A stretch of DNA of 64,000 nt. It comes from a virus. The DNA is taken from IMG/VR virus record IMGVR_UViG_3300047472_000449; one strand, written 5' to 3'. This document shows positions 1 to 64,000 of the stretch, piece by piece. Made by a program: the position numbers and the translations under genes. Below the pieces are notes generated by a model. It searched no databases. It saw only the letters and a program-made list of their open reading frames with translations, and had not been told where the DNA came from. Numbering within the stretch: position 1 is the first letter of the stretch; the number at the start of each line of letters is the position of its first letter.

Positions 1-400
1 AGGCATGGCTGACTTTTGCATCAATAACGAGCTTGGCGTCTTCTTCTACCTCGTTTTCGATCAGGACATAGTTGTCCGTAACGAGATAGTCTCGGTCGGC
101 TAGGCAGTTAAAGGGATCAATCAGGTAGGCTCCATGGCCGATCCAGCCAAAGGATTGTTTGCCATCCGTGGTATTGAACCACATGATTTTCCCGAGGCTG
201 CCAGTACCCTTTTTGATCGCTTTGAGCAGCACGAGCGCCTCAGCTGACACACCAAGGTGCTCTTTGGTGTTGTGGATCACCTGCCCAATAGTGTTCGGAG
301 TGTCCAGGGAGGTGGTCACTTCCCCCTCAATCGAGTGGTCGGCAAGGAGTTTTATCGCGAGAATGCCTTTGTATGCGGTAACGGTGGCATGAAGAGTCAT
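1..400 (-). CDS. Hypothetical protein, partial (runs off the left edge)
   Basis: Manual translation from ATG at 400 (MTLHATVTAYKGILAIKLL...) stays open to position 1; promoter TTGACA-17-TATTAT at 439-467. Not in ORF track. Confidence 0.7.
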   Translation of the reverse strand, partial: MTLHATVTAYKGILAIKLLADHSIEGEVTTSLDTPNTIGQVIHNTKEHLGVSAEALVLLKAIKKGTGSLGKIMWFNTTDGKQSFGWIGHGAYLIDPFNCLADRDYLVTDNYVLIENEVEEDAKLVIDAKVSHA

Positions 401-438
401 TTATTTAACCTTGGCAATCTGACTGATTTAACCTTCAA

Positions 439-478
439 ATAATATCCTTTTTCCATCATTGTGTCAACCACAGTGTCA
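439..478 (-). promoter_or_regulatory. sigma70 promoter with operator-like palindrome
   Basis: TTGACA (462-467), 17 bp, TATTAT (439-444); palindrome TGTCAAC-CAC-AGTGTCA at 462-478. Confidence 0.7.
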
Positions 479-537
479 AATAAGTGCTGGATTAACGGGG
501 GCTTACCACTTTATAATTTCAAGAAAAAAGGTGAGCC

Positions 538-1575
538 ATGAGCGAAAAAAACACCCCTGAGCAGCCGCAACCACTTGAGGCTTTTGATAAGTTTGAATCA
601 GCGCACGCATCAACAGCAGTTGGTGCTTTAAGTGTGTTGAATGTGATTCACCCTACTGTCCCTGGTGATGATGACTCAGATAGTAGTGATCAACTTGATG
701 ATGACGATTGGGACTACAGTAGTACAGATGAAGCCCCGGCGCCTCCAAGTGCTTTTGTGGACTCGTATGCTCGATACGAAGATGAAAGCTCGGCCAGTGC
801 AGAACGGGCCTTAAAATCGCCGCACCCACACCTGCTGCAACTCGATCAGGATCTTATCGATCTGCTTGAAGAGGACTTGCCTACCTTTGCGCATGGTCAA
901 AGTAGAGCGTTTGGTTTCAACACGTATTCAGCCCAACAAGAAAAACCGTCAGCTGAGTCGCCAGAAGTTGTGGAGAAACAGGATCTCAATTTCTACAACC
1001 CCTTCCGGCTGCCGGAGCCCGAGCGCCGCTATTTAAACGAGGACGACAATATTCGTTCGATTGTGTCCAGGGTTCAACCATTGACCGAGCCGGTTAAAGT
1101 AACGGCGATGTGTTCCAGTCATGTGTCCATCGCTATTGGCGACTACACGACTGTGCTTAAAAAGGAGAACTATGGCAGCGGACAAATGCTGACCATTGGA
1201 ATCAAAGAGCTGGAGGAATTCGTCATGGTGAAGATCAGCGGAAGCCTGATGGGTGGGCGCACCGTGGATCACGGCATTACCAACTCGGAATCTTCAGTGC
1301 TGTGTTTTGCCACCAAAGAGCTGGCCAAGCAGTTCAAGCGCGATTTGATCTGTGCGTATTCCGGCGTAGTGTCCCAGGCAGAAGACGATCCTGATTTTTG
1401 GCTGGGCTTGAGTGACGAAGAGTATGTGTCGGCGGTTCAGAATACGCGCACCCCAACCAACCGCCTGAAGATTGCTCGCAACATTGGGTTGGCGGTGGTG
1501 CTAGTGCCGGTAGGAATCTTTGTCGCTTCGTTTGCCGTGATTTATGGCGCGACGCTGGCCAAGTCCATGTTCTGA
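538..1575 (+). CDS. Hypothetical protein, acidic N-terminus and C-terminal transmembrane helix
   Basis: 345 aa ORF with RBS-like AAGGTGAG; D/S-rich stretch; hydrophobic tail IGLAVVLVPVGIFVASFAVIYGA. Confidence 0.75.
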   Translation: MSEKNTPEQPQPLEAFDKFESAHASTAVGALSVLNVIHPTVPGDDDSDSSDQLDDDDWDYSSTDEAPAPPSAFVDSYARYEDESSASAERALKSPHPHLLQLDQDLIDLLEEDLPTFAHGQSRAFGFNTYSAQQEKPSAESPEVVEKQDLNFYNPFRLPEPERRYLNEDDNIRSIVSRVQPLTEPVKVTAMCSSHVSIAIGDYTTVLKKENYGSGQMLTIGIKELEEFVMVKISGSLMGGRTVDHGITNSESSVLCFATKELAKQFKRDLICAYSGVVSQAEDDPDFWLGLSDEEYVSAVQNTRTPTNRLKIARNIGLAVVLVPVGIFVASFAVIYGATLAKSMF

Positions 1576-1600
1576 AGACGCCTCGGTCTGAGGCGTCTTT
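1575..1600. terminator. Intrinsic terminator hairpin between convergent genes
   Basis: AAGACGCCTC-GGTCT-GAGGCGTCTT. Confidence 0.7.
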
Positions 1601-1613
1601 GGGGCGCCCTGAG

Positions 1614-2255
1614 CTATGCAAGGAGGGCGTAACCACGCTTTGTAATGGTGGTGGCGATCCGAGCGAGAAAAATTACGTTCGTACTCGCGCTATCACCGTT
1701 GCAGGGCCATTCCATTTCAGCCATGGTTTGGCTGATGGCATCCAGCAGTTGCTCGCGAATCGCAGTATCCAGTGATCCGGAGACAGCTGATTCGATTTCC
1801 CGGACGGTCAGGAAGTTTTGTTGACCGATCATAAGCTCTCGGCATTCGCGCCAAAGTGTTACGGCCTGTTCGTCAGTCAGATTCAGGGCGAGCAGTTTGG
1901 CACAGAGCTTTTTCACGCACAGGCTGGCGTACTCTTCAGGTTTATCCATGAGGAAATACAGCTGATGCTCGAACATCGACAGCCAATTGATGCCTTCGTG
2001 CCAGTTCCATTTGCCGGAGAAGGGGTTGAGCCGGTCGCCCAGGTTGGCGCCTTTGGCTTTTTCAACGTCTTCAAAGCGGCAGGCGATCCAGCCATCTTTG
2101 ATGCCAATGGAAAGGATGCCGATATTGGTATTCAGCTGATATTCGTCTGGGTGGTTGGGAACCTCGGTTGCGCCCATTCCTAGAGCGATTCTTTCAACGT
2201 CGTATTTGAATTCCTGAATCTGTTTTTTGGTCATTTTGGCCATGGTTGGCGGCAT
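1614..2255 (-). CDS. Hypothetical protein
   Basis: 213 aa ORF, protein-like composition. Confidence 0.7.
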   Translation of the reverse strand: MPPTMAKMTKKQIQEFKYDVERIALGMGATEVPNHPDEYQLNTNIGILSIGIKDGWIACRFEDVEKAKGANLGDRLNPFSGKWNWHEGINWLSMFEHQLYFLMDKPEEYASLCVKKLCAKLLALNLTDEQAVTLWRECRELMIGQQNFLTVREIESAVSGSLDTAIREQLLDAISQTMAEMEWPCNGDSASTNVIFLARIATTITKRGYALLA

Positions 2256-2510
2256 CCTGTTTTGTAAAAGTATTTTGATCGATGATGGTGTTTGAAGGAA
2301 GCAACTCAGCTGGCGTAGGCTGTTTTTCCATTTACTAGCCGAACACCCCCGCCTCCGCAGAGAATTTCGGCGGCATGATCGTAGCCCAGACGCGTCTCTA
2401 CTCCGTCTATCAGCGTGATCGGCTCTACCTCGGAGTGGCGTTCTTGCAGCAAAACCTTGCCGATCCTCCGCCCGCGTTGACGTTTATTGGTGTTCACATC
2501 AGATCCTTTT

Positions 2511-2795
2511 TTAACGATGAGGGCGAACGAGATGGAGGGCAATCCTCGACAGGTTGGCCTGTGGGCTGTTAGGCCCTTTGCGCCAGCTGTACCAATTTCG
2601 ATCACACACGCCCACTAGCTGGTTGTCTTCATCCCAATGCAAGTCCATATCCCCGGCCAGCCATGATCGATGACACTGAGATCGGGCTATCAGTTTGCGC
2701 ATACTGCGTGGCAGCATAACGCCCTTGTAGCCCAGAAGGTAAAAACGGAAAGCCAAACTGATCATCACGTCAGTCCTTTTGACGAAGTTTGACAT
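2511..2795 (-). CDS. Small hypothetical protein
   Basis: MSNFVKRTDV... within ORF 2511..2843; start chosen by eye. Confidence 0.4.
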   Translation of the reverse strand: MSNFVKRTDVMISLAFRFYLLGYKGVMLPRSMRKLIARSQCHRSWLAGDMDLHWDEDNQLVGVCDRNWYSWRKGPNSPQANLSRIALHLVRPHR

Positions 2796-2991
2796 GCATT
2801 CTTGTGATGGCCGCACCGATGGCCATCCAGCTGATCGCGACACAGGCGTTGCGTGTAACGCTGTCAGGCTCGCTGTTGACCAGGGAAATGATCAACGCTG
2901 CCAATAGGAGCAAAAACAGATCCCCGCGACAGGTCAGCATGAATCGATCTGCCAGTGAGTAGAGCTTGGTCGTGGCGGTGATTTTTGTCAT
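2770..2991 (-). CDS. Small membrane protein
   Basis: 73 aa, two hydrophobic segments; downstream of a perfect promoter at 3057-3085. Confidence 0.6.
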   Translation of the reverse strand: MTKITATTKLYSLADRFMLTCRGDLFLLLLAALIISLVNSEPDSVTRNACVAISWMAIGAAITRMHVKLRQKD

Positions 2992-3056
2992 GGCGCAGTC
3001 CTTAGGGGTGCTTGGCGATGCCGCGCACTGGCGTCAGCATCACTCATCATCATTCA

Positions 3057-3085
3057 ATTATAGTAAGATCCGCAGCATTTGTCAA
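3057..3085 (-). promoter_or_regulatory. Perfect consensus sigma70 promoter
   Basis: TTGACA (3080-3085), 17 bp, TATAAT (3057-3062). Confidence 0.8.
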
Positions 3086-3316
3086 TATGAAAAACATTAG
3101 TCATCAGATTTAGTCGGCATCACTGATCATTAATTATTATTGATTAATTGTGAAATGGTCCGAGGTTTCAAATTTAAATTTGAATTATACCGAGACCCTT
3201 GCTTTATTTTGTTATTAATCATTTATAATCAATTTAACCATGGCCCGTTCACTCATAAGTCTCAGTGCTCGCTATGACGTGTAGATAATAAACAATAAAT
3301 ATTTGAGTGCAATGAA

Positions 3317-4747
3317 ATGACCAAATTAAGATCCGTACTTGCCTTAACGGTTCTGGTGTCAGCCGGAGCTGCTAACGCAGGAGATTTTCGTTACAACTAC
3401 ACCCTTGTCAGTTCCGAGGTGCCTCCTAACTGGACGCAGGCTGACCCTGCTTATGGCAATTGGGTTGATGTCGGCAATATCTACGGCTGTTCGAACTGGT
3501 CGCCCTATACCTCTACTGTTGGTAAGGGCCTGACATTTGAACAGATCGCGACAAATTGCAGCCAAAACCAGACACGCACTGTCCAGCCGCAAATCAAAAA
3601 CAATGTAACCGGCGAGATTAAAGCCGAGGGCGCGATGGGCTCCGAAGATCGAGCCATTATTGTGTCCGATCATCGTGATGCCATTGGCACCCTTGAGAAC
3701 TGGCTGGGGTTTGATCCGACTTTCACCAGTTGGGTGGACACTAATGCGCTATACGGCTGTTCGGCATGGTCTCCAGATCCGGCGATTTACAACCAAAACA
3801 AAGACTTCGTACAGACATCATTGACCTGTAAAACAGATCAGGAGCGTTTTCGTCAGGAGCGCGAGCAGGAGAAATTCACCCAAGAGATTCGCAATGACGG
3901 ATTGCCAATCAAGGAGAATCAAACCCTTTCTGGACAATCAGCAGACAGGGCCTACTCCATCACTTTCGGGGCTTGGGCTGACTCAGGTGCGCTTTATGGT
4001 TGCAGCAACTGGTCGCCTGACCCAGCCACACAGAATCTTGGGCTGACGTTCACTCAAACGGCCACTGATTGCAGTGTTAATCAGCGTCGCGACCGTTTTG
4101 AGGCTTATATCGACCACAAAACAAAAGCGACAGTGAACTTGGTCAGCACAACTGCTACTCAAGTGGTGACGCGTTCATCCACGCGAAGTGCCACTGGCAC
4201 CAAAGAGACTTGGGCGGCAACCACCTCTGTTTATTCAGCCTGGGCCAATTCCTCGGGACTATACAGTTGCGGTGCATATTCGCCTGACCCAAGCGCATAC
4301 ACGGCTGCCACTCAGTTTAACCAGACTGCTTATTGCTACGTGAATCAAAGTCGTACGCGTCAAGATCGTCAAGTTGAAGTCAACAGCGGCGCCATTAGAA
4401 ACGTAGGTGGCCCCGTTGCTGAAGGACAAACCATTGGTGGTCAGCCATCTGTACGTACGTATCTTCAGGATTACTCGGCTTGGGGATGGGGTGCTTTTTA
4501 TAGTTGTGGTGCATGGTCACCAGATCCATCGACCGTCAGTAATGGTTCAGCTTTCACCCAGACTCAGTATTGCTATAGAAATCTGACTCGTGGTGCGGCT
4601 GGCTATATTTACAATGGCGGCTGGGTCGCTGATCCGGCCAATCCTTATCGTGTTGAAACTCAGGTTTATAGTGGTCAACCTAACTATCAAACTGCTTATG
4701 GTACTAAAAATCCATGTGGCACTCGTTGCCAAGGCGGTGGCGGCTAA
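3317..4747 (+). CDS. Secreted Cys/Trp-rich repeat protein, 5 modules (thrombospondin-like W/R pattern)
   Basis: Signal peptide ending ANA; five C-x-x-[WY]-S-P modules followed by a Q-x-x-T-x-C...Q-x-R-x-R pattern; ends CGTRCQGGGG. Confidence 0.85.
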   Translation: MTKLRSVLALTVLVSAGAANAGDFRYNYTLVSSEVPPNWTQADPAYGNWVDVGNIYGCSNWSPYTSTVGKGLTFEQIATNCSQNQTRTVQPQIKNNVTGEIKAEGAMGSEDRAIIVSDHRDAIGTLENWLGFDPTFTSWVDTNALYGCSAWSPDPAIYNQNKDFVQTSLTCKTDQERFRQEREQEKFTQEIRNDGLPIKENQTLSGQSADRAYSITFGAWADSGALYGCSNWSPDPATQNLGLTFTQTATDCSVNQRRDRFEAYIDHKTKATVNLVSTTATQVVTRSSTRSATGTKETWAATTSVYSAWANSSGLYSCGAYSPDPSAYTAATQFNQTAYCYVNQSRTRQDRQVEVNSGAIRNVGGPVAEGQTIGGQPSVRTYLQDYSAWGWGAFYSCGAWSPDPSTVSNGSAFTQTQYCYRNLTRGAAGYIYNGGWVADPANPYRVETQVYSGQPNYQTAYGTKNPCGTRCQGGGG

Positions 4748-4770
4748 TCGCTATTGAGTTAAATTTCAGC

Positions 4771-4797
4771 AAATGCCACCTTTCGGGTGGCATTTTA
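4771..4797 (+). terminator. Intrinsic terminator
   Basis: AAATGCCACC-TTTC-GGGTGGCATTTT. Confidence 0.8.
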
Positions 4798-4965
4798 TTT
4801 TGCGCTTGATTAAACGATTAACCTATTAATTATATGGCTTTACCATTCGTTACATGAAATATATTTATATTATGGTTTATACTCAATTAAAAGAAGTCGT
4901 GTGTTTCGAGAGAAACTGTCTTGGCATTGCTCACGATTAACAAACTAGGTGTGGGAGAAGTGTGA

Positions 4966-5895
4966 ATGAAAAGATTGTGCTCTATTATTGCTTTGAGCGT
5001 GCTGACCGCTTCTGGTGCCTTGCACGCCGGTACGTTTGAATACAACTACGGTCTACGAGGCTCAAAGACTTCTGTCTCTCCGCCTCCAGCGCAGTCAGAA
5101 TGGGTCGCAGCGACGCCGTTGTATGGTGATTGGGCAAACTCCAACAGTCTATATGGATGCTCTAACTGGTCGCCAAGTGCTGCCAGTAAAGAAGACGCCA
5201 CTCTGTGGTTGTCGCAGTCAGCCACTGATTGTACCGCTGATCAAACCCGCACACGTCAGGATCGAGAGGAAAACAAGTCCACTGGAGAGATCCGTAATAA
5301 GGGTGAGCCAACAACAGAAACTCAGCAAATAACCGGACAATCATCCTTGCGTACCTATGTCATACAGGTGGCATGGGCAGATGTTGGCCCTCAATACGAT
5401 TGCACATGGTCGCCACTGGCTTCTGACTATCCGGTTGGCGAGCAATTTAGCCAAACGGGAACCGGCTGCAAGCTTAATCAAACTGCGTCCCGTCAAGAGT
5501 TTTATCAAGATCCTGTGACCACTGAATGGGTAACTGTATCCTCTACTCAGGTAAATAGAACGTTAACTGGCCAACGCTCATATAGAGCAATTACGGGAAC
5601 TAACGAATTTTTCGTTAGCTCGTTATCGCCAAGCCCCTCCGTTATATCTGGCGGCGCTACAAGCACTGTGACGGCGGTCGTTATGGGTACAAATGGCAAG
5701 CTGGCTCAAGAAAACTCGCAAAGTGTTTACTTCACAACCAGTCAGGGCTGGCTATCTGAAGACAATGTTGCTGTTGGTGCTAATGGACAAGCCAGTACTG
5801 TTTTAAACTGCTCGGGATGCTCGGGTGATATCACTGTAACGGCAGTGTCGCAGAACGGCGTAGAGGCATCTACAACCATAAGGGCCGTTCCATAA
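4966..5895 (+). CDS. Secreted protein: 2 Cys/Trp repeat modules plus C-terminal Ig-like (Big-1/invasin-like) domain
   Basis: Signal peptide; CSNWSP and CTWSP modules; C-terminus TSTVTAVV...VYFTTSQG...ANGQASTVL...ITVTA resembles Big-1. Confidence 0.8.
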   Translation: MKRLCSIIALSVLTASGALHAGTFEYNYGLRGSKTSVSPPPAQSEWVAATPLYGDWANSNSLYGCSNWSPSAASKEDATLWLSQSATDCTADQTRTRQDREENKSTGEIRNKGEPTTETQQITGQSSLRTYVIQVAWADVGPQYDCTWSPLASDYPVGEQFSQTGTGCKLNQTASRQEFYQDPVTTEWVTVSSTQVNRTLTGQRSYRAITGTNEFFVSSLSPSPSVISGGATSTVTAVVMGTNGKLAQENSQSVYFTTSQGWLSEDNVAVGANGQASTVLNCSGCSGDITVTAVSQNGVEASTTIRAVP

Positions 5896-5927
5896 TAGCG
5901 GAGTTTTTAATTTCAGACCCGTTAGTC

Positions 5928-5952
5928 AAATGCCACCTTGGGTGGCATATTA
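5928..5952 (+). terminator. Intrinsic terminator (paralog of 4771)
   Basis: AATGCCACC-TT-GGGTGGCAT followed by an AT-rich tail. Confidence 0.65.
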
Positions 5953-6129
5953 TTTGACTTGTTTTTCTAATAAACAGGCCATTCATCTATAAATCGGGTG
6001 GAATATCTCTCCCATAATGAAAATTATTAATCTTATGCTTTATACTACATAGAAGATATCGTGTAGTCGTAAGAGAAAGTCTTGTTGTCGTTATACACGA
6101 ATAATAAATAATAATGGAGGAACGTGTTA

Positions 6130-7062
6130 ATGAAAAGATTGCGCTCTATGATTGCTTTAAGTGTGTTGTTGGCGGCTGGCGGGCTTCACGCCGAAACTTA
6201 TGAATTTAATTACAATCTTCGAGGTGAGAGGGTTGCCATTTCACCCCCTGTTCAGTCAGATTGGGTTGCAACCTCACCTCTATATGGTGATTGGGTTGAT
6301 GTAAACAGCGTCTACGGTTGTTCCAACTGGTCGCCGAGTGCTGCTGATGCAACCGCGACTACGACCTTCACACAGAAGGCTACTGATTGCAGAACTGATA
6401 AAACGCGTACGCGCCAGGATCGTGAAGAAAACACGGGAACCGGGGAAATCCGCAACAAAGGTGATGCGGTATCAGAAACACAGAAATTAACAGGGCAAAC
6501 TGCCTCACGTACCTATGGTGTCATGTTCTATGGCTGGACGGATGTCGGTACTTATTACGATTGCGCTTGGGCGCCATTGACTTCTGAATATCCGATTGGT
6601 GAAGTGTTTACTCAAAGCGGCACTGGATGCAAACTTGATCAAACCACAACCCGTATGGACTATTATCAGGATCATATAACGGGAGAGTATGTCGTTGTTT
6701 CTCAAGTGCCCGTAAATAGAACATTAGCTAACCAGCGTACGTGGAAAAATGCCCAAGGAACGAAGGACTACTTTGTTAGTTCGTTGTCTGCCAGCTCTTC
6801 GGTAATTCCTGTTGGAGGTAAAACCACCATCACAGCGGTCATCATGGATACAAATGGCAAGCTATCGGAAGCTGGATCAGCCATTTCACTCACTACGAAC
6901 ATGGGAATCTTGTCTGATAACTACCCTACCATTGATGCTAATGGGCAGGCCGTCGCCGAATTGGCATGTGACTTTTGCACTGTGGGTAATGCCGTCATCA
7001 GTGCAACCGCTCAGAATGGTGTAACGGTGAGCACCAATGTAAGAGTTATTCCCAGCGAATAA
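6130..7062 (+). CDS. Secreted protein: 2 Cys/Trp repeat modules plus Ig-like domain (paralog of 4966..5895)
   Basis: GGAGG RBS 9 nt before ATG 6130; colinear with 4966 protein throughout. Confidence 0.8.
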   Translation: MKRLRSMIALSVLLAAGGLHAETYEFNYNLRGERVAISPPVQSDWVATSPLYGDWVDVNSVYGCSNWSPSAADATATTTFTQKATDCRTDKTRTRQDREENTGTGEIRNKGDAVSETQKLTGQTASRTYGVMFYGWTDVGTYYDCAWAPLTSEYPIGEVFTQSGTGCKLDQTTTRMDYYQDHITGEYVVVSQVPVNRTLANQRTWKNAQGTKDYFVSSLSASSSVIPVGGKTTITAVIMDTNGKLSEAGSAISLTTNMGILSDNYPTIDANGQAVAELACDFCTVGNAVISATAQNGVTVSTNVRVIPSE

Positions 7063-7167
7063 GCAGTAACACTTTAGGGTCGCCTCAAAAGCTACCCTAT
7101 CGGAAGGGGCCAGCCGGGTTCTCGCTCTCTGCTTGTTGTCCCCACTCTAGTATTTCGGCCCTCAATG

Positions 7168-7198
7168 AAAAAACCAAGCATCAATGCTTGGTTTTTTT
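7168..7198. terminator. Bidirectional intrinsic terminator
   Basis: AAAAAACCAAGCA-TCAA-TGCTTGGTTTTTT. Confidence 0.85.
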
Positions 7199-7213
7199 GT
7201 GTCGGCGAGGGGA

Positions 7214-7372
7214 TTAGCGGTTACGCAGTTCCCAATCCAGGTTCGCCGGGCGGGTCGCGGTGACCGAAGGCGACTTGGCTTCAGCGGTGGCCGAGGTTTT
7301 CACAGCTTCACCTGCCATCGCAACGGCGGACAGGGACATTGCCACAACAACAGCCAGTACGGTACGTTTCAT
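7214..7372 (-). CDS. Secreted LRNR peptide, copy A (52 aa)
   Basis: MKRTVLAVVVAMSLSAVAMA-GEAVKTSATAEAKSPSVTATRPANLDWELRNR; GGAG RBS; own promoter. Confidence 0.85.
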   Translation of the reverse strand: MKRTVLAVVVAMSLSAVAMAGEAVKTSATAEAKSPSVTATRPANLDWELRNR

Positions 7373-7403
7373 GTGAAGCTCCATCTGTTTGGTTGATGTG
7401 TTC

Positions 7404-7443
7404 ATTATGACAAGACCCCTCAGTAATGTCAATGCTATTTACA
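7404..7443 (-). promoter_or_regulatory. Promoter/operator of peptide copy A
   Basis: TTGACA (7427-7432), 17 bp, CATAAT; TGTCAAT-GCT-ATTTACA. Confidence 0.75.
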
Positions 7444-7456
7444 CTAAATTGTTTGG

Positions 7457-7999
7457 TTAACCTGCATGCTGGGTCAAAAACAACGCTCTGGACTTGATGG
7501 CAGCGCGCACAATAGCATGCGCCACATCGCCGTAATCGCCGCCAAAGTATTCTTGAACGACCTGATGGGAAGGAAGGCGCTTCCAGGCACTGCCATCTGC
7601 AAAATCCAGATTGATCTTCAGGCTGCTCAGCAGGCGATAGAGATCCCCCTCATCGGTCAGCGGATTCCACAGCCAGCCGAAACCGCCGTCGCGCATCCGG
7701 TGACTGCTGACGCCTTTGCACGCGGGTTTTGAAAAGTGAGGGTGATCATCATGGACGTAGATGCCGATGCCGTGTTGATGATCCCACCATGTGCCGCCGA
7801 GCGGCCCCACACCGTTGACCATCACACCGTCCTCAATGCCACAGGCACGCGTGGCCATCTCCAGCAACTCGCGATCCGTGAAGGACTCCAGGTCGAGGTT
7901 GGCCGATGCCATCAGGGGGCGATTGGGACACGGCAGGTTTCCAGAGCCCAGGTGCTTCTCTCCGCAGGCCATGCAGGTGTATCCATTCCACGCATTCAT
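7457..7999 (-). CDS. Phage-type hypothetical protein (TDRELLE...WNPL.D.GD...AIVRAA family)
   Basis: Motifs typical of small phage proteins; N-terminal CxxC. Confidence 0.65.
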   Translation of the reverse strand: MNAWNGYTCMACGEKHLGSGNLPCPNRPLMASANLDLESFTDRELLEMATRACGIEDGVMVNGVGPLGGTWWDHQHGIGIYVHDDHPHFSKPACKGVSSHRMRDGGFGWLWNPLTDEGDLYRLLSSLKINLDFADGSAWKRLPSHQVVQEYFGGDYGDVAHAIVRAAIKSRALFLTQHAG

Positions 8000-8025
8000 G
8001 CTCTAGTGTCCTTTATGTGATGGGT

Positions 8026-8502
8026 TCACGCGCACATGGCAACGATGGGCGCTGGCTGGTTGATCGGGGCGTTCTCGATCATGTTGGCAAGCTCGAACAT
8101 CCGGCGCAGGATCGTCGTGGTGAGCTTGTTGGCCTTGGCCTCGGTCAGCGGCGTGTGTGCTGTGCAGTAGTTCTTGAATGCACTGGCCGTGGTGTCGTAA
8201 TAGCCCTTGCCTTCCAGCACCAAGATGCGATCCGTCTGCTTGTTGGCTGCCCATGCTGTCACGATAATCTGGGTGCTGAGAACGGATTCAGAAGTGAGAA
8301 AAATCTCCAGTTCAATGCTCCAGCTTTTCTCGCCGTCGTCACAAATGTCGGTGCCAATGCAGTAGGACTTGTCACTTTGACTGTAGTGATGAATATTGAA
8401 TTCTGTGAAAAAATAGCGCACGCCAAGATTTTCGATCAGGTGTTCCATGCGCGGCGCAAAGCCTTGGGTTTGTTGTGAGTCCTGCAATTTAAGTGCTCGC
8501 AA
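8026..8502 (-). CDS. Hypothetical protein
   Basis: 158 aa ORF in the co-oriented minus-strand run; start uncertain. Confidence 0.6.
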   Translation of the reverse strand: MRALKLQDSQQTQGFAPRMEHLIENLGVRYFFTEFNIHHYSQSDKSYCIGTDICDDGEKSWSIELEIFLTSESVLSTQIIVTAWAANKQTDRILVLEGKGYYDTTASAFKNYCTAHTPLTEAKANKLTTTILRRMFELANMIENAPINQPAPIVAMCA

Positions 8503-8553
8503 TTAAGGGGTCAAAAAATGATCCCCGGCATCGGCCAGGGATCAGGTGTTGGG

Positions 8554-8982
8554 TTAAAGGGTTGCATTGATCTGTTCGAGGCGCACTGCCACGGCGATCA
8601 TTTCCTTGAGCAGCGTGATCGCAGCGAAGGCGTTGGCATCTGGAACCTCCCACAGCTTGCAATGCTCGATGAACAAGGCGACGGCTTTCTCTTCAGCGTA
8701 GCCATGTTCGTAAACTACCTGCTTCTCGGTAACACCGACATCATCCTGCAAAAATTCCAGGGCGATGGAGTAAAACAGTCTTGATTTCGAATCGCGCATG
8801 TCGATATACAGCGTCAGCTCTACAGCATCAGGGCCTTCTGCCTCAGGGTCGGTTGACGCCATCGTTGCGACCGGCCCGGTAATGTCGTAACCATCACCCA
8901 TGTCCATGTGCTGCAAATTCGGCAGCACTTGATCGAGGTTAAGAGGTTTGATTGCAGCTTGAAACGCTTGTTGCATGTCCAT
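8554..8982 (-). CDS. Hypothetical protein
   Basis: 142 aa ORF. Confidence 0.65.
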   Translation of the reverse strand: MDMQQAFQAAIKPLNLDQVLPNLQHMDMGDGYDITGPVATMASTDPEAEGPDAVELTLYIDMRDSKSRLFYSIALEFLQDDVGVTEKQVVYEHGYAEEKAVALFIEHCKLWEVPDANAFAAITLLKEMIAVAVRLEQINATL

Positions 8983-9010
8983 GGCGAACTCACTTCATTT
9001 CGGGTAAAGA

Positions 9011-9328
9011 TTAGTTGTTGGCTTCTTGCGCTTTTTCACGTGCCAACAGCGCATTCCAGGCAGGCAATGTCCACGGGACAGATCCCTCTTGCATACGCTC
9101 ACGTTCGGTGAGTTCTGCGTACGGTTTACGGCCTTCTAGCTTGCGCCATTTAGCGTCGATGTCAGCCATATGGCCATCAAGAGTTTCCTGACCCGGCATT
9201 TTCATGACGGTTTTTTTGGAATGGTATAGCTCCCACCCCTGAGTCCCGTCCATGATCCAGCAAGGAGGAACCTCAGTGCCGAGGTAGCTGCGTTTGCAGC
9301 CATTATATCGTACTCTGGACATCTGCAT
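9011..9328 (-). CDS. Hypothetical protein
   Basis: 105 aa ORF; promoter TTGACA-17-TATTAT at 9350-9378. Confidence 0.65.
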   Translation of the reverse strand: MQMSRVRYNGCKRSYLGTEVPPCWIMDGTQGWELYHSKKTVMKMPGQETLDGHMADIDAKWRKLEGRKPYAELTERERMQEGSVPWTLPAWNALLAREKAQEANN

Positions 9329-9403
9329 TCCTCACGCGGCAAGGAGACAATAATATCTATATATTAAATATTTGTCAATTACAGTTTACTTGCCATCGGT
9401 CGA

Positions 9404-10570
9404 TCAATCTTGGCCAAACAAGTCTCGGGTGAAGGTCTTGTCGATCACATCGGCAATCTCGGCGGTAGCACGATTGGCCACGATCACGTCTGCGCGGCGT
9501 TTGAAGTCAGACAGATCCGTCAGTATCGTGGCATCGCAAAAGCTGTCCCCGCTGATTGTGGGCTCGTACACGATCACCTCCACTCCTTTGGCTTGCAGTT
9601 GCTTCATGACACCTTGGACGGAGGACGCACGGATGTTGTCCGAGCCCGATTTCATCACCAGACGATAAATCCCGACAACCTTGGGGTTGAGCTTCAGAAT
9701 GGATTCGGCAATAAAATCCATGCGTGTTGTGTTGGAGTCAACAATGGCGCGAATCAGGTTGTTCGGCACGCTGGAGTAGTTGGCCAACAATTGTTTGGTG
9801 TCTTTTGGCAGGCAGTAGCCGCCGTAGCCGAACGAGGGGTTGCAGTAATGATTGCCGATGCGCGGATCGAGCCCGACGCCCTCAATGATTGCCCGCGAGT
9901 CCAAGCCATGCATGGCCGCGTAAGTATCCAGCTCATTGAAGTAGGCGATACGCATGGCCAGGAACGTATTGGAGAACAACTTGATCGCTTCAGCTTCTGT
10001 CGGAGGGGTCAATAGCACCTCCACGTCAGCTTTCAGCGCCCCTTCCAACATTAGTTTGGCAAAGGCCTGCCCCAGCGCTGTCGTGTCGCCAACGACAATC
10101 CGCGAGGGATGGAGGTTGTCGTACAGGGCTCGGCCTTCGCGCAGAAACTCGGGGCTGAAGAGGATGTTCTGGCGCTGGAAGCGCTGGCGCATCCGCTCGG
10201 TAAAGCCGACCGGCACCGTGGATTTGATCACAACGATGGCATTGGGTTGAATGGCCATGACATCGCTAATGACTGACTCGACGGTATCGGTATTGAAGAA
10301 ATTGGTGTCAGGGTCGTAATCCGTGGGCGTGGCCACAATGACAAACTCTGCGCCGTCGTAAGCATCGTACTTGTCGAGCGTAGCCCGCAGCTTCAGATCT
10401 TTGGTGTCCAGATACTCATCCAATTCTGGGTCAACCACAACAGAGCGACGTTCATTGAGCGCCTGCACCCGCTCAGGGGCGATGTCGAGTGCAACCACCT
10501 GATTGTGCTGAGCCAGAAGAACCGCATTGGACAGACCCACATACCCGGTGCCGACAACTACAATCTTCAT
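9404..10570 (-). CDS. ugd: UDP-glucose 6-dehydrogenase
   Basis: 388 aa from [16 protein letters not shown] (Rossmann GxGxxG); SPEFLREG; catalytic [14 protein letters not shown] motif. Confidence 0.95.
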
Positions 10571-10600
10571 GTGAACCCCAGCTGAGTTTTGAATTGTCTG

Positions 10601-10996
10601 AAAAGACATAAGGCCGATCCCTCGAAAGAAATCGGCCTTATGTTGCAAGAAGAACACAACAGCTTCCCGCACACACCGTTCTGCTGACTTGGAGGCGGCT
10701 ATTTCAAGGATGACTCCACCCGTCCTGGCGAACGTGCTTCAAAGTCTCGCCGCTATCCTAAACACCGCATCAGCAGATTGTGTTAGGCAACTACGTCCCT
10801 CTGTGGTTGCGGCCAGTCGGCGATGACTGCGACGCGTTTTACCTCATCGGGTGGCCGAAGCTCCCGTGGAACCACAGTGGCATAGATGCCACTGGCGTTT
10901 TTTGCTCGGCTTCGAGAGTGCCTAATTCTCTCCACCGAGGCTTTTTTGAGTTTCGCCCCGCGTCGGCTTGGCGCACTCTAAGGACTCAAGGTCAGT
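10601..10996 (-). ncRNA. Candidate ~395 nt structured RNA or attenuating leader of ugd
   Basis: Promoter TTGACT-17-TATACT at 11003-11031; multiple hairpins; terminator hairpin 10606-10643 about 30 nt before the ugd ATG. Confidence 0.5.
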
Positions 10997-11064
10997 GGCC
11001 TCAGTATAATAAGACCTCTTCAATCAGTCAACAGAAAAAACATCGTGTATGGGCCAGAAACCCT

Positions 11065-11538
11065 TTAATTAATGGTAAATCCTGCTTCCGCCAACGCCGC
11101 CATGGCTTGTTCAATTTTCTGACGTTCAACAGCCTGGGCCTCGGGTTTAATTCCCAGCAGGTAGATCAGCGGGTCGCTGGTCAGGTTCTCTGGTCGAGGG
11201 TCGAAGAACGAATCGTTGCAGAACACAGCAATGTGGCGTTTGTCGAGATCAACAACGTAGCACCATGTGTGCGTGTCGGTTTCCGTATTGGGGAGTGCAT
11301 CCTTGCTCATCAAATCCCAGGCCGTATTGTCCGCACGCACCGCGTCACTGTAGCTTCTGAAGTGGAGGTACTGAAGGCTGTGGAAGTTGTGATCCAGGCC
11401 ATGTTCCTTGCCCGCACCGCCCGTGGTGATCCAGTGCGCGAGGATGCTCAGAACGTGTGTCGGATAGCCATCGCTGCGCTGGGTAGTCGAGATCACTTCG
11501 CTGTTGTTGATGATCTGAATGGATGCAGGCGTTCCCAT
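11065..11538 (-). CDS. Phage-type hypothetical protein (SDGYP motif)
   Basis: 157 aa; promoter TTGACT-17-TATACT at 11588-11616. Confidence 0.7.
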   Translation of the reverse strand: MGTPASIQIINNSEVISTTQRSDGYPTHVLSILAHWITTGGAGKEHGLDHNFHSLQYLHFRSYSDAVRADNTAWDLMSKDALPNTETDTHTWCYVVDLDKRHIAVFCNDSFFDPRPENLTSDPLIYLLGIKPEAQAVERQKIEQAMAALAEAGFTIN

Positions 11539-11625
11539 GGTTCAATCCTCTGAATTCGGCAGGGTGGAGCATGAATCGAAGGTGCTCAGTATAACGACGC
11601 CGACATAAATAGTCAATGTAATTTA

Positions 11626-12057
11626 CTATTTTTGGGCGGTTTTGGAGGCTTTTGTAGAACTCTCTTGCCATTGCAATCTGAGTTCGTCCCAGGCTTTCCG
11701 GGTGAAGCTTTCTGGCACCCTCCGTTGGGTCATGATGCACTGTAGCTGCCAGTCGGATAGGTTTTCACGCTCTTTCTTGTTCGGGTATTTGCGCTTCGAG
11801 GGATTGAGCGCGTTGTTGTAGTAATCGACGCGATCCTGAAGCGACAGTTCATGAAAATCGTCGTCGATTCCTTCGGAAAACCCTTTAAGGGCTTCGGTTT
11901 GAATCTCGTTGGGATACTGTTTAAAGATTCTAATGGCTTCACCAAACAATTTCATTCGCTCGGTAGAGCCCGCGTGCCAAGGCTCGTGTGCGGGCGCCCG
12001 GTTGAAACGCTCTAGAATAAGATCTAGCGCTTGTTGATCTGCGGCTGAAATCTGCAT
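11626..12057 (-). CDS. Hypothetical protein
   Basis: 143 aa; AAGGA RBS; promoter at 12173-12200. Confidence 0.7.
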   Translation of the reverse strand: MQISAADQQALDLILERFNRAPAHEPWHAGSTERMKLFGEAIRIFKQYPNEIQTEALKGFSEGIDDDFHELSLQDRVDYYNNALNPSKRKYPNKKERENLSDWQLQCIMTQRRVPESFTRKAWDELRLQWQESSTKASKTAQK

Positions 12058-12268
12058 GGATTTTCCTTTTTTGATCGAGCGTGTTTTTTGGGCAAGGATT
12101 TTTTGTGGTCATTCCACTCGGGGCATCCTGCCTGTTAGGCACTCAGCGGCTTTTAGACCAATAAAGAAACGTATTATATCGCCATCATGGATTTTGTCAA
12201 CATGACTGTCATTCAGCCCATAGCGTAAGGCGTCATGTGCTATAATTGATGGAAATAGAGGGATTTTC

Positions 12269-13087
12269 ATGAAGCAAATTCAAGAAGTGATTCGACTGGT
12301 ACGTGAATGCCTGGACAGTGGTTTTGCCACAACAGAGCTGGGTAAAAATTCCATGTATCAAGATTATGTTCGGTTCCATGTCGGCGACAACGCGCAGTAT
12401 GTCGCTGATGTCGCGGGTAAGGAGCCTGTAGAAATAAGCATTGCTCGACGTTTGATGCAGGGCAACCTGAATCTGGCCTTCGTTGCGCAGGATCAGTCTG
12501 TAGCGCCGCAGGTGCTTGCGATGCTCAAGGAGGTCGAAGGATTGACTCGTGAAGTCGGCTTCGACTTTGGCAAGCATGGTGCGGATCTGGCATTTGCTCA
12601 TGTCATTCCTGAGCTGTACACCAAGGAGGTTTTGGTGTTCCAGAACACCATCGTCATCACGGCAGACGATGTTACAACGTCCTATTTCGATCCTGAAAAA
12701 TTGGATAAAAAGGTGATGTTGGCGATGAATGCCGCTTATACCAACGAGGCCATGTTGGAACTGGATGCCTTGGGTGCTTATCGCCCTGTTATGAAGCTGA
12801 CAGTGCCCGATCTTTTTGACCCGGTTGACACCCTTCAGGCGATAAGACGCACTGAGTTCAGGGGTGTTGGAGAGCTGGCAGACTATGGCAAGGTGGAGTT
12901 GCTTGAGGGGATTGATCCAGCCACTGTAAAGCTAATCGGAGACTCGGCGGTATTACGCTTGGACGGCAAGGATTACCGGGCCGTTTGGGATCAAGTCCAG
13001 GTGATAGAGGGCTTCAAGGGCGAGCCTGCTGTTGAGCCTAAGCTTGAGCAGAAGCGCTCGATCACTTCGGATGGCCCTAGCTTCTGA
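12269..13087 (+). CDS. Hypothetical protein
   Basis: 272 aa; GAGGG RBS; extended -10 TGCTATAAT upstream. Confidence 0.75.
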   Translation: MKQIQEVIRLVRECLDSGFATTELGKNSMYQDYVRFHVGDNAQYVADVAGKEPVEISIARRLMQGNLNLAFVAQDQSVAPQVLAMLKEVEGLTREVGFDFGKHGADLAFAHVIPELYTKEVLVFQNTIVITADDVTTSYFDPEKLDKKVMLAMNAAYTNEAMLELDALGAYRPVMKLTVPDLFDPVDTLQAIRRTEFRGVGELADYGKVELLEGIDPATVKLIGDSAVLRLDGKDYRAVWDQVQVIEGFKGEPAVEPKLEQKRSITSDGPSF

Positions 13088-13154
13088 TCGTCTGAATTGA
13101 GGCTGGCCATTAGTCAGCCATATTGACATTTTACAGTGGTGTTGTTATCATGTT

Positions 13155-13550
13155 GTGATTGAAGCGCAGATCTCTCTCCGCAGAAAACTCCACGACACTA
13201 TCGGTAGCCTCATGAGTCTCGAACAAAAACTCAACGAAATTCAGCAGTACATGCGTTCCTCTGTCTATTTTCCTGACCAGGATATGCTGGGTGATTTGGC
13301 GCCTGATGCTCCGCAAACGCGTGTGTGCATTGTCAGAAGTCTGAATAAAACCTTGGCGGCAGTGCTGGATTGTTGCAAGGCTGGCGCCTACGACGAAAAC
13401 GATGTTTACACGCATATGACTAAAGCACTGAACGACCTGGACGACGAATATCCAGGCTGCAACATCCATAACAAGCGCCTGTACGTTCAGGTCTCGATGT
13501 TTTTCGGGGTCAATTATGACGTGGATTGGATGGACATTATGCCCGGCTAA
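13155..13550 (+). CDS. Hypothetical protein
   Basis: ORF downstream of TTGACA-17-TATCAT (13123-13151); start uncertain. Confidence 0.65.
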   Translation: MIEAQISLRRKLHDTIGSLMSLEQKLNEIQQYMRSSVYFPDQDMLGDLAPDAPQTRVCIVRSLNKTLAAVLDCCKAGAYDENDVYTHMTKALNDLDDEYPGCNIHNKRLYVQVSMFFGVNYDVDWMDIMPG

Positions 13551-13588
13551 GGTTGGCCATTCCGGGCGTTCATTTGATTGAGTACAGC

Positions 13589-13617
13589 GAAAAGTTACAC
13601 AGCTGTGTAACTTTTTT
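13589..13617. terminator. Bidirectional intrinsic terminator
   Basis: GAAAAGTTACACAGCTGTGTAACTTTTTT. Confidence 0.8.
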
Positions 13618-13630
13618 CTCGACTCGACCC

Positions 13631-14263
13631 TTACTCCATTCGCCCTTTCAGCGCCTTGGTCATCAAATGCACGGCGTAGCCGTCATCCGGGTATTGCTTC
13701 TGGTGCTCCCGGATTACTTTCTTGGCTTGCTCGTGACGACCGTAGCGCAGCAAGACTTCAACTTCTCCTGCCATCTTTTCAGTTTGCAACTCTCGAATGC
13801 GTTGCAGCATACGCACGCCATGTGGGTTATCTGGATGGCTGAGAAGAAAGACATTCACCATGCCTCTGGCAGCCGGATAATGACCGTGCAGCACGTGCAG
13901 GCTGGCTTGATGGAGGCCATCTGGAAGAGTGTCCTGTGCCCTACCCGCCGCATTCACTTTATTTAGCCTTGCCAGCAGCTCCAGGGCCTCGGTGTGATTG
14001 GGGTGTTCCAATAGATAGGCGTCGATCACCTGTCGCGCCAGATCGTCTTGTCCCATGTCCAGGTACACCTCAGCTTCCGCCAACGACGGCCCCAGCAATT
14101 CGAGGGTTTGCTCGGAATGGTCAACGTGCGTTGGACGAGATCGCGGCTGGAATAGGCGGCTGATCGAACCCAGGACTTTGGTGGGTAGTTTGAAGAGGCT
14201 GGAGAGAAAGCGCATGACATCATCCCTTCTTTGGAGCCAAAACGAAAAACCAGTTGTGCTCAT
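13631..14263 (-). CDS. TPR-like protein with FimV C-terminal-like repeat
   Basis: LAEAEVYLDMGQDDLARQVI resembles the FimV C-terminal LA.AYxDMGD..GAR motif; three HP(N/D)/YPD-capped helical repeats. Confidence 0.6.
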   Translation of the reverse strand: MSTTGFSFWLQRRDDVMRFLSSLFKLPTKVLGSISRLFQPRSRPTHVDHSEQTLELLGPSLAEAEVYLDMGQDDLARQVIDAYLLEHPNHTEALELLARLNKVNAAGRAQDTLPDGLHQASLHVLHGHYPAARGMVNVFLLSHPDNPHGVRMLQRIRELQTEKMAGEVEVLLRYGRHEQAKKVIREHQKQYPDDGYAVHLMTKALKGRME

Positions 14264-14310
14264 GCGATCATGGGCGACAACTGGCTTGCAAGGCTCTGTG
14301 GTGAATCTGA

Positions 14311-14586
14311 TTAGGCGTTGAGTGCCGACTTCAGAGTCTTGCCCACAGTGATCGTGACCGACTTTTTGGCTTCGATCTGGATCTCTGCGCCGGTTTTCGG
14401 GTTGCGACCTGTGCGAGCTGGGGAGTCCTTCGGTTTGAAGGAAACAAAGCCCTGCATTTTCACCTCATCACCATTTTTGACGGTTTCGGTGACGGTGGCC
14501 GCAAATTGCTTAAGCACTTCCTGTACGGTTTTTTGCGGAACGCCGGTTTCTTCAGCAATGGCTTTAATCAGTTCTGGCAGATGCAT
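14311..14586 (-). CDS. hup: HU family DNA-binding protein
   Basis: 91 aa; GFVSFKPKDSPARTGRNPKTGAEIQI signature. Confidence 0.92.
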   Translation of the reverse strand: MHLPELIKAIAEETGVPQKTVQEVLKQFAATVTETVKNGDEVKMQGFVSFKPKDSPARTGRNPKTGAEIQIEAKKSVTITVGKTLKSALNA

Positions 14587-14773
14587 GTTTAATTCCCTAT
14601 AAATAAAATCTATGTAACATTTAATATAGCATTAAATACTGCTGTGTCAATTGTATTTTGTCACTTTGTTGGGCTCGTTTACAATTAGTAAACAATTAGC
14701 GATTATTTGAGTTTGTTGTTCTGCGGGAAGATGTAGTGCATAAGGAGGTGATTGGCCTCCTTATGCGTCCAGA

Positions 14774-15181
14774 CTACAAGTAGTACCACCAGCACGGCTT
14801 CTTGTCCCGAAGCAGTAGCATTTCATCCCAGCGATCCCACTGCAAGGCCCGAAACATGGACTGCTTGTGGTGACAGCGAATGAATCTACGCCACTGCCAA
14901 AGGGAGTACGAGGTGATCTGATAAGGGCTGTATTCTTTGCATCCAAACCGATTCGTTCGTTTATCACTGTGATACCGGGCGGTGAACCAAGTGGCGTAGC
15001 GTTCGTAGGTCGGATGACTTCCCGTGAAGCGCGTAAACCGTTTGGCATCGTGGTACTCGTAATAAGCGAGCGGATCGAATGGGTTGCCAGCAGCCACCCT
15101 GTCCTGCATCTGAGAAAACTGATCCTCAGAGCCAAAGTAAGGGTTGGACTTCAACTTTTTGCGGCGATATGTTCTTGACAC
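14774..15181 (-). CDS. Phage-type hypothetical protein (MSRTYRR start)
   Basis: 135 aa; AGGAG RBS. Confidence 0.7.
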   Translation of the reverse strand: MSRTYRRKKLKSNPYFGSEDQFSQMQDRVAAGNPFDPLAYYEYHDAKRFTRFTGSHPTYERYATWFTARYHSDKRTNRFGCKEYSPYQITSYSLWQWRRFIRCHHKQSMFRALQWDRWDEMLLLRDKKPCWWYYL

Positions 15182-15275
15182 ATTTAGCTCCTGGTTAAGG
15201 TTGCTTAATGTGGTGCAATAGCCGCGTAGTAGTTTCGGTTCATTGATTCTTTTTTCCGTAGAAAAGTGCTTGTTA

Positions 15276-16004
15276 TTACTTCGCGCCAGTGACGTGGCGG
15301 ATGGCTCGCCACGTTTCCAGGCCGCGAGTTTTCAGTTTTTCGATTTCTTCAGGGCCAAAATGCGGCACCGGCCCATTCAGCCAGTCCATGAAAGTTCTGG
15401 TCTTGTCGCCCAGGAAAACGGTGTTCGGTTGATAAGGCAGTACTTCAAGCAGTCGGCGATACAGCGGTCTGGAGTGAGAGATAACAACGATCAGCTTGAG
15501 CTGATGATCAGGCTCAATCATTTGCTGGGCAATGTACTCACCCAGCGCACCTGCGTACTCTTCAGACAGGCCGATGTCCGGTTCGTCGAGCACCAGCACC
15601 GAGGGCGAGTCATCCTGCTTGCAGGATCTGAGGCCCATCAGGACGGCACTGACGCTATTAACCCCGGTGCTGGAGTCTGACTCATCGCCAAACACCATTG
15701 CTCGTTCGAAACCGGAAGTGGTTCGATTGGTCATCGACACGACGCGCTTACCAAAGCCGCATTTTTTAGCAGCGGTTGCAGCCACACTGGCCATAATGGA
15801 CTTGCCGCTGGCATTGATGCCAGCGATCAGCATGACGGGAATGTTGTCGCCGACCATTTGAACAGTGCGCTGAAGCGGTGGGTTGTCTTCAGGCTCATCA
15901 TCACAAAAGATCATCATGTTTTGAAGGGAATTTTGAATCTCACCGTTCAGTGTAGGCAGGTCCAATTGGGTGATCTGTTCTTTATTACTGTCGGTCATGG
16001 TCAT
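15276..16004 (-). CDS. Stand-alone ABC/AAA-type ATPase
   Basis: Walker A GINASGKS, Walker B VLVLDEPD, H-loop VISHS. Confidence 0.8.
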   Translation of the reverse strand: MTMTDSNKEQITQLDLPTLNGEIQNSLQNMMIFCDDEPEDNPPLQRTVQMVGDNIPVMLIAGINASGKSIMASVAATAAKKCGFGKRVVSMTNRTTSGFERAMVFGDESDSSTGVNSVSAVLMGLRSCKQDDSPSVLVLDEPDIGLSEEYAGALGEYIAQQMIEPDHQLKLIVVISHSRPLYRRLLEVLPYQPNTVFLGDKTRTFMDWLNGPVPHFGPEEIEKLKTRGLETWRAIRHVTGAK

Positions 16005-16107
16005 TGTCCGTAGAATATTGTGCCATTGTAGTTAACAAACCGTTCATTGTCAACCATAGTGACACGCAAATCACCTTACGCGATGCGTAAGAATTGCCCA
16101 GCGGGGG

Positions 16108-16482
16108 CTAGTTCAGTACCTTCCCCACAATCCCGATTTCCATCAGCAGACCAATAATCTGACTTTGTTCCCATGAAAGATCGGCGAACACGGTTTTGTT
16201 CTCGGAACTGACGCCCTGCTGAAGCGTCACCCCCACACCGTCTTTTTTAATGACATAACTGATACGACCGAAGCGCTCAGACCGGCTTGTGACGACGCAG
16301 GCTGGGCTGTAATCCTTGAGTCGGGCAATCCAGCCACTCGAATCAGGATGGTCCTGGCTGCGCATGAAAACGGTGACTTCAGTGTTTGTCATAGGCAAAG
16401 AGGAATTGATTTGACTCATGAACGGCTCCGCCAGGGGACAGCAGGTTTGGGCAACAGCGAAATCACTGTTGGACTTGTACAC
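16108..16482 (-). CDS. Hypothetical protein
   Basis: 124 aa ORF; start uncertain. Confidence 0.55.
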   Translation of the reverse strand: MYKSNSDFAVAQTCCPLAEPFMSQINSSLPMTNTEVTVFMRSQDHPDSSGWIARLKDYSPACVVTSRSERFGRISYVIKKDGVGVTLQQGVSSENKTVFADLSWEQSQIIGLLMEIGIVGKVLN

Positions 16483-16543
16483 TGTCGGTTGTCATCGGTA
16501 ATGAACGTAAGGCGCCCATCTGAGCGCCTAATGATTGTTGCGA

Positions 16544-16942
16544 TTACTCGACCAGAAACTCGGTCAGCGTTGCGGCGGCATGCCACTGCGCATAGGCGAG
16601 CTGTTTTTCGACAGGGGCATGTTCAACCTGCGCCCAGCCATTGTTGAAGTCGAAACGGTAATTGCCCTTGGCGCGCTCGGCCTTGAGGTCAAGCCAATCA
16701 ATCACCGCTTGGCGGCTGAAGCGCCCTTCACGCGGTATTACGCCGTCGTTGAGATCAAAGGACAGGTCTTTGGTCAGGCTCATCCAGCCGTAGTCCAGCA
16801 TCACCGGTACAGGCTTGTCCCGTACTTGGCTGGTGCCGTTGCCGGTATCGAAGCCATTTTTCTTGACCATGCTGGCAACGTAGTTGTCACAGTACGCGAT
16901 CAGAGCCTTTTTGCTGAAGCGAGCGCCGTCGAAGATAAGCAT
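16544..16942 (-). CDS. Hypothetical protein
   Basis: Start moved to MLIFDGARF because the promoter -10 lies at 16970-16975. Confidence 0.65.
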   Translation of the reverse strand: MLIFDGARFSKKALIAYCDNYVASMVKKNGFDTGNGTSQVRDKPVPVMLDYGWMSLTKDLSFDLNDGVIPREGRFSRQAVIDWLDLKAERAKGNYRFDFNNGWAQVEHAPVEKQLAYAQWHAAATLTEFLVE

Positions 16943-16969
16943 GATTTTGTCTCTCGATCTGAAGTGTCT

Positions 16970-17009
16970 ATTATAGGCAGGCGCAATCACAATGTCAATA
17001 CCAGTGACA
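16970..17009 (-). promoter_or_regulatory. Perfect sigma70 promoter with operator palindrome
   Basis: TTGACA-17-TATAAT; TGTCAAT-ACC-AGTGACA (16993-17009). Confidence 0.8.
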
Positions 17010-17136
17010 TTGCGAGACGCAGCCTTCAGGTGATATTTGCCTAGGATAAAGGCAGGCGTAAGAACTGATTTGTGAGTTCAATCAGTTCGTTTAGGAGGGC
17101 TCAGAAGGTGAACGAGAAGCCAGGGCTTTTCTTGAT

Positions 17137-17400
17137 TCAATCAAGGTGCTTTTTGCCTAAAAGGCCTGAGCCAAGCTCATTTGTAATAGGTGATGCCTCT
17201 TGTCCGGCGCACTGCGATTTGAGTGCAAACCAAATTCCGCCGAACGTCCCTACACACAGCAAGGCAATCCCTCCCACAATTAGAAGCCAGCTTATTGGAG
17301 CCACGAAGAAAAATATCACAGCAATGACACAGATGAAGGAGTACAAAAAACCTCCAACTTTTTTAGTGATAGCGGAAAATTTATTCTTTAATAATTGCAT
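17137..17400 (-). CDS. Small membrane protein
   Basis: 87 aa with two TM-like segments; GAGGA RBS. Confidence 0.65.
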   Translation of the reverse strand: MQLLKNKFSAITKKVGGFLYSFICVIAVIFFFVAPISWLLIVGGIALLCVGTFGGIWFALKSQCAGQEASPITNELGSGLLGKKHLD

Positions 17401-17811
17401 TTAGGCAATCCTCATTATTCTTGTGTAAAATCACGGCGTGGGTATCGAAACAGGAGCCCAGAAAAGAATTCTATCATTACATCTGACCTTATTAATACAG
17501 TTTTGTGATTACAATAAAATAACGCTGACCTTTATTTATCCATTACTCCATTACAAAAAAGACATCAACCGGTACTGGCTGGCTGGCTGTCTTTTGTTGT
17601 TGCCCAGCATGGGCGCAATCTTGTGGAAGAAGGCCATGCGGTACGCTGACCACGGCGAACGACGTGTAGCGCAATTACATGAGGGCGACCGAGTGGGGGG
17701 ATGCGTGAATCGAGCCTGTGATCCAATGGACAAGAACCGGATACACACCGATGCCGACCGGGGTGAGCGAGGAACAAATCGCAAGGCTCTGTATTGACGG
17801 CAAAGAGCAAT

Positions 17812-17843
17812 AAAAAAGGCCTTCACATCGCTGTGAAGGCCTT
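17812..17843 (-). terminator. tmRNA terminator
   Basis: AAAGGCCTTCACA-GCGA-TGTGAAGGCCTTTTTT (minus-strand reading). Confidence 0.8.
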
Positions 17844-17851
17844 TGTCGTTT

Positions 17852-18240
17852 TGGTGGAGCCGGGGGGATTTGAACCCCCGTCCGTCAGTACTCCGCTGTC
17901 GGTACTACATGCGTAGCCAGATCTATTAAGTTAACCCGTGGCGACCCGATTGGCAGGGTGCGTTGGGCGAGTCGTGTAATGTTTAACTGCTTCGTCCACG
18001 ACGTACTAGGCAGCGATCCTGTTCTATCTGACAATCAGTTCGGGTTTACAGGCATCCCCTAGTGACTGCTGGCACCGAAGTGACCAGAAGTGCATGTCAG
18101 CTGCAATTAAGCAGCGAGAGCAGCACCGAAGGTTTCGTCATTGGCAACTATAAAAGTCGCAACAGTGGATTTACGAGTTCTGTTACCAACTCGGCATGCA
18201 CCTAAAGTTTCGTTACCAGCGTCGAATCCTAATCGGCCCC
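17852..18240 (-). ncRNA. ssrA: tmRNA (transfer-messenger RNA), tag ANDETFGAALAA
   Basis: 5' GGGGCCGATTAGGATTCGAC; 3' GGGGGTTCAAATCCCCCCGGCTCCACCA; tag reading frame 18107-18145. Confidence 0.97.
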
Positions 18241-18250
18241 AGTGGTTGTT

Positions 18251-18279
18251 ATAATAGTCAAAGTAGATGCCTGTGTCAA
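18251..18279 (-). promoter_or_regulatory. tmRNA promoter (lacks the operator half-site)
   Basis: TTGACA (18274-18279), 17 bp, TATTAT (18251-18256). Confidence 0.75.
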
Positions 18280-18369
18280 CACTTTCTTTAACTTTTACAG
18301 CGTTTTTTGTAATCATTGAGCCGTATGCTACTTGTCACGGGCGCACTATGGGTGCCCAGGCCAGCTGGA

Positions 18370-18717
18370 TCAATCAATCTTGATTGATACTTCAGTTTGG
18401 ATCGACAGCGGCTGATAACGCAGGGCACGGAAAGTCTTTTTCGAATACCCTGCCGAGTTGCTCTTGATCCACTCGATCAACTCGGCTTCGGTGTCAAAGC
18501 CAATCACTCGTGGCTGATGATGCGTTTCCATCGTTGGTTTTGGGTCTGGCGGGCCGTAATCGTCGCCCATGGCGCTGTAAGAGTCGTCATGAATGACAAT
18601 GAATTGAGTCGTTTCCGGAAGCTCCGAAAGACGACAGATCGTCCGGCCACTGCGTTTGCTATTAAACATTCTGTTTTCCTTTTTTGATCGGCGTTCCTGA
18701 ATTACTTGGCTGCGCAT
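18370..18717 (-). CDS. Hypothetical protein
   Basis: 115 aa ORF. Confidence 0.65.
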   Translation of the reverse strand: MRSQVIQERRSKKENRMFNSKRSGRTICRLSELPETTQFIVIHDDSYSAMGDDYGPPDPKPTMETHHQPRVIGFDTEAELIEWIKSNSAGYSKKTFRALRYQPLSIQTEVSIKID

Positions 18718-18753
18718 GGACGTTAAAAGCGTACATGCGCAGCTGGAGTGGAG

Positions 18754-19338
18754 CTAAGGCAGAACCTCATAACCGCGAGCAATGGCTTGTCGCGTAGCTT
18801 CAGCCTTATTCAGCCACTCATGCTTGGAGCCAGTGAACGTCCACCGCTGGTAGTCGATCTTGATGATTTCAACCACCTGGACAGGTGGTTTCTCATCGCT
18901 CGACACATGTGTAAATTTGGCCACCAGCTTTCCATCGACGTTCACCACGTCGAAAAACTCAGGGATAGGCAGGGTGCGCACCTTCCCTTCTGCGTTGCGG
19001 AAAACCACTACGGCGCGCTTGGCAGACTCATCCCAGGCTTCGGTGATCATGGTGCAAAGACCGCCTTCATAATGGCGGTAGACGCCGCCATTGAAGTGAC
19101 GCTCACCCATGGAGTCGATGGCTTGCTGCCACTCGATGACCGTGGAAAACTTCACCGTCACCCCGTGAGAAGGATAGGTCTGTGTGCCAGCACGGAACAC
19201 TTCCGGGTTGTCCCAGTCGCCCGGCTCACCAACGGCATGGAAGCTAAAGTCCATGAAATTGCAAAAGCTGGCGAGGGTTTCGACACTCAGGCCTTCGCAC
19301 GGAATTTCGACCGGCTTATTGCGGTGGCAATCGTACAT
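18754..19338 (-). CDS. Protein containing a DUF1653-like domain
   Basis: YRHYEGG...VVVFRN...RTLPIPEFFDVV...KFTHV matches the YRHYKG...VVY...RP..F pattern. Confidence 0.6.
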   Translation of the reverse strand: MYDCHRNKPVEIPCEGLSVETLASFCNFMDFSFHAVGEPGDWDNPEVFRAGTQTYPSHGVTVKFSTVIEWQQAIDSMGERHFNGGVYRHYEGGLCTMITEAWDESAKRAVVVFRNAEGKVRTLPIPEFFDVVNVDGKLVAKFTHVSSDEKPPVQVVEIIKIDYQRWTFTGSKHEWLNKAEATRQAIARGYEVLP

Positions 19339-19622
19339 AGCTGGCTCCTTTAACGTGCTTTTGCGGCATTTCGGATATTGCGCTCAATGCGGCGAGCGCG
19401 TTTTTCTTGGGCCTGGGCATCGCGCAAATTATGGTGGCGCATGCTGTTGGGTGTTTCACCCACAGACTTCAGGAACTCTTGTCCCTTGGTCATCGGCTCC
19501 GGCCATTTATCCTGATGCAGCTTCATGTGCGCTCCTGAATGCCAAAGGCCTGCATTGAGCACTGCCTTGAATGTTTGATTATAATACCTGAATAATTACT
19601 CATTGTCAATGATGCAAACCAT

Positions 19623-20744
19623 TCAGTCGTTGTTGGCTGCCTCAAATTTGGCAATAAGGTCACTGTCTGATTTTTGCGTAAAATGGTCGGCTCTGGGGGT
19701 CGGCAACGTTGCTACAACCTTGTACTCGGCGTTCTGATTGAAATAATCATGAACTGCCTTGTAGAGCGGTAGCGGGCGGTTATCCAGATAGCGGCCTGAC
19801 CAGGAGAACTGGTTTAGCTCAATCACCTGATACCCGGCCTCAGTGTCCGCAACGTCCACCACGTAGGCGATGGGCAGGACATGCTGTTGGACCTGGGCAA
19901 ACGCTTGGGCAAACTCCCGCACGGCTTTGGGCACGGGTAGCGACACATAGTCGGTGTAGCGCGAGACGCTGTGAGCTTCACCGTTGAAGACAAAACAGCG
20001 AAACTCACGCGTTCCGCTGTCACTCAGTTCGTCGCGCTTAATACTCATGACTTCACTGGTGATGAAATCAGTAGTCAGTGGCACGTAGACAGGCGCCTCT
20101 TTGATCATCCCTTCGCGATACGGGCAGAACCAATCAGGTTTCTGGAAGCGCAGGGCATAGGCGTCGTCCGTCGCGACGGCTCCTGTAAAGCGATTAGGGA
20201 TCGATTCAATCGAAACGAACATATCGGCCAGCTCTGAGGGCTCCCGAAAGATGTGGCGCAGGCTGGTTTCGCTGGAGGGGCCTTTATCGGAGCCCTTGAT
20301 GAACAACGGGAGCGTCAGCGCGCCAGTTTGCAGGCGTTCAATAAAATCCGCTTTTTCGACGTAATCGACTTTGCGTGACAGAAAGGTCTCGGCTTGCTCG
20401 ATCACCAGTGGCCAGCGCGCAACGGTCGCGTTGTCCTCAATGCTCAGCAGCGACTCGAACCCGGCCACGGTGGTCACATGCCGGGTGTTGCAACGACGTA
20501 GCACTCGCCACTGGCTGCGATCCAGGGTGTCCAGATCCACGTTACTGTCCAGCACCGCGCCGCTAGGGTCGTAGGCTACGAACGGAATGCGTGTTGAGCG
20601 AAGGCTGTAAGCCTCAAGACCGCGTTCGCGCAGAATGCAGTAGCGCTGGCTTTCATCCACGTCATCGAAATGGTGCGCCGCAATGGCCAGGGCATCGCGG
20701 TATTGACTGAGGTTGGTAAACTCGATGGCAATGATAACGTTCAT
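19623..20744 (-). CDS. ATP-grasp protein, R2K/DUF4343-like
   Basis: PLFIK, EFRCFVFNG..SRY, YVVDVA...VIELN...SGRY motifs. Confidence 0.75.
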   Translation of the reverse strand: MNVIIAIEFTNLSQYRDALAIAAHHFDDVDESQRYCILRERGLEAYSLRSTRIPFVAYDPSGAVLDSNVDLDTLDRSQWRVLRRCNTRHVTTVAGFESLLSIEDNATVARWPLVIEQAETFLSRKVDYVEKADFIERLQTGALTLPLFIKGSDKGPSSETSLRHIFREPSELADMFVSIESIPNRFTGAVATDDAYALRFQKPDWFCPYREGMIKEAPVYVPLTTDFITSEVMSIKRDELSDSGTREFRCFVFNGEAHSVSRYTDYVSLPVPKAVREFAQAFAQVQQHVLPIAYVVDVADTEAGYQVIELNQFSWSGRYLDNRPLPLYKAVHDYFNQNAEYKVVATLPTPRADHFTQKSDSDLIAKFEAANND

Positions 20745-20764
20745 AGGGTTCCTGGCGATGCGAG

Positions 20765-20974
20765 TTAGGCGTAAGACAGCTTGGCTTTAATCCGGCCACG
20801 GGTGGCCTTCTTGAGCTTTGCAGCCCGCTTGCGCTGGCGGATCGTACTGGGGGTCGTCACGTTGTTCAGCCACTCGCGTGGAATTTCCACCCACACTCCC
20901 CGGCGCTTGCGGTAAAACTTCCCATCAATTTCCTTTCGCATTGACGCGTTTCCCGTTTTTAATTCTGGCTGCAA
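20765..20974 (-). CDS. Small basic hypothetical protein
   Basis: K/R-rich 69 aa ORF. Confidence 0.5.
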   Translation of the reverse strand: MQPELKTGNASMRKEIDGKFYRKRRGVWVEIPREWLNNVTTPSTIRQRKRAAKLKKATRGRIKAKLSYA

Positions 20975-21159
20975 GATTCAGCAATGATTTCGGCGCCGAC
21001 TTGACGCAGGGTGCGCTCTGCTTCGCTCAGCTGATTGTTGGCAAAATCGACGCTGTAAAGCATGCCGTCGATGCCCCAGAAGCAATGGGCGTAATTAAGG
21101 CCACTGTGAGCGTGCTGAATTCGCTGTTTTCCTGATAGCTGCATGTTGGCGCCCCTCAA
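20959..21159 (-). CDS. Small hypothetical protein
   Basis: 66 aa ORF overlapping the next start; GAGGGG RBS before internal ATG. Confidence 0.5.
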   Translation of the reverse strand: MRGANMQLSGKQRIQHAHSGLNYAHCFWGIDGMLYSVDFANNQLSEAERTLRQVGAEIIAESCSQN

Positions 21160-21223
21160 GTCTCTGCCCTGCCCCCATTGGCAAGGCTTTTAAAACCAAG
21201 CTGTTGATCTTTAGAACCCAGCT

Positions 21224-21625
21224 TTACCCCAAAAACCGCCAGCTTTTCATCTTGTCGGCTGCTTGCCAGAAGGCAAAGTCCATTTTCACATTGAAATCTT
21301 TGTGCATCACCTGGGCAAACGAACGTTGCGGTTCAAAACCATGCTTTTGCTGGTAATCATCAGCCAAGCTTTTCAGGTAATCCTGCACCGCTTCGATGCT
21401 GAAGCGCCCCTGCGCATTGTAGATCTTGCCTTCATAGGTCAGATCTTTGATGATTTTGCACAACCGGGCGGTGGCGTAGGCTTCCAGGGTGGCGGAGTCC
21501 TCACCGCGCATCTGTTCACAACTCCCAGTGGTGTCAAACAGGTAGCTGCGTTCCAGGCGCTCAACCATGTCAGTGCAGTAGGCAAATCCCATGGCCGCTT
21601 CAGGACGGGCGATGTTGTGCATCAT
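21224..21625 (-). CDS. Hypothetical protein
   Basis: 133 aa; AAGGA RBS. Confidence 0.65.
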   Translation of the reverse strand: MMHNIARPEAAMGFAYCTDMVERLERSYLFDTTGSCEQMRGEDSATLEAYATARLCKIIKDLTYEGKIYNAQGRFSIEAVQDYLKSLADDYQQKHGFEPQRSFAQVMHKDFNVKMDFAFWQAADKMKSWRFLG

Positions 21626-21638
21626 GGCGAGACGTTCC

Positions 21639-21887
21639 TTAAGCCGTTACGGCGTTTTGTTCTGCCAGCATCTTGTTGGCGATGGTCGCTGCCAGACGTT
21701 GGTAATGAGTATGGTCGGTGTCGCGAGGTACAGTGCCCCAGTGCAGGATGAATAGATCGCAGGCTTGGCGAATCGGCATATTCATCATCAGGTTATACTG
21801 AGTACGGGCCAAATCATAAAACTTGCGGCACAGTCGTGCTGGTTTTTGATGAGAAGGCATGCCTTTGATCGCGGGGGTGAGGTACAT
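21639..21887 (-). CDS. Hypothetical protein
   Basis: 82 aa; promoter TTGACA-17-TATACT at 21924-21952. Confidence 0.6.
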   Translation of the reverse strand: MYLTPAIKGMPSHQKPARLCRKFYDLARTQYNLMMNMPIRQACDLFILHWGTVPRDTDHTHYQRLAATIANKMLAEQNAVTA

Positions 21888-22028
21888 GGCGACATCCTGG
21901 GGTTTTGTTCAACTGATGAGCACAGTATATCGAGCAGTACATCATTTGTCAATGGCATTTACCACAAACAACATTGCCCCGCGTGATTAATTCAGGCGGG
22001 GTGTCGTTGATTGCGTCAGTGGCGTGGA

Positions 22029-22484
22029 TTAAAACCGAGGATCTACCACATTGGTTAGGAACAGTGCGTCTTGGATTTCGCCCTCATGCACAACAATCAA
22101 TTGCCATTGCGCCTGGGCATCCAGCTTTAGCGCTTCTTGCCAATACTCCATGGCCACTGTGAAGGCCAACACTTCGATACTGCAATGCTCCCAGTAATGG
22201 CCATTCTTGTCGCGCACCTGAAAGCCAACGATACCCGGCTGGGCCTCTTCGACCGGAGTTTCGAAGGTCGGTTCATCGAGGTCACCTTCGTGTACGGCGC
22301 ACAGGCGGTACTCATCAGAGCTTTGACTCGCTGCGCGAAAATGATCCAGCGCTGTGGTGTGCTCTAGCACCGCATTGTCTGCCCGATCCGCCCAGCACTC
22401 GCCGCTTTCCGGGCGTTGTACCTGAAAGCCGATGATCCTCGGATAATCGGCGCAGTCCTGAGCGTAGAGGTGGTATTTGTTCAT
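22029..22484 (-). CDS. Hypothetical protein with internal duplication
   Basis: Two copies of I[IV]GFQV...W...VHEG. Confidence 0.7.
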   Translation of the reverse strand: MNKYHLYAQDCADYPRIIGFQVQRPESGECWADRADNAVLEHTTALDHFRAASQSSDEYRLCAVHEGDLDEPTFETPVEEAQPGIVGFQVRDKNGHYWEHCSIEVLAFTVAMEYWQEALKLDAQAQWQLIVVHEGEIQDALFLTNVVDPRF

Positions 22485-22561
22485 GGCGAGAGGGTGTCCT
22501 TGAGTCGTTACAGGGCATCATACAGCCCTAAGGCGCCACGGTGGGCGCCTCGGGTGTTCGA

Positions 22562-23038
22562 TTACTTGGTAAAGGTCTTTTCGTCCATGGAGTACACCAC
22601 GAAGCGTTCATCAAGATCGGTGAGCGCCGGTTTGACATCAGACCATTTCAGCTTTCCGTTCTGACCACCAGGAACCGGCAGATAGATCTTGGTCAGGTTG
22701 AACTTGTCGCACAGTTGTACCAGCTCTCGAACCGACTTCTTGATCAAAGCCAGATCGCTGTTTTCACGCCATTTGTGCTTGGTTGGGAAGGCGACAACAC
22801 GGATCGGCTTCCCTTGGAAGATTTGGGTGCCGAGGTTGAAGACGCGATTGCCGTGTTCGACCAGGAGCTTGCCGAGCTTTACATCAATGTCCTGGAAGGT
22901 GTCACGAGCGAACTTCGCGGTGCCCTGCCCCATGACGGCGAGACCGTCTTTTTTGACTTCGCCATTGGTGGTCACGCAGATCACGTCACGCTCTTCACAG
23001 GTTTTGTACGGGTTACCAACCAGGGTCGAGAATGTCAT
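22562..23038 (-). CDS. Macrodomain protein (DarG/TARG1-like ADP-ribose hydrolase family)
   Basis: VTTN...MGQGTA; AFPTKHKWR..SDL..IKKS; YLPVPGGQNGKLKWSDV. Confidence 0.8.
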   Translation of the reverse strand: MTFSTLVGNPYKTCEERDVICVTTNGEVKKDGLAVMGQGTAKFARDTFQDIDVKLGKLLVEHGNRVFNLGTQIFQGKPIRVVAFPTKHKWRENSDLALIKKSVRELVQLCDKFNLTKIYLPVPGGQNGKLKWSDVKPALTDLDERFVVYSMDEKTFTK

Positions 23039-23141
23039 GGTATTGTCCTCAATGTGTCAACAGAAAGAGCGTGCCGAGGCTACCGCTCTGTTGCGACGTT
23101 CGCTGATTTCAGCAGAACGCCTTCCTTTGTTCGATGAGGTC

Positions 23142-23181
23142 ATTATACTCAAGCTGGCACCAATTGTCAATCACATTGACT
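23142..23181 (-). promoter_or_regulatory. Perfect promoter with operator, driving the macrodomain gene
   Basis: TTGACA-17-TATAAT; TGTCAAT-CAC-ATTGACT (23165-23181). Confidence 0.8.
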
Positions 23182-23899
23182 GCAAATTAGTGTCTTCTGC
23201 TGCTGGTATGACGGGCAGTACGTTCATGAAATTAAGCGTCTTGGTCTCGCCACGTCGCACCAGGGTAATGGTGGTGGCTTGATCGTTGGTAACCAGTGAT
23301 TCAACCATCCAATTGAAGTACAGGTGGGCACAGACGGCGTGTAGATCGTCTTTAAACAAGAGTGCCTGGGGGTAACGCGCTTTAATTTCCTTGGCTTCTT
23401 TTTCATAAGCGTACGGACGGTTGATGTATTTCCAGGGTTTAAACTTCGACACATAGATCGGGCTGGCGGGATGACCGTAGGCGACCATGCCCTCATCTGC
23501 CATGCGAAAATCCAGTACATTGAATTTCTTGAACATCATTAATTCAACCACGTTCTCAATGTCGCTTTGCTTGGCCAGAGGAAGTTGCTTGATGGCTTTG
23601 CGCCGACAAAAGCGGGTCTTTGCCTCCACATAAAGAGCCAGTAATGCCATTGCAACGAGCGCCAATACGAATAGCCCAACAATCGGAATAACAATCCAGA
23701 CTGGAAGGAAGAAAAACAATCCTAAAGTTGAGAAAAACAAGCCAAGCATACCCGCGCCTGCGGCCTCCAGTGTTCCCATGTTGTAGATCAACAGTGACAT
23801 TAGGAAAACCGTAATAAGAAATCCGCTGACATGCAGTGAATCTGCAATGCTAAGGCCAAATGTAAAGACAGCTAAGCTTTCGCCGAGAAGAATATCCAT
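23171..23899 (-). CDS. Membrane-anchored hypothetical protein (paralog of 23909)
   Basis: N-terminal TMs; DFRM...PY.YEKEA...YFNW...TL.RR. Confidence 0.75.
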   Translation of the reverse strand: MDILLGESLAVFTFGLSIADSLHVSGFLITVFLMSLLIYNMGTLEAAGAGMLGLFFSTLGLFFFLPVWIVIPIVGLFVLALVAMALLALYVEAKTRFCRRKAIKQLPLAKQSDIENVVELMMFKKFNVLDFRMADEGMVAYGHPASPIYVSKFKPWKYINRPYAYEKEAKEIKARYPQALLFKDDLHAVCAHLYFNWMVESLVTNDQATTITLVRRGETKTLNFMNVLPVIPAAEDTNLQSM

Positions 23900-23908
23900 G
23901 TAAATTCC

Positions 23909-24541
23909 TTAATGCCATTTAACATTGAATTGAAGTTTCTTTACTTCATTGCGTCTGGTTAAAGTTAGTGTATAGGTGTGTTCATTGGCCTCTAACCCTT
24001 CGATTACCCAATTGAAATACAAGTAACTACACAACATATGCAGTTCCTGGGAGGTAATCAACATCGGATAAGCCATAGCGATGTAGTCGGCCTCCTTTTC
24101 GTAAATATATGGGGTGTTGACCGGTCTCCAAGTTCCTATTGGCGAAAGCATCAGAGGATCTTCGACGGGGCCTTTTACAACGACTCCAGCTTGCATGCGA
24201 AAGTCGGTAAGTTTTTTGCCTTCCTGTATTTGTTTTACTACAGCCTCGATTTCCTCATTGTTGGCTTCTGGAAAATATTGGCTAACCTTGGCACGATCTC
24301 TTTTAGTAATTGCAGTCTCGTATTTTTCACCGATGATAATGGCTAATATCAACAGCCCGATTAGACCAACCAGCACGAGGAGTATCCAGGGTGAGAAGGA
24401 ATAGCAGACTGCCATAAACATGATAACGCTGGCGATCATGCTCCGGCCCTGAACTTCGTTGCTTGGGGATATCTGCGTTATCCACAGGCAGACGACAAAG
24501 ATAAAAATCAGTATTACAGTAAATAAGGTAGAGTCGCTCAA
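23909..24541 (-). CDS. Membrane-anchored hypothetical protein (paralog of 23171)
   Basis: Same C-terminal domain; TTG start with GAGGA RBS. Confidence 0.75.
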   Translation of the reverse strand: MSDSTLFTVILIFIFVVCLWITQISPSNEVQGRSMIASVIMFMAVCYSFSPWILLVLVGLIGLLILAIIIGEKYETAITKRDRAKVSQYFPEANNEEIEAVVKQIQEGKKLTDFRMQAGVVVKGPVEDPLMLSPIGTWRPVNTPYIYEKEADYIAMAYPMLITSQELHMLCSYLYFNWVIEGLEANEHTYTLTLTRRNEVKKLQFNVKWH

Positions 24542-24672
24542 GATACTTCCTCGTTGTGAATGGCTCGACGCTCATTTCAATCAGGAGGAAGTCGGCTTTA
24601 TTGCTTAGATATTCAACCATTAACTGATTATTAATGCAAGACTGCTGTTTTAATTGCAGCCATTGTGTTGCC

Positions 24673-25032
24673 TCAGAGATTTGATAGTGAGGTGGAGGTG
24701 GAGGCAGTTTCAGCTTTGGCTGCTTTTTCTGCTGCCTCTTTCTTGTCGTTATATATGGCAAAACAATATAGACCTATTGTCATGACACTGCCCATCGCCA
24801 GTTGTATCCATTCCGAAGGTAGTGAGGCGGCAATCGCTGCGACAGCTTCTGGTGATACTTTATTGCAAGCAGTAGGTTCGCTGCATTGGTTAACAATACT
24901 TTGCAGAGTGGTTGCTTTACCTATGAATGCTGAAATGATGATCGCCATTGCAAAGACGGGGACTTTGAGGCTTGCAAAATCCTCATTAAAGCCCGACCGG
25001 ATGGTGTTTAGAATAGTCTTGATGTTGCCCAT
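24673..25032 (-). CDS. Small membrane protein
   Basis: From MGNIKTIL; two hydrophobic segments. Confidence 0.55.
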   Translation of the reverse strand: MGNIKTILNTIRSGFNEDFASLKVPVFAMAIIISAFIGKATTLQSIVNQCSEPTACNKVSPEAVAAIAASLPSEWIQLAMGSVMTIGLYCFAIYNDKKEAAEKAAKAETASTSTSLSNL

Positions 25033-25160
25033 GAGCTGTCTCCAATGCGTATTATTTTTATAGTTATGGAGTTTACCTGAAGTATGCGTAGTTGACTTAA
25101 TATTTATAAACAAAAACACCGAATCTTTTTTGGATTCGGTGTTTTCTGTTGCTTTAAGTA

Positions 25161-25952
25161 TTAGAAGGGTATTTCGATTTTTTCGCCGTACAGTTCCACA
25201 TACTCTTCGTCAGTCAGTGGTTGACGGGCGTACCGTCGAGCAGCCAGAGCGACCCATTTCGCCTCACCAGCTTGTGCGGCCTCAGGCTGAAGGCTAAACG
25301 TCAGGCAATTATCGCTCAGATCTATGTCCGTGGCGCCAGTGTGATGATGCAGCCAAAAGAAAAAATTGTTGGACTCAGACAAGCTGTTGCGATCTCTGAT
25401 TCCCTTGCACTCCCAGTCCATCAGCTGGATGGAGAAATCTCGCTTCGTCTCTGTCACTTCGATTTTGGCAAAATCACTGCGCCGGTATTGCACGTCCACC
25501 TTGCTGTTGTTCGGCAACGGCGTGAGCTTCAGTCGATCTTTGGCCGTTGGATCTAGGCGATAGTCAGATCCCAGCAGTTCGTCGATTGCGGCCTCCAGAT
25601 TATGGTAGCCCTCAAACGAAAAGGTGTGCGTTTCCTCGGTGCGGCATTCCTCACCGTCAGAGGCCTCCAGCATCATTTGTACATAATCTTCGTCGTACAT
25701 GAAAACAACTTTGTAACAGTATTGCGTCTCTCCTGGCGCTTGTTTGCCCCGAAGCATGCCGTATTCGCCCAAGGATGGATCAAATTCAAGCAGATCCATA
25801 TCACACAGTCGTTGGGCCAATCGTATAACGTATTTCGGTGGCTTGATCCAGTCAGCTCCGCCGTACCGCTGAAATACGGTTTCTTCATTGTGATTCAGTG
25901 GGCGATGTGGAATCAGCTTCTGGGTCATGGGAGGGGTGCCGCTCTCAGCCAT
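25161..25952 (-). CDS. Hypothetical protein; N-terminal domain shared with 26847
   Basis: LCDMDLLEFDP..G..G..R.K.....YC. Confidence 0.7.
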   Translation of the reverse strand: MAESGTPPMTQKLIPHRPLNHNEETVFQRYGGADWIKPPKYVIRLAQRLCDMDLLEFDPSLGEYGMLRGKQAPGETQYCYKVVFMYDEDYVQMMLEASDGEECRTEETHTFSFEGYHNLEAAIDELLGSDYRLDPTAKDRLKLTPLPNNSKVDVQYRRSDFAKIEVTETKRDFSIQLMDWECKGIRDRNSLSESNNFFFWLHHHTGATDIDLSDNCLTFSLQPEAAQAGEAKWVALAARRYARQPLTDEEYVELYGEKIEIPF

Positions 25953-26053
25953 TTCATTTGTTGGTTATTTTATATAAGAACAGATTTAATGTCAATTAAA
26001 ATGACAAAACCCCGCTTTGAAAGGTGGGGTTTTGTTAATTTTACGGTGGGTCG

Positions 26054-26803
26054 CTAAATAGGGACGCGTAGTTTGATTTGCGCTGCATTCCAGGCCAATG
26101 CTGCCGGATTGGGCTCATCGCCTTCCCGCTGATCCTCTCCGTCATCGAAATCCATGATTTGAGCATTCATGGGAACGTTGGCGATGATTTCCTGCACGAT
26201 GCCGCCGCGCACGCAGACGGCTACTTCAAGAGAGTCCACTTCAGTCACCTGAACTTCGATGCCTGCTTGAACCAGCGCTGCCTGGGCGGCTTGAGACATC
26301 GACGCGGTGCCACCGACGATCAAAACTTTCATGCTCTGCTCCTTTGTTGGGGTTGTGCTGAAGGTGAACAAGTTCGCAACATCACAGATCGCAATCAGCT
26401 GACGCAGGGGGAACCGGAACTCATCAATACGGCTTTGACTGATGAGCCAGTCATTCGCGGAATTTTCGAAAAACCACACACTGTCCTTTTCTTTCATCCC
26501 CTTGCCGTACAGCAGCACGGTATCGGTAACGTTCCCATCGATGCGCTGGACAAACTTTACCTTGCTGGTGAACCGGTCACCGTCTTGGGTGATCTGGTTC
26601 ACCAACAGTCTGAGGAACTGGTGCCCTTGATGCATGTAGCATTCAACCACGAACGACAGTGTGAGGGTGTTCGTGGCCGGATCTGCGACAAGCTCCAGGT
26701 ATGGGCATTTTTCGTCCAATTTTAGCCCGTTAACAAAGGCGCTAAACACAGCTGACTTGGCCAGCAATTCCTTGAGCATCGCAGCATCACCGGTTATTGA
26801 CAT
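26054..26803 (-). CDS. Hypothetical protein
   Basis: 249 aa; promoter TTGACA-17-TATGAT at 26812-26840. Confidence 0.7.
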   Translation of the reverse strand: MSITGDAAMLKELLAKSAVFSAFVNGLKLDEKCPYLELVADPATNTLTLSFVVECYMHQGHQFLRLLVNQITQDGDRFTSKVKFVQRIDGNVTDTVLLYGKGMKEKDSVWFFENSANDWLISQSRIDEFRFPLRQLIAICDVANLFTFSTTPTKEQSMKVLIVGGTASMSQAAQAALVQAGIEVQVTEVDSLEVAVCVRGGIVQEIIANVPMNAQIMDFDDGEDQREGDEPNPAALAWNAAQIKLRVPI

Positions 26804-26846
26804 TGTGAGTTATCATACCTTTCCCAACATCAATTGTCAACTACAT

Positions 26847-27563
26847 TTACGCTGGTACTGGAAAATCCCTGATGCATTCGTTGAGGTATTGGTTAATCAA
26901 GAATACAACAGCTTTGAGCTGCTCAGGATCGTGTTTTCTTAATTTTATAATAATGACGTAATTATTATTACCATTGATATGTGCCGAACTGACACCCGTC
27001 CCTTCTTCAATCATTCGCTCAAGTTCACTCCAGTTTCCAGCCGATCTTCTCTCGTGGAGTGCCATTGCTTGGCGTTGCGTCATCTTAATTTCATATTGAT
27101 AGAGGGATAGCCGTGGTTTCAGATCTGTCCTGAAGTCTTCAAAACGGTAACTGTGTTCAGCGGGGCTATTATTTTCCATGTGCTGAGCTTCAATTTTCAC
27201 CGCTGATCGCTGACAACTATAGTCCGTGGCAAATTGCTGAATGAGCATTCCTTCCACCAGTTTTAGGTCATCGAAGCCTTGGTACGAAACAGTGGTGGTA
27301 AATTCAGCAATTTTGTCATTAGACGGTACAGACAACCTGAAGGCCGCGCAGTAGTTGTTTCTGCCTTCGATGGTTTTGCGCCTTACTTGCCCAGAATGGC
27401 CTGGAAGTGGCTGAAACTCCAATAGGTCTTTGTCGCAGAGAGCTGCAATGGCAGTTTTGTCTGCTGGTTCAAAATCAGTCCAGTCATCATGGCTGTATTT
27501 TTCAAGCGCTTGTTTTTGCTGTTGAGTCAGTCGTGGAGTTTTACTGGGCATCTTGTTTTCCAT
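26847..27563 (-). CDS. Hypothetical protein; N-terminal domain shared with 25161
   Basis: LCDKDLLEFQP..G..G..RRK.....YC. Confidence 0.7.
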   Translation of the reverse strand: MENKMPSKTPRLTQQQKQALEKYSHDDWTDFEPADKTAIAALCDKDLLEFQPLPGHSGQVRRKTIEGRNNYCAAFRLSVPSNDKIAEFTTTVSYQGFDDLKLVEGMLIQQFATDYSCQRSAVKIEAQHMENNSPAEHSYRFEDFRTDLKPRLSLYQYEIKMTQRQAMALHERRSAGNWSELERMIEEGTGVSSAHINGNNNYVIIIKLRKHDPEQLKAVVFLINQYLNECIRDFPVPA

Positions 27564-28479
27564 AATTGTCTGATCTAATTATCGTGAATAGTTTTTGGCG
27601 TTTGCGGTCAAAATAGAACTTTTTGAGAGATTCGCTCAAACTATCGAATGCGTGTCGGTTGTAATTGAATACCCTATCGAAATAGTCGTTGGCTGCATCG
27701 TATTTAAGGCATTTGTGGGCGACTGAGCCCAAACAAAGCTCGGCCATCGCCATGTTCTCAATGTCATCTGTATCCAGTGCGGCTGCCCACATTAGCGCGG
27801 TATCTTTGGCTGAGGCATACGAACCTGACTTATAGTGTGTCCGTGTTAACAGCCCTGACAAGACTGCAAATTGTTCCCAGCCTTCTACAGGCTGTGGTAA
27901 TAACTGTACGGCCTTCTCGGCAATAGTTCTGCTTTCAAAAAAGCGTCCTTGTGCAAAGCAATTCTCAGCTTCGGCAATTAGGCTATCAATCTTTTTATCA
28001 ATGAATGGATATTCTTTAGCTAATACTGATCGGCGAGGCAGCCTTGATTTTCTTTCTGTGTAATAGAAGCGCAGGTATTTGTCATCGCGATGATCGAAGG
28101 GCAGTGTGTGAGAATTAGCGTATACCTGATCAAAGATGGCAAAAGCTCTTTCAACCTCGCCTAGTTCAAAGTGAGTGACCCCTAGGTCAACCAGAATCTT
28201 CTGGCATCTTGCATTGATAGGTAGTTCACTGGCCCGCTGCACCCAGGGTCTGGCAGAAGCAAAATCGCCGAGCTGGAAGAAACTTTTATAAATCGAGCCC
28301 AGTGTGATCATTTCAAACAAGTCGGGATCATCAGAGTCGCCATTCATCGCGGTATTCCATGCATGAATAAAAAGATGAACAGCGTCTTCGTGCTTCCCTT
28401 CAAAGCTCATTTGTGTGGCGACATTGATGTGATTCCAGACATCATGTATCCATAATCGATCAAATTCGGACAAACTCAT
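27541..28479 (-). CDS. TPR-containing protein made of two duplicated halves
   Basis: Two G.[FY]ASA...LG..[HA]...A...FD.V...F....FY..RK repeats. Confidence 0.7.
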   Translation of the reverse strand: MSLSEFDRLWIHDVWNHINVATQMSFEGKHEDAVHLFIHAWNTAMNGDSDDPDLFEMITLGSIYKSFFQLGDFASARPWVQRASELPINARCQKILVDLGVTHFELGEVERAFAIFDQVYANSHTLPFDHRDDKYLRFYYTERKSRLPRRSVLAKEYPFIDKKIDSLIAEAENCFAQGRFFESRTIAEKAVQLLPQPVEGWEQFAVLSGLLTRTHYKSGSYASAKDTALMWAAALDTDDIENMAMAELCLGSVAHKCLKYDAANDYFDRVFNYNRHAFDSLSESLKKFYFDRKRQKLFTIIRSDNYGKQDAQ

Positions 28480-28609
28480 TTTTCGACCCTGTAGTTTGTT
28501 GATTATTATCTACAAATTTCCAGTGTTCGTCAAATCCTCACGAAACCACCTTGTCGGTGCGCATAAGCAAAAACGCGAGCACACAGCTCGCGTTTTGGTA
28601 ATCCGCAGT

Positions 28610-29944
28610 TTAGGCGGCGTCTAGACCGCTGCCGTATTTGTTGATGGCCTTATCCATCTCGTTTTGCGACATCTTGATCGCGGCCTTTATGCTCAGATTT
28701 TTATCCGATAGGTATTCGATGTCCTGATAACTGCCCCTGGCTGTCGAGAGAATTTGCTCCTGTACTGGAACTTGGTGAACAGTTCCATTCTCGCCTTGGT
28801 AGGTGCTCACTGACATCAAGAAATCTTGGTCACTGATCAGCGCATACAGCTTGTCTGAGTTGATCGACGTTGGACGAGATTCGATCACCAGGAAGCCGTC
28901 TGTCTGCTTGGTCTGGATGGTGTACACACGTTCCACACACAACCTCACTGCATCGACCCCAAGGGCCTTCAGGTCATCCACGTGCGGCATTTCATTTTGC
29001 GCTATGGGCTTGCCGTTTACGTGTCTCCAGCGCTTCACTTGCTGCCATGAAATCAATATCTCGTGCTCTTTATCGGCAGTCATGACTTTCAGTGGCGTGC
29101 CCTTCTTGAGCTTCAGTATCGTGTCGGCAAATTCAAACGCGTTCTTGGGCTCGTAGAGATCAGTGGCGTTGTAAATGCTCAGCCGAGCATTGATTTCCTT
29201 CAGCTGATCGTTGTGCATGTTTGTACGCCGACTGGCACCATCTTCGAGAACTTTATGCAGATGCTCAGCCGTTCGAATGCCAATCAATGTATTGGGGTAC
29301 ATGGTTGCAACCATCGCCACGGATTTGTCGGGAGCAATGATGGCGGTTGGATAACTTACATCAGGAATGTCGTTATCGTAGAAAATGTTCTTATTGACTT
29401 CGGCTTGATAGCCATCTGGCAGATCGAATACAACGTTTTTGTGCTCGAAAAAATCCGGAAGAGGGTTCAGTTCTGTGTCTTTTAGGGACTCCAATATCGC
29501 GGGGATATTATCCTCTTGCTCAGAGTAGCCCACAATCCCTAAGGTGCCGTCCTCACGCTTGGTTCGAATCATGTAAGGCCCGTACGTTGAGCCAGGATCT
29601 CCGCAGAATTCGCTGATCTTCAGACGGGTGTCCTCTGGCCAAACCAATTCATAACCCCATAAATAATCGTTGTGATTGACACGAAAATTTGGGTCTTCCA
29701 GTGATATCTCACGGAACCAGTTGTTGTTTTTTTTATCAACCATGTACACAGCATCCTGATCGGCGTTTAACTCGGCCTTGCTGATGGTGCGCAGAAGGTT
29801 GGCCCACTTTTCGGACTTTTGCGCGTTGCTGAGTACTTCAGTCATGTTTTCATTGACGGCAAATTCAATATCGCTGAACTCTGCTTTGGCATGGCCGTTA
29901 TTAATGACCCACTTGTCTCCCAGGACACTGGTAATGGTTTTCAT
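28610..29944 (-). CDS. Hypothetical protein (444 aa)
   Basis: Long ORF; no family recognised. Confidence 0.75.
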   Translation of the reverse strand: MKTITSVLGDKWVINNGHAKAEFSDIEFAVNENMTEVLSNAQKSEKWANLLRTISKAELNADQDAVYMVDKKNNNWFREISLEDPNFRVNHNDYLWGYELVWPEDTRLKISEFCGDPGSTYGPYMIRTKREDGTLGIVGYSEQEDNIPAILESLKDTELNPLPDFFEHKNVVFDLPDGYQAEVNKNIFYDNDIPDVSYPTAIIAPDKSVAMVATMYPNTLIGIRTAEHLHKVLEDGASRRTNMHNDQLKEINARLSIYNATDLYEPKNAFEFADTILKLKKGTPLKVMTADKEHEILISWQQVKRWRHVNGKPIAQNEMPHVDDLKALGVDAVRLCVERVYTIQTKQTDGFLVIESRPTSINSDKLYALISDQDFLMSVSTYQGENGTVHQVPVQEQILSTARGSYQDIEYLSDKNLSIKAAIKMSQNEMDKAINKYGSGLDAA

Positions 29945-30065
29945 GGCATATGTCTCTTATTTTTTATTAATTATAGCATATAGCGCCTGTCGGATTCTAA
30001 CCCCCAGCAACCTGACATAAAAAAGCCCGCGTTAACGGGCTTGGTTTGCGAAGCACTAGGACTAG

Positions 30066-30866
30066 TTACTCATCGTTTTCATCGGGCTGTTTATCCTCCG
30101 GGTGTCGGTTCCACAACTTACGCAGTGCGTTGACGGCGTTTTCTTCGCTGCTCTCGCCGTATTGGCCGGTAGCCGAGATTTCACAGCCAGGACAGTCGAT
30201 AATCGCCGCAAAGCTGTTGTGCTCAACCTGATCAAATCGTACATTTTCCGAGGTGATTTCGGCACCACAAAAACGGCATGGCTCAAAGGACTCATCAGGA
30301 AACTTTGCAATAATGCGTGCAGAGTCATCCAGTATTCTTTTGTAGGCTGCTCGAATTTCTTCGGTCGCATTGATGAATAGATCAGCAGGGTCGATAAAAC
30401 CTTGCTGACGCGCTGTGCCGAAGCTCAACGCAATAACAGAGACCAATATTGATGCTTGCTCGGCGCCATCAGCAAACCGCAACTCTTCCTCGCTGGCGAC
30501 AAACAACTCTCCGTCTTCACCCTTCAGCCAATAAAATGGCAGAGTTTCGACATCAAACTGGTAATTGCCATTCTCACTGGTGATGATCGCCTCAACAAAC
30601 GTGGCCGGGCCATTTCGATGGCGATCCATGTCCATGCTTGCCTGGAATGTCAATGGGTGGCCACTCAAGGCTTTGGAGGCCTTGCGGCACATGGAGTACC
30701 AGGACTTGATCAGATCGAAGGTATCATCGGTGATGCGCCAGCCCAGTTCATAGGCTTCAAAATACGGAGAGGACGCCGGGAAGATGTTCTTCTTCGCACT
30801 GCCTCTTTGGCGCTCATGGCGCGCATAGTCGAAGATGTTGTTTTCGAACAGGGTGCTGAAGATCAT
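30066..30866 (-). CDS. Hypothetical protein with C-terminal Lar-like (restriction-alleviation) zinc-ribbon
   Basis: PCRFCG...IDCPGCE...EENAVNALRKLWNRH. Confidence 0.6.
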   Translation of the reverse strand: MIFSTLFENNIFDYARHERQRGSAKKNIFPASSPYFEAYELGWRITDDTFDLIKSWYSMCRKASKALSGHPLTFQASMDMDRHRNGPATFVEAIITSENGNYQFDVETLPFYWLKGEDGELFVASEEELRFADGAEQASILVSVIALSFGTARQQGFIDPADLFINATEEIRAAYKRILDDSARIIAKFPDESFEPCRFCGAEITSENVRFDQVEHNSFAAIIDCPGCEISATGQYGESSEENAVNALRKLWNRHPEDKQPDENDE

Positions 30867-31004
30867 CAGGACTCCAAAAGCTCAGGGATCGAATCGTTTT
30901 GATGGTGTCAATTATACGCCGTCACGCACATTTGTCAACTGTATTTACGGTTGTTTGCGTCAAATTATCATCTCCAGAATTTCATAAAGGAGATGATTGC
31001 GCCC

Positions 31005-31123
31005 ATAAAAAACCCCGGCCTAAGCTAGGGTTATTGATGCATCAGCTCTCGATCAACGATCCGGATTCGAACCGGGATGCTCGGTATGTCCGCGCAGCAC
31101 TATGCTGGACGAGCGAAGTAGCA
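31005..31123 (-). other. tRNA T-arm-containing structured 3' element plus terminator
   Basis: CCGG-TTCGAAT-CCGG at 31061-31075; no full cloverleaf. Confidence 0.45.
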
Positions 31124-31480
31124 TCACGCCTTTGGCGTAAATAGGCCAGCGGGTATCCCGTGCTCAGCATCCAGCTTCTTGATCATCGTCTCGGAGAGTG
31201 CAAGTTCGCCGGAGAGTACAGCCTGGACATCTGCGGCAGAACCAATTTGTGGTTCCAGATCAGCCGGTGTCAGCTTCAGGCGATCCATTTGGAGCTGTAG
31301 CATATACTCCTGAGGCGGCGCTTCAATCGGGAAGTGGATGCTTTCGTAAGCGTGGACGATTTCGACGAGTTGATTCAGCTCTTCGAGTTCTTCACCTTCC
31401 TGAGCGCCAAAGATTTCTTCGACGCGAGCCAGTGCCAACTCGTGCTCTTCGTGATTGTTGATGCTGGTGATCTTGTTCAT
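31124..31480 (-). CDS. Orphan HigA-like (HTH/XRE) antitoxin
   Basis: EEHELALARVEEIF...LVEIVHAYESIHFPIEAP...LTPADLEPQIGS...VLSGELALSETMIKKL...GIPA. Confidence 0.8.
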   Translation of the reverse strand: MNKITSINNHEEHELALARVEEIFGAQEGEELEELNQLVEIVHAYESIHFPIEAPPQEYMLQLQMDRLKLTPADLEPQIGSAADVQAVLSGELALSETMIKKLDAEHGIPAGLFTPKA

Positions 31481-31535
31481 GGTTCCCCCTTGATTGATCT
31501 GTATTTTACCCAAATTGGCCAGAGTTGATAAGGCC

Positions 31536-31949
31536 TCAATGCGAGCGCAGATCGATCAGGTCAGGCAGTTGGTAGCGGATCATGTCGCGCACAGCGGCAA
31601 AATACGCAAAACGGCATTGAACCTCAAACGGTTTGTCCTCGACATCTTTGAGCGATGTTTTGGCATCAAAACCGTGCGGCTCGGCATACTCGTGGTACAG
31701 CGCCTTCACGTGCTGGCGCAGGGCCGACTCGATGAAGTAGCCGTTAGGGTTGGCGATTTCACCGCGCTCAGCCTTGGCCTTGAGTTCCTTGTAAAACGAG
31801 TTGGTGCCAAAATTCAGCAACCGGCTCAGCGGCTTGTCGCGCATGCCCTCCCAGGTCTGGGTGGACAGGAAGTAAAACCACACGTGGCTCAACTGTTTGT
31901 CGCAGTGACGATAGAACGCTTTTTGGGAAAACAGGGCGTTAGCGAACAT
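31536..31949 (-). CDS. Hypothetical protein
   Basis: 137 aa; GGAG RBS; promoter at 31994-32022. Confidence 0.7.
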   Translation of the reverse strand: MFANALFSQKAFYRHCDKQLSHVWFYFLSTQTWEGMRDKPLSRLLNFGTNSFYKELKAKAERGEIANPNGYFIESALRQHVKALYHEYAEPHGFDAKTSLKDVEDKPFEVQCRFAYFAAVRDMIRYQLPDLIDLRSH

Positions 31950-32118
31950 TGCAACTCCTAGAGGGATAAAACCGTGTGGTTTTTGTTGGGGTTATTGTAT
32001 CAAAACCATCAATAAGTGTCAATGTCAGTGACAGCGCTTGTCGCAGTAGAATTGATGGCTTGCGGGAGGGAGTGAGGTGACATACCAACTTAGCGGCCAC
32101 CTTTTTAGGCATTTGCGG

Positions 32119-32361
32119 TCAATCTTCGTCCCAGTGGCCGGTCTGACCGACGATGTGCCAATTTCCGCCGTTCGTATACGTCCTGCCGAAGGTGGAGACA
32201 TTGAACTGAACACCCACATCGTCTACCAGCGAATAGAGCCCGATGTCTGCATTGATCAGCACTGCCTTGTATGGCGTGGCCAGCGTCAACTGATACTTCC
32301 CTTTGGCAGAAGGTGGGTATTTATCGAATACAATTTCAATTTCTGCCAGTCGCAAGCTCAT
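32119..32361 (-). CDS. Hypothetical protein
   Basis: 80 aa; perfect promoter at 32398-32426. Confidence 0.65.
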   Translation of the reverse strand: MSLRLAEIEIVFDKYPPSAKGKYQLTLATPYKAVLINADIGLYSLVDDVGVQFNVSTFGRTYTNGGNWHIVGQTGHWDED

Positions 32362-32476
32362 GCTGCTTTACCCTGCCGATCACCATTTAGTGTGATCATT
32401 ATAGGGCGAGCAGGCAATATTGTCAATGTCATTTTACATTGAGTGTTTTAAGGTTGTACCGGCTCACGCGGGCCAA

Positions 32477-33070
32477 TTATGCCGCAATGGGCTGGCGCAC
32501 GGCGTCGGTGTGTTGAGTGACGTTGACGGCTTTCAGGATCTGATGCGGGAAAAAGGCCCGCATGCTGCCCAAGCCGACATGCTCGTAAAACCAAAGATGC
32601 TTAACTTTTTCCATGCGCAGGCGCGCTTGGTTAAAGGGGTTGTGAAGCCACAGCCAAGGCTTGAGCAGGCAGGTACTGGTCTCGCTCTCCTGCACCAGAA
32701 CCTCTGTCAGTGGGCGCCCGTAGTTATAGTGCATCTGCCCCAGATCAGCGATGCGCGCTTTGGCTTTGAGGTCGTGGTGATCGGCCATCCAGGCATCCAG
32801 AATGCCCTGCCACTGCACCAGCAGCTGCGTAGTGACGTTGGTGGTGCTCAGCTCACTGAGGGCCACCACATGGCGTTCTTCGGAGTGGCCCCAGAGTTCC
32901 AGAGTCAACAGGCGGCGCCGGTAACCCAGAACCTTCATTTTGTTGTAGACCACAGTATTTGCTTCAAACGGCAAATGCGGGCACTGGATGGCGATGGCCC
33001 GGTCAAGCAGGACGACCACTTGATGGCTGAGTTGCCAGTTACGCCAGATGCGTGTCAGGGATTTGAACAT
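32477..33070 (-). CDS. Hypothetical protein
   Basis: 197 aa; GAGGA RBS. Confidence 0.65.
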   Translation of the reverse strand: MFKSLTRIWRNWQLSHQVVVLLDRAIAIQCPHLPFEANTVVYNKMKVLGYRRRLLTLELWGHSEERHVVALSELSTTNVTTQLLVQWQGILDAWMADHHDLKAKARIADLGQMHYNYGRPLTEVLVQESETSTCLLKPWLWLHNPFNQARLRMEKVKHLWFYEHVGLGSMRAFFPHQILKAVNVTQHTDAVRQPIAA

Positions 33071-33080
33071 CGTGTTGTCC

Positions 33081-33914
33081 TCAGGAATGACTGACAGGAA
33101 CTACGCTGGCGTTTTCATAGCGACTCGCCAGCGCCGTAGCTGCATTGAACCCGGCTACTACAAACACGGCCTCCGGCTCACCTTTCCGGCGAATCAGCAC
33201 CGCATGCGGCGCACGATGAGAATCCTCGATCCATTGCCCGCCGAACAAATCAGCGGCACGTACATCCCTGTCCTTGTTCACTACCAGCTCTAGGAATTTA
33301 ACGGCCATTTCAACAGGGCTAAGCTTGGAAAGGCTATCGCTATGCCCTTCTGGACGCACTGAGAGTGGTTCGGCCTGGGGGCTTTTCATCAGCGCCTGCT
33401 GATGACCAATAATGTAAGTGTTGATGGCAGCTTGCAGATCCTGATGCTCTGGCAGCAGGCTGTTCAGGACGCGAGAGAGAAGCTCTTGAAGATTCGGCAG
33501 CTCGTAGGCCAGCCTGTCGAGGCGCGGCAATGGCATACGATCAAAAAAATCACGCTGCTGCGCCTCAGTCGGTGGCTTGCCAAATGGCATTAGCTTGGGC
33601 GATGAGCGCATACAGTGATTGATGGCGGCGAAGTACGCATTGGCGAACTTAAACACGTCATCGTGCGAGCGATTTCCATGCAGGTGGTGCTCGACAAACT
33701 CACGGGGGCTCGGTAGAGCCGCAGTTTCGCCTTCAAGGATAGGGCGCATCGTTGATGCCTGCTGCTTGAACAGGTGTGCCATTATCCGGTGCGAATTAAT
33801 GTACGCCACAACCTCTTGCCGGTCTTTGAACTCTTGCATCAGCAGCTCTTCAAGGCTGGGCATTTTGCCCACAATTCCGTCAATTTTCGGCTTGTAAGTG
33901 TAATAGGCGTACAT
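33081..33914 (-). CDS. Hypothetical protein, paralog family with 39634, 40901, 42084
   Basis: Start MYAYYT (GGAG RBS); aligns by eye with 39634. Confidence 0.75.
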   Translation of the reverse strand: MYAYYTYKPKIDGIVGKMPSLEELLMQEFKDRQEVVAYINSHRIMAHLFKQQASTMRPILEGETAALPSPREFVEHHLHGNRSHDDVFKFANAYFAAINHCMRSSPKLMPFGKPPTEAQQRDFFDRMPLPRLDRLAYELPNLQELLSRVLNSLLPEHQDLQAAINTYIIGHQQALMKSPQAEPLSVRPEGHSDSLSKLSPVEMAVKFLELVVNKDRDVRAADLFGGQWIEDSHRAPHAVLIRRKGEPEAVFVVAGFNAATALASRYENASVVPVSHS

Positions 33915-34019
33915 CAATAGCTCCGACTGTGCGGCTTGTTCTGAGGGTTTCATTATACGCCACCCGGCTAAATTGTCAATATGAATTACCATGCGGTGGG
34001 GTGGGCGCCCTCCCCTTGC

Positions 34020-34901
34020 TCAGCCAGAAAACACGATCAGGGTGATGATCATCAGCCCCAGCAACAGGCTGTCACGCAGGTTGTGCGTCTTGTTTTTCTC
34101 GACAATCCACGAATAGCCGTAGCTCACAAAAATGATTCCGACGTTTCTCAGGATGGTGTACGTCTCGATGGCTGAGTGCTTGATGACGTAGCTGCTCAGG
34201 TACAGGGAAATGACAAAACACGCCACGATTTGAGAAATCGGCTTGAGTCGTAAATCGGCTTCTTTGAGGCGTTTATGTTCGCCATTGCTGAGCGCCAACG
34301 TCAGGAAGGTGATGGAGCTGAAGACATTGGCGGCAATCAGGTAATTGATGGCGTTGTATTCTTGCACCATTCTGCCGCCCAGGATGATCGCTATGGAGCC
34401 AAACAGTACGTTGGCGACCAGCAGATCAGCGCGCTTGCAGGTCTTGTTCCTTAGTTTTTTGCTGTAAAACAAAATCGTCAACAGCAACATGCAGCCGACC
34501 ATCGCGTACATGGAATAAGGGCTGTCGTACTGCTCTTTGACGGCGTGTTTGAAGTCAAACAAGTCCGTTAGCAGTGGCGTGAGTATCGGTATGGCTGAGA
34601 TTACGAGGAAGTTCGAGAAATAAAACACCTCCATGTTTTTCTCATTGTGCTTTCGCCCTTCGACTTGAACCATCAGCATGGCCACATTGAAGATCTGGGC
34701 TAAATAAAACCGGTAATCCGATAGAAACGCAAAAGACTCGCTGTCTATTTCATGGCCGTGTGCTGCCAACAAGATGGCTGACGCACACAGGCAAATGATG
34801 ACGGAGCAGGTGTATTTCACACTATAAAATCTGTTCTGTATTTTTTGAATATGAATAGCCAGAATTAGCCCAGCGAAGAGCATTAAATTGACGAGCATCA
34901 T
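34020..34901 (-). CDS. Polytopic membrane protein (possibly DMT/EamA-like)
   Basis: 293 aa, about 9-10 hydrophobic helices. Confidence 0.65.
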   Translation of the reverse strand: MMLVNLMLFAGLILAIHIQKIQNRFYSVKYTCSVIICLCASAILLAAHGHEIDSESFAFLSDYRFYLAQIFNVAMLMVQVEGRKHNEKNMEVFYFSNFLVISAIPILTPLLTDLFDFKHAVKEQYDSPYSMYAMVGCMLLLTILFYSKKLRNKTCKRADLLVANVLFGSIAIILGGRMVQEYNAINYLIAANVFSSITFLTLALSNGEHKRLKEADLRLKPISQIVACFVISLYLSSYVIKHSAIETYTILRNVGIIFVSYGYSWIVEKNKTHNLRDSLLLGLMIITLIVFSG

Positions 34902-35200
34902 CAGCCTGTAGGTTAGAGGAATTCAAGTCTTTGCTTGATTACTTATTATCTCACAAAAGCTTTTGTTCAATTGTCGCTGGAGTGGTTGCGGAAATAGCTC
35001 TTCGTGGTGAGTTACTATCAATTTGAGGTTGCTGATAGATAAAATCTACATAAGTGCTGGCTATGAGCCATTGACACGCATCGACCAATCGCTATGATCA
35101 GCACACCAGCCAAGCGCAAACCGGCTGGCCCATTTTCTTAGCAGTTAGCAGGCCCTAAAAACCATGAACACCACTACCTGCTTGAGAAATGGAGATTCAC

Positions 35201-35443
35201 ATGAAATATTCCGTACTGGCTCTGACCCTGGCCCTGTCGATGTCCGCCTCTGCCCTCGCGCTGGCTGAAGAAGCCCCTATCGTCATCAGTGTGGCAGCGA
35301 ACGACGCCAAGCCCGCTGAGGTGGCCTCTCAGGCAACCAATGCGCCTGTTGTGAAGCAGATCACTGCGAAAGCCGAACATCGTTCGCTGTCCGGCGATGC
35401 GACCCGACCAAAAAATCTGAATTGGGATCTGCGCAATCGCTGA
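35201..35443 (+). CDS. Secreted LRNR peptide, copy B (80 aa)
   Basis: Signal peptide MKYSVLALTLALSMSASALALA; ends ATRPKNLNWDLRNR; promoter TTGACA-16-TATGAT at 35071-35098. Confidence 0.85.
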   Translation: MKYSVLALTLALSMSASALALAEEAPIVISVAANDAKPAEVASQATNAPVVKQITAKAEHRSLSGDATRPKNLNWDLRNR

Positions 35444-35460
35444 TCAGCTCCTGCTGATAT

Positions 35461-35494
35461 GAAAAAGCCCAAGCAGCGATGCTTGGGCTTTTTG
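35461..35494. terminator. Bidirectional intrinsic terminator
   Basis: AAAAAGCCCAAGCA-GCGA-TGCTTGGGCTTTTT. Confidence 0.85.
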
Positions 35495-35515
35495 TTTACG
35501 GTGTATCAATCACTA

Positions 35516-38512
35516 TTAACCGCCACCTTGGCATACGCGGTTGCAGTAGTACGTGCCGGTAGCTTGCTGGTACTTTGGTTGTCCAGAGTAAGCTACGGTT
35601 TCTACGCGGTATGGAACCGCTGGATCGGCTGCCCAGCCACTGCCATTCCATGTGTAGCCAGCCGCGCCACGTTGCTGGTTACGGTAGCAGTAGGCAGTTT
35701 GAGTGAAGACCACGCCTTGGTTGTAGGACGAAGTAGCTGGTGCCCATCCACCACAGCTGTAGAAGTCACCTGCCCAAGCCCACGCTGAGAAATCCATCAG
35801 GTACGTTCTGTAGGTCGGCTGGCTGCCCAGCGTTTGTCCTTCAGCAACGGGGGCACCGACGTTACGATAAGCCCCTGTGTTGGTTTCATACTGACGATCT
35901 TGACGCGTACGGCTTTGGTTGACGTAGCAATAGGCCGTTTGGGTGAACTGCGTGGCAGTGGTGTAATTGCTAGGTGCCGGTGCAAAGGCGCCACAGCTGT
36001 ACAGGCCTGAAGAGTTGGCCCAAGCAGTGTACGTCGGAGTCGTGGCTACCCAGTTTTCTTTAGTGCCGGTTGCAGCACGAGTGCTCGGCTGATTACCCAC
36101 GGTCGTGTTTTCAGCTCTGTAAGGGCTGGCCGAATCCGGTGTCCATGAGCCATTGACCATGTAGTAGCCTGCACGACCACGCTGCATGTTTCTTTGGCAG
36201 TTGCTGGCCGATTGAGTAAATCCAGTACCCATGGTGACCGTGGATGGATCGGGTGACCAGTTGGTGCAGTTGTAAGGGTCACTGCTGAATACCCAGCCGT
36301 TGAAGTCTTCAAGGTAGGCACGGGTGTTGGATTGGCCTGTCGCAGTTTGTGTTTCGGCAACCGGCGACCCGCTATTGCGAATTGCCCCAGTGGTGGTCTC
36401 TGTTTCTCTGTTTTGTCTGCTGCGTGTCTGATCCACACTGCAATTGGTCGCAGTCTGAGTAAACTCTGTGCGTTCCGAGTAGGCGCTTCCCAGCGGTGCC
36501 CAGTTCGAGCAGTTGTACGGCGCTGCTACGTTGGCCCACGCGGTGTAGGCTGGTGTGGTGGCAACCCAAGTTTCCTTCACGCCAGTGGCGGTCTGGGTAT
36601 TGGTTTGACCTGTCAGTGTCTGAGCTTCTCCGGCTACAGTCACAGGTACGGTAGCGCCAGACTTATGATCCACATAGGACTCGGCACGGGTGCGCGTTTG
36701 ATCCTGTTTGCAGTCCGTGGCGGTCTGAGTAAAGCTCTGACCCACAGTGATGGTGGTCGGCGACGGAGACCAGTTCGAACAGGCATACTTGCCGTTGCTG
36801 TTTGTCCATGAACCCAGGGTCACGCTGTAAGTGCGAGTGGCCGACTGAGCGGTCAGGGTTTGGGCTTCAGCAACTACTGCACCTTTGTCACGGATGGCCA
36901 AGGTGGTGGACTCCTGCTCGCGATCCTGACGGTTGCGCGTCTGGTCAGTTTTGCAGTCGGTAGCCGTTTGAGTGAACGAACCTGTCGCCGTTTTGCTGGA
37001 GCCTGCTGGTGACCAGTTGCTGCACGCGTACTGACCGTTGGTGGTTGTCCACGCGGTGTACGTTGGGGTAGTCGCCATCCAGGTTTCTTTGGTGCCGGTC
37101 GCAGTCTGGGTGCTGGTCTGATTGCTCAGGGTTTGGCTTTCAACAGTGTTGCCTGCGGCGACAACAGATCCGGTTTTGTGATCGACATACGACTCAGTGC
37201 GAGCACGTTTTTGATCCTGTTTGCAGTCGGTTGCCGTCTGGGTGAAGCTCTGACCAATGGTGACAGTGGCCGGTGCCGGTGACCAGTTTGAGCAAGCGTA
37301 TTTCGCGCCGTTATCAGCCCAGGCAGCCAAGGTTACTGTGTAGCTGCGTGAGGCCGATTGACCTGTAAGCGTTTGTGCTTCAGCCACCGGAACGCCCTTG
37401 TTGCGGATCTCGCTGGTGTTCTGCTCCATTTCACGATCCTGACGCGTGCGCGCCTGATCGGTGGTGCAGTTGGTCGCGTTCTGCGTGAAAGTGCTGGTAC
37501 TGGTTTTGATCACCGGGTTCGGTGCCCAGTTGGTGCAGGCATTTTGCGCACTGGTATCGACCCAAGCAGTGTAAGTCGGTGTCGTGGCCATCCACTGCTC
37601 AAGCGTACCCGTCGATTCCTTGCTGCTGGCCTGACCGGTCAGCGTGCGGTTCTCGTTGGGCTTGGCTACTGGAACAACCAGATTGCTCTTATTGTCCTTG
37701 TAGGATTCAGCACGAGTACGGGTCTGATCCAGTTTGCAATCAGTGGCGTTCTGGGTGAATTTGATACCCTTGCCGATGGTTTCCACAGCCGGTGACCAGT
37801 TGGTACAGGCATAGCTTTCACCCACAGCTGTCCAGCTACCCAAGGTAACCGAATATGGCCGGGTCGCGGTCTGGCCATTCAGCGTCTGCTGCTCGGTGAT
37901 CGACTCGCCGTTGTTGCGAATTTCGGAGGTGAACTTCTCCTGTTCGCGTTCCTGGCGCTGGCGCTCCTGATCGGTTTTGCAAGTGCTGGAGGTTTGCGTG
38001 AAATTGCTTGTGGTGGAAAAGGTCGAAGGGTTTGGCGACCATGCCGTACAACCGTACAGCGCGTTGGTGTCGATCCAACTGGTGTAGGTCGGTGCAATGC
38101 CCAACCAGTTCTCCAGAATGCCGACCGCATCCCGCGTTGATGAGACGGTAACCTTCTGCTTGATCGTGTATCGAACGCCGTCCTTCACTTCTTCTTTGTT
38201 GATATTGTTCACACGATAATTCTGCGCACCTTTTTCCTGATCCTGAAGGCAGTCGGTCGCAGTTTGTGTGAAAGAAACACCCTTGCCCTGTGAGGACGTG
38301 GAGGGCGACCAGTTTGAACACCCGTACTTGTCGCCCACATCTTCCCACTGATCTTCGTACTTGGTGATCACCGTCCAGTTAGGTGGCAGATCTGACGAAA
38401 TCAGGGTGTAGTTGTAGCGAAATTTACTGGGTGATTCTGTTGCAGTTGCTGCATGGGCTCCCGTGGCGGTAGCGGCCACCAGGAATGCAAGGTGTAACGC
38501 GTGTAACTTCAT
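35516..38512 (-). CDS. Large secreted Cys/Trp-rich repeat protein, 11 modules (998 aa)
   Basis: Start MKLHALHLAFLVAATATGAHA; 11 C-x-x-[WF]-[SA]-P modules; ends CNRVCQGGG; paralog of 3317. Confidence 0.9.
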   Translation of the reverse strand: MKLHALHLAFLVAATATGAHAATATESPSKFRYNYTLISSDLPPNWTVITKYEDQWEDVGDKYGCSNWSPSTSSQGKGVSFTQTATDCLQDQEKGAQNYRVNNINKEEVKDGVRYTIKQKVTVSSTRDAVGILENWLGIAPTYTSWIDTNALYGCTAWSPNPSTFSTTSNFTQTSSTCKTDQERQRQEREQEKFTSEIRNNGESITEQQTLNGQTATRPYSVTLGSWTAVGESYACTNWSPAVETIGKGIKFTQNATDCKLDQTRTRAESYKDNKSNLVVPVAKPNENRTLTGQASSKESTGTLEQWMATTPTYTAWVDTSAQNACTNWAPNPVIKTSTSTFTQNATNCTTDQARTRQDREMEQNTSEIRNKGVPVAEAQTLTGQSASRSYTVTLAAWADNGAKYACSNWSPAPATVTIGQSFTQTATDCKQDQKRARTESYVDHKTGSVVAAGNTVESQTLSNQTSTQTATGTKETWMATTPTYTAWTTTNGQYACSNWSPAGSSKTATGSFTQTATDCKTDQTRNRQDREQESTTLAIRDKGAVVAEAQTLTAQSATRTYSVTLGSWTNSNGKYACSNWSPSPTTITVGQSFTQTATDCKQDQTRTRAESYVDHKSGATVPVTVAGEAQTLTGQTNTQTATGVKETWVATTPAYTAWANVAAPYNCSNWAPLGSAYSERTEFTQTATNCSVDQTRSRQNRETETTTGAIRNSGSPVAETQTATGQSNTRAYLEDFNGWVFSSDPYNCTNWSPDPSTVTMGTGFTQSASNCQRNMQRGRAGYYMVNGSWTPDSASPYRAENTTVGNQPSTRAATGTKENWVATTPTYTAWANSSGLYSCGAFAPAPSNYTTATQFTQTAYCYVNQSRTRQDRQYETNTGAYRNVGAPVAEGQTLGSQPTYRTYLMDFSAWAWAGDFYSCGGWAPATSSYNQGVVFTQTAYCYRNQQRGAAGYTWNGSGWAADPAVPYRVETVAYSGQPKYQQATGTYYCNRVCQGGG

Positions 38513-38760
38513 AGCGCACCTTATAGGTTTAATGGCTTTTATTATCGCTACAATAATATCACGCAAAGCGAAGGAATTACTGATTAAACGGTTAACTGTT
38601 GATTTATTTTTACGTAAAACACAAAACTTCTTTACGAAATGAACAATAGTCCTTAATGATAATTGATTCGCATCAATTATCTGATTTTTGTCGTCTTGTA
38701 GTAGCGTGACTTTCTGTCATTTTAAGCCGTCTCTTTGATAACAACTCAAAGGAGTGGGTC

Positions 38761-39009
38761 ATGAACTTATGGCTTGTTGTGACGGTGTTAACAGCGGTTT
38801 TGAGGGCGACGAAAATCGAATCCATGGGAATGCGACACATCACGTGGTGCGTGGTTGCCCTGTGCCTTGCATTGTCCGTGGTGACTGCGGTTTTCGCATT
38901 GAACGCAGCCGGTCAGGCATTACTGATACCGGTGACCGTGGGGTTGGCGCTAACCTTGATGCTGATCGGCTACTTGGGCTATCTGTGCGGTGGTCTCAGC
39001 AGGCTCTAG
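38761..39009 (+). CDS. Small membrane protein (paralog of 40654)
   Basis: MNLW...LT...R..K.E..G...W; AAGGAG RBS. Confidence 0.7.
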   Translation: MNLWLVVTVLTAVLRATKIESMGMRHITWCVVALCLALSVVTAVFALNAAGQALLIPVTVGLALTLMLIGYLGYLCGGLSRL

Positions 39010-39034
39010 TGGCAGAGCCTGCAAGCGGCACGGA

Positions 39035-39361
39035 TTATTGACCGGCGTGATCGATGTAAAAGGTGATCGGTGAGTGGTCGCTATTGCGGTAGGCATCACA
39101 GATCTGCTTGAGTTGTTCGCCGGAAGGTCTGGAAATGACCGTGCCCAGTCGGTCAATGTCCTGCCAGTCGAACTGCTCCCTGAACCATTGCATCCAGAAC
39201 TCAGGCTCTTCTGCTTTACGACGCGCCAGCATCGAATCAGCTTCAGCATCATCAATGTCATGTTGTGTCTTAAGCAAAGCGCGAAAGTCCGACCAGATGG
39301 CGTCGGCAGTGATTTCAAACACGCTGCCGCAAGGCGATTTCAAACGAAGTTTTTCACTCAT
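39035..39361 (-). CDS. Hypothetical protein
   Basis: From MSEKLRLK; AGGAG RBS. Confidence 0.65.
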   Translation of the reverse strand: MSEKLRLKSPCGSVFEITADAIWSDFRALLKTQHDIDDAEADSMLARRKAEEPEFWMQWFREQFDWQDIDRLGTVISRPSGEQLKQICDAYRNSDHSPITFYIDHAGQ

Positions 39362-39624
39362 GAGGCTTTTTGCTCCTGATCGATATCCAGTAGGTAGGCG
39401 AATTCGCCGGGATAATGAATCGGGCTGAATTCCCATTTCCAGCCTTGCTCTCCAGAATCCTTGCCCCAAGCATTGAGGCGCAGCTTCACAGGCGGTTGAG
39501 TGCCCTGTTCCACTTCAATGGTCAGCGCATTAAACAGTCCGCAGTGCTCATCGCTGATGATGATACCTTGGCGCCCATCGTCATGACGCATGGCGGCGCC
39601 TTTAAGATTTTTTACGTCAGACAT
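39358..39624 (-). CDS. Hypothetical protein
   Basis: 88 aa; stop overlaps the next start. Confidence 0.6.
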   Translation of the reverse strand: MSDVKNLKGAAMRHDDGRQGIIISDEHCGLFNALTIEVEQGTQPPVKLRLNAWGKDSGEQGWKWEFSPIHYPGEFAYLLDIDQEQKAS

Positions 39625-39633
39625 ATTGATCCC

Positions 39634-40482
39634 TCACTGTTTGCTGGCGGGAATAATGATGGTGGTGGTGTCGCCTTCCAGGGTTGCTGCCAGATCAGCC
39701 GCTGCCTTGTAGCCAGTGGTGACATAAGCACGATCATCCTTACCTTCACGGCGCACCAGCACCACATGAGGCTCACTGTCGAACTGGTGTCGCAGGGCTA
39801 GACCAAACATGTCTGCGAATATGTCGGCTTTTGCCTCACCAAACTCATCTGCAAAAAACTGGAAAACCAACTCGCGAAAACTGGCGCCATTACTGAAGTC
39901 ACCGGTGAAATTGGGCTCCAGGGTAAATGGATCAAGGGACGGTGAGTCAGTCATGGTTTGAAAGTGGTTGGCAAAATAGTCGCTGACCGCTTGGTGGTTG
40001 GCTGTACTTTCGCCAGACCAGCGTTTTTGCAAAGCTACGGCAATGTCAAAAAGTGAAACCCGCGCCGCGAAACCAGTAACTGGGGGGTTGAAGCTGTAGT
40101 AATCCCGACGAGCATGCCCCGGTGGCCCAAAGGGTTCGGGCTCGGAAGCCATGGCTTTATCCAGCTGCTCAAAATACTGAGTGGTGTATTTGGCCGCATT
40201 GTTGAAGATGAACACGTCACCTTCGGCGTTCGCTTGAATGTAACCCTCGACCAGTTGGAAGGGCGAGAGGTTGCCGTTCTTCGCCAGCCAATTCCCGGCC
40301 CTGGGGCGCAGCATTTTTTCATCCACTTGTGGGTATCGAGCCGAAACACGGTGATCATCGATGTAATCACATACCTTTTGCTGGTCGCCTTCAAAGAACA
40401 GATTGAGCAGGTTTTCAAGACTTGGAACCGGGTCGCTGCCAAGAACCTTCACCATCGGTTGGTGAGTGTAATAAGGGTGCAT
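39634..40482 (-). CDS. Hypothetical protein, two-domain member of the 33081 family
   Basis: Start MHPYYT (AAGGAG RBS); perfect promoter at 40520-40548. Confidence 0.75.
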   Translation of the reverse strand: MHPYYTHQPMVKVLGSDPVPSLENLLNLFFEGDQQKVCDYIDDHRVSARYPQVDEKMLRPRAGNWLAKNGNLSPFQLVEGYIQANAEGDVFIFNNAAKYTTQYFEQLDKAMASEPEPFGPPGHARRDYYSFNPPVTGFAARVSLFDIAVALQKRWSGESTANHQAVSDYFANHFQTMTDSPSLDPFTLEPNFTGDFSNGASFRELVFQFFADEFGEAKADIFADMFGLALRHQFDSEPHVVLVRREGKDDRAYVTTGYKAAADLAATLEGDTTTIIIPASKQ

Positions 40483-40653
40483 GAAAACTCCTTTCATCGA
40501 CATCGACTGGTATCGTTGAATTATACCCACCAGCCACGTATTTGTCAATATGAATGACTGCACCACCCAAGAATTTGACCATTTAATAATGTGTAGTGTG
40601 ACGAAAGATCGGCATTGTCCGTCTACTGATAAACATGACAAAAAGGGATTTAC

Positions 40654-40899
40654 ATGAATCTTTGGTTTTGGGCAGCTGTTCTGACGACAATTTTTCGCGT
40701 TTTTAAACTTGAGCCCCTTGGGATCAAAGGGCTGTCGTGGCTGGTGATCGCTTTTTGCTTGATCCTGGCCGGTGTCACCGCCCTCTTCTCTTTTGGCATT
40801 CTGGGTCAGATCCTGCTGGTGCCGGTATTTATCGGTCTGATCTACGCGTTGTTTGCAGCGGGCATGATGTTTCGTCTTTTTGGCCGAAACCGCTATTAA
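40654..40899 (+). CDS. Small membrane protein (paralog of 38761)
   Basis: 81 aa, hydrophobic. Confidence 0.7.
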   Translation: MNLWFWAAVLTTIFRVFKLEPLGIKGLSWLVIAFCLILAGVTALFSFGILGQILLVPVFIGLIYALFAAGMMFRLFGRNRY

Positions 40900-40900
40900 C

Positions 40901-41422
40901 TCAGGGGAATTCGCGAGCTACCTGATGAATTATTGCTTGTGGTTCATCGGCCTTGTACTTCTCCAGAAAGTAATCCCGGAAGTTTTCTGCATTTTTCTCC
41001 CCAATAATCAGGTGCGCCGTGGTGGTCATGACCATTGAGCGTACATTGACGATGTACGGCTCCCAGTCCATTGCGTTCCTGATCGCCTGTTCGTATGCCT
41101 GACGATAGCTGTCAGGGTATTCATGCTTGGTTCTGTACACAGCCTGGATGATCTCTCTGAGGCTGTTTTTACCGTGTTTTTTTACTTCAAGGACATTGGG
41201 CCGCAGATCAAACGGATCGTCCATAGGGCGAGCCCGTAGAAGCCGCTGGTGTTGCTCCAGATAGTCTTTGACGGCGCTGTTCACAAACTCGGCTTTGACG
41301 CGACCGCTGAAAAACACCAACACCATTTTCTTGATGGAGTTTTCGGGGATTGGATGCTTCTTGAACAGGGGTTCATGGGTGTAAAAATCACACAAGGATT
41401 CCCAAGCTTCAATTTTGCTCAT
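40901..41422 (-). CDS. Hypothetical protein, single-domain member of the 33081 family
   Basis: FYTHEP...AVKDYLEQH...DPFDLRP...SLREII. Confidence 0.7.
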   Translation of the reverse strand: MSKIEAWESLCDFYTHEPLFKKHPIPENSIKKMVLVFFSGRVKAEFVNSAVKDYLEQHQRLLRARPMDDPFDLRPNVLEVKKHGKNSLREIIQAVYRTKHEYPDSYRQAYEQAIRNAMDWEPYIVNVRSMVMTTTAHLIIGEKNAENFRDYFLEKYKADEPQAIIHQVAREFP

Positions 41423-41486
41423 GATGATTAATTACTCTTTGTTTATCCTATTTTTAGCAAGGCTGGTGAGCTTTGCTTTTTGTTCA

Positions 41487-41876
41487 TCACTTAGAATTCT
41501 GGCCTGATTTATCAGCAACGCCGATGAGCTTTGCCTTTTGTTCAGCTGTCAAAAGTTTTAATAGTTGCTTATCACTGGAAAAAACTTTCGCTACATTGTC
41601 TTTCTCAGAATCATGCTCAGCTTTTGACACCAAGATGGACATACAATCAAGCCGTGGCGTTCCGCCATCCAAGCATTCTATCAGCGGGGTAAGCACTTTT
41701 TTGTTTAATTCAGATTGCTGGCTTGCCTTCTCAATATCCTTATCAATAGCAATGTTGTTGGTAAGATTAAAGACAGCCAAACACCCTGTTAGGATGAGCA
41801 AGGCCATCGAGAATGTCATTATTAAATCATGATTTATAAATCCATTAGACCGGCTCTTAACGTGCATATGTAGCAT
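41487..41876 (-). CDS. Membrane-anchored or exported hypothetical protein
   Basis: N-terminal hydrophobic helix; start uncertain. Confidence 0.55.
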   Translation of the reverse strand: MLHMHVKSRSNGFINHDLIMTFSMALLILTGCLAVFNLTNNIAIDKDIEKASQQSELNKKVLTPLIECLDGGTPRLDCMSILVSKAEHDSEKDNVAKVFSSDKQLLKLLTAEQKAKLIGVADKSGQNSK

Positions 41877-42083
41877 CCTAAAAATAAAACAATGATCACA
41901 TATGCGCGCAACTAATGCGACAATAATTTAGTGGAATTCACAGTCTTGAATTACTTTGAATAGATTCCTAACGCCCCCTCTTCGAGGGAATAAGCCAGCC
42001 GGTGCTTGCGCCTCTTCCCCGCACCTGTGAACGAAAAAAGGAGAGCCGTAGCTCTCCTATTATCCGATCACACTGGTGAGTGG

Positions 42084-42608
42084 TTAGAGCACTGGCAGAA
42101 TGTCTTCAATGGCTTTGATGCGAACCGCAGGAGGGGCTTTTCCAGCTGCATCGGTCTTGCTGAAGCAGGCCGCGACTTCCAGGGCTTCGCCTTGGCCGGT
42201 CACGAGGTACATCCGCTCAGCATCGCCCTCACCCACGATCACCGCATAACGACGATTGTCGATCAGCGCTGCGCCCCAGAGCTTGAAATACTCCTCGGCG
42301 AGTTCGGCGGTTTCTTCCGGACTGAAGAACTTCGCGTACATCTTGGCAACCAGCTCACGCAACGAGGGATCTCTGCCCGACTCGACCTTGCCGACTTGAG
42401 GTTGCAGCAACAGCGGGTCGGTGGTCGGATCGCTGAGCATTTCCATTGTGTGCTGGGCGATGTACTGGTCACGCAGCTTTTCAGCCTCGGGAGCGTCAAA
42501 ATGCTCGGCGTAATAACGGTAAATCACACTGGCCAATGACTGCTCGGAGGTGTTGAACCGGGCAAATTGAGGCTCGATGGTAAAGAATGGTGCGACGGCT
42601 TGCGACAT
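42084..42608 (-). CDS. Hypothetical protein, single-domain member of the 33081 family
   Basis: FFTIEP...DQYIAQH...DPLLLQP...SLRELV. Confidence 0.7.
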   Translation of the reverse strand: MSQAVAPFFTIEPQFARFNTSEQSLASVIYRYYAEHFDAPEAEKLRDQYIAQHTMEMLSDPTTDPLLLQPQVGKVESGRDPSLRELVAKMYAKFFSPEETAELAEEYFKLWGAALIDNRRYAVIVGEGDAERMYLVTGQGEALEVAACFSKTDAAGKAPPAVRIKAIEDILPVL

Positions 42609-42622
42609 GGTGTTGATCCTTT

Positions 42623-42883
42623 TTACCGTTGGGCAGCAGCGACAGTTGAGGTTTTAGCATCGCTTGGCGGCGGGTACACGCCAAAACGGGTCAGCGACGG
42701 CATCAGGCGATGAGTGACCCAGCGTTGGTGGTCGCGACTCAGGTCATCAAAGCGACCTTCTTGCATGCACTTGTTGATGCGCTGAATGTCCAGCTCGCAA
42801 GGCTCTGCACCGTCGTAATGAGGCATTGGTGAGCCTGCAATGGCGCTGGCCACGTCAGGAGGCAGAAGAGGATTGTCGCGCAT
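42623..42883 (-). CDS. Hypothetical protein
   Basis: 86 aa; AGGA RBS. Confidence 0.55.
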   Translation of the reverse strand: MRDNPLLPPDVASAIAGSPMPHYDGAEPCELDIQRINKCMQEGRFDDLSRDHQRWVTHRLMPSLTRFGVYPPPSDAKTSTVAAAQR

Positions 42884-42948
42884 GCTGGATGTCCTGCGTC
42901 GTTGTGGTATTAGAGCAGGCCCGACAATAGGGCCTGCTTAACGGTGCG

Positions 42949-43290
42949 TTACTGGGCCTGGGTTTGCGCGGGTTCAGCTTCTGGCGCCAGCTCATCCTCA
43001 ATATCGACGTAGCCGATCCACAGGATTTCGTGAAGGGCGTCCCAGAAGTCTTTGCTGATGGCCAAGTCGCTGGCGCCACCTTCAATAAAGCCCTTCTGGC
43101 GCCAGTCGCTGAGAATGGTGCGTTCATCGGCGTTGATCTTGCGCGGGTCGATGTTCTGGCCGTTCATGATGAGCGACTGGATGTAAGGCATCAGACGCAG
43201 TTCACGTTGGGTGATTTCGTAACCCAGCAATACTCGGGTTTTGGCCTTAATGGCGTCAGTCAATTGTCCGCGTTTTGCCATGATCTTCAC
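42949..43290 (-). CDS. Phage-type hypothetical protein
   Basis: 113 aa; perfect promoter at 43320-43348. Confidence 0.7.
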   Translation of the reverse strand: MKIMAKRGQLTDAIKAKTRVLLGYEITQRELRLMPYIQSLIMNGQNIDPRKINADERTILSDWRQKGFIEGGASDLAISKDFWDALHEILWIGYVDIEDELAPEAEPAQTQAQ

Positions 43291-43387
43291 CTTTCCCAGT
43301 AAATTCTGAATATGGGTCTATTATAGCGCCGCAACCCGTGATTGTCAATCACAGAAACACTTCCTTGGGCTTTTCCTGCCCCAACAA

Positions 43388-43418
43388 AAAATCCCCGGTC
43401 ACAAGACCGGGGATTTTC
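43388..43418 (-). terminator. Terminator of the LRNR cluster
   Basis: AAAATCCCCGGTC-TTGT-GACCGGGGATTTTTT (minus-strand reading). Confidence 0.8.
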
Positions 43419-43433
43419 GACGCCGAGGCGGTA

Positions 43434-43871
43434 TTAGCGGTTGCGAAGATCAGCTTCCAGGTTTTTGGGCTTGGTCGCATCACTGGCGACTACGCCGCTG
43501 GCAGCATCGGTGGTAACTTTGCCGGACAGTGGGCGTGGAATGTCAGGGGTGCCAGGGGCTTTCACTTCGCCAGTCGGTGCCGGGCCGGTGGGAGTTGGCG
43601 CGGTTTTGCCGGATGCAGCGGCGGTGGCTGCGGACTTGGTTGGAGCAGCTTTCGCGGATGCGGCGGTTTTGACCGGTGCAGCTTTGGCGGTTGCGGCGGC
43701 TTTGGCTGGTGCAGCCTTGGTCGATGCGACTTTTTCGACCGGTGCAGCTTTGGCCGAAATAGCAGTTTCAACCGGTGCGACAGCGGTGGCTTTTTCTTGA
43801 GCCATGGCGTTCACCGACAGGCCGGACAGCGCTACGGCCATCGCGAGGATCAGGGAGTATCGTTGTTTCAT
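43434..43871 (-). CDS. Secreted LRNR peptide, copy C (145 aa; KAAP-rich linker)
   Basis: Signal peptide; ends ATKPKNLEADLRNR. Confidence 0.85.
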   Translation of the reverse strand: MKQRYSLILAMAVALSGLSVNAMAQEKATAVAPVETAISAKAAPVEKVASTKAAPAKAAATAKAAPVKTAASAKAAPTKSAATAAASGKTAPTPTGPAPTGEVKAPGTPDIPRPLSGKVTTDAASGVVASDATKPKNLEADLRNR

Positions 43872-43956
43872 GTATTTCTCCAGTCAGGTAATCAGGTTTT
43901 GTTGCCTTCGCCCCCGTTCAACGGGGGCGATCAGGCGGGTGGCCGAGGCGGCGGAA

Positions 43957-44175
43957 TTAACGGTTACGCAGTTCCCAGTCCAGGTTTTTCGGACGAGTCG
44001 AGCGAGGCGATTGCGATGGCGAGGTGCTGGTTGCTTTCGGGGTGGCATCAGTGGTCGCTTGCGACGCATCTTTTGCAGTTTGGACAGCGACCGGTTCTTT
44101 CGGTTGATCTGCGGCCACGGCGGCAACGGAGACAGCGGACAGCGACAGCGCCAGAACGAGTGCCAACTTTTTCAT
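43957..44175 (-). CDS. Secreted LRNR peptide, copy D (72 aa)
   Basis: Signal peptide; ends STRPKNLDWELRNR; promoter at 44217-44245. Confidence 0.85.
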   Translation of the reverse strand: MKKLALVLALSLSAVSVAAVAADQPKEPVAVQTAKDASQATTDATPKATSTSPSQSPRSTRPKNLDWELRNR

Positions 44176-44312
44176 GTGTATCTCCAGGGTCAGAACAGTT
44201 TTTTCTTTGATGGTTTATTATGATGCTTCTTTTACTATTTGTCAATAGCATTTACTGCTATTTGTCGCTTCGACCTGCTCACACTTTTGTGGGCAGGCCA
44301 AAGGCGATGGGA

Positions 44313-44471
44313 TTAGCGGTTACGCAGTTCCCAGTCCAGATTCGCCGGACGGGTCGCGGTGACCGAAGGGGATTTGGCGGTAACGCCAGCTTTCGGCTGA
44401 TCAGCGGCCATCGAGACAGCGGAAACGGCGGACAGCGACAGAGCCAGAACGAGTGCCAGAGTCGATTTCAT
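44313..44471 (-). CDS. Secreted LRNR peptide, copy E (52 aa; not in ORF track)
   Basis: Manual translation MKSTLALVLALSLSAVSAVSMAADQPKAGVTAKSPSVTATRPANLDWELRNR; GGAG RBS; promoter at 44514-44542. Confidence 0.85.
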   Translation of the reverse strand: MKSTLALVLALSLSAVSAVSMAADQPKAGVTAKSPSVTATRPANLDWELRNR

Positions 44472-44615
44472 GTGAATCTCCATTGCGTGACAGGATGTTT
44501 GCTTTGATGGTTTATTATGGCGATTCTTTTACTAATTGTCAATCTTATTTACATTTGTTTTTTGAGACATTGGCCCGCCTCACTCACTGGTGAGGCAGGC
44601 CAAAGGCCGTGGGGT

Positions 44616-44774
44616 TTAGCGGTTACGCAGTTCCCAGTCCAGGTTCGACGGGCGGGTCGCGGTGACCGAAGGGGACTTGGCGGTAGCGGTGGCCGAGGTT
44701 TTCACAGCTTCACCTGCCATCGCAACGGCGGACAGGGACATTGCCACAACAACAGCCAGTACGGTACGTTTCAT
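44616..44774 (-). CDS. Secreted LRNR peptide, copy F (52 aa; not in ORF track)
   Basis: Manual translation MKRTVLAVVVAMSLSAVAMAGEAVKTSATATAKSPSVTATRPSNLDWELRNR; perfect promoter at 44806-44834. Confidence 0.85.
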   Translation of the reverse strand: MKRTVLAVVVAMSLSAVAMAGEAVKTSATATAKSPSVTATRPSNLDWELRNR

Positions 44775-44920
44775 GTGAAGCTCCATTTGCTTGGTTTGTG
44801 GGGTTATTATAAGTATCTATACCATGATTGTCAATCATATTTTCATTATTATTTGAATATTTATCTACCCGCCACTAAAGCAATCCACGGCCACACGTCC
44901 ACCCGACTCCCCCATTGATT

Positions 44921-45718
44921 GAGGTAAGAAATTTGACCACAGGATTACGAGCGCAGCGATTTTTCGCGTCCTGGCGGTAGGGAGTTTGGCGGCAAATCAG
45001 CACTTTTAGTCGCTAAACGACCACTTTTTCAGCTAAACCCCGATGGTCAGTGGCGTCATCACGCAGGTAAGAAATTTCACCAAGATTCGACCATAAGCCA
45101 ATGTTTACAGGGGTTGTACGTGATAGGGGCGTATAGCAAGCCGGTCTAAATCTCCTGATTCATCTCACCCTGGGCGACCTTCATGGTGAGGATCGCCCCC
45201 CTGTAAATGGCATTATTCAGGTAGAAATGCCCAATAACTGCCAGAATATTAGCACTCAGCCATAGGCTTTGGCTTTTCATACAGCGCCAGCACCTGATCG
45301 ATCTCGGAAAACCATGCGTCCATTCGGCAGTAGTCTTTGGACTTGCGCATGTCCTTAACCAGCTCCACCAGCCGTGGATTGGCAGCGGTCAGGTACACAA
45401 CCTCAGTTTTGAGGTTGATAATGGTTTGTTCGTGTTTGTGGGTCAGGGCTCGCCATTTATTCTTCGCGTCGGCTTCCTCGGCAGTTTTCGCTTCATACAC
45501 TGCCTTGGCCTTCATCCAGACCTCAAGCTGATTCGTGAGAGCTTCAGTGCTTTCGGTTCGAATGCCCCGAGCCTTGGTCAGGTAGCATTGGTTGACGTGA
45601 CTCCATTGGGCGTAGGGCTTCGCCGGGTATACGGCTTCGAATTCCTCAAGGTCTTGTTCGGTCATCGGTGGCTCGCTTAAAGATTGAATTGCGTCGAATT
45701 CAGGTATGAAATTTCACC
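44921..45718. repeat. Three dispersed copies of AGGTA[AT]GAAATTT[CG]ACC
   Basis: 44921-44938, 45064-45081, 45701-45718; degenerate copy near 45219. Confidence 0.6.
45249..45665 (-). CDS. Hypothetical protein
   Basis: 138 aa ORF. Confidence 0.65.
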   Translation of the reverse strand: MTEQDLEEFEAVYPAKPYAQWSHVNQCYLTKARGIRTESTEALTNQLEVWMKAKAVYEAKTAEEADAKNKWRALTHKHEQTIINLKTEVVYLTAANPRLVELVKDMRKSKDYCRMDAWFSEIDQVLALYEKPKPMAEC

Positions 45719-45781
45719 CTGATTTGAAAAATAACTAACTCTCAGCGGCTACCCTTTCCAGCAGCCGCTGAGGATTGGGTG

Positions 45782-46549
45782 TCAGGCGGCGTCTGGCGTC
45801 CAGTTGACCGCCTTGTCGAAGTCCTCTTGACTCATTTGCACGCCGACCCGGCAAACGCGCAGAAAAGCGTTACGAGCTTCCTCGGCGGTGGCGTTCTCGA
45901 TCAAAGTTACGACGGTCTGCGCATTGCGAAAGGCATTGGTGCATTGGTCGTGAAGCTTGATGAACGCTTCGATTTCAGCGCTATCCGCCCCAGCCTTTTC
46001 CCACTCGTTCCAGCGCTGGCGCAGCAGTTGATTGATGGTGTGGTTGCCGCTGTCGCAAAAGGGCAGCAGTGACCAAGCTGGCAACCGAAAGCCGACATCG
46101 GCCTCTTCGGCAGGCACAAACATCATGCGCTGCTCCTTGCTGTCCAGCACCAAACGCTGACCGGCCAGCCATGTCGAGGATTCTTCGGTACTCATGCCTT
46201 CGAACAGCGGCAGACCCGCAAAGTCCCTTACCATCATCCAGGCCAGTGTTGCCATGCGGTTCTGCCCGTCCAGCAGCAGGCCCACAGCGCCACGATCACC
46301 CTCTTTAGGGCCTGTCAGCGGGCCGAGGCGTCCTTTCGAGACCTTGTTCAGATCCGCCTTGTTGCCCGGCTCCCACAGCACAAAGCCGCCGATAGGGAAA
46401 TTCGACAGAATTGAATCGCACAGACTTTCCACGTCGTCCTTGATCCAGACATAGGGCCGTTGCATGGCGGCAGGTTGCATGCGACCTGCCGCACAGTCTT
46501 CGATCATGCTGGACAGGTACGGCGTGCTCTGGCGAATTCGCATGGTCAA
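45782..46549 (-). CDS. Stand-alone DUF262 (GmrS-like, ParB/Srx-fold) protein
   Basis: QRPYVW...LCDSILSNFPIGGFVLWE...LLDGQNRMATL. Confidence 0.8.
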   Translation of the reverse strand: MTMRIRQSTPYLSSMIEDCAAGRMQPAAMQRPYVWIKDDVESLCDSILSNFPIGGFVLWEPGNKADLNKVSKGRLGPLTGPKEGDRGAVGLLLDGQNRMATLAWMMVRDFAGLPLFEGMSTEESSTWLAGQRLVLDSKEQRMMFVPAEEADVGFRLPAWSLLPFCDSGNHTINQLLRQRWNEWEKAGADSAEIEAFIKLHDQCTNAFRNAQTVVTLIENATAEEARNAFLRVCRVGVQMSQEDFDKAVNWTPDAA

Positions 46550-46584
46550 TTCCGAATAGATTCAAAGGAGTGTCAATGAGGGAA

Positions 46585-46624
46585 ATTATAGCCAGACTTA
46601 CCACCAAAGTCAATCACATTGACT
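46585..46624 (-). promoter_or_regulatory. Promoter with perfect 7-3-7 operator palindrome
   Basis: TTGACT-17-TATAAT; AGTCAAT-CAC-ATTGACT (46608-46624). Confidence 0.8.
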
Positions 46625-46667
46625 GGGCGCAATAAAGGGCTGATGGTGCTCATCAGCCCTCTGGCGC

Positions 46668-47462
46668 TTACTGGTCAGCTTCTTGCTGAAGCTGCTTGAG
46701 CCAAGTCCGAACGGCCTGTTCATCAATCGTGACGGTGAAACCCTGGTCACGTGGCCGTCCTTCGCGCTCGTTCCTGTCATTGATCGAGTCGATGGCTTCG
46801 AACACTCGGGCCAAATACACGTAGTCAAATTTAGGGTAATTTCGCAGGCTCTGGGCGATTTCGTCGCAGGTGTAGCCGCCTGACCAGCCCTCTTCCTCCA
46901 GCTTTCCGATCACCTCTTGTGTCTGCGCAACCGTCAGCTTTTCGAAGTAAGGAAAGGCATCAAAGTCTTCTTCGTGCTGGCCGTCATCACTGAGGATGGT
47001 GCCTTTGAGGTAAGGGCAGGTAATGGGCTCCGCCGCCACGTTTGCAAAAATGTGTTCTACTTCCGCCGCGTCGCCCACTGGCACCATTGTCCAGTAGGCA
47101 AATTCTTTACCGGCCACGTCTTTTACGACGTTGGGAATCTCGTTGTCCCGAGCGTAGTGCAATTCATCTTCAGCACTGTTTATTATAATGCCTGTGACTG
47201 GGTAATTGCTGCACAGGAAATTATCGCCATTGGATATGTCCAGGACGATTTTAATTTGGTCTGGCATTACCAGCTGTGGGGGTTTGTTGGCAACGACAGC
47301 CTGTGCGGTGTTGAAGTCAGCGGCGCCCACCAGTTTGGCGGTCAGCTCGTTGAGTTTGCGCGACTTGAGCGGCAAGCTCAGTTCTTCGCTCAGGACTTTA
47401 CCCAAGTGGTCGCGCAGGGCCAGCAGGTCGTTTGGGGTGTTGAGGACATTAATCAGGTTCAT
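46668..47462 (-). CDS. Hypothetical protein
   Basis: Start moved to MNLINVL (GGAG RBS); promoter at 47646-47674. Confidence 0.7.
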   Translation of the reverse strand: MNLINVLNTPNDLLALRDHLGKVLSEELSLPLKSRKLNELTAKLVGAADFNTAQAVVANKPPQLVMPDQIKIVLDISNGDNFLCSNYPVTGIIINSAEDELHYARDNEIPNVVKDVAGKEFAYWTMVPVGDAAEVEHIFANVAAEPITCPYLKGTILSDDGQHEEDFDAFPYFEKLTVAQTQEVIGKLEEEGWSGGYTCDEIAQSLRNYPKFDYVYLARVFEAIDSINDRNEREGRPRDQGFTVTIDEQAVRTWLKQLQQEADQ

Positions 47463-47729
47463 GCAGCTCTCCAGTACACGCCGTTTCCGGTTCCGCTCGT
47501 TGCCGCCAGCATGATTGAAGAAGCGCATCATGAGGGTGAGGGTGTTGCCTGCGTACTGACCGTTCCCGAGAGGGTGAGCGGGGCCACTTCGCCAAGTGAA
47601 ACACGTCTTCTACAGTGCTTGTCTGCGAATCCGTTGTATGGCGCCATTATGGCGAGGTGACACATAATTGTCAATGTCATTTATTGCAATTCAAGACAGT
47701 GGGGCGCCGTTACTCCTGACTTGATTGCT

Positions 47730-48188
47730 CTAGACGAAAGAGATCACCTCTTCAAAGGTGTCGGTTTTTCTGTCGTGAAACACAATTACTCGACCTTTTG
47801 CCTTCTGCTTGATGAGGAAGACCAGCATGATCAATGCGCCTTCCAGGGCCTGCTGCTCTGTAATTCGATATGCGGCAGCGAGTGCCATCAGCTGCACACC
47901 AACCCACTTTGGGTATGGGTCAAGAGGGGTTTTAACAGCGGAATTTTGCTCCATAAAACCGACCACGACCTCTTCGTAGCGATCATTAACTCGGTCATGA
48001 AGAGCGAAAACTTGTTGTTTGATGTTTCGCAGAAATATCTCATGAAGCAGTCGTACAGCCGCTTGAACGACCGTAGTTTCAGCTGTGTTTAGTGCTGAAG
48101 CACAAAACTCGACATTCACCTCGAAGCTGGAGTTATTTTTGGCTGGTTGCTTCTTAAAAATATTGGGGAATTTCAAGACATTGTTCAT
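47730..48188 (-). CDS. Hypothetical protein
   Basis: From MNNVLKFP (AAGG RBS). Confidence 0.6.
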   Translation of the reverse strand: MNNVLKFPNIFKKQPAKNNSSFEVNVEFCASALNTAETTVVQAAVRLLHEIFLRNIKQQVFALHDRVNDRYEEVVVGFMEQNSAVKTPLDPYPKWVGVQLMALAAAYRITEQQALEGALIMLVFLIKQKAKGRVIVFHDRKTDTFEEVISFV

Positions 48189-48198
48189 GGCTTTTACC

Positions 48199-48654
48199 TT
48201 AGAAAAACCGGACAGTTTCAGTTTCTCCGCTGGCCTTATCCACCAAAACAACTTTATGGCCGAGGATAGATTCAGCGTGGATGGTTCGCAGGGTCGAAAC
48301 GGCGCGGCGGAACACGTAAGTTGGATAAATGGAAAGCGCTTCGGCCAGATCCTGAACCTTGCCCAGCGTCTCATCGTTGAATTTGAGCGTCATTTTCCGC
48401 TCATCTTCAAAGCCATCCGTGTAATCAAAATCGAGCAGCGTTTGCTCGCCAGCAGACGTGATCAGGCGAATCTCTTTACCATTCATTGATTCGGCATGAA
48501 GCGCATGCATGATGCTGACGCCACGGCGGTAGATGTCTGTTTGCGTGACATCCAGCAAGGCGGTCAGGTAATCCAGTTGGTCGCGGGTGTGACCATCGAT
48601 CATGATGGTTTTTTTGTACCGCTCACAAGCAGGATAAGGGTTAACACCAAGCAT
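48199..48654 (-). CDS. Tandem ribbon-helix-helix-like DNA-binding protein
   Basis: Two repeats: L..L...L......[IV][YF]RR[GA]VS.[ML]..[LI]HAES..G..[IV].L; start uncertain. Confidence 0.55.
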   Translation of the reverse strand: MLGVNPYPACERYKKTIMIDGHTRDQLDYLTALLDVTQTDIYRRGVSIMHALHAESMNGKEIRLITSAGEQTLLDFDYTDGFEDERKMTLKFNDETLGKVQDLAEALSIYPTYVFRRAVSTLRTIHAESILGHKVVLVDKASGETETVRFF

Positions 48655-48755
48655 CTTTGTCGTCCGTCCGTAGGTAATGCCGTCATTATGGGGTTTTGGG
48701 CGCAAAATGGAAGTGTGACCATGGAAGTCACCACGCAAGTCACCATGTAAGTCGA

Positions 48756-49268
48756 TTAGCCGTGCGCCAGCATTCCGGGGGTGCTTTGGTCGATGCTCGG
48801 TTTGGTTTGAGCGTGTGCGGACTCGTAGGTGTCGCCAGCCTTGTGCCAATACCGATCAAACTTGGAGTACACCTGTTTCCCATACAGCAACCGGGTATAA
48901 ACACCGGTCGGGTACGCCACCCACTCTTGCGCTGGATAATTGCTGTGGTCGTCCTCAAGCGTCCATGCCTGATCCTGGGTCTTCCAAGTGAAGAACAGGG
49001 TCAGGGTGCCGGGTTTGACCTCAACGATCCGGTGCGCGGTACTGGCGCGACGTGGGATGAGCGACAGCAGGCCGTGCCGATTCAGTTTTTTACCCACACA
49101 CTCGGTATAACCGCCCCACAAGACAAGGCTGAGGTAATGAAACGGGTGCGTATGCTGAAACGGCGTAATGTCGGGGCGCTTGATGCGATGAAAGCGAACG
49201 TGCAGCCGCCTGAAGTTCAGGACGGTGTACCGCTCCAGATAACCCACGAGGTGTTTGTAGGCGCGCAT
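48756..49268 (-). CDS. Phage-type cupin-like protein
   Basis: HTHPFHYLSLVLWGGYTE...TAHRI...LTLFFT; perfect promoter at 49299-49327. Confidence 0.7.
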   Translation of the reverse strand: MRAYKHLVGYLERYTVLNFRRLHVRFHRIKRPDITPFQHTHPFHYLSLVLWGGYTECVGKKLNRHGLLSLIPRRASTAHRIVEVKPGTLTLFFTWKTQDQAWTLEDDHSNYPAQEWVAYPTGVYTRLLYGKQVYSKFDRYWHKAGDTYESAHAQTKPSIDQSTPGMLAHG

Positions 49269-49338
49269 AGTGGCTTCACGTCAATTTGTTTGACGCTTAT
49301 TATATAATCCACCCACATCTTTGTCAACCCAAATGACA

Positions 49339-49551
49339 TCAGGTCTTCGGGACTGGATCGCAACCGCCGACTGCGGTGAAGACGGTGTTGCCAATCTTCA
49401 GGCTATAGCGCTTTTTCCATTTTCCCAGTGTTTGTTCGCAGCTGTAATTGGTATGAAAATGCCCGGTTAGCGTACTGGAGGTGCCAGGACGCTCAACAGT
49501 CATGTCATTGGTGGAATAAATCACAAGTGTCAGCAGGTATTCCATTAACAA
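49339..49551 (-). CDS. Small hypothetical protein
   Basis: 70 aa, two Cys. Confidence 0.5.
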   Translation of the reverse strand: MLMEYLLTLVIYSTNDMTVERPGTSSTLTGHFHTNYSCEQTLGKWKKRYSLKIGNTVFTAVGGCDPVPKT

Positions 49552-49615
49552 ACCTTATTTTGTTGGATGACGGCGAGACTCAGGCCTCGCCTTGCGAGAA
49601 GGTGCCAGCGGGTGG

Positions 49616-50185
49616 TTACTCCTTGCCAATGAATCCGGCCAGGGTTTCTTCTTCCCTTTCCTTGCGGGCGTCTTTATTTCGCTTGATCAGCAATGCGAGG
49701 GCGCTTTCGAACATGTGCTGATCGGTAATGTCTTCGAAGGTGTAGGATCTGCCTTCCTGTTCAAATTTCACACCCCGCGCATGGTTGGTTTCGACAAGGC
49801 TGATAGCAAATGCATGATGGCCTTGGGTTGCGATGTACTTGGCCGCGAGCAGGTAATTGTTATCAGCGGGTCGATCCGCCAAATCTTCAAACTGGCTTTC
49901 GGTGCCCAGCTCAAAATCAAAGAAGCGATACTTCCAATTGGCGTTATCCAGACGATGGAAATAGCTTTCGATACGCGGCGAGGCAAACTCCAGCACGGCG
50001 CGCTCAGCAAAAGCCTCACTGGTTTTCATCAGGTGGTAGGCGGCACAAAAGGCGCACTTTTCACCGCCCGCCTTCAAATCCCAGGCAGTCGGGTATTCGT
50101 GAACCTCGCTGGCCTCCGCGAAGGTCTCAATGATGACATTGTTGTCGCGAATTTTCATAGCAAGCTCTCCATGAGGTGGGCGCAA
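49616..50185 (-). CDS. Hypothetical protein
   Basis: ORF; GGAG before internal MKIRDNN. Confidence 0.65.
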   Translation of the reverse strand: MRPPHGELAMKIRDNNVIIETFAEASEVHEYPTAWDLKAGGEKCAFCAAYHLMKTSEAFAERAVLEFASPRIESYFHRLDNANWKYRFFDFELGTESQFEDLADRPADNNYLLAAKYIATQGHHAFAISLVETNHARGVKFEQEGRSYTFEDITDQHMFESALALLIKRNKDARKEREEETLAGFIGKE

Positions 50186-50221
50186 CCAGCACTTGAGTAC
50201 GGGCGCCCACCGGCTGTTTGG

Positions 50222-50638
50222 TTATTGATGCGCAGCGACTTCAGGCGCAACAATCGCCTGCCAGTGGGTGAACTCAACAAGGTCAAGAAAAACGTCGTCT
50301 GTATTGCCGTATACCGCAGGCTGAACCTTTTTGCCCTTCAGGACGCCCAGGTGATAAGAGCCCTGATCACCAACCCAGACGACTTCGGCGCCTTGTTCGG
50401 GCAGTCGTTGATCAATCGAGACCAGCGGGAGCTGGTCGATCACCGGTTCGCGCCAGCAGACGTAATCTGTGAAGCTGTGCTCAACCGTAATCGCATTACC
50501 GCCGTACACCACCGGCATGACCCGACACTCTTGCCAGCGAGCAAGATGGTAGCTACCCTCTCTGTCCATCCAGAGCAGGTCTCGGCTTTCTACCGGCAAG
50601 GATTGGCTCACGTTGACCCAGGGTGGATTAATCAGCAT
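50222..50638 (-). CDS. Duplicated DUF551-like phage protein
   Basis: WVNVSQSLP...GSYHL...W and VSIDQRLP...GSYHL...THWQ. Confidence 0.6.
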   Translation of the reverse strand: MLINPPWVNVSQSLPVESRDLLWMDREGSYHLARWQECRVMPVVYGGNAITVEHSFTDYVCWREPVIDQLPLVSIDQRLPEQGAEVVWVGDQGSYHLGVLKGKKVQPAVYGNTDDVFLDLVEFTHWQAIVAPEVAAHQ

Positions 50639-50926
50639 GGCAGCGCTCTCAGTAATCAGTAGTGAGTGGTCGAAAATCTAGTTGGTCAGTATGACAATGG
50701 CGAGCCTCATTGTCAATGGAAATGACGGTGGAGGGAGAGATAGAGCCCCACCGCTGGCCACCTTCAGCGTAAGCTGGAAAAAAAGGACATCGACAGATTT
50801 TCGGCGTGCAAGGCCCTTTGATTTCGCTTGATCCAGCAGTCTATTTGCCAGCAATTCATTGACAAAACACCATTATGTCAATACAATAAACACTACCAGA
50901 TAAGCTCACACTGTATCGAGGGCGCC

Positions 50927-51367
50927 ATGCCGAAAATGATCAAGATTAAAGCAACTCATCTGACCAATATCGCGCTTGATTATCTGGTAGCTCAGATTGA
51001 GGGTGAGTCCGTGCAATTTGATGGGGAGTTCATTCGTTACGCCCCGTCTCAGTTCAGTGATGAGGGTGTTTACAGCCCTTCGACCGATCCTGCTATCGGC
51101 TACCCGATCATCGAGCGCGAAAAAATCCAACTGCGTTTCATCGACAGCCCTGGTCACAAGCTGCATGGCCTCTGTCTGGCGCAGGGTTGCCAGTTTCGCC
51201 CGACCGACACCAGCGTTCAGTGGAAGTCTTTTGGCACCTTCTCCGTGGCTGCCTTGGACAAAGGTTACTTGAGTGGCCCAACCGGTCTTGTCGCCGCCAT
51301 GCGCTACTTCGTTTGCATGCGCCTGGGTGAGATCGTAGAAATTCCGGCCAATCTGAAAGGGCTTTAA
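50927..51367 (+). CDS. DUF2591-like phage protein
   Basis: ALDYLVAQIEG...YSPSTD...PIIEREKI...GPTGLVAAMR; promoter TTGACA-17-TACAAT at 50859-50887. Confidence 0.75.
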   Translation: MPKMIKIKATHLTNIALDYLVAQIEGESVQFDGEFIRYAPSQFSDEGVYSPSTDPAIGYPIIEREKIQLRFIDSPGHKLHGLCLAQGCQFRPTDTSVQWKSFGTFSVAALDKGYLSGPTGLVAAMRYFVCMRLGEIVEIPANLKGL

Positions 51368-51421
51368 AGCCCTTTTGACATCAAATCCTTTGTGACATGG
51401 ATCTGGTGTCTTGTTGAGCAA

Positions 51422-51461
51422 TGTCATTGCTATTGACATTGATCCACAGGAAAAGTATAAT
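51422..51461 (+). promoter_or_regulatory. Perfect promoter with operator
   Basis: TGTCATT-GCT-ATTGACA; TTGACA-17-TATAAT. Confidence 0.8.
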
Positions 51462-51497
51462 GACCCTATTGATACATAGATCACTCAAGGTGCGACC

Positions 51498-51743
51498 ATG
51501 AGCAAAGACGAAAGCAAAAAACCATCCGGTATCGCTGATGGCATGCGGATTTCTGGCATCCGGAAAGTTCTCAGTGAGCGTATGGTCAATTCCGATGTCA
51601 CTATTTACATCAATGCGGGTGTTTTTCAGGGTCGCATTTGCGAAACTGACGATGAGGATGTACTGGTATTGCATCGCCTCAAGGAAAATATTCGGATGGT
51701 GGTTGATATCAGCCATATTTATGCCGTGGAGTGGGCTCGCTAA
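51498..51743 (+). CDS. Possible Sm/LSm (Hfq-like) fold protein
   Basis: VTIYINAGVFQGRICETDDEDVLVL...MVVDISHIYAV resembles Sm1/Sm2 spacing. Confidence 0.45.
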   Translation: MSKDESKKPSGIADGMRISGIRKVLSERMVNSDVTIYINAGVFQGRICETDDEDVLVLHRLKENIRMVVDISHIYAVEWAR

Positions 51744-51848
51744 TACGCGGGTTGCTTCGAAGAAAACGCCACAAGCGGCCTTGATCACTCATTGGCTCTT
51801 GTGGCGTTTTCGTTTGGCATGACTGGCCGACTTGCCTAGAAGATAGGT

Positions 51849-52253
51849 CTATCCCCCTTGTCGGAGGATATTGCCCAATGTTCTTGGTTCATTGACGATC
51901 AGTTGCAGGAGAAAGGCTGCATGTTCCAGGGTCACAGGGTTGCCGCTGGCCAACAATGTGCAAAGACGAGGTGTGTCCACCTCATTACGCTTCAGTCCCA
52001 AGTGCTCAGTCGCTTCGCGGTAACGGGAAGTCATTTCTGCTCGATACTCCATCACCGCACTGTCGCCCGCATCGGCAAACCGCTTGCCGCTTCCATTGAT
52101 GAAAATCGATTCTCCGCAGTCAGGTTCCCGACACTCGATCCCTGACAGACCAGTCACGGTCTTTTCAATGTGTTTGCATCGCACGGTCATTGTCCGCCCG
52201 ATGAAATGCCCGGTATTGCGCGAACCGCAGGCCACACACCGTTGTTTTTTCAT
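51849..52253 (-). CDS. Orphan MqsA-like zinc-ribbon antitoxin with degenerate HTH
   Basis: CVACG...TVTGLSGIEC...CGESIF...RFADAGD...LLQLIVNEPRTL. Confidence 0.7.
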   Translation of the reverse strand: MKKQRCVACGSRNTGHFIGRTMTVRCKHIEKTVTGLSGIECREPDCGESIFINGSGKRFADAGDSAVMEYRAEMTSRYREATEHLGLKRNEVDTPRLCTLLASGNPVTLEHAAFLLQLIVNEPRTLGNILRQGG

Positions 52254-52332
52254 GTTCAACTCTCCATTTCCAGGCTGCCGCCCAATTCGTCTGAATTGGA
52301 AAAACGGCACGCCTAAGCTGAAATGGAACCGC

Positions 52333-52554
52333 CTAGCCCGGCAGTTTGGGTTTCGGGATCTGCTTGAAGTTTTGCTTAGGCTGATCCTTCGAAACACCAT
52401 ACCAGTGACCCTGTGGGTTTTTGGCAATGGCGCGCAGGCTGGCCAGATTGCATTCTTTGCTCATCGCGTTGCGATGACCGCCACTCAGGTATTGCTTTAG
52501 GGCTCGATTAAACCGAATCAAGTCCAGGTTGCTGTGAAAATAAGGGCTTTTCAT
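52333..52554 (-). CDS. Small hypothetical protein
   Basis: 73 aa; GAGG RBS. Confidence 0.5.
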   Translation of the reverse strand: MKSPYFHSNLDLIRFNRALKQYLSGGHRNAMSKECNLASLRAIAKNPQGHWYGVSKDQPKQNFKQIPKPKLPG

Positions 52555-52572
52555 GAAGTGCCTCGGTCTTGA

Positions 52573-52887
52573 TCAGTGCGGCTTGAGCGGCTTCAGGTCA
52601 TACGGCGTTTTAGCGTCAGGTGGCAGGCCACGTGCTTCACGAAACTGATGAGCTTGTGCCTCAGCGCGCATATCGGACAGGATGTCGAATTGTGCGTTGT
52701 ACTCAGGATTGACGCTGTTGGTGGCTCGGTAGGCGGCGTTCACTTTTTTACGCTGGGCTTCGATTTCGAGGTTCATGCGGCAATTCCTGAGTAAATCGTC
52801 ACTGGGTATGGTTGATACTATAACAATCCTACCGAAAATGTCAACATCTTTGACATGCTGGACGATGATTATGTCATTGTCTTCCAT
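52573..52887 (-). CDS. Hypothetical protein
   Basis: 104 aa ORF; start uncertain. Confidence 0.5.
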   Translation of the reverse strand: MEDNDIIIVQHVKDVDIFGRIVIVSTIPSDDLLRNCRMNLEIEAQRKKVNAAYRATNSVNPEYNAQFDILSDMRAEAQAHQFREARGLPPDAKTPYDLKPLKPH

Positions 52888-52939
52888 GTCAATCTTTGCT
52901 ATAATAGTCCTATTAAAAGCGATTCACAATAGGCTCAAC

Positions 52940-53206
52940 ATGACACTGATGACTGTCTCGAATGATCACTTCAAAACGTTGATGGAAGAGGATTTGGCTT
53001 CCATCAAAGGGCAGAAGGCGTATTGTGAAAACGCTCTCACCAATACTTTGCTCAAGCCTTGGGAAGTCAAGGAATACAGTGGTTTGGTCTCAAGTTACGA
53101 GGCTCAGATTCAGGTGTTGGAGCAGCGCCTGGACAACATGCAGTTCGCCGCAAAGGCGTCGGCAGAGGCGGTGAGTATTTTTGAGCTACCAAGCAGAGAA
53201 AAGTAG
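52940..53206 (+). CDS. Hypothetical protein
   Basis: From MTLMTVSND; extended -10 TGCTATAAT upstream. Confidence 0.55.
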   Translation: MTLMTVSNDHFKTLMEEDLASIKGQKAYCENALTNTLLKPWEVKEYSGLVSSYEAQIQVLEQRLDNMQFAAKASAEAVSIFELPSREK

Positions 53207-53286
53207 CAGGAATGCCTGACTTTTATTGACATAACAAGCTGACATCGCTATGATAAACGCTTTATTAAATGGCAACTTGGTCTTAA

Positions 53287-53697
53287 ATGGACATTAATTC
53301 GATCACTGCTGTATCCGTGGGCTGTCCTTGCAGTCACAGGCCGCAACCGCAGCCTTACGAGATTTCGCCTTACCTGTGGCTGTTGGGTGCCAAGCACTGC
53401 CTGGATCATTTGCATGATTCTGTCGAGGGGAAACCTGCTGATCAGCTACGTGAAAACGTCCTGAATATTGGTTATCTGCGTCAGGTGCGCGACTACATCG
53501 GCAATCCTTGCCCTGTTACCTCCGAACGCCTGGAAGCGGCCTGGAACAGGCTGACGCACGTGTTTTTCAAAGGCGCAGAGGACGTGGAGAAAGCAGCGCA
53601 GGATCTGCTCCATATCAATCAGGTTCATCCAACTTGCGCGTTGCGCGTGGTGGATCGACGCGGTGTTACGTTCACCCTGTCGATGCCATTTGGTTGA
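53287..53697 (+). CDS. Hypothetical protein
   Basis: 136 aa; promoter TTGACA-17-TATGAT at 53226-53254. Confidence 0.65.
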   Translation: MDINSITAVSVGCPCSHRPQPQPYEISPYLWLLGAKHCLDHLHDSVEGKPADQLRENVLNIGYLRQVRDYIGNPCPVTSERLEAAWNRLTHVFFKGAEDVEKAAQDLLHINQVHPTCALRVVDRRGVTFTLSMPFG

Positions 53698-53731
53698 ACA
53701 CAATCAAACAATCATTCGGGACTGTCAGTCG

Positions 53732-54013
53732 ATGAGACGAATTACCCGCTTGCCTTTTTTCCTGATCATTTTGGGCAGCATTGGTGCTGCCATGGCCTTG
53801 TCTTCGCCCCTGAGTGATTCCTTGTCCGAGACACTGGTGCTGACGCTGCACGGGGCCATCGTAGTGGCCTTGCTGTGGGCTAGTCTTGCACGCCTCAAAG
53901 ACACTGGTTTGCCGGGCGCCAACCTTGTGTTGCTGCTGTTGGTGCCGGTCGGCCCACTCATTCTGGCGGCGATGATGTTCAAAAAAAGCACACACCACCC
54001 GGAGATTTCATGA
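53732..54013 (+). CDS. DUF805-like small membrane protein
   Basis: ARLKDTGLPG...LLLVPVGPLIL pattern. Confidence 0.55.
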   Translation: MRRITRLPFFLIILGSIGAAMALSSPLSDSLSETLVLTLHGAIVVALLWASLARLKDTGLPGANLVLLLLVPVGPLILAAMMFKKSTHHPEIS

Positions 54014-54282
54014 TGACTGACGAAGCGCAGAAACCGCTCAAAAAAGAGAACGTCGGCTGATCCTGCTGAGCTATTTGTTTGTGTTTTGCTGTATTTATTT
54101 TGCAGGCAATTATCTTGTCGATAAGTCATCTGAAGCGACCGACAAAATGAAACAGAATGTCGGTGTTGCCGAACAGGTCATCAAGGATACACAAAACCTT
54201 CTTAGCGACACAAAACCATCAACACTGTCGCCACACCACTAATTCTCAACTAATCATCAATTTGATATTCAACGGAGTCACC

Positions 54283-56604
54283 GTGATTTCAGGCCCTATT
54301 CGCAATAAAAAAGACGCCACAACACTTAATCAAAAAAATCTCGTGACTGATGTGACCAACCTCAACGGCACGCGGGTATTTGCCGAGGTGACCCCAGCTG
54401 GCATTTATGATGTGGTCAGGGCGCTGACGTGTTTTGATGGCCCGGTTTCGATTGGTGGTGGACGCTTCAGCATGGGTGGCCAGATCGCCAGTGAGGGCAG
54501 TCTTCATTTGGACATGCGCAACCTTGCGAACATTGATGAACCTAAGTTCAACAACGGTATCCACACCATTTTTGTTCAGGCTGGGGCGACGTGGAAGGAT
54601 GTTCAGCGTCGCATTGATCCGCATGACTTGTCTGTGTCGATTATGCAAACCTATTCCAACTTCACCGTGGGTGGCTCGCTGAGTGTGAATGTGCATGGCC
54701 GATATGTCGGCCAGGGCGCGCTGATTCATTCGGTGCAGTCCATTTTGCTGGTGTTGGCTGACGGCACGCTTAAAACAGCATCACGCACCGAAAATCCCGA
54801 GTTGTTCTTCGGCGCCATTGGTGGTTATGGTGGCATCGGCGTAATCGTTGGGGCTACGTTGATCTTGGCCAAAAATACCAAGGTTGAGCGTTCGTCGAAA
54901 GTCATGCCGCTGGAGGATTACCTGCACTACTTCCAGACCGAAGTGGCCAGTAAAGCCGATCAGGTGGTGTTTCATAACGGCAATCTGTGCCCGCCTCACT
55001 ACTCCACCGTACGAGCCATTTCGTGGAGTCAGACCGACAAGCCAGTCACCCAGCCTGCTCGCCTGTACGAGAAGCGCAAACTGTACCCGCTGCACAAGTA
55101 CGCAATGTGGTCGGTCAGCGAGCTGCCGTTCGGCAAATGGCGTCGTGAGCACATCATTGAGCCGCTGCTGGATCGCAAACCGGCTGTACATTGGCGCAAC
55201 TACGAGGCCGGGTACGACGTGGCTGAACTGGAGCCGGTCACCCGCAGCTACCGAACCTATGTGCTTCAGGAGTACTTTGTGCCGGTCACGCACTGCGCAG
55301 CTTTCGTCAAGCGCATGGGGGACGTGCTCAACCAGCACAACGTCAACGTCATCAACGTGTCTATTCGTCACGCCAAGGCGGATCAGGAGTCGTACCTGTC
55401 CTGGGCGCAGGAAGAGGTGTTTGCCTTTGTCCTGTACTACAAGCAGGGTGTGACACCGGCTGACCAAAAGGCAGTGGGGGTATGGACACGTGAGCTGGTG
55501 CGTCTTGCTTCGCAGTTCGGCGGTTCGTTCTACCTGCCTTATCAGCCGCATGCCACCCGTGAGCAGTTCGATGTGGCCTACCCTCGGGCGGCAAAGTTGT
55601 TTGCTCTCAAAGACCGTCTTGACCCTCATTATCGTTTCCGCAATGTGATTTGGGAGACGTATTACAAAGAATCCTCGGCCACTCAAAGCCGTAATCCGAA
55701 TCACCAACGCATGGAAATCACGGGCATGGAAGGCGAGCTGAGCATTGCAAACTCTGAGTTTCGGGGAGTGATGGCTGACAAGTACTGGCAAGATCAGCTC
55801 TATTTGTTCCTGCAAAACGTGTATGGCCTTTACCCAGCGGCGTCGCTGTTCCAATTGATCGAGCAGCAGTGCGTCGTCTACATGCGTGATGAGGCCATCT
55901 ATCGTTCCACTCAGGAGCGCCTGGGTGAACTGACCAACCCGGTGCGGGCTGCGTTCATGGGCCTTGCGGCGCTGAGCAAGCAGAAGAAAGAAATGGCCGT
56001 CCAAGTGCATTCGTTGACCGGTGGCGGGCGTGCTCGTGCGGTAAACAGCTACGTTGAGATTGGCTCCAAGGGCCGCTACTTCAAGGGCAGTTGCAACACG
56101 AAGGAAGTGGTGCAAGCGCAGTTCGTCGAAGAAAAACCAGTCGGCTACTCGCCGTTGGACATTCTTGAGCGTGGTGCGGTGCCGATTACCGGTCAACAGT
56201 ACCTGCTGGCTGATTACGAGCCGTTGCAAGTGACCGGGCGCGGCCAGATGGACATGGTGACCTGCTTTATCGGCCTACACCATATTGCGCCGGAAAAACT
56301 GGAGGCGTTCGTGCGCTCGATTGCCGACTCGCTGGCCACCGGGGGTGTGTTCATCTTGCGCGAGCACAATGTCGAGACCCCGGAGATGCACCGTTTTGTC
56401 TCGCTGATCCATACCGTGTTCAACATGGGTCTCAAGGAGTCCTGGGACACTGATAGCCGCGAACTGCGCCACTTCCGCAGCCTGAGCTACTGGATCAACT
56501 TGCTCGACAGTGTGGGCCTCACGCTGGAGTCAGGGCCGATCTATCAAAAAGGTGATCCATCCCTTAACGGCCTGATGATGTTCCGTCGCCGTGCTGATGA
56601 CTGA
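54283..56604 (+). CDS. FAD-binding oxidoreductase (PCMH/VAO-type) fused to a C-terminal SAM-methyltransferase-like domain
   Basis: GGGRFSMGGQ, AGATW, FTVGGSLSVNVHG, LFFGAIGGYGGIG, DP.YRF; C-terminal VEIGS.GRY, VTCFIGLHHI, GGVFILREH. GTG start with GGAG RBS. Confidence 0.85.
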   Translation: MISGPIRNKKDATTLNQKNLVTDVTNLNGTRVFAEVTPAGIYDVVRALTCFDGPVSIGGGRFSMGGQIASEGSLHLDMRNLANIDEPKFNNGIHTIFVQAGATWKDVQRRIDPHDLSVSIMQTYSNFTVGGSLSVNVHGRYVGQGALIHSVQSILLVLADGTLKTASRTENPELFFGAIGGYGGIGVIVGATLILAKNTKVERSSKVMPLEDYLHYFQTEVASKADQVVFHNGNLCPPHYSTVRAISWSQTDKPVTQPARLYEKRKLYPLHKYAMWSVSELPFGKWRREHIIEPLLDRKPAVHWRNYEAGYDVAELEPVTRSYRTYVLQEYFVPVTHCAAFVKRMGDVLNQHNVNVINVSIRHAKADQESYLSWAQEEVFAFVLYYKQGVTPADQKAVGVWTRELVRLASQFGGSFYLPYQPHATREQFDVAYPRAAKLFALKDRLDPHYRFRNVIWETYYKESSATQSRNPNHQRMEITGMEGELSIANSEFRGVMADKYWQDQLYLFLQNVYGLYPAASLFQLIEQQCVVYMRDEAIYRSTQERLGELTNPVRAAFMGLAALSKQKKEMAVQVHSLTGGGRARAVNSYVEIGSKGRYFKGSCNTKEVVQAQFVEEKPVGYSPLDILERGAVPITGQQYLLADYEPLQVTGRGQMDMVTCFIGLHHIAPEKLEAFVRSIADSLATGGVFILREHNVETPEMHRFVSLIHTVFNMGLKESWDTDSRELRHFRSLSYWINLLDSVGLTLESGPIYQKGDPSLNGLMMFRRRADD

Positions 56605-56609
56605 TCAAC

Positions 56610-57755
56610 ATGAACACGAAAAAGATCACCGGCAGCCTGTTGGCTGCCCTGCTGGCCAGCAGCACCGTGGTGAACACCGCCCAAGCGGATGCCACGGTTA
56701 CTGCGATCATTCTTCCTATGGTGACCGAAATGATGGTTAACGATAAAAACAAAGCGGCTGAAGCGCCTGAGGCGTCAGCAGAGCGAAAGAGCACCCTGAC
56801 CCCACCTGAGCATGTGCGCCGCGAGGATCAAACGCTGCTGACGATCCCAGAGTGGTTCCTGGTACATAGTCCGAAGGAGTACGCCAATTACATCAAGGCC
56901 GAGCGACCTTCGCGCTTCCCGTTCTTTGGTCACATTCGCCAGTTCTGGAGCACCTACGCCGCCGTCCACAAGGCCACCAAGGATCGCTACAGCTTTAATT
57001 TCGAATACCATGCGGTCGTCATGACCATCGGTATCAGCACCACTGTGGAATACGCCATCAAGGGCGCCTATGAGGCAGTGTTCGGCGCCTTGACCGAACG
57101 GCGTGAGCCCAAAGCCTACCGCACTGCCGAAGACGAATACGCAGCAAAAATCGCCCGTGATTACGTGAATTTTATTGTGGTTGATCCCTGGTACAAGTTC
57201 GACTTCATGGCGGCATTCAACGGCCTATGGGATCTGCCAAAAGAAGGCGAACACCGAGTGCGCAAGTGGGAGCGCCGCTTTGCACTCTCCGCTGAATACC
57301 TCGCCAAGTCCGGCTATGCCTGGGTGATCAAAAAGACCACCCAAGCCAGCTTTGATCCGCCCAAACCGGTCACTGCTGTGGTGGCACGTTTCAAAACAAA
57401 GCCTTCGCCTCAGCAGGTGCCCGGTATGACGGTGCTCAAGCAGATCGATGCTCATCGTTATCTGATCACCCTGCCCCGTTACCAAGCTTTTTCAGACAGT
57501 GCTGTTGCTCTGGCTCGGGCTGGCGCCGACTTTGAGGAAATCGCGGGCAACAATGAGTTCATTGTGCTCAGCGTCCTCACCAAAAGCGACTTCGATGAAT
57601 CGAAAATGGGGGCCAGCGTGGTGCTGCGCCAGCCAATTATCACTGTTCCAGGCATGGAACGCGTGGTGTTTCGTGTGCCGATCAGCGAGTTGTCTACGGC
57701 ACTCATCAAGGCCCGCCATGCAGGCTATAACATCGAACACATCTACGATTTCTAA
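56610..57755 (+). CDS. Exported partner protein of the FAD oxidoreductase
   Basis: Starts 5 nt after the upstream stop; signal peptide ending AQA; EDQTLLTIPEWFLVHSP.EY motif. Confidence 0.8.
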   Translation: MNTKKITGSLLAALLASSTVVNTAQADATVTAIILPMVTEMMVNDKNKAAEAPEASAERKSTLTPPEHVRREDQTLLTIPEWFLVHSPKEYANYIKAERPSRFPFFGHIRQFWSTYAAVHKATKDRYSFNFEYHAVVMTIGISTTVEYAIKGAYEAVFGALTERREPKAYRTAEDEYAAKIARDYVNFIVVDPWYKFDFMAAFNGLWDLPKEGEHRVRKWERRFALSAEYLAKSGYAWVIKKTTQASFDPPKPVTAVVARFKTKPSPQQVPGMTVLKQIDAHRYLITLPRYQAFSDSAVALARAGADFEEIAGNNEFIVLSVLTKSDFDESKMGASVVLRQPIITVPGMERVVFRVPISELSTALIKARHAGYNIEHIYDF

Positions 57756-57776
57756 GGCGAAATACCTGCAATTCCT

Positions 57777-57816
57777 TGTCAATGGCATTGACTATTGACC
57801 GTCGGGCGGGTATAAT
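57777..57816 (+). promoter_or_regulatory. Promoter with operator
   Basis: TGTCAAT-GGC-ATTGACT; TTGACT-17-TATAAT. Confidence 0.75.
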
Positions 57817-57845
57817 GATCACCTATCAAAGACAAGGAGTTTGCC

Positions 57846-58007
57846 ATGGAAATCGTACTGTACGTCTTGGCCATGTTCGGCGGCTCGCTTCAGTATGAGC
57901 CAGTGTTTTTCTGGTCGGTCATGTCGGCCATTGTGGTCGGCGCCATCGCGGTCTATGTCCTGACCGGGCGCCTGTTGCAAAAAACTCGCAAGTCGAAAGC
58001 GGCGTAA
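57846..58007 (+). CDS. 53 aa membrane peptide (not in ORF track)
   Basis: MEIVLYVLAMFGGSLQYEPVFFWSVMSAIVVGAIAVYVLTGRLLQKTRKSKAA; AAGGAG RBS. Confidence 0.7.
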   Translation: MEIVLYVLAMFGGSLQYEPVFFWSVMSAIVVGAIAVYVLTGRLLQKTRKSKAA

Positions 58008-58043
58008 GCTCTCGACTTCCTTAATCGGTGTTACCATCACCGT

Positions 58044-58195
58044 AGGGCGGTTACAGGGGTCTGCATCAGGAATGAACAGATCGCGCCCGGCTACTGTGAT
58101 GAGCAGTTCGGCCATGCCGAGGTAACAGCTTCCTGCCCTGCCCCTCACCGGGCAGCAGAACCCTGAAGATGCAAACGTCTTCAGGGTTGTTTTTT
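58044..58195 (+). ncRNA. Candidate structured ncRNA, copy 1
   Basis: Extended -10 TGTTACCAT 7 nt upstream; conserved stems; own terminator 58159-58195. Confidence 0.65.
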
Positions 58196-58286
58196 GTCCT
58201 CTGTTTGGGTTTTACCTGAGTATTTAACGACCATTGACCGGTAGACGACCCATCTATTATCTGAAGATTGGTGCTAAGCTACTGAT

Positions 58287-58422
58287 AGGGCGGCTTCAGG
58301 GGGTCGAAAGATCGCGCCCAGCTGCTGTGATAAGCAGTTCGTCAATGACGAGGTGACAGCTTCCTGATCAACCCTAGGCAGGGTGACAGTGCCCCGGAGG
58401 TGGAAACGCCTTCGGGGCTTTT
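58287..58422 (+). ncRNA. Candidate structured ncRNA, copy 2
   Basis: Extended -10 TGCTAAGCT 7 nt upstream; compensatory change versus copy 1; terminator 58391-58422. Confidence 0.65.
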
Positions 58423-58515
58423 AATGCCTTGAATTTGAGTTTTAACGTTGGAGCAGATAGTTAATCCGCTCATTGCCAACTAAAGTCAGATGATCAAAGA
58501 CGCCGTTCCCAGTAG

Positions 58516-58710
58516 GTGATGATTATGGAGAATCAGACATTCAACCAGTGGCTGCATGAGGGTAATCGTTATGAGGCGCTACAGGACGTTTACTTCGAAG
58601 ACCGACTTGGGCCTGGGAATGACTTTTTGAAGTGGGCTCAGGCCATGTACTGCGCCAAGCAGGCGCTGCTCAGTGATGGACAAAAGGCGCCACCATGGCC
58701 ATTCAATTAA
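58516..58710 (+). CDS. Small hypothetical protein
   Basis: 64 aa ORF. Confidence 0.55.
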   Translation: MMIMENQTFNQWLHEGNRYEALQDVYFEDRLGPGNDFLKWAQAMYCAKQALLSDGQKAPPWPFN

Positions 58711-58756
58711 ATGGCCACAGAACAGCGACAAGGGATAACCAGGACGGCGCCCTCGC

Positions 58757-59251
58757 CTACTTGCGGTCTTCCTGCTGAGAACGCTGGTGAATCAACGCTT
58801 CCAGCTCATTCAGCGTGTTCTCAGCCTCAATCACCAAGGGATGTCGTTCGCGTGGTTCCGGGGCAGGAAACAGCGCAGGGAAGATCTTCGGAAACTTCCA
58901 GACCAGCAGGCCGATACTCACAACCCCGACCGTCGAAGCACTGACCAGCCAGTTGGGGGCGACATCGTTTTGAATTATCCCGAACAGGTGGCCGATGAAA
59001 AACGTCACCAGTCCGATGAGAGTGGCCAGAACGCCACCCCCAATGATCAGGATGGTGACGGTCATGCAGATGAATGCCAGCAATTCTTTAGCGACATCGA
59101 CCGGGTATTTGCTGGAATATTGGCCACAGGTGCCGACAGTGTGGAACTTCTGGCAGTCCTTGCACTTTGGCGTATGAAAGTCCTGTTTCAGGAGGCGCCA
59201 CCGCCGAGCGATTGCGGCATGAACTTTCGGGGTAAATTGGTCGGTATTCAT
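58757..59251 (-). CDS. Membrane protein with CxxC...C motif
   Basis: CKDCQKFHTVGTC; two or three TM segments. Confidence 0.65.
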   Translation of the reverse strand: MNTDQFTPKVHAAIARRWRLLKQDFHTPKCKDCQKFHTVGTCGQYSSKYPVDVAKELLAFICMTVTILIIGGGVLATLIGLVTFFIGHLFGIIQNDVAPNWLVSASTVGVVSIGLLVWKFPKIFPALFPAPEPRERHPLVIEAENTLNELEALIHQRSQQEDRK

Positions 59252-59354
59252 GTAAACCCTCAGCGTGATCCTTTAATTTAATTATGCAACAAAGCCCGGC
59301 AGATTGCTCTGTCGGGCTTGGTGCTGGTGCAGCCTTTTGAGCTGCATTTGCAGC

Positions 59355-59726
59355 TTATTTGGCAGCAAACTCAGCCAGCGAAGCCTTGGCTGTTTCCATG
59401 GTGTCAAACGGCCCCGACACGTTTTCTTGCTGGGCGATGTTGAATACAAAAAACGGGCCTGTGGTGCATCCGCTCTCCAGTACATCTTCGTCGTTGGTGC
59501 CGTCGATGCACAGTGCTTGAGCCTTGAGGTTGTAGGCAAAGCTGCCATCGTTTGGAATCGCCAGCAGCGAGCAATGCATCTGCCGAAGGGCATCCTGCAC
59601 AGCTTCAAGCGTCTCGTATTGTTCAGGCAAGGCCTTTTGCAGCGTCAGGTTGAACAGTGCGTACGGAGCCCCCGTCCCGGTAATGGTCAACTGTTCGCAG
59701 AAACGATTGCAGTAGATATTGGACAT
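59355..59726 (-). CDS. Hypothetical protein
   Basis: 123 aa ORF. Confidence 0.6.
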   Translation of the reverse strand: MSNIYCNRFCEQLTITGTGAPYALFNLTLQKALPEQYETLEAVQDALRQMHCSLLAIPNDGSFAYNLKAQALCIDGTNDEDVLESGCTTGPFFVFNIAQQENVSGPFDTMETAKASLAEFAAK

Positions 59727-59766
59727 GAGAATGCAGGCCTTTGTGAAGAGAGGAATGGGCTACCGA

Positions 59767-60132
59767 TCAGGGTTGGCTGGCGACGGGCATCATGGGTGCA
59801 TTGAAGAACGAGTTCACTTCGGTAAAACCGGCATCCCGGTAACACTGCCACCACGCTTCCACTTCAGCCGTGGCACTTGAGGATTGATCAGTCATGTCTC
59901 GCAGTCCATTGCGCAGATCAATTGCCAGCAAGGCGCAGGCCTTGAAAGCAGCCTCCGGTTTTAGATCATCCTTGGACAGCACCACAAGCGCAGTCTCATG
60001 TCGTGATCGTACATAGTGGAAGGCGCCAGCGGGAAGCTCGCCGCTCATGTACTCTTTATGTGCGGCAGCAAGATTCACATCCAGAATCGGCATGACGCTG
60101 GTAAGGCTGATTTTCAGAGCTTGAATATCCAT
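59767..60132 (-). CDS. Hypothetical protein
   Basis: 121 aa; AGGAG RBS. Confidence 0.65.
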   Translation of the reverse strand: MDIQALKISLTSVMPILDVNLAAAHKEYMSGELPAGAFHYVRSRHETALVVLSKDDLKPEAAFKACALLAIDLRNGLRDMTDQSSSATAEVEAWWQCYRDAGFTEVNSFFNAPMMPVASQP

Positions 60133-60318
60133 GACCTACTCCTGATAGCCTTCCCGCAAGGCTGGACTGATACCGCACACCGAAATCCGAAGCGCTGATT
60201 TAATGTGTGTAGTTTAACAGCAAGCCAAGCCATTGTCAATGGCAATGACTATTCTGGGCGTATTTGTACAAGGCCCTACAGCGTGATCTGGCGGGCCTTG
60301 TTCGATTTCTGCGCCAGC

Positions 60319-60918
60319 TTAGGCGGCTTTTTGCAGTGCCTCGAAGTCATCATGGGTGATGGTCAGGCGGCGCAGTTCAAAACCGTCATGCTCGACATGC
60401 TTGGCGGTCTTGATCATGAAGTAATCGTCAATCGCTTTGAGGGTCAGCTTGACGCTTGCCGCTTGCTTGTCGGTAGTGCCTTCATGGCGCACCAACACGA
60501 TGTCGATGTATTCGGAACCCGATGCGCTCGGCACAGGCTGGTAATGCAGGACGAAGTTCTCTTGGTCGAAGCGCTCTGGCCATGTTTTGTTGGTCACAGC
60601 GGCGATGCCGAAAGTGTAGCCTTCCGGTGCCTGGATGGTGTCTTTGACGCCTTTGCCAAAGCACAGAGTGTCCACCAGCTTCAATTGCGCTTGATCGACA
60701 ATGACTTGCGAGTCTTGCCATTTCTTCATGCGCGCCTCATCCGCTAGGGTGGCGAGGCGGTAGCCATCGAAGAGCTGATTCATTTCGGCGTCAGAGTAGC
60801 CATCAGCGGTACGGAAACGGTCGAAGGTCTGCGGGTCGAAACGACCCATCAAATTGCAGTCGGCTTCAAATCGTTCGTGAATGGTGCTCATGGCGGGCAT
60901 CCTTTTCAGGTCGGACAT
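60319..60918 (-). CDS. Hypothetical protein
   Basis: 199 aa ORF. Confidence 0.7.
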   Translation of the reverse strand: MSDLKRMPAMSTIHERFEADCNLMGRFDPQTFDRFRTADGYSDAEMNQLFDGYRLATLADEARMKKWQDSQVIVDQAQLKLVDTLCFGKGVKDTIQAPEGYTFGIAAVTNKTWPERFDQENFVLHYQPVPSASGSEYIDIVLVRHEGTTDKQAASVKLTLKAIDDYFMIKTAKHVEHDGFELRRLTITHDDFEALQKAA

Positions 60919-60974
60919 ATCATGTCCAGGCTGGCGTTCGCGGTGATGGTTATCAACTCGCGGGGAATGGGATA

Positions 60975-61014
60975 ATTATACGCTTCTCGAATGCCATTGT
61001 CAATCATATTGACA
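60975..61014 (-). promoter_or_regulatory. Perfect promoter with perfect operator palindrome
   Basis: TTGACA-17-TATAAT; TGTCAAT-CAT-ATTGACA (60998-61014). Confidence 0.85.
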
Positions 61015-61055
61015 ATAGGCTGGCGCTTTTCTGCGCCAGCCTGACGAGCAAAAAA

Positions 61056-61304
61056 TCAAACCACTCGCATGCTGCTCAGGTCTTCTTCCTCATGGACGCT
61101 AACCGAGTTTTTGTAGTCAAAGAACGCCTTGTGTTTGGTGAAGAATTGCGGCGACATGGTGTTGAAGCCGGTTACTTTGTCACCGCTTTCCCGGTGTGTC
61201 ACACGGGCTTCGATGAACTCACTGTTGCGATGAGTGCGAACCTGATAACCCATGCCTTTCAGCTCTCGGCGGTACTGAGCGAGGGTGATTTCAGTTTTGC
61301 TCAT
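61056..61304 (-). CDS. Hypothetical protein
   Basis: 82 aa; promoter/operator at 61339-61378. Confidence 0.65.
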   Translation of the reverse strand: MSKTEITLAQYRRELKGMGYQVRTHRNSEFIEARVTHRESGDKVTGFNTMSPQFFTKHKAFFDYKNSVSVHEEEDLSSMRVV

Positions 61305-61399
61305 GTCGGCAGTCCTGGTCTTCTATTTGAGAGTGATCATTATACCGTCATTGAAATGAATTGTCAATGCCATTGACGGCAATTTGCCACTATCTCATA

Positions 61400-61598
61400 A
61401 ATAAAAAAAGCCCACAATGTGGGCTCGGTGACTGTTGAATAAGTGCAGCGCGGCCAGTCTTTCCGCCTGCACTAGGGCAATTACCGCGATGGCCCCTCGG
61501 GTGAGTATTTTCAACTAATAATGGCTGAATACACTATACGTACGCACTAAATGCGACCGGTGTGACACATCCGGTTAGACACTTAGAATTGCACCCGT
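61400..61598 (-). ncRNA. Candidate ~200 nt structured ncRNA
   Basis: Extended -10 TGTTATAGT (61605-61613); several hairpins; terminator 61403-61425; no ORF. Confidence 0.4.
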
Positions 61599-61652
61599 CC
61601 TCACACTATAACAATCCTTTAGGATGAACTCCAGACAATTCCATTGTGTCGA

Positions 61653-62150
61653 TTACTTATCGGACAGCCAAGAGAAAAAGCCGTCAATCGTCACTTCATC
61701 ACCCTCAAAATGCCCCAGATCGATGCAGAGCTTTTTCTCGGCGTTTTCCTGGATAGACAGCCAGTGCATAAAGTCTTTTTGTGCTTGCAGGTAATGCGCT
61801 CGCTCGAAAGAGAAAAAGGTTTTGGGCAGGAAGCCGTAGCCGTTTTCCAGCTTGGTTCGCCACTCGACCGAATGCTTCCGGGTCTTGATGTAGATGCCAT
61901 CCCAGATGCTTGCGCAACCCGCGACACCGCAGGAGCAAGAGAATGGTTCAAACAGCGAGAACTGCTGGCGGGTAAAGCCGTCTGGATCATGATTGGCCCA
62001 GTAGTGGGCGATGGAGTAGACATCCACATGGTTCCACTTGATGGCAGTGCCATTGATTTCGAGCGCAACCTTGAGCAGCAACACGTCGGGCATGCTTTCG
62101 ACCGGTTTGAACTCACCGGTAATCTTGATCGTGTCCTGGTTCATGAGCAC
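61653..62150 (-). CDS. Phage-type hypothetical protein (CSCG..GC motif)
   Basis: FEPFSCSCGVAGCASIWDGI. Confidence 0.7.
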   Translation of the reverse strand: MLMNQDTIKITGEFKPVESMPDVLLLKVALEINGTAIKWNHVDVYSIAHYWANHDPDGFTRQQFSLFEPFSCSCGVAGCASIWDGIYIKTRKHSVEWRTKLENGYGFLPKTFFSFERAHYLQAQKDFMHWLSIQENAEKKLCIDLGHFEGDEVTIDGFFSWLSDK

Positions 62151-62328
62151 CCCTTTGGTCTTTGTCTTAATCTGTTGTGTGGGTGTCGATTATAGGCTGC
62201 TTCGCACCAGCAGAACAGTCTTGACGGTCGAAAATCTGACATTATCACTAAATTAATAATGTTTTTATGATTGACAATAAGTGCTCGCAGCGGTATACTG
62301 GCAACCTTCCCAACACGGCGAGGTTGCC

Positions 62329-62547
62329 ATGCAGCATGAACACGATTGCGATGCTTGCATTCCCCTTGGTGAGTTCAAGGAGTTTGACCTGTATTATCAC
62401 CCAGGCAGACACTGGACGCTGATTGGTCGTTTTGGCCCTGATGGTCAGTACACCAGTGGCCCGCATATCAGTGGCAGTGAGCCGTTGATCGAGGCACGCA
62501 AGCGGGCGGCAGAAAAGGGCTTGATCCAGATCGATCAAACCCAGTAA
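62329..62547 (+). CDS. Small hypothetical protein
   Basis: GAGG RBS; promoter TTGACA-17-TATACT at 62271-62299. Confidence 0.65.
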   Translation: MQHEHDCDACIPLGEFKEFDLYYHPGRHWTLIGRFGPDGQYTSGPHISGSEPLIEARKRAAEKGLIQIDQTQ

Positions 62548-62719
62548 CTCCCCCAATCAATATCACCCGCACCGGTTTAAAGCCGACGTGCGGGTTTTTG
62601 CTTTATTGCGCCCCTGAAACCCTGACGCTTAGCCAGCACCTCGTGCCAGCGTATTGCCATTAGACTTTTTCCTCCTATAATTGATTGGTGCGGTAATCAA
62701 TCGTTTCCGGAGGCTTCAT

Positions 62720-63244
62720 ATGCTTAAATATTCCCGTGTCATGGCTGTCCTGGGCCTGCTGGCGCTGTCATCCCATGCCTTTGCGGTCAGCGATGTGGAT
62801 GTGAAGTTCGAAGGCTCCGAGCATTACACCGATGCCGTCCTCTACAGTAATGCATCCGGCAGCAATGTTGATGAGCAAGTGGTGAAGCAGTTTTCAGCCA
62901 CCTTTCAGAAGCTGGGTTCACGCTACCTGAGCGGCGACCAAAAGCTCTACATCGTCATCGAGAATATCGATCTGGCAGGCCGCTTTGATGCGTTCAATCC
63001 CTACGCCAACAGCCCCAGCCGGGTCAGGATCAAAGACCCGGTGAGCTGGCCGCACGTCGCCCTGCGTTATGTGCTGGTGCAGCCAGGGCAGCCTGACGTG
63101 TCCAAAGAAGTGAAGATTGCTGATCAGCAGTATCTGAACCGGGCGGGCGTAAACGCCAGCAGCGATCAGCTCAAGGCGGAAAAGAACATGCTGGGCGATT
63201 GGTTTCGTCGTGAGTTCGGCAACTCATCGGTAACCATGATGTAA
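62720..63244 (+). CDS. DUF3016-like exported protein
   Basis: Signal peptide; V.FE..E.YTD...L.I.IENIDLAGRF...WP...L.Y. Confidence 0.75.
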   Translation: MLKYSRVMAVLGLLALSSHAFAVSDVDVKFEGSEHYTDAVLYSNASGSNVDEQVVKQFSATFQKLGSRYLSGDQKLYIVIENIDLAGRFDAFNPYANSPSRVRIKDPVSWPHVALRYVLVQPGQPDVSKEVKIADQQYLNRAGVNASSDQLKAEKNMLGDWFRREFGNSSVTMM

Positions 63245-63407
63245 CCCCCGCGCCGATTAAACCAAAAAGCCCCTCAATCGAGGGGCTTTTGTTTTCTGTG
63301 ATGGCCACGCCGCTGGCGTGAAGGTGCCAGCCGACGCTTGTTGGGTGCCGAGCTGCTGGTTGATCTCCAGCAATTGCCCACGCTTCTCACCTGACTCGGC
63401 AGAAATC

Positions 63408-63611
63408 TTATGCAGCGGTGCCCGGTACATAGGCAAAGCCAAGCTCTTCACGCTCAGCCTCTTTCCTCAGACGGTACGAGCAGTTCTCCGCGTGCCCTTC
63501 CAGGCGACCGTTAATGGCCGGGGCCGAGCGACGGCATTCGGAGCAGCAGCGGTACGGGTTACCACGCCCCATGCGAGAGGTTTCGTAATCATCAAAGTAA
63601 GTCTGTGACAT
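63408..63611 (-). CDS. Small Cys-containing phage-type protein
   Basis: GRGNPYRCCSEC...INGRLEGHAENC. Confidence 0.6.
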   Translation of the reverse strand: MSQTYFDDYETSRMGRGNPYRCCSECRRSAPAINGRLEGHAENCSYRLRKEAEREELGFAYVPGTAA

Positions 63612-63648
63612 GGGTGATCCTTATCAGAAAGACGGGAAACGCTGGCGA

Positions 63649-63969
63649 TTACAGGTCTGAGGTGCGCAGGTTCCGCACCAGCAACCAGCACAAGACGACG
63701 CTGACCGGGAACAACAGCAGGGTCTTGAACAGCCAGTCACCGATGCCTCTGTACGGCGAATCAACCAGCGCCACGGGAATACCCCAAGCCTCTGGCAAGG
63801 CGCCAAGGCCCAGTTTGAAAAGGGCCATCACACCCACTGCGATGACAAAGTAAAGCAGCAGCGACTGGAGGGTTTCCAGCTTATCGATGGCTTCAACTTC
63901 GGCGGCGTTTGTATAGGTGTTCATGCCAGATCCCTCATCGTGAAAACGGTCATCACCCTGCACGGACAT
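63649..63969 (-). CDS. Small membrane protein
   Basis: Two TM segments; start probably MNTYTN. Confidence 0.55.
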   Translation of the reverse strand: MSVQGDDRFHDEGSGMNTYTNAAEVEAIDKLETLQSLLLYFVIAVGVMALFKLGLGALPEAWGIPVALVDSPYRGIGDWLFKTLLLFPVSVVLCWLLVRNLRTSDL

Positions 63970-64000
63970 TGCTGTCTGATGCGTGCTGCGAATGGTGAGT

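Follow-up and report, generated by a model that had tools for sequence, protein, structure and literature searches.

Why should so many promoters in one stretch of DNA carry a second, inverted arm at a fixed distance upstream of the −35 box? The question is raised by a 64,000-nucleotide stretch (the window) of a 1.14-Mb element that is a relative of giant Pseudomonas-type megaplasmids. A sequence-only reading of the window had proposed that one replicon-encoded repressor silences dozens of its promoters through a palindrome built on the −35 box.

Density of sigma70 promoters

Promoters were defined as TTGACA with at most one mismatch, a spacer of 16 to 18 nt, and TATAAT with at most two mismatches. 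Using this definition, the window contained 46 near-consensus sigma70 promoters, compared to 6.1 (maximum, 9) in block shuffles; the dense promoters described earlier are real, and the previous count of about 35 was slightly low. The −35 hexamer was perfect in 38 of the 46, and start codons lay 20 to 100 nt downstream of the promoters. Exact TTGACA-N16-18-TATAAT sequences occurred 14 times in 64 kb, compared to 0 to 12 times per 0.3 to 0.97 Mb in five related megaplasmids (pMPPla107, pBASL58, a Pseudomonas sp. FeN3W plasmid, a P. aeruginosa plasmid, and a V. vulnificus plasmid).

A palindrome in register with the −35 box

In 27 of the 46 promoters, the −35 hexamer was the promoter-proximal arm of TGTMAAT-N3-ATTGACA, with C or A allowed at arm position 4. 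Because 37 of the 46 promoters are on the minus strand, the second arm lies upstream of −35 on the transcribed strand, as had been claimed. Spacing between the arms is fixed. TGTCAAT, matched at five or more of seven positions, was found exactly 3 nt from A-TTGACA in 25 of the 46 promoters versus 0.7 expected, and spacers of 0 to 2 and 4 to 11 nt accounted for only 0 to 3 cases each. When the degenerate pattern of the sequence-only reading was searched on both strands with up to two mismatches, 60 matches were obtained, compared to 5.2 ± 2.5 (maximum, 12) in 100 dinucleotide shuffles. All 24 site starts that it had called good were among the 60, and the scan returned the perfect palindromes at 46608 and 60998. 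Among its weaker sites, 3080, 12195, 44829, 47669, and 62260 were listed, and 11026, 32421, and 43343 proved more degenerate. Strict copies numbered 21 in the 64-kb window, and all 21 were intergenic. Putative operators and their genes, taken from the pattern matches and the promoter census of the window, are as follows, together with an operator-free control and candidate DNA-binding proteins.

462..478, minus strand, operator-like palindrome on the −35 of a leftward promoter, arm 5/7
7427..7443, minus strand, operator and promoter of a 63-aa LRNR peptide gene, arm 7/7
11611..11627, minus strand, operator and promoter, 157-aa gene
12195..12211, minus strand, operator and promoter, arm 5/7, 16-nt spacer
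16048..16064, minus strand, operator and promoter, 242-aa gene
16993..17009, minus strand, operator and perfect-consensus promoter, 132-aa paralogue gene
21947..21963, minus strand, operator and promoter of an operon whose last gene is an R2K ATP-grasp
23165..23181, minus strand, operator and perfect promoter of the macro-domain gene 22562-23038
25990..26006, minus strand, operator and promoter, 263-aa gene
26835..26851, minus strand, operator and promoter
30933..30949, minus strand, operator and perfect promoter, 266-aa gene
32017..32033, minus strand, operator and promoter of a two-gene operon, a 137-aa paralogue then a HigA/XRE-like HTH
33974..33990, minus strand, operator and perfect promoter, 277-aa gene
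40543..40559, minus strand, operator and perfect promoter, 282-aa gene
44240..44256, minus strand, operator and promoter, LRNR peptide gene, paralogous to the 44537 unit
44537..44553, minus strand, operator and promoter, LRNR peptide gene, arm 7/7
44829..44845, minus strand, operator and perfect promoter, LRNR peptide gene
46608..46624, minus strand, perfect palindrome and promoter of the GmrSD_N/DUF262 gene 45782-46549
47669..47685, minus strand, operator and promoter, 264-aa gene, arm 5/7
49322..49338, minus strand, operator and perfect promoter, 170-aa gene
50711..50727, minus strand, operator and promoter, DUF551 gene
51422..51438, plus strand, operator and perfect rightward promoter, 81-aa gene
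52839..52855, minus strand, operator and promoter, 67-aa gene
57777..57793, plus strand, operator and rightward promoter, 53-aa gene, arm 7/7
60234..60250, minus strand, operator and promoter, 121-aa gene
60998..61014, minus strand, perfect 17-bp palindrome and perfect promoter, 190-aa gene
61362..61378, minus strand, operator and perfect promoter, 82-aa gene
18245..18279, minus strand, tmRNA promoter lacking the upstream arm, operator-free control
14311..14586, minus strand, HU/IHF-family DNA-binding protein gene, promoter at 14650 lacking the arm
31124..31480, minus strand, HigA/XRE-like HTH gene, low-probability candidate regulator

The GmrSD_N/DUF262 and macro-domain assignments made previously held, and the LRNR peptides number six rather than three. 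An operator-type upstream arm was absent from 19 of the 46 promoters, including every one already described as lacking it (18279 at the tmRNA, 19609, 35071, 50859, and 53226). At the 50859 promoter, a palindrome-like site at 50876-50892 covers the spacer and −10.

Chance, base composition, or a single duplicated promoter cassette might generate such an array, and the promoters at 44245 and 44542 are plainly duplicates of each other. However, the shuffles never came near the observed count, the spacers and flanks carry close to zero information, and every other promoter pair is at most 60% identical outside the motif. With only one paralogous pair, it follows that the sites arose independently, under selection. 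Given the shuffle counts, the logo, the fixed 3-nt spacing, and the pairwise promoter comparison, the artifact reading was rejected, its probability being negligible.

The palindrome covers 17 bp, or 21 bp if the weakly conserved flanks are included, and the operator spans about −46 to −30, with two 7-bp arms whose centers are 10 bp apart and an overall center near −38. This distance between arm centers places both arms on one face of the helix, and the half-sites, about one helical turn apart and two-fold symmetric, have the arrangement of classical dimeric HTH or winged-HTH operators (lambda cI/Cro and MarR). Judged from its sequence, the arm geometry appears to be that of a dimeric HTH operator that would occlude the −35 box.

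TTG is the best-conserved part of a −35 box. Conservation in the upstream arm is unlike this, following the pattern xGTnAnT: only four positions are strongly conserved (G at −10, T at −9, A at −7, and T at −5, counted from the hexamer's first T), those mirroring TTG are loose, and many arms are degenerate. Promoters with an arm also have a T at +7 after the hexamer more often than those lacking one (20 of 27 versus 7 of 19; p = 0.016), and since this T tracks the arm, the site reaches past what sigma reads. In pMPPla107, only 1 of 54 promoter-like sites has the arm. The previous assertion that sigma70 alone fails to explain the arm is thus upheld by its xGTnAnT pattern and its rarity in pMPPla107. 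UP elements are A/T tracts upstream of −35 and are general in strong promoters; a UP element, or any feature of sigma70 and alpha only, was rejected for an arm that is G/T/A/T-specific and absent from the other 53 pMPPla107 sites.

It is very unlikely that the palindrome is architectural, whether as a site for an HU/IHF-like protein, as a ParB/KorB-like clamp-loading site, or as an inverted −35-like box that captures RNA polymerase. The window does contain an HU-family gene (14311-14586) with an operator-free promoter, and the site resembles a −35 box, but HU is not sequence specific, the site by inspection misfits the IHF consensus with spacing off by one, and the arm departs from sigma70 −35 preferences. 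The strict −35 register, with no sites away from promoters, points instead to local promoter control.

A sister palindrome in a related megaplasmid

The five related megaplasmids showed neither operator enrichment nor dense consensus promoters. Operator matches in these relatives ranged from 0 to 12 per roughly 0.9 Mb, all at exactly two mismatches, compared to 21 per 64 kb in the window. The 910-kb FeN3W plasmid, a member of the same megaplasmid family as the window, has at least 30 exact core copies of ATTGACA-N3-YGTCAAT. This sister palindrome shares with that of the window both 7-mers, the 3-nt spacer, and the use of the −35 hexamer as an arm, but its arm order is swapped, which places the second arm downstream of −35 inside the promoter spacer, and its density is below that of the window's operator. 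Zero copies of the swapped form were present in the 64-kb window. The feature shared by the two systems would be that the −35 hexamer becomes occupied.

Probable repression by a dimeric, element-specific protein

The palindrome is probably read by one dimeric, element-specific repressor, in competition with sigma70 for the −35 box. Each regulated transcription unit would have a near-perfect sigma70 promoter, with the −35 hexamer inside the proximal operator arm and the distal arm 3 nt upstream. A dimer bound over the hexamer would exclude sigma70 region 4 and so keep the promoters silent as long as active protein is present. Joint firing would follow once the protein is absent, for example upon entry into a naive cell, or is inactivated, and promoters lacking the arm (the tmRNA, the HU-like gene, and some others) would escape control. 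By analogy, release could take the form of zygotic induction; a repressor released by a signal or cleaved in the SOS response would be just as consistent. We infer repression over activation from the geometry and from the perfect core promoters, which should make an activator unnecessary.

As for the regulator, none of the approximately 70 open reading frames (ORFs) in the 64-kb window gave a Pfam HTH match, and no KorA/ArdK, MarR, or cI homolog was found there. Pfam scans of the same ORFs, which cover a 64-kb window of the 1.14-Mb element, revealed no PF16509 (KORA/TrfB) protein, and a phmmer search with R388 ArdK/KorA against all six frames of the window gave a best E value of 0.58, indicating no similarity. 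The sole sequence-specific HTH seen in the window was the HigA/XRE-like protein (31124-31480), whose gene is inside an operator-controlled operon with a single operator. The regulon proposed in the sequence-only reading holds insofar as the arm is a separate, strongly selected element, and its regulator gene was not found in the window. In unrelated contigs, two copies of the palindrome lie upstream of a MarR-family gene (L203, L199), and four copies in another (L192) lie upstream of a cI-like HTH_3 plus Peptidase_S24 repressor; this is a classical operator context and was counted in favor of a dimeric repressor.

Because the regulator gene was not found in the window, the term replicon-encoded relies entirely on the absence of the site from the five relatives. 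A reader protein encoded by the host chromosome, plugging hundreds of promoters into a global regulator of quorum sensing, stress, or SOS, would account for the missing gene, and half-sites such as TGTAAA resemble boxes of response regulators with a LuxR-type HTH. This is unlikely, however, as known plasmid regulons of such design use plasmid-encoded repressors (PMC3937220). In addition, the site is absent from the five Pseudomonas/Vibrio megaplasmids, and the different arm order in a relative fits private, coevolving regulators.

Activator-dependent promoters normally have poor −35 boxes, and class II activator sites center near −41.5 with a weak −35 box. A CRP/FNR-type class II site was rejected for a palindrome centered at about −38 on promoters whose −35 is mostly perfect (38/46). 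There is a small chance that a dimeric activator or a ligand-dependent dual regulator, class II-like or GlnR/TnrA-like, reads the same site. The center near −38 misses the classical class II position by only about 3 bp, and TGTNA-N7-TNACA is exactly the box of GlnR and TnrA, which activate and repress in Bacillota (PMC9948412). That box has the identical 17-bp format, and its operators often overlap −35. However, GlnR and TnrA are MerR-family readers of chromosomal nitrogen regulons, and the window has no such protein or gene content; its target genes are ORFans and no MerR-family (GlnR/TnrA-like) protein matched, so that only the site format agrees and a GlnR/TnrA regulon was rejected. Against activation in general, the core promoters match the consensus perfectly or nearly so, the site covers the whole −35 hexamer, and the second arm in FeN3W lies inside the spacer, an impossible seat for such an activator.

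If the probable dimeric repressor is extended to the entire replicon, one element-encoded protein that reads the −35 hexamer in much the manner of sigma70 region 4 may control several hundred perfect-consensus promoters across 1.14 Mb, a proposal that we regard as tentative. If true, no mobile element would be known to carry a single-operator regulon approaching this size, and the regulon would represent an on/off switch for the whole replicon, limiting the cost of about a thousand foreign genes.

Comparison with known regulons

Regulons of this kind are already known; that of the window is unusual in its scale. In phage P1 (C1 operators) and mycobacteriophage L5 (gp71 stoperators), one repressor acts at tens of sites across a mobile genome. 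The phage sites lack symmetry, and stoperators are often found within transcription units, where they serve as roadblocks; in the window, every site is symmetric, falls between genes, and keeps the register of the −35 box. In IncP-1 plasmids RK2/RP4, the few plasmid repressors KorA (PMC9723621), KorB, and TrbA control backbone promoters. Like the window, they use palindromic operators at fixed positions on many strong backbone promoters, but the KorA operator is on the −10 box, KorB class I sites are just upstream of −35, and the regulons have about 7 to 12 sites, compared to dozens per 64 kb here. The CUP elements of IncN plasmids pKM101/R46 (mentioned in PMC9723621) combine a repeated upstream element, a strong promoter, establishment genes, and ArdK-type repression; they are hundreds of base pairs long, whereas promoters in the window share only 17 to 21 bp and are otherwise unrelated in sequence.

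The nearest precedent is ArdK of plasmid R388, which makes the plasmid comparison in the sequence-only reading stronger than stated, since the ArdK operator is a 7-3-7 arrangement of the 7-mer found in the window, at the corresponding place in the promoter. In it, ATTGACA is directly repeated and the proximal copy serves as the −35 box (PMC9723621), a layout seen on three promoters when R388 DNA was inspected. As in the window, the promoters are strong sigma70 promoters, with the upstream copy at about −46 to −40. ArdK, a plasmid-encoded dimeric HTH protein, has an HTH that resembles sigma70 region 4 and represses several dispersed promoters (PMC9723621), and its targets overshoot in expression after conjugation (PMC3937220). 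In R388 the repeats are direct, with 5 targets on a plasmid of 34 kb, compared to an inverted arm and about 27 sites in 64 kb here, and the key G:C pairs in the window are 14 bp apart, a spacing that differs from the ArdK geometry. TTGACA-type arms, one of which forms the −35 box, are as expected of a KorA/ArdK-type site, but both the direct repeat of the ArdK branch and the inverted repeat on −10 of the KorA branch were rejected, the window's arms being inverted and on −35. Operator topology varies widely in the KorA/ArdK family, and ArdK also represses synthetic inverted repeats of the hexamer (PMC9723621). If the proposal is true, related megaplasmids have rearranged two 7-mers around −35 into private versions, and the upstream inverted arm of the window, the downstream inverted arm of FeN3W, and the upstream direct arm of R388 would form a natural series for the coevolution of operator topology and repressor architecture.

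Consensus promoters and a palindrome built on the -35 hexamer

The sequence-only reading had described a 17-bp palindrome in which the -35 box of many sigma70 promoters serves as one arm. When both strands of the 64-kb window were searched with its degenerate 17-mer at up to 2 mismatches, 60 matches were found, compared with 5.2 ± 2.5 (maximum, 12) in dinucleotide shuffles, and all 24 coordinates it had called good sites were recovered. Strict copies (at most 2 mismatches) were intergenic in 21 of 21 cases. A promoter census that allowed up to 1 mismatch to TTGACA, a spacer of 16 to 18 nt, and up to 2 mismatches to TATAAT with A2 and T6 kept returned 46 promoters in the window (37 on the minus strand) versus 6.1 (maximum, 9) in block shuffles, and 14 of the 46 matched the consensus to the letter. 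These promoters lie 20 to 100 nt ahead of the start codons of genes that are mostly on the minus strand, and their sequences are unrelated outside the motif, save for the pair 44245/44542. In context printouts the -10 box was to the left of most palindromes on the plus strand, so that the promoters read leftward, with the second arm preceding the -35 box in the direction of transcription.

Aligning the 46 promoters on the -35 hexamer, which is nearly invariant, showed an A directly before it in 34 cases and, beyond an unconstrained 3-nt gap, a conserved T-G-T-(C/A)-A-A-T block. The G, T, A, and last T of this upstream arm carry 0.6 to 0.9 bit each, while conservation is loose at the positions mirroring the TTG of the -35 box. 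An inverted 7-mer with at least 5 of its 7 positions matched across a 3-nt spacer was present in 25 of 46 promoters (expected, 0.7), compared with 0 to 3 promoters at each of the other spacers from 0 to 11, and permitting C or A at arm position 4 brought the number with an arm to 27. In arm-bearing promoters the hexamer tends to be followed by A-T, and T at +7 occurs in 20 of 27 promoters with the arm versus 7 of 19 without it (P = 0.016). Because this base tracks the arm, the site is nearer 21 bp. Shuffled sequence yields some matches of both kinds at the levels given, and with the 3-nt spacer standing out as it does, an artefact is hardly credible.

Other readings of the motif were rejected. 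Divergent promoters with back-to-back -35 boxes should have a -10 box on the far side, which was absent, and only the 14650/14658 pair overlaps. An IHF site would have spacing that is off by one, and an integron-type or other recombination site, or a restriction-modification motif, would leave the strict register with the -35 and -10 boxes unaccounted for. Terminators were weakly enriched in a simple scan (31 versus 22.7), so no claim of insulated cassettes is made.

Variant and operator-free promoters

Four promoters (3085, 11031, 43348, and 62271), which the sequence-only reading had ranked among its weaker sites, have a T-rich arm that keeps the first TGT. This variant may represent a class of weaker operators, or sites of a second specificity. 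The sites, all at the same 3-nt distance and in strong promoters, are as follows.

3080-3096, T-rich variant arm
11026-11042, T-rich variant arm
43343-43359, T-rich variant arm
62260-62276, T-rich variant arm

Promoters without an arm include 18279 (tmRNA), 14650 (HU-family protein), 19609, 35071, 50859, and 53226, along with a few weak promoters; for the tmRNA promoter and four of the others (19604, 35071, 50859, and 53226 in the earlier numbering), the census agrees with the earlier description. At the 50859 promoter of a NinX-like gene, the spacer and -10 box are overlapped by a palindrome-like site, one arm of which is perfect (50859-50892); it may be an operator placed elsewhere in the promoter. 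The HU/IHF-family DNA-binding protein is encoded at 14311-14586 (minus strand; PF00216, E value of 2e-28), behind a strong promoter without an operator.

Genes of the element

Nearly all open reading frames (ORFs) in the window lack Pfam matches. The recognizable ones encode a UDP-glucose dehydrogenase, an R2K ATP-grasp protein, an FAD-oxidase/methyltransferase fusion, TPR proteins, a macro domain, and DUF1653, GmrSD_N, DUF551, NinX, and DUF3016 proteins. The fusion gene (54157-56604, plus strand) encodes 815 amino acids, with a SAM methyltransferase domain at the C terminus of an FAD-binding oxidase (FAD_binding_4/ALO); it has no consensus promoter directly upstream and is followed by a 381-aa ORFan. 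Three paralogous ORFan proteins of 132 to 137 aa (16544-16942, 21224-21625, and 31536-31949, all minus strand) have C-terminal halves that look alike by eye, and each is in a unit under an operator promoter. Where three LRNR peptide genes had been proposed, six secreted peptides ending in LRNR were counted in the window.

7214-7405, LRNR-ending secreted peptide, immediately behind an operator promoter
35201-35443, LRNR-ending secreted peptide, behind an operator-free promoter
43434-43871, LRNR-ending secreted peptide, with no promoter of its own in the census
43957-44175, LRNR-ending secreted peptide, immediately behind an operator promoter
44313-44471, LRNR-ending secreted peptide, immediately behind an operator promoter
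44616-44774, LRNR-ending secreted peptide, immediately behind an operator promoter

A 998-aa protein and the ATP-grasp protein have homologs with 29 to 43% identity on giant plasmids of Pseudomonas and Vibrio, among them pMPPla107, pBASL58, and the plasmid of Pseudomonas sp. FeN3W. The element also has its own tmRNA gene at 17852-18240 (minus strand; 185 bits in Rfam; tag ANDETFGAALAA), which is 74 to 80% identical to those of pBASL58, the 847-kb Pseudomonas aeruginosa plasmid p2014S05-249-1, and pMPPla107, so the tmRNA looks like a trait of the megaplasmid family. Together, the protein homologs and tmRNA identity place the window as a distant member of the pMPPla107-type family. Closer relatives were not detected: a megablast search with 18 kb against phages and plasmids and a tblastn search against phages gave no match, an exact 34-mer of the window was absent from viral_contigs and genome_contigs, and protein-seeded scans of metagenome_contigs and genome_contigs returned no relative.

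Related megaplasmids lack the pattern, and one carries a reversed version

The first 400 kb of pMPPla107 contained 54 promoter-like sites, or 8.6 per 64 kb, which is near chance, and only 1 of the 54 had an arm, leaving no upstream-arm signal. Exact consensus promoters numbered 4, 12, 2, 4, and 0 in five relatives of 0.3 to 0.97 Mb, versus 14 in the 64-kb window. Strict palindromes (at most 2 mismatches) numbered 5, 8, 6, 12, and 0 per ~0.9 Mb in five megaplasmid relatives, none with fewer than 2 mismatches, versus 21 in the window. Both features, the dense perfect promoters and the palindrome, are thus specific to the window's lineage, and on this point the sequence-only reading, which had staked its claim on enrichment of the arm over controls, held up. 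A window-type site ahead of the pMPPla107 ortholog of the 998-aa gene was treated as chance, because its -10 box is unconvincing and the window's own copy has no operator.

The 910-kb FeN3W plasmid (CP136011.1) carries 30 exact TTGAC-N5-GTCAA palindromes over its whole length (e.g., L147 to L176), where chance predicts ~0.9 and a backwards control gave 0. The same palindrome occurs 5 times each on pMPPla107 and pBASL58 and is absent from the Vibrio and P. aeruginosa plasmids. Those of FeN3W sit ahead of annotated genes with the flank consensus (T)A-TTGACA-N3-YGTCAAT, then a -10 box; 25 of 30 have such a box (at most 2 mismatches, right distance), versus ~6 expected. Here the left arm is formed by the -35 hexamer, with the second arm downstream, inside the promoter spacer, so the two designs have the 7-mers and the 3-nt gap in common while the arm order is reversed. 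The window has no FeN3W-type palindromes, and the relatives have 0 to 2 window-type sites. The FeN3W palindromes thus look like a sister regulon with reversed arm order in a cultured strain, and the common ground of the two designs is the -35 hexamer itself.

What reads the palindrome

The palindrome is probably the operator of a dimeric repressor that would compete with sigma70 region 4 for the -35 hexamer. This reading is based on sequence features: the site spans the hexamer, the promoters need no help, and the arms are one helical turn apart. By analogy with plasmid R388, repression could plausibly be released when the element enters a naive cell, and ligand- or SOS-triggered release may fit as well. 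An activating or dual regulator is improbable, and an architectural or polymerase-capture role is less probable still.

No regulator gene was found in the 64-kb window. Its ORFs gave no match to KorA/ArdK, MarR, cI, or MerR models; Pfam and NCBIfam scans of ~70 ORFs revealed no helix-turn-helix (HTH) protein besides HU; and ArdK and KorA of R388 had no match in the six-frame translation. Among the megaplasmid genomes, PF16509 gave one subthreshold match, in FeN3W, at a score level also reached by control genomes. A host-encoded factor could read the palindrome from outside the element; given a pattern specific to the window's lineage, this is unlikely, if somewhat less so than an activator.

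The sole sequence-specific HTH protein seen in the window is a 118-aa HigA/XRE-like protein (31124-31480, minus strand), with an E value of 0.004 to Escherichia coli HigA and XRE-family homologs on other plasmids. Its N-terminal half is acidic, and its gene is the second of an operon under an operator promoter, with no toxin-like partner seen. It has no homolog in the five related megaplasmids and no similarity to a cI-like repressor on metagenome contig L192. As an element of megaplasmid size will encode many such proteins, it is a low-probability candidate for the operator's regulator.

Implications for megaplasmid carriage

Giant megaplasmids carry about a thousand genes, mostly of unknown function, and the finding bears on how hosts tolerate them. 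Nearly every gene in the window has a promoter of maximal strength, which would be very costly if uncontrolled. The scale is unusual, with about 27 sites per 64 kb or, if uniform, several hundred per element, as are near-universal perfect promoters and the way the -35 hexamer doubles as a half-site, in an arm order that differs between relatives. One common site provides a single handle on most genes of the window and a simple annotation rule for transcription units of the element. If the binder is found, it would offer a means of switching on hundreds of dark-matter genes together for functional study, a way to test the "transcriptional overshoot after transfer" model on a genome scale, and, with the swapped-arm operators of FeN3W and direct-repeat operators of R388, a natural series on how operator topology is changed by HTH dimers.

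Comparison with known operators

Plasmids and phages offer textbook cases of global repressors that act through repeated operators. In metagenomes, the exact site plus promoter was found on 16 unrelated contigs. Two adjacent copies lie directly upstream of a MarR-family gene at L203:1377-1425 and L199:410-458, and four copies at L192:541-741 precede a cI-like HTH_3 plus Peptidase_S24 repressor gene beside a terminase small subunit gene. The palindrome can thus serve an S24-type repressor and is an ordinary operator for several (winged) HTH families; by itself it does not specify the regulator family. In genome_contigs, matches listed for site plus promoter were mostly single, in Clostridia and Patescibacteria, and a narrower site pattern gave 4 unrelated matches; these scans are uninformative about relatives. 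Several contigs of Clostridia and Chloroflexi metagenome-assembled genomes (loci L009, L011, L023, L026, L036, and L040) have -10 boxes on both sides of the palindrome, forming back-to-back divergent consensus promoters with one palindromic pair of -35 boxes in common.

The 17-bp format of the window site is that of the GlnR/TnrA box (PMC9948412). ArdK of R388, a KorA-family dimeric HTH protein, represses five promoters through a hexamer direct repeat in which one copy is the -35 box, and the recognition motifs of ArdK and sigma70 region 4 match (PMC9723621). It tolerates 3- to 5-bp spacers and represses inverted repeats too, and operator topology varies across the family (PMC9723621). All R388 regulators are reported to repress within negative feedback loops, with a burst of target expression following conjugation (PMC3937220). 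In the R388 sequence itself (L189), three promoters read purine-TTGACA, 3 nt, A-TTGACA-A, a 17-nt spacer, and a -10 box. Window and R388 operators therefore have the same 7-3-7 footprint, from about -46 to -30, with the upstream arm direct in R388 and inverted in the window.

Follow-up and report, generated by a model that had tools for sequence, protein, structure and literature searches.

Phage T4 produces two early, Sec-dependent small proteins of the periplasm, Sp and RI, which serve superinfection exclusion and lysis inhibition, and each one binds a single defined partner, the gp5 lysozyme or the periplasmic domain of the holin T. MucE and OMP tails activate AlgW/DegS by means of aromatic or hydrophobic tripeptides (WVF, YxF) that are read by a PDZ domain, and PDZ proteases like DegS and Prc recognise C-termini of hydrophobic or aromatic type. 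The peptide codes of the arbitrium system differ from phage to phage, and in RRNPP/arbitrium-type signalling (AimP-AimR, Phr-Rap) the pro-peptide is trimmed to 5-10 residues and taken back into the cell by an oligopeptide permease. Very few periplasm-acting phage proteins are understood, and giant phages carry hundreds of small early genes without known function.

We analysed a 64,000 nt stretch of DNA (IMGVR_UViG_3300047472_000449, hereafter the window) and found in it six ORFs, coding for proteins of 52-145 aa, that end in the motif T[RK]PxNLxx[DE]LRNR with the stop codon immediately after it in all six copies. Every one of them was present where the original prediction had placed it. These LRNR genes (copies A to F) and their signals are given below; the tandem array has the order F-E-D-C, with copy F as its first gene.

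7167-7197, bidirectional: intrinsic terminator (A7-hairpin-T7) 3' of copy A, read directly
7214-7372, minus strand: copy A, 52 aa, predicted mature part 32 aa; C-terminus TRPANLDWELRNR, then stop
7404-7432, minus strand: promoter of copy A, TTGACA-17-CATAAT, with TG ahead of the second hexamer
35071-35098, plus strand: promoter of copy B, TTGACA-16-TATGAT; leader of ~95 nt
35201-35443, plus strand: copy B, 80 aa, mature part 58 aa; C-terminus TRPKNLNWDLRNR, then TGA stop
35462-35493, bidirectional: terminator 3' of copy B, read directly
43385-43417, minus strand: array terminator 3' of copy C, intrinsic, GC hairpin and T6, read directly
43434-43871, minus strand: copy C, 145 aa, mature part 121 aa, AKAAP-type repeat linker; C-terminus TKPKNLEADLRNR, then stop
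43957-44175, minus strand: copy D, 72 aa, mature part 51 aa
44217-44245, minus strand: promoter of copy D, score 11/12
44313-44471, minus strand: copy E, 52 aa, mature part 30 aa
44514-44542, minus strand: promoter of copy E, score 11/12
44616-44774, minus strand: copy F, 52 aa, 96% identity to copy A
44806-44834, minus strand: promoter of copy F, TTGACA-17-TATAAT, score 12/12

A GGAG sequence lies 6 nt ahead of the ATG in all six copies, in agreement with the ribosome binding sites proposed originally. The promoters ahead of copies A, B, D, E and F are near-consensus σ70 promoters (11-12 of 12), as had been claimed for five copies; they are not peculiar to the LRNR genes, because the window holds 37 consensus promoters of such strength. 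The promoter scan detected no promoter belonging to copy C, which sits 3' of copy D and is probably co-transcribed with it. The terminator at 7167-7197, absent from the list of the terminator scan and identified by direct reading of the sequence, is common to copy A and the convergent Trp/Cys-repeat gene at 6124-7062, and the one at 35462-35493 is common to copy B and the convergent 1016-aa repeat gene at 35516-38566. Contigs from a soil metatranscriptome spanned the whole of copies E and F and the 3'-end of copy D, and one of them (run X17) began at position 44801, the predicted transcription start of copy F; such RNA-library contigs may include DNA carry-over and give no expression level.

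All six proteins begin with a predicted Sec-type signal peptide, composed of an MK start, a hydrophobic core of ~15-19 residues and a cleavage site of small-x-small type (A/V/S-x-A), described originally as AxA. Judging from these N-termini, the peptides are very probably exported. The mature parts (30-121 aa) contain no Cys, and A/T/S/P/K make up 45-71% of them, which agrees with the low-complexity linker noted before. Linker length varies even between orthologues (123-145 aa), suggesting that the linker is a spacer and the tail the constrained part.

The family was found in three lineages of giant ORFan-rich elements, namely that of the window, a 498-kb contig (L003, 37% GC) and a 132-kb contig (L005, 25% GC). 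The last two are AT-rich giant-phage lineages bearing one LRNR copy each, as against six in the window, which bears out the proposed amplification in this element. In all three lineages the LRNR gene has its own TTGACA-N17-TATAAT promoter, GGAG site and terminator, and the tail NL[DE]WELRNR is kept at 25, 37 and 51% GC; no other gene was detectably common to the three in the DNA read.

The residues T, P, N, L, L, R, N and R of the motif, originally named as invariant, were so in the six copies and in all 20 aligned members of the family, and in none of the 20 does conservation break off before the stop codon. The Trp, in contrast, could not be maintained as part of the core, since W, A or L is found at this position and the orthologues of copy B end in NLDLELRNR. 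As predicted, copy B uses different codons in its motif (CGA, CCA, AAT, CGC and AAT) and a different stop codon (TGA), and each invariant residue is spelled by at least two synonymous codons across the copies and across GC contents of 25-51%. Synonymous codon changes outnumbered non-synonymous ones in orthologue pairs, with zero changes at the invariant motif residues; the variable positions do change, at three motif codons in the copy B pair and at one in the copy F pair. The sense frame was the only open frame in all eight genes examined, including the relatives at 25% and 37% GC. On this sequence evidence purifying selection acts at the level of the peptide, as had been argued. Antisense "mirror" ORFs lying over the LRNR genes, such as 43338-44210 (plus strand), were rejected because 4-5 stops interrupt the corresponding frame in L003 and L005.

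The family is extremely rare: about 16 clusters of it were found among billions of proteins, and a profile search covering 1.84 billion representatives returned only the LRNR family itself. The family was absent from Pfam, NCBIfam, PDB, GTDB genomes, PLSDB plasmids, GenBank phages and IMG/VR as searched. The six peptides had no match above threshold in Pfam and NCBIfam, and the weaker ones (Asr, DUF7311, baeRF and PAGK) fell on the signal peptide or linker; the match to Asr (NF033636), which covers both parts, reached 22.8 bits at best against a cut-off of 50. No PHROGs family was matched by more than one ORF of the window, with four LRNR genes in the query set, and the best match of the PDB sequence search (E = 0.93) fell on a signal peptide. 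Megablast and tblastn against PLSDB plasmids and GenBank phages yielded no match for the array, the peptides or the 444-aa neighbour. Motif-pattern scans of IMG/VR and of GTDB genomes gave 18 pattern matches each and no relatives; as ~17 matches are expected by chance for the genome pattern according to our own estimate, host proteins with an LRNR tail (mimicry) are not supported. Longer fused forms of the family were not found, which is weak evidence, the ESM Atlas feature search gave no usable match, a full-text literature search for the motif retrieved nothing relevant, and one on phages of megabase size nothing of use. The comparison with characterised families, a match to which would have refuted the original prediction, produced no match above threshold in curated families or PDB, and by these sequence comparisons the family is undescribed, as had been supposed.

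The record of the window is a 1.14-Mb contig with a Pseudomonas-type tmRNA, whose 41-nt core has an exact match in at least 120 genomes, nearly all of them of Pseudomonas and its relatives; the host is probably Pseudomonas. The 37 consensus promoters and the tmRNA are indirect phage-like signs, and in L003 and L005 we found T4-type Srd/σ70-decoy, endonuclease VII and homing-endonuclease families, with a tRNA cluster adjoining the LRNR gene. Together, these data suggest that the element is giant and phage-like, which refines the earlier designation as a Gram-negative element. No capsid, portal or terminase gene of the window's lineage was present in the DNA examined, and a tblastn search with the UDP-glucose dehydrogenase failed to bring the element close to any known phage. 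The window also encodes an R2K-clade ATP-grasp protein (19623-20744), an FAD-oxidase/methyltransferase fusion (54157-56604) and two cytoplasmic TPR proteins (e.g. 27541-28479). A functional link of copies A and B with the tail-to-tail Trp/Cys-repeat genes was set aside, because an 877-kb relative has the repeat genes and no LRNR gene within 10 kb; no homologue of the repeat proteins was seen on contigs of the sizes of the AT-rich lineages.

AlphaFold2, run on copy D with the family alignment, gave a linker with pLDDT <50, a helix at residues 65-70 and pLDDT values of 89 and 84 for the final two 10-residue blocks. The chain is therefore predicted by the model to be disordered, with a confident C-terminal helix. 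This helix is not classically amphipathic, which counts against the docking model proposed below.

With somewhat less than even confidence, we propose that the LRNR genes are early-class genes of a giant phage-like element, and that their products are exported, disordered periplasmic effectors which dock via the terminal helix. The small pre-protein would be exported by Sec after translation and then cut by signal peptidase I, releasing an intrinsically disordered peptide of 30-121 residues into the periplasm of the infected cell. Its sole functional module would be the last ~13 residues, with weaker conservation over the last ~20, forming a Pro-capped short helix that would present two Leu (i, i+4) on one face, bordered by Asn, by an acidic residue and by the final Arg-Asn-Arg, which bears the free carboxylate. 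Acting as a short linear motif, this helix would dock on a single conserved target in the envelope or periplasm, either a protein of the host or a periplasm-acting one of the phage, and the high dose of peptide (six copies, five strong promoters) would titrate that target. The likeliest use may be to guard or remodel the envelope while a giant phage completes its long infection, as in superinfection exclusion or the control of lysis timing. It speaks against the docking model that the peptides have no second domain, so that linkers of up to 100 residues would be unexplained if the signal peptide is removed.

The layout of the LRNR genes (Sec signal, variable spacer, conserved extreme C-terminus and early strong promoter) is like that of AimP/Phr precursors, and the two TPR proteins of the window would also fit phage communication of this type, in which an exported precursor is trimmed to a short C-terminal peptide that is released (e.g. 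at lysis), sensed by other infected cells and tunes lysis timing or lysogeny. This is unlikely, because no TPR or HTH gene (Pfam) adjoins copies A and B, the F-C array or the L003 and L005 genes (five loci, three lineages), and the nearest TPR gene, whose product lacks a Pfam DNA-binding domain, is 7 kb away from copy B. Moreover, the motif is the same at 25, 37 and 51% GC, whereas arbitrium codes are phage-specific, the conserved block has ~13-20 residues and not 5-6, and the Gram-negative outer membrane bars the free passage of peptides above ~600 Da. It also seems quite improbable that the tails are substrates which an element-encoded enzyme modifies, by a RiPP-like cross-link (ester or amide) or by C-terminal tagging, or that they are sorting signals fixing the chain to peptidoglycan or the outer membrane, although small genes in several tandem copies that share a conserved C-terminal core are reminiscent of RiPP precursor arrays, T-[KR]-P-x-x-x-[DE]-W-[DE] is loosely like the microviridin core TxKxPSDWEE, and the ATP-grasp and FAD-oxidase/methyltransferase genes are present. 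RiPP precursors have leader peptides instead of cleavable Sec signals, and those of graspetides (microviridin type) are encoded next to an ATP-grasp macrocyclase; no enzyme gene adjoins any copy or is shared with the L003 or L005 flanks, from which the ATP-grasp gene, at least 14 kb from any copy, is absent. At position -7 copy B has Asn in place of the acidic residue, the basic residue is in most copies Arg, which cannot form an amide cross-link, and the tail lacks the transmembrane segment of known C-terminal sorting signals.

Since all 20 members are conserved as far as the stop codon, the free carboxylate may matter, and in MucE Pseudomonas offers a precedent for a small envelope protein that acts only via its C-terminal tripeptide. 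A decoy or activator of periplasmic PDZ proteases (DegS/AlgW or Prc/CtpA type), for which DegS and Prc had been named originally, would be read at its free C-terminus like the YxF tails of OMPs or the WVF of MucE; we regard it as very unlikely, given that known ligands end in hydrophobic or aromatic residues and all 20 members in the basic Arg-Asn-Arg, and that the constrained part appears from the structural model to be a helix of 9-13 residues, while PDZ domains bind a β-strand tail of 3-4. SecM and VemP likewise join a signal peptide to a conserved C-terminal arrest motif, but a cis-acting role, as an arrest sequence sensing secretion or through conservation of DNA or RNA instead of peptide, is barely credible: copies A and B, like the genes of L003 and L005, are monocistronic and either end at terminators or converge on another gene, leaving no gene further on for a stalled ribosome to control; synonymous codons vary at each invariant residue, and no Rfam match was obtained.

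Under the docking model, identifying the target would show which envelope function giant phages have to control, and could provide a peptide with which to probe or inhibit it in Pseudomonas-like bacteria. The family is unusually tractable: its active part would be a synthesisable peptide of ~13-20 residues, kept across phages with no other detectably common gene in the DNA read, one genome carries six copies of it, and soil RNA libraries contain it. A broader view, which we hold to be doubtful, is that the LRNR tail is a new short linear motif common to giant phages of Gram-negative soil bacteria, seizing one conserved envelope machine from the periplasm, or else the first peptide signal between phage-infected Gram-negative cells; in either case, if true, phages would have a further class of effector, new in kind, whose members are exported, disordered and "tail-only". 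The 1.14-Mb carrier is far above the size of described phages and merits its own study.

Compared with known systems, the Asr-type periplasmic low-complexity proteins (NF033636) share the signal peptide followed by a disordered A/K/T/P-rich stretch, and lack the LRNR tail. The AimP (arbitrium) and Phr pro-peptides of Bacillus phages and Bacillus are also encoded by small genes with their own promoter, and have a Sec signal, a poorly conserved spacer and a functional extreme C-terminus. In contrast, the LRNR host is Gram-negative, no receptor (AimR, Rap or other TPR protein) is adjacent, and the conserved block is of 13-20 residues and predicted to be helical instead of a 5-6-residue peptide; the code of AimP/Phr is phage-specific, whereas the LRNR motif is the same across very different phages and in six same-tailed copies of one genome. 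MucE of Pseudomonas aeruginosa and the OMP tails likewise have their activity in the free C-terminus of a small envelope protein, but end in WVF or YxF, whereas the LRNR end is basic (RNR) and, according to the model, helical. T4 Spackle (Sp, gp61.3) and the RI antiholin are folded helical domains of ~75-95 residues with no sequence similarity to the LRNR peptides, which are predicted to be disordered except for a helix of ~9 residues and are multi-copy; even so, they too come from early phage genes and are small proteins of the infected cell's periplasm, as is proposed for the LRNR peptides.

The LRNR genes of the window belong to a real, undescribed, selected and probably expressed family of predicted exported "tail-only" peptides of giant phage-like elements. 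All six genes of the original prediction were present in the ORF listing at exactly the positions that it had claimed:

7214-7372, minus strand, copy A
35201-35443, plus strand, copy B
43434-43871, minus strand, copy C
43957-44175, minus strand, copy D
44313-44471, minus strand, copy E
44616-44774, minus strand, copy F

Protein alignment of copies A to F revealed an N-terminal MK-hydrophobic-AxA segment, a low-complexity middle that could not be aligned and differed greatly in length between copies, and a C-terminal block, T[RK]PxNL[DNE][WA][ED]LRNR, with the stop codon immediately after it. The predicted mature peptides had 30-121 residues, of which 45-71% were A/T/S/P/K, with no Cys and never more than one aromatic residue. 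When the DNA was aligned and read directly, a GGAG lay 6 bases 5' of the ATG in each of the six copies, and a consensus scan located promoters of the form TTGACA-16/17-(T/C)AT(A/G)AT (11-12 of 12 positions) 5' of every copy except C, for which it detected none. The F, E, D and C genes were arranged head-to-tail and the array was closed by a single good intrinsic terminator 3' of C, while the terminators of A and B were A-run/hairpin/T-run structures, each shared with a convergent gene. The leader of copy B, of about 95 nt (window 35105-35200), had a hairpin (CCAGCC...GGCTGG) with a T-rich run 3' of it; this structure may act as an attenuator or may terminate a transcript that arrives from upstream.

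The 64-kb window had 37 near-consensus sigma70 promoters, each agreeing with TTGACA-16/17-TATAAT in 11-12 of 12 positions; the minus strand carried 29 of the 37 (example sites 3085, 12200, 16998, 23170, 43348, 44834 and 61003). Most of the 37 showed a symmetry of the ATTGACAAT type around the -35 box, and this promoter style was also present in the 25%-GC relative (L005). These promoters may form a class of early promoters and not an operator regulon.

The convergent partners of copies A and B, tail-to-tail in each case, were two of the four genes for predicted secreted Trp/Cys-repeat proteins (3317-4747, 4966-5895 and 6124-7062 on the plus strand; 35516-38566 on the minus strand). Their repeat of about 95 residues reads W..Y.C.NWSP...FTQTATDC..DQTR.RQ, two of the four carried an Ig-like (Big_1-type) tail, and only five homologue clusters were found among 5.8 billion proteins. 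Trp/Cys-repeat genes were present in an 877-kb relative (L010), with no LRNR gene nearby. Elsewhere in the window, an R2K-clade ATP-grasp protein (19623-20744, minus strand), a GmrSD_N (DUF262) protein (45782-46549, minus strand) and an FAD-oxidase fused to a methyltransferase (54157-56604, plus strand) were encoded; all three are candidates for modification or anti-defence, and nothing evident links them to the LRNR peptides.

The conservation of the LRNR tail is a feature of the peptide, as judged from codon usage and reading frames. Across the last 15 codons of 11 genes, each invariant residue was encoded by at least two synonymous codons, and both TAA and TGA served as stop codons. In comparisons of window genes with the orthologous genes of a related element (L001 and L004), synonymous codon differences exceeded non-synonymous ones in every pair, the replacements fell chiefly in the signal peptide and the linker, and those in the tail, at three codons for B and at one for F, were confined to variable positions. 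No orthologue pair differed in the N-L residues or in the terminal LRNR. The Trp of the motif proved replaceable (Ala in C, Leu in the B orthologues). The antisense frame was open over all six window genes, yet contained 4-5 stops in the AT-rich relatives, and the sense frame was the only one open in all eight genes compared. No Rfam match was found within the LRNR genes.

A word-indexed search of 5.8 billion proteins returned 15 LRNR clusters, and a profile search run exhaustively over 1.84 billion representatives returned the LRNR family alone, plus one further member (P0017). No match was found in curated protein families or in the PDB, and no relative in GTDB genomes, IMG/VR contigs, PLSDB plasmids or GenBank phages, in agreement with the claim that the family was undescribed. 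The members formed three lineages, that of the window (GC about 50-51%) and two of lower GC content. In the window's lineage, two JGI contigs of a single metagenome (357,826 and 134,772 bp) carried orthologues of copies B to F, and both contigs end within the repeat gene separating B from the array. A 497,968-bp contig of 37% GC (L003; Ga0308163_10000024) and a 131,678-bp contig of 25% GC (L005 to L007; SRR25078857_1901) each had a single LRNR gene, with the C-termini STKPKNLEWELRNR and STKPKNLDWELRNR, respectively. BLASTP detected no second protein shared between lineages in the DNA read for each, and in each one the LRNR gene was a stand-alone unit with consensus promoter, GGAG site and terminator. 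The short forms were alike beyond the tail, roughly K-S-x-L-S-G-A-S-T-[KR]-P-x-N-L-[DE]-W-E-L-R-N-R, suggesting that the mature peptide ancestrally had, in all probability, about 33 residues. The long linkers, which differ in length even between orthologues (123-145 aa), would then have been elaborated later, within the lineage of the window.

L003 encoded a cluster of four tRNAs (Arg-TCT, Leu-TAA twice and Met) at 7390-8494, upstream of the LRNR gene by 1.5-2.6 kb; the Arg-Leu pair had 94.6% identity to its counterpart in the PA5oct group of Pseudomonas jumbo phages. In L003 and L005, ORFs matched PHROG families of homing and HNH endonucleases, endonuclease VII, RNA 2'-phosphotransferase, ADP-ribosylglycohydrolase and the T4 Srd anti-sigma/sigma70-decoy. 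This tRNA cluster and these matches are traits of T4-like giant phages. In the window, candidate ORFs covered 87% of the sequence, nearly all without a family match; several paralogue families were present, and the few domain matches were phage-associated (DUF551, DUF1653, GmrSD_N and several PHROGs). A complete tmRNA was located at 17852-18240 on the minus strand (Rfam, 185 bits; tag ANDETFGAALAA), and at least 120 genomes, nearly all of Pseudomonas and close relatives, had a chromosomal tmRNA with an identical 41-nt core, which points to the host. A window protein mapped to JGI contig Ga0495643_0000001 (L008; 1,136,430 bp), where copy A was found with its gene order unchanged. That protein was present on three contigs longer than 1 Mb, and the 877-kb relative (Ga0495671_0000003) measured 876,603 bp. 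DNA of the element came mainly from rhizosphere and soil metagenomes.

Because of the ORFan-rich content, promoters, tmRNA, phage-type domains, contig sizes and genes of the relatives, we take the carrier to be a giant phage-like element whose host would be of the Pseudomonas type. No virion gene was found in the DNA read for the window's lineage, so the status of phage is unproven for it, and no conjugation gene was found in the DNA read for the window element and for L008 and L010. If a phage, its size would be far beyond any described; if not, it would be an unusual megaplasmid-like element.

Three contigs of a soil metatranscriptome run (X17) lay over the array with 95-99% identity:

43865-44018, 3'-end of D plus the spacer between D and C
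44276-44483, E in full length
44616-44801, F in full length, beginning a few bases from the start predicted by the -10 box

Contigs of a relative from a rice-paddy RNA run lay over C, D and F with about 88-90% identity. These RNA-library contigs, in which level and strand cannot be read and DNA carry-over is possible, hint that the LRNR genes are expressed. AlphaFold2, run on copy D with a 19-row alignment, gave a mean pLDDT of 57.6, with values below 50 in the linker, 89 and 84 in the final two 10-residue blocks, and a short helix that spans residues 65-70 (LDWELR). By our own geometric reading of this predicted helix, both invariant Leu (i, i+4), the invariant Asn, the acidic residue and the last Arg would share one face and the variable W/A/L position would point away from it, fitting the conservation pattern.

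The description in the original prediction was accurate, but its functional proposals were tenable only in part. The likeness to arbitrium/Phr-type signalling peptides holds for the layout, which is the same, but fails on the two defining features tested: a receptor gene adjoining the LRNR genes was sought and not found, and the code did not diverge between phages. The proposal of a free C-terminus read as a PDZ ligand fails because the terminus is basic, and that of a secretion-monitor arrest peptide because there is no gene downstream to control. A RiPP precursor or sorting signal is also unlikely, given the lack of an enzyme gene adjoining the LRNR genes and an inappropriate N-terminus of the peptides.

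The reading that we favour, with a little less than an even chance of being right, is a periplasmic effector. A short linear motif would be carried to the periplasm at high dose, where the terminal helix would dock on a conserved envelope target, most plausibly to exclude competing phages or to control the envelope and lysis while a long infection proceeds. A similar logic is known for other small phage proteins: T4 Sp and RI are precedents, as are the small peptides that Pseudomonas phages direct at the envelope.

Follow-up and report, generated by a model that had tools for sequence, protein, structure and literature searches.

A putative duplicated gene for a structured small RNA, each copy with its own promoter and terminator signals, in an uncultured gammaproteobacterium

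What kind of element is repeated on the plus strand near position 58,000 of the 64-kb window (the whole stretch of DNA analysed here)? A first-pass annotation, made from the letters alone, described a tandem pair of a compact RNA belonging to no class that its author knew, and thought of a ribozyme or an antitoxin RNA, among others. We have compared the pair with other loci (metagenomic contigs, given below by L-numbers). The host is taken to be an uncultured gammaproteobacterium because the UDP-glucose dehydrogenase of the window is ~70% identical to the enzymes of Aeromonas and Enterobacteriaceae. By way of a 381-aa protein encoded beside the pair, the window is assigned to a contig of 1,136,430 bp from JGI metagenome 3300046522, to which a Logan contig is identical. 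The region around the RNA pair is chromosomal and unusually rich in ORFans, with synteny kept over at least 12 kb in L012, L013 and L017. Almost all of the ~30 ORFs tested over the window (1-64000) are without a Pfam match, and nearly all ORFs neighbouring the pair match nothing in Pfam or PADLOC. A candidate Hfq-like ORF at 51.4-51.7 kb has a Pfam match in neither frame call.

The two units and their promoter and terminator signals

The repeat consists of two plus-strand units, 58044-58196 and 58287-58422, which share a core of ~85 nt. The two cores are ~89% identical, leaving aside a 12-nt insertion in helix P2 of copy 1. The likeness of the copies is not a matter of chance, since a 26-nt degenerate pattern has exactly two sites in the window, namely the two copies, against 0.00 expected, and blastn-short aligns one copy with the other at E = 2e-11. 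A covariance model built from the two copies (R1) and run with filters off detects no third copy in the window. The units are made up as follows.

58029-58037, plus strand: extended -10 promoter of copy 1, TGTTACCAT, then 6 nt, then A58044 of AGGGCGG
58044-58136, plus strand: structured core of copy 1, with P1 58045-49/58084-88, P2 58058-66/58072-82, P3 58089-92/58127-30, P4 58093-96/58104-07, P5 58108-12/58116-20 and the CCUG tail 58132-35
58138-58155, plus strand: P6 hairpin of copy 1, CUGCCC / GGGCAG
58159-58196, plus strand: intrinsic terminator of copy 1, stem 58159-58188 of 13 bp, T-rich tail GTTTTTTG
58272-58280, plus strand: extended -10 promoter of copy 2, TGCTAAGCT, then 6 nt, then A58287
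58287-58367, plus strand: structured core of copy 2, with P1 58288-92/58315-19, P2 58302-05/58310-13 (GAAA loop), P3 58320-23/58358-61, P4 58324-27/58335-38, P5 58339-43/58347-51 and the CCUG tail 58363-66
58371-58384, plus strand: P6 hairpin of copy 2, ACCCU-AGGC-AGGGU
58391-58422, plus strand: intrinsic terminator of copy 2, stem 58391-58418 of 12 bp, GAAA loop, 4 U (TTTT)

Both copies had been described as starting with AGGGCGG 7 nt after an extended -10 element, and sequence and spacing bear this out. Indeed, in all seven distinct sequences now at hand (see below) a TG-n-TA-nnn-T element, which may also be written TGYTAMNNT, ends 7 nt before AGGGCGG. The key bases of this element, TG, T-12, A-11 and T-7, are invariant in the seven sequences, and the hexamer has CCA, AGC, AAG, CGA or AGA in its middle. 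Invariant key bases around a varying hexamer middle are the pattern expected of a working extended -10 promoter. On sequence evidence, each RNA would thus have its own promoter directly on its 5' side.

The intrinsic terminators that the annotation placed at the end of each copy are recognized by a terminator scanner, which finds both to be strong, and they would form the 3' end of the RNA. Their stems of 12-13 bp have a pair probability of 1.000 in every full-length fold, and at three of the pairs the copy-1 type and the copy-2 type differ in both partners. The U tail of the copy-2-type terminator counts 4 U in the window and 5-6 U in relatives. In transcripts folded without the 3' strand of the terminator, no common alternative helix uses its 5' strand, so that no antiterminator is apparent there. 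The predicted RNAs are ~150 nt (copy 1) and ~136 nt (copy 2) long. Copy 1 leads no ORF; what follows it is the promoter of copy 2.

The annotation saw no ORF in the pair. This holds insofar as no gene caller called any ORF overlapping the units. Mechanical ORFs, however, do overlap them, at 58234-58356 (plus strand, 40 aa, TTG start), 58342-58479 (minus strand) and 57819-58148 (minus strand). The plus-strand ORF is shortened to 31 aa in L012, and the changes in the minus-strand ORFs over the units are mostly amino-acid replacements.

Another ORF-less stretch running from promoter to terminator is seen on the minus strand at 61405-61615 (GGATTGTTATAGT, ~190 nt, terminator GAGCCCACATTGTGGGC followed by T7). 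It is directly followed by the operator-bearing promoter of an 82-aa gene. Its own promoter is of the 'GATTG..TA...T' style found in the RNAs at 58 kb, and model R1 has no match there.

Relatives, fold and substitution pattern

Relatives were reached through homologues of two proteins encoded beside the pair, one of 381 aa and one of 61 aa. Model R1 matches all the closely related contigs, in which five further variants occur, bringing the number of distinct sequences to seven. Copy number varies: there are two copies in L012-L015, which are mutually identical, and a single one in L011, L017 and L032/L033. In the single-copy genomes the slot of copy 1 is taken by an unrelated ORF of 48 or 158 aa. 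The evidence on structure therefore comes from seven near-identical sequences, that is, about four lineages plus paralogues.

RNAalifold, applied to the seven sequences without user input, recovers P1-P6 and the terminator, and thus arrives independently at all the helices that had been named from the window alone. Alignments A5 and A6, made with MAFFT, are structurally consistent. In A5, which holds six of the seven sequences, 97.9% of the cells are paired, a share that falls to 38-48% if the partners are shifted by 1-3 columns. Double changes are seen in eight pairs of A5, and on four of five measures the observed values are reached by none of 500 shuffles.

In the core, the 44 paired positions carry seven substitutions, all of which lie in P2-P5 and keep pairing, and no core pair is broken. 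The ~37 unpaired positions carry ~11-12 changes, a rate about twice that of the paired ones. A single core change is double (P5 G-C to U-A). The five others are single and wobble-compatible: P2 G.U to G-C, P3 G.U to A-U, P3 G-C to G.U (L032), P4 A-U to G.U and P4 U-A to U.G. Beyond the core, P6 and the terminator add seven double changes, and P6 of the copy-2 type shows compensatory changes in L011, L017 and L032. Helix P2 varies in length, carrying GAAA, GAAUA or the 12-nt extension on a fixed base of 4 bp. Further pair-preserving changes, sought among homologues in addition to those that the annotation had seen between the two copies, were thus found. P1 and the proposed CAGG:CCUG pseudoknot show zero variation in the seven sequences and hence lie outside any covariation test. 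RNAalifold brings out an equally invariant nested extension of P6, CUG(91-93):CAG(114-116), which competes with this pseudoknot; the latter has gained no support.

The core is also more conserved than its surroundings. Between the window and L012, the two cores are 96.8% and 92.6% identical, versus 86-90% in the flanking spacers. The stability of the core, on the other hand, does not exceed that of shuffled sequences (z of -0.26, or about -0.3, and -1.41); at full length z is about -4, which is due to the terminators. P1 and P3 often have low probability in single-sequence ensembles.

One structural label does not hold. The loop of P4, described as T-loop-like, reads UGAURAR. A T-loop requires U as its first and A as its fifth residue, but the fifth is G in the copy-1 type, and ARAGORN sees no tRNA there. 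Over the window ARAGORN gives the tmRNA only, and no tRNA-like element.

The P2 extension of copy 1 (58066-58072) forms a hairpin whose loop, CAGGA, is like a CsrA/RsmA-type GGA site; it occurs neither in copy 2 nor in the single-copy relatives. A role as a CsrA sponge was considered and rejected. A GGA in a loop is found in copy 1 only, and one to three GGA motifs per RNA are too few.

Known RNA families and distribution

The statement that the RNA falls outside the known classes stands: it has no match in Rfam 15 at gathering scores or at E <= 10. Over the window, Rfam 15 at gathering scores gives the tmRNA only. At E <= 10, the segment 57950-58520 returns nothing but noise of 13-16 bits from miRNA and snoRNA models, and the loci of the relatives return tRNAs only. 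The tmRNA is of the standard, one-piece form (17852-18240, minus strand, 185 bits, tag peptide ANDETFGAALAA).

Broad conservation has no support, since the RNA was found only in a species-level clade. How close its members are may be judged from the 381-aa protein, which is at least 95% identical in L011 (the one relative measured), and from the DNA of the window and L012, which is 96.8% identical. Model R1, with filters off, has no match in four distant syntenic loci (L003, L005, L006 and L007), where the homologue of the 381-aa protein is 55-64% identical. In plasmid and phage collections, blastn in distant mode finds no match. Exact-pattern scans of IMG/VR give 0 matches. Among the GTDB species genomes the pattern GCTNCTGTGATNAGCAGTTCG gives three, all rejected by the covariance model; this pattern is too strict, as a loop of the L011 type would be missed. 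The exact pattern has 14 matches in the metagenome contig collection, all of them due to chance; the window's own contig is not part of this collection. Because exact-pattern scans tolerate no mismatch, they bound close relatives only.

The 381-aa protein, which has no Pfam family, is encoded at 54157-57755 (plus strand) together with an 815-aa FAD-binding oxidase carrying a C-terminal methyltransferase domain. This gene pair is widely conserved in Proteobacteria, with more than 500 homologues. In L003, the slot 3' of the corresponding FAD-oxidase/355-aa pair holds tRNA arrays at 11151-12447 (minus strand, 16 genes) and 19292-20786 (plus strand, 11 genes). The same slot in L006 holds an array of nine tRNA genes (11129-11907, minus strand). 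The arrays consist partly of 170-bp tandem repeats.

Judged from the sequence comparisons, a structured non-coding RNA gene, duplicated and with a promoter and terminator for each copy, is supported. The pair represents a small RNA gene family that is genuine, uncatalogued and constrained in its structure, and that was found in one narrow clade only. To speak of an undescribed compact class of non-coding RNA, as the annotation did, is an overstatement; the evidence fits an orphan sRNA family.

What the pair may do

The best explanation, which we hold with about even confidence, is that of a lineage-specific, stand-alone sRNA gene whose duplication gave two siblings in tandem, comparable to prrF1/prrF2. 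Sigma-70 RNA polymerase would transcribe each unit from an extended -10 promoter that is independent of a -35 box, with the A of AGGGCGG as the first nucleotide. The RNA would fold into a P1-P2 hairpin abutting a three-way junction of P3, P4 and P5, followed by the P6 hairpin, and the strong intrinsic terminator would release it as a free RNA of ~150 nt from copy 1 or ~136 nt from copy 2. Its action in trans is suggested to depend on shape, the RNA serving as a scaffold for a protein or ligand, and not on a long antisense seed. We infer a function based on shape because selection acts on the helices, substitutions fall mostly in the loops and no conserved linear seed is visible, the loops and linkers being the variable parts. 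No significant complementarity to the RNA is found in the window or the compared loci. Read-through at the terminator of copy 1 probably also yields a copy1-copy2 dimer transcript. Through this dimer and through transcripts from the upstream peptide gene (see below), some transcription may reach the 61-aa gene downstream.

In Pseudomonas aeruginosa, prrF1 and prrF2, of 116 and 114 nt, are sRNA genes in tandem, 95 nt apart; the tandem arrangement is found in one species only, and terminator read-through gives PrrH (PMC2851614; PMC4211561). The present pair resembles them in having two head-to-tail homologous sRNA genes of ~115-150 nt with a spacer of ~90-95 nt, an apparent promoter and Rho-independent terminator for each, and the possibility of a read-through dimer. 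In both cases a single lineage has the tandem layout, and its relatives show another arrangement or number of copies. However, the RNA shows no sequence or Rfam similarity to prrF, no Fur box or other known regulator site and no conserved single-stranded seed; its conserved part is instead a junction-type fold. The greater conservation of the orthologous cores relative to the spacers and a copy number that varies among close relatives, as in sibling sRNAs, support the sRNA interpretation. What counts against it is the core stability, which does not exceed that of shuffles, the single double change in the core, and the fact that neither a seed nor a target was found. The constant same-strand place of the RNA 5' of the 61-aa ORF also fits a cis leader.

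To weigh such alternatives, the genes on both sides of the pair must be considered.

57788-57816, plus strand: strong sigma-70 promoter of the 53-aa peptide gene, TTGACT-17-TATAAT, 11/12 matches
57846-58007, plus strand: gene of the 53-aa peptide, hydrophobic with a basic C-terminus, 51-53 aa in all relatives
58458-58486, plus strand: putative weak promoter of the 61-aa gene, TAGTTA-17-TAAAGT, read from alignment A4
58525-58710, plus strand: conserved acidic ORF of 61 aa, always ~100 nt 3' of a copy-2-type RNA, no Pfam or PADLOC match

The -35 box of the 53-aa gene promoter forms one arm of the palindrome GTCAATGGCATTGAC. Many small genes of the window have near-consensus sigma-70 promoters in which the -35 box is one arm of GTCAAT-N3-ATTGAC (e.g. 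57779-57793). In Pfam the 53-aa peptide has a sub-threshold match to DUF6644 only. As there is no terminator between its gene and copy 1, its transcripts should enter copy 1 and end at the copy 1 terminator. The 61-aa protein aligns over residues 34-58 with eight repeats of a TPR protein of 799 aa (P0139), so that the C-terminal half of the short protein has the look of one TPR-like helix pair. An exhaustive HMMER search with the 61-aa protein adds one more-distant homologue, 53% identical, in L034. This locus (3005-4840) carries the homologue just 3' of a VbhA-Fic toxin-antitoxin module. With filters off, R1 does not find the RNA upstream of it; a 21-bit match inside the Fic coding region (3331-3446) was judged spurious.

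A cis-acting 5' leader of the 61-aa gene, be it a riboswitch or an attenuator answering a protein or an RNA, is the main alternative, though we consider it unlikely. In the copy-2-type unit a sensor domain would then stand between promoter and terminator, and copy 1 would have arisen by duplication of this module, giving a tandem architecture. A switch from the CAGG:CCUG pseudoknot to the nested CUG:CAG/P6 pairing, or back, would control readthrough into the ORF. The RNA does lie on the same strand, ~100 nt 5' of the ORF, in every lineage. Its CCUG tail takes part in two mutually exclusive, invariant pairings, and the constraint is on shape and not on a seed. The scanner sees no sigma-70 promoter between the copy-2 terminator and the ORF, the candidate being weak and below threshold. 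Yet both hexamers of this candidate are kept in four lineages (TAGTYA-17-TARAGT, with a varying spacer), so that the ORF may have a promoter of its own. Copy 2, moreover, keeps a promoter, and copy 1 has no ORF to lead. The terminator, with its pair probability of 1.000, faces no conserved competing antiterminator such as would have to overlap the sensor domain. Nor does the association with the gene extend across divergent genomes, as the sole distant homologue of the 61-aa protein lacks such an RNA. Known riboswitch classes are usually widespread, whereas this RNA was found in one narrow clade only. Small RNAs derived from riboswitches, such as SreA and SreB, are known. We regard as improbable a combined reading in which the P1-P5 core and CAGG:CCUG make up a new sensor fold for a small molecule or protein, switching between pseudoknotted and P6-extended states. 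It would set readthrough into the 61-aa gene in cis and act in trans as the released RNA, in a riboswitch-like class confined to the clade. Tandem riboswitches built of complete aptamer-plus-terminator units do exist (PMC9481103). The pair is like them in placing a structured domain and an intrinsic terminator 5' of a same-strand ORF, in one or two copies, and in the alternative pairings of its 3' tail. It is unlike them in the apparent promoter of each unit, the very strong terminator without a conserved antiterminator, its having been found in one narrow clade only, the lack of any ligand clue from gene function and the absence of the RNA 5' of the distant ORF homologue.

The annotation had also thought of an antitoxin RNA, either of type I, directed against the 53-aa membrane peptide, or type III-like, directed against the 61-aa protein. 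A small hydrophobic peptide gene with a strong promoter does lie directly upstream, and the order of repeated RNA, terminator and protein gene is superficially that of ToxIN. Type III antitoxin RNAs (ToxI) are repeated, pseudoknot-capable RNAs followed by a terminator and then a protein gene, and their repeats of 34-45 nt are processed. The present pair shares the pseudoknot-capable repeated RNA and the order of the parts, but its units are ~240 bp long with promoters of their own, rather than short repeats that a downstream endoribonuclease toxin processes. The 61-aa protein, an acidic one, matches no PADLOC defence model or Pfam family and is far smaller than ToxN-type endoribonucleases. A type I antitoxin should have extended complementarity to the toxin mRNA. 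RNAduplex energies with the 53-aa and 61-aa mRNAs, however, are no more favourable than those of shuffles (z from -1.6 to +0.5), and the longest antisense match by blastn-short is <=11 nt. Furthermore, in L011, L017 and L032 the peptide gene and the RNA are not adjacent, as an ORF of 48 or 158 aa lies between them. An antitoxin RNA is therefore very improbable. Still less credible is a new class of self-cleaving ribozyme, to which nothing tested points. The compact junction and possible pseudoknot would suit one, and UGAUGAG of copy 1 resembles the CUGAUGA box of the hammerhead. But none of the ribozyme models of Rfam has a match, not even at E <= 10, the hammerhead-like string begins with G and not C, and the other copies read UGAUAAG or UGAUAAA, so that the essential G is lost. 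A hammerhead would combine CUGANGA ... GAAA with a three-way junction and a cleavage site; copy 1 has GUGAUGAG and the other sequences GUGAUAAG or GUGAUAAA, the context of a cleavage site is not conserved, and the loops are the variable parts. Finally, the pair might have no function as RNA at all, being a recently duplicated intergenic segment (e.g. a promoter-terminator insulator module) whose copies are alike through youth. The narrow distribution, the core stability no greater than that of shuffles and the small number of independent substitutions would agree with this. We nevertheless find it quite improbable: the paralogues differ by 11% and yet keep every core pair, the orthologues are more conserved than the flanking spacers, the key bases of the promoter are invariant in seven sequences, and the observed pairing is reached by 0/500 shuffles.

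If the duplicated stand-alone sRNA gene is expressed, it would add an uncatalogued sRNA family for an uncultured gammaproteobacterium, in a region with almost no recognisable gene functions. The prrF-type layout, in which tandem sRNA genes each have a promoter and a terminator and copy number differs between close strains, would then have a second natural example. As the family was found in one narrow clade only and offers no functional clue, its value for now lies mainly in annotation and as a lead, not in a new principle, and no new class is demonstrated. Its constraint at the level of the fold commends the RNA as a reasonable candidate for binding a protein or a ligand.
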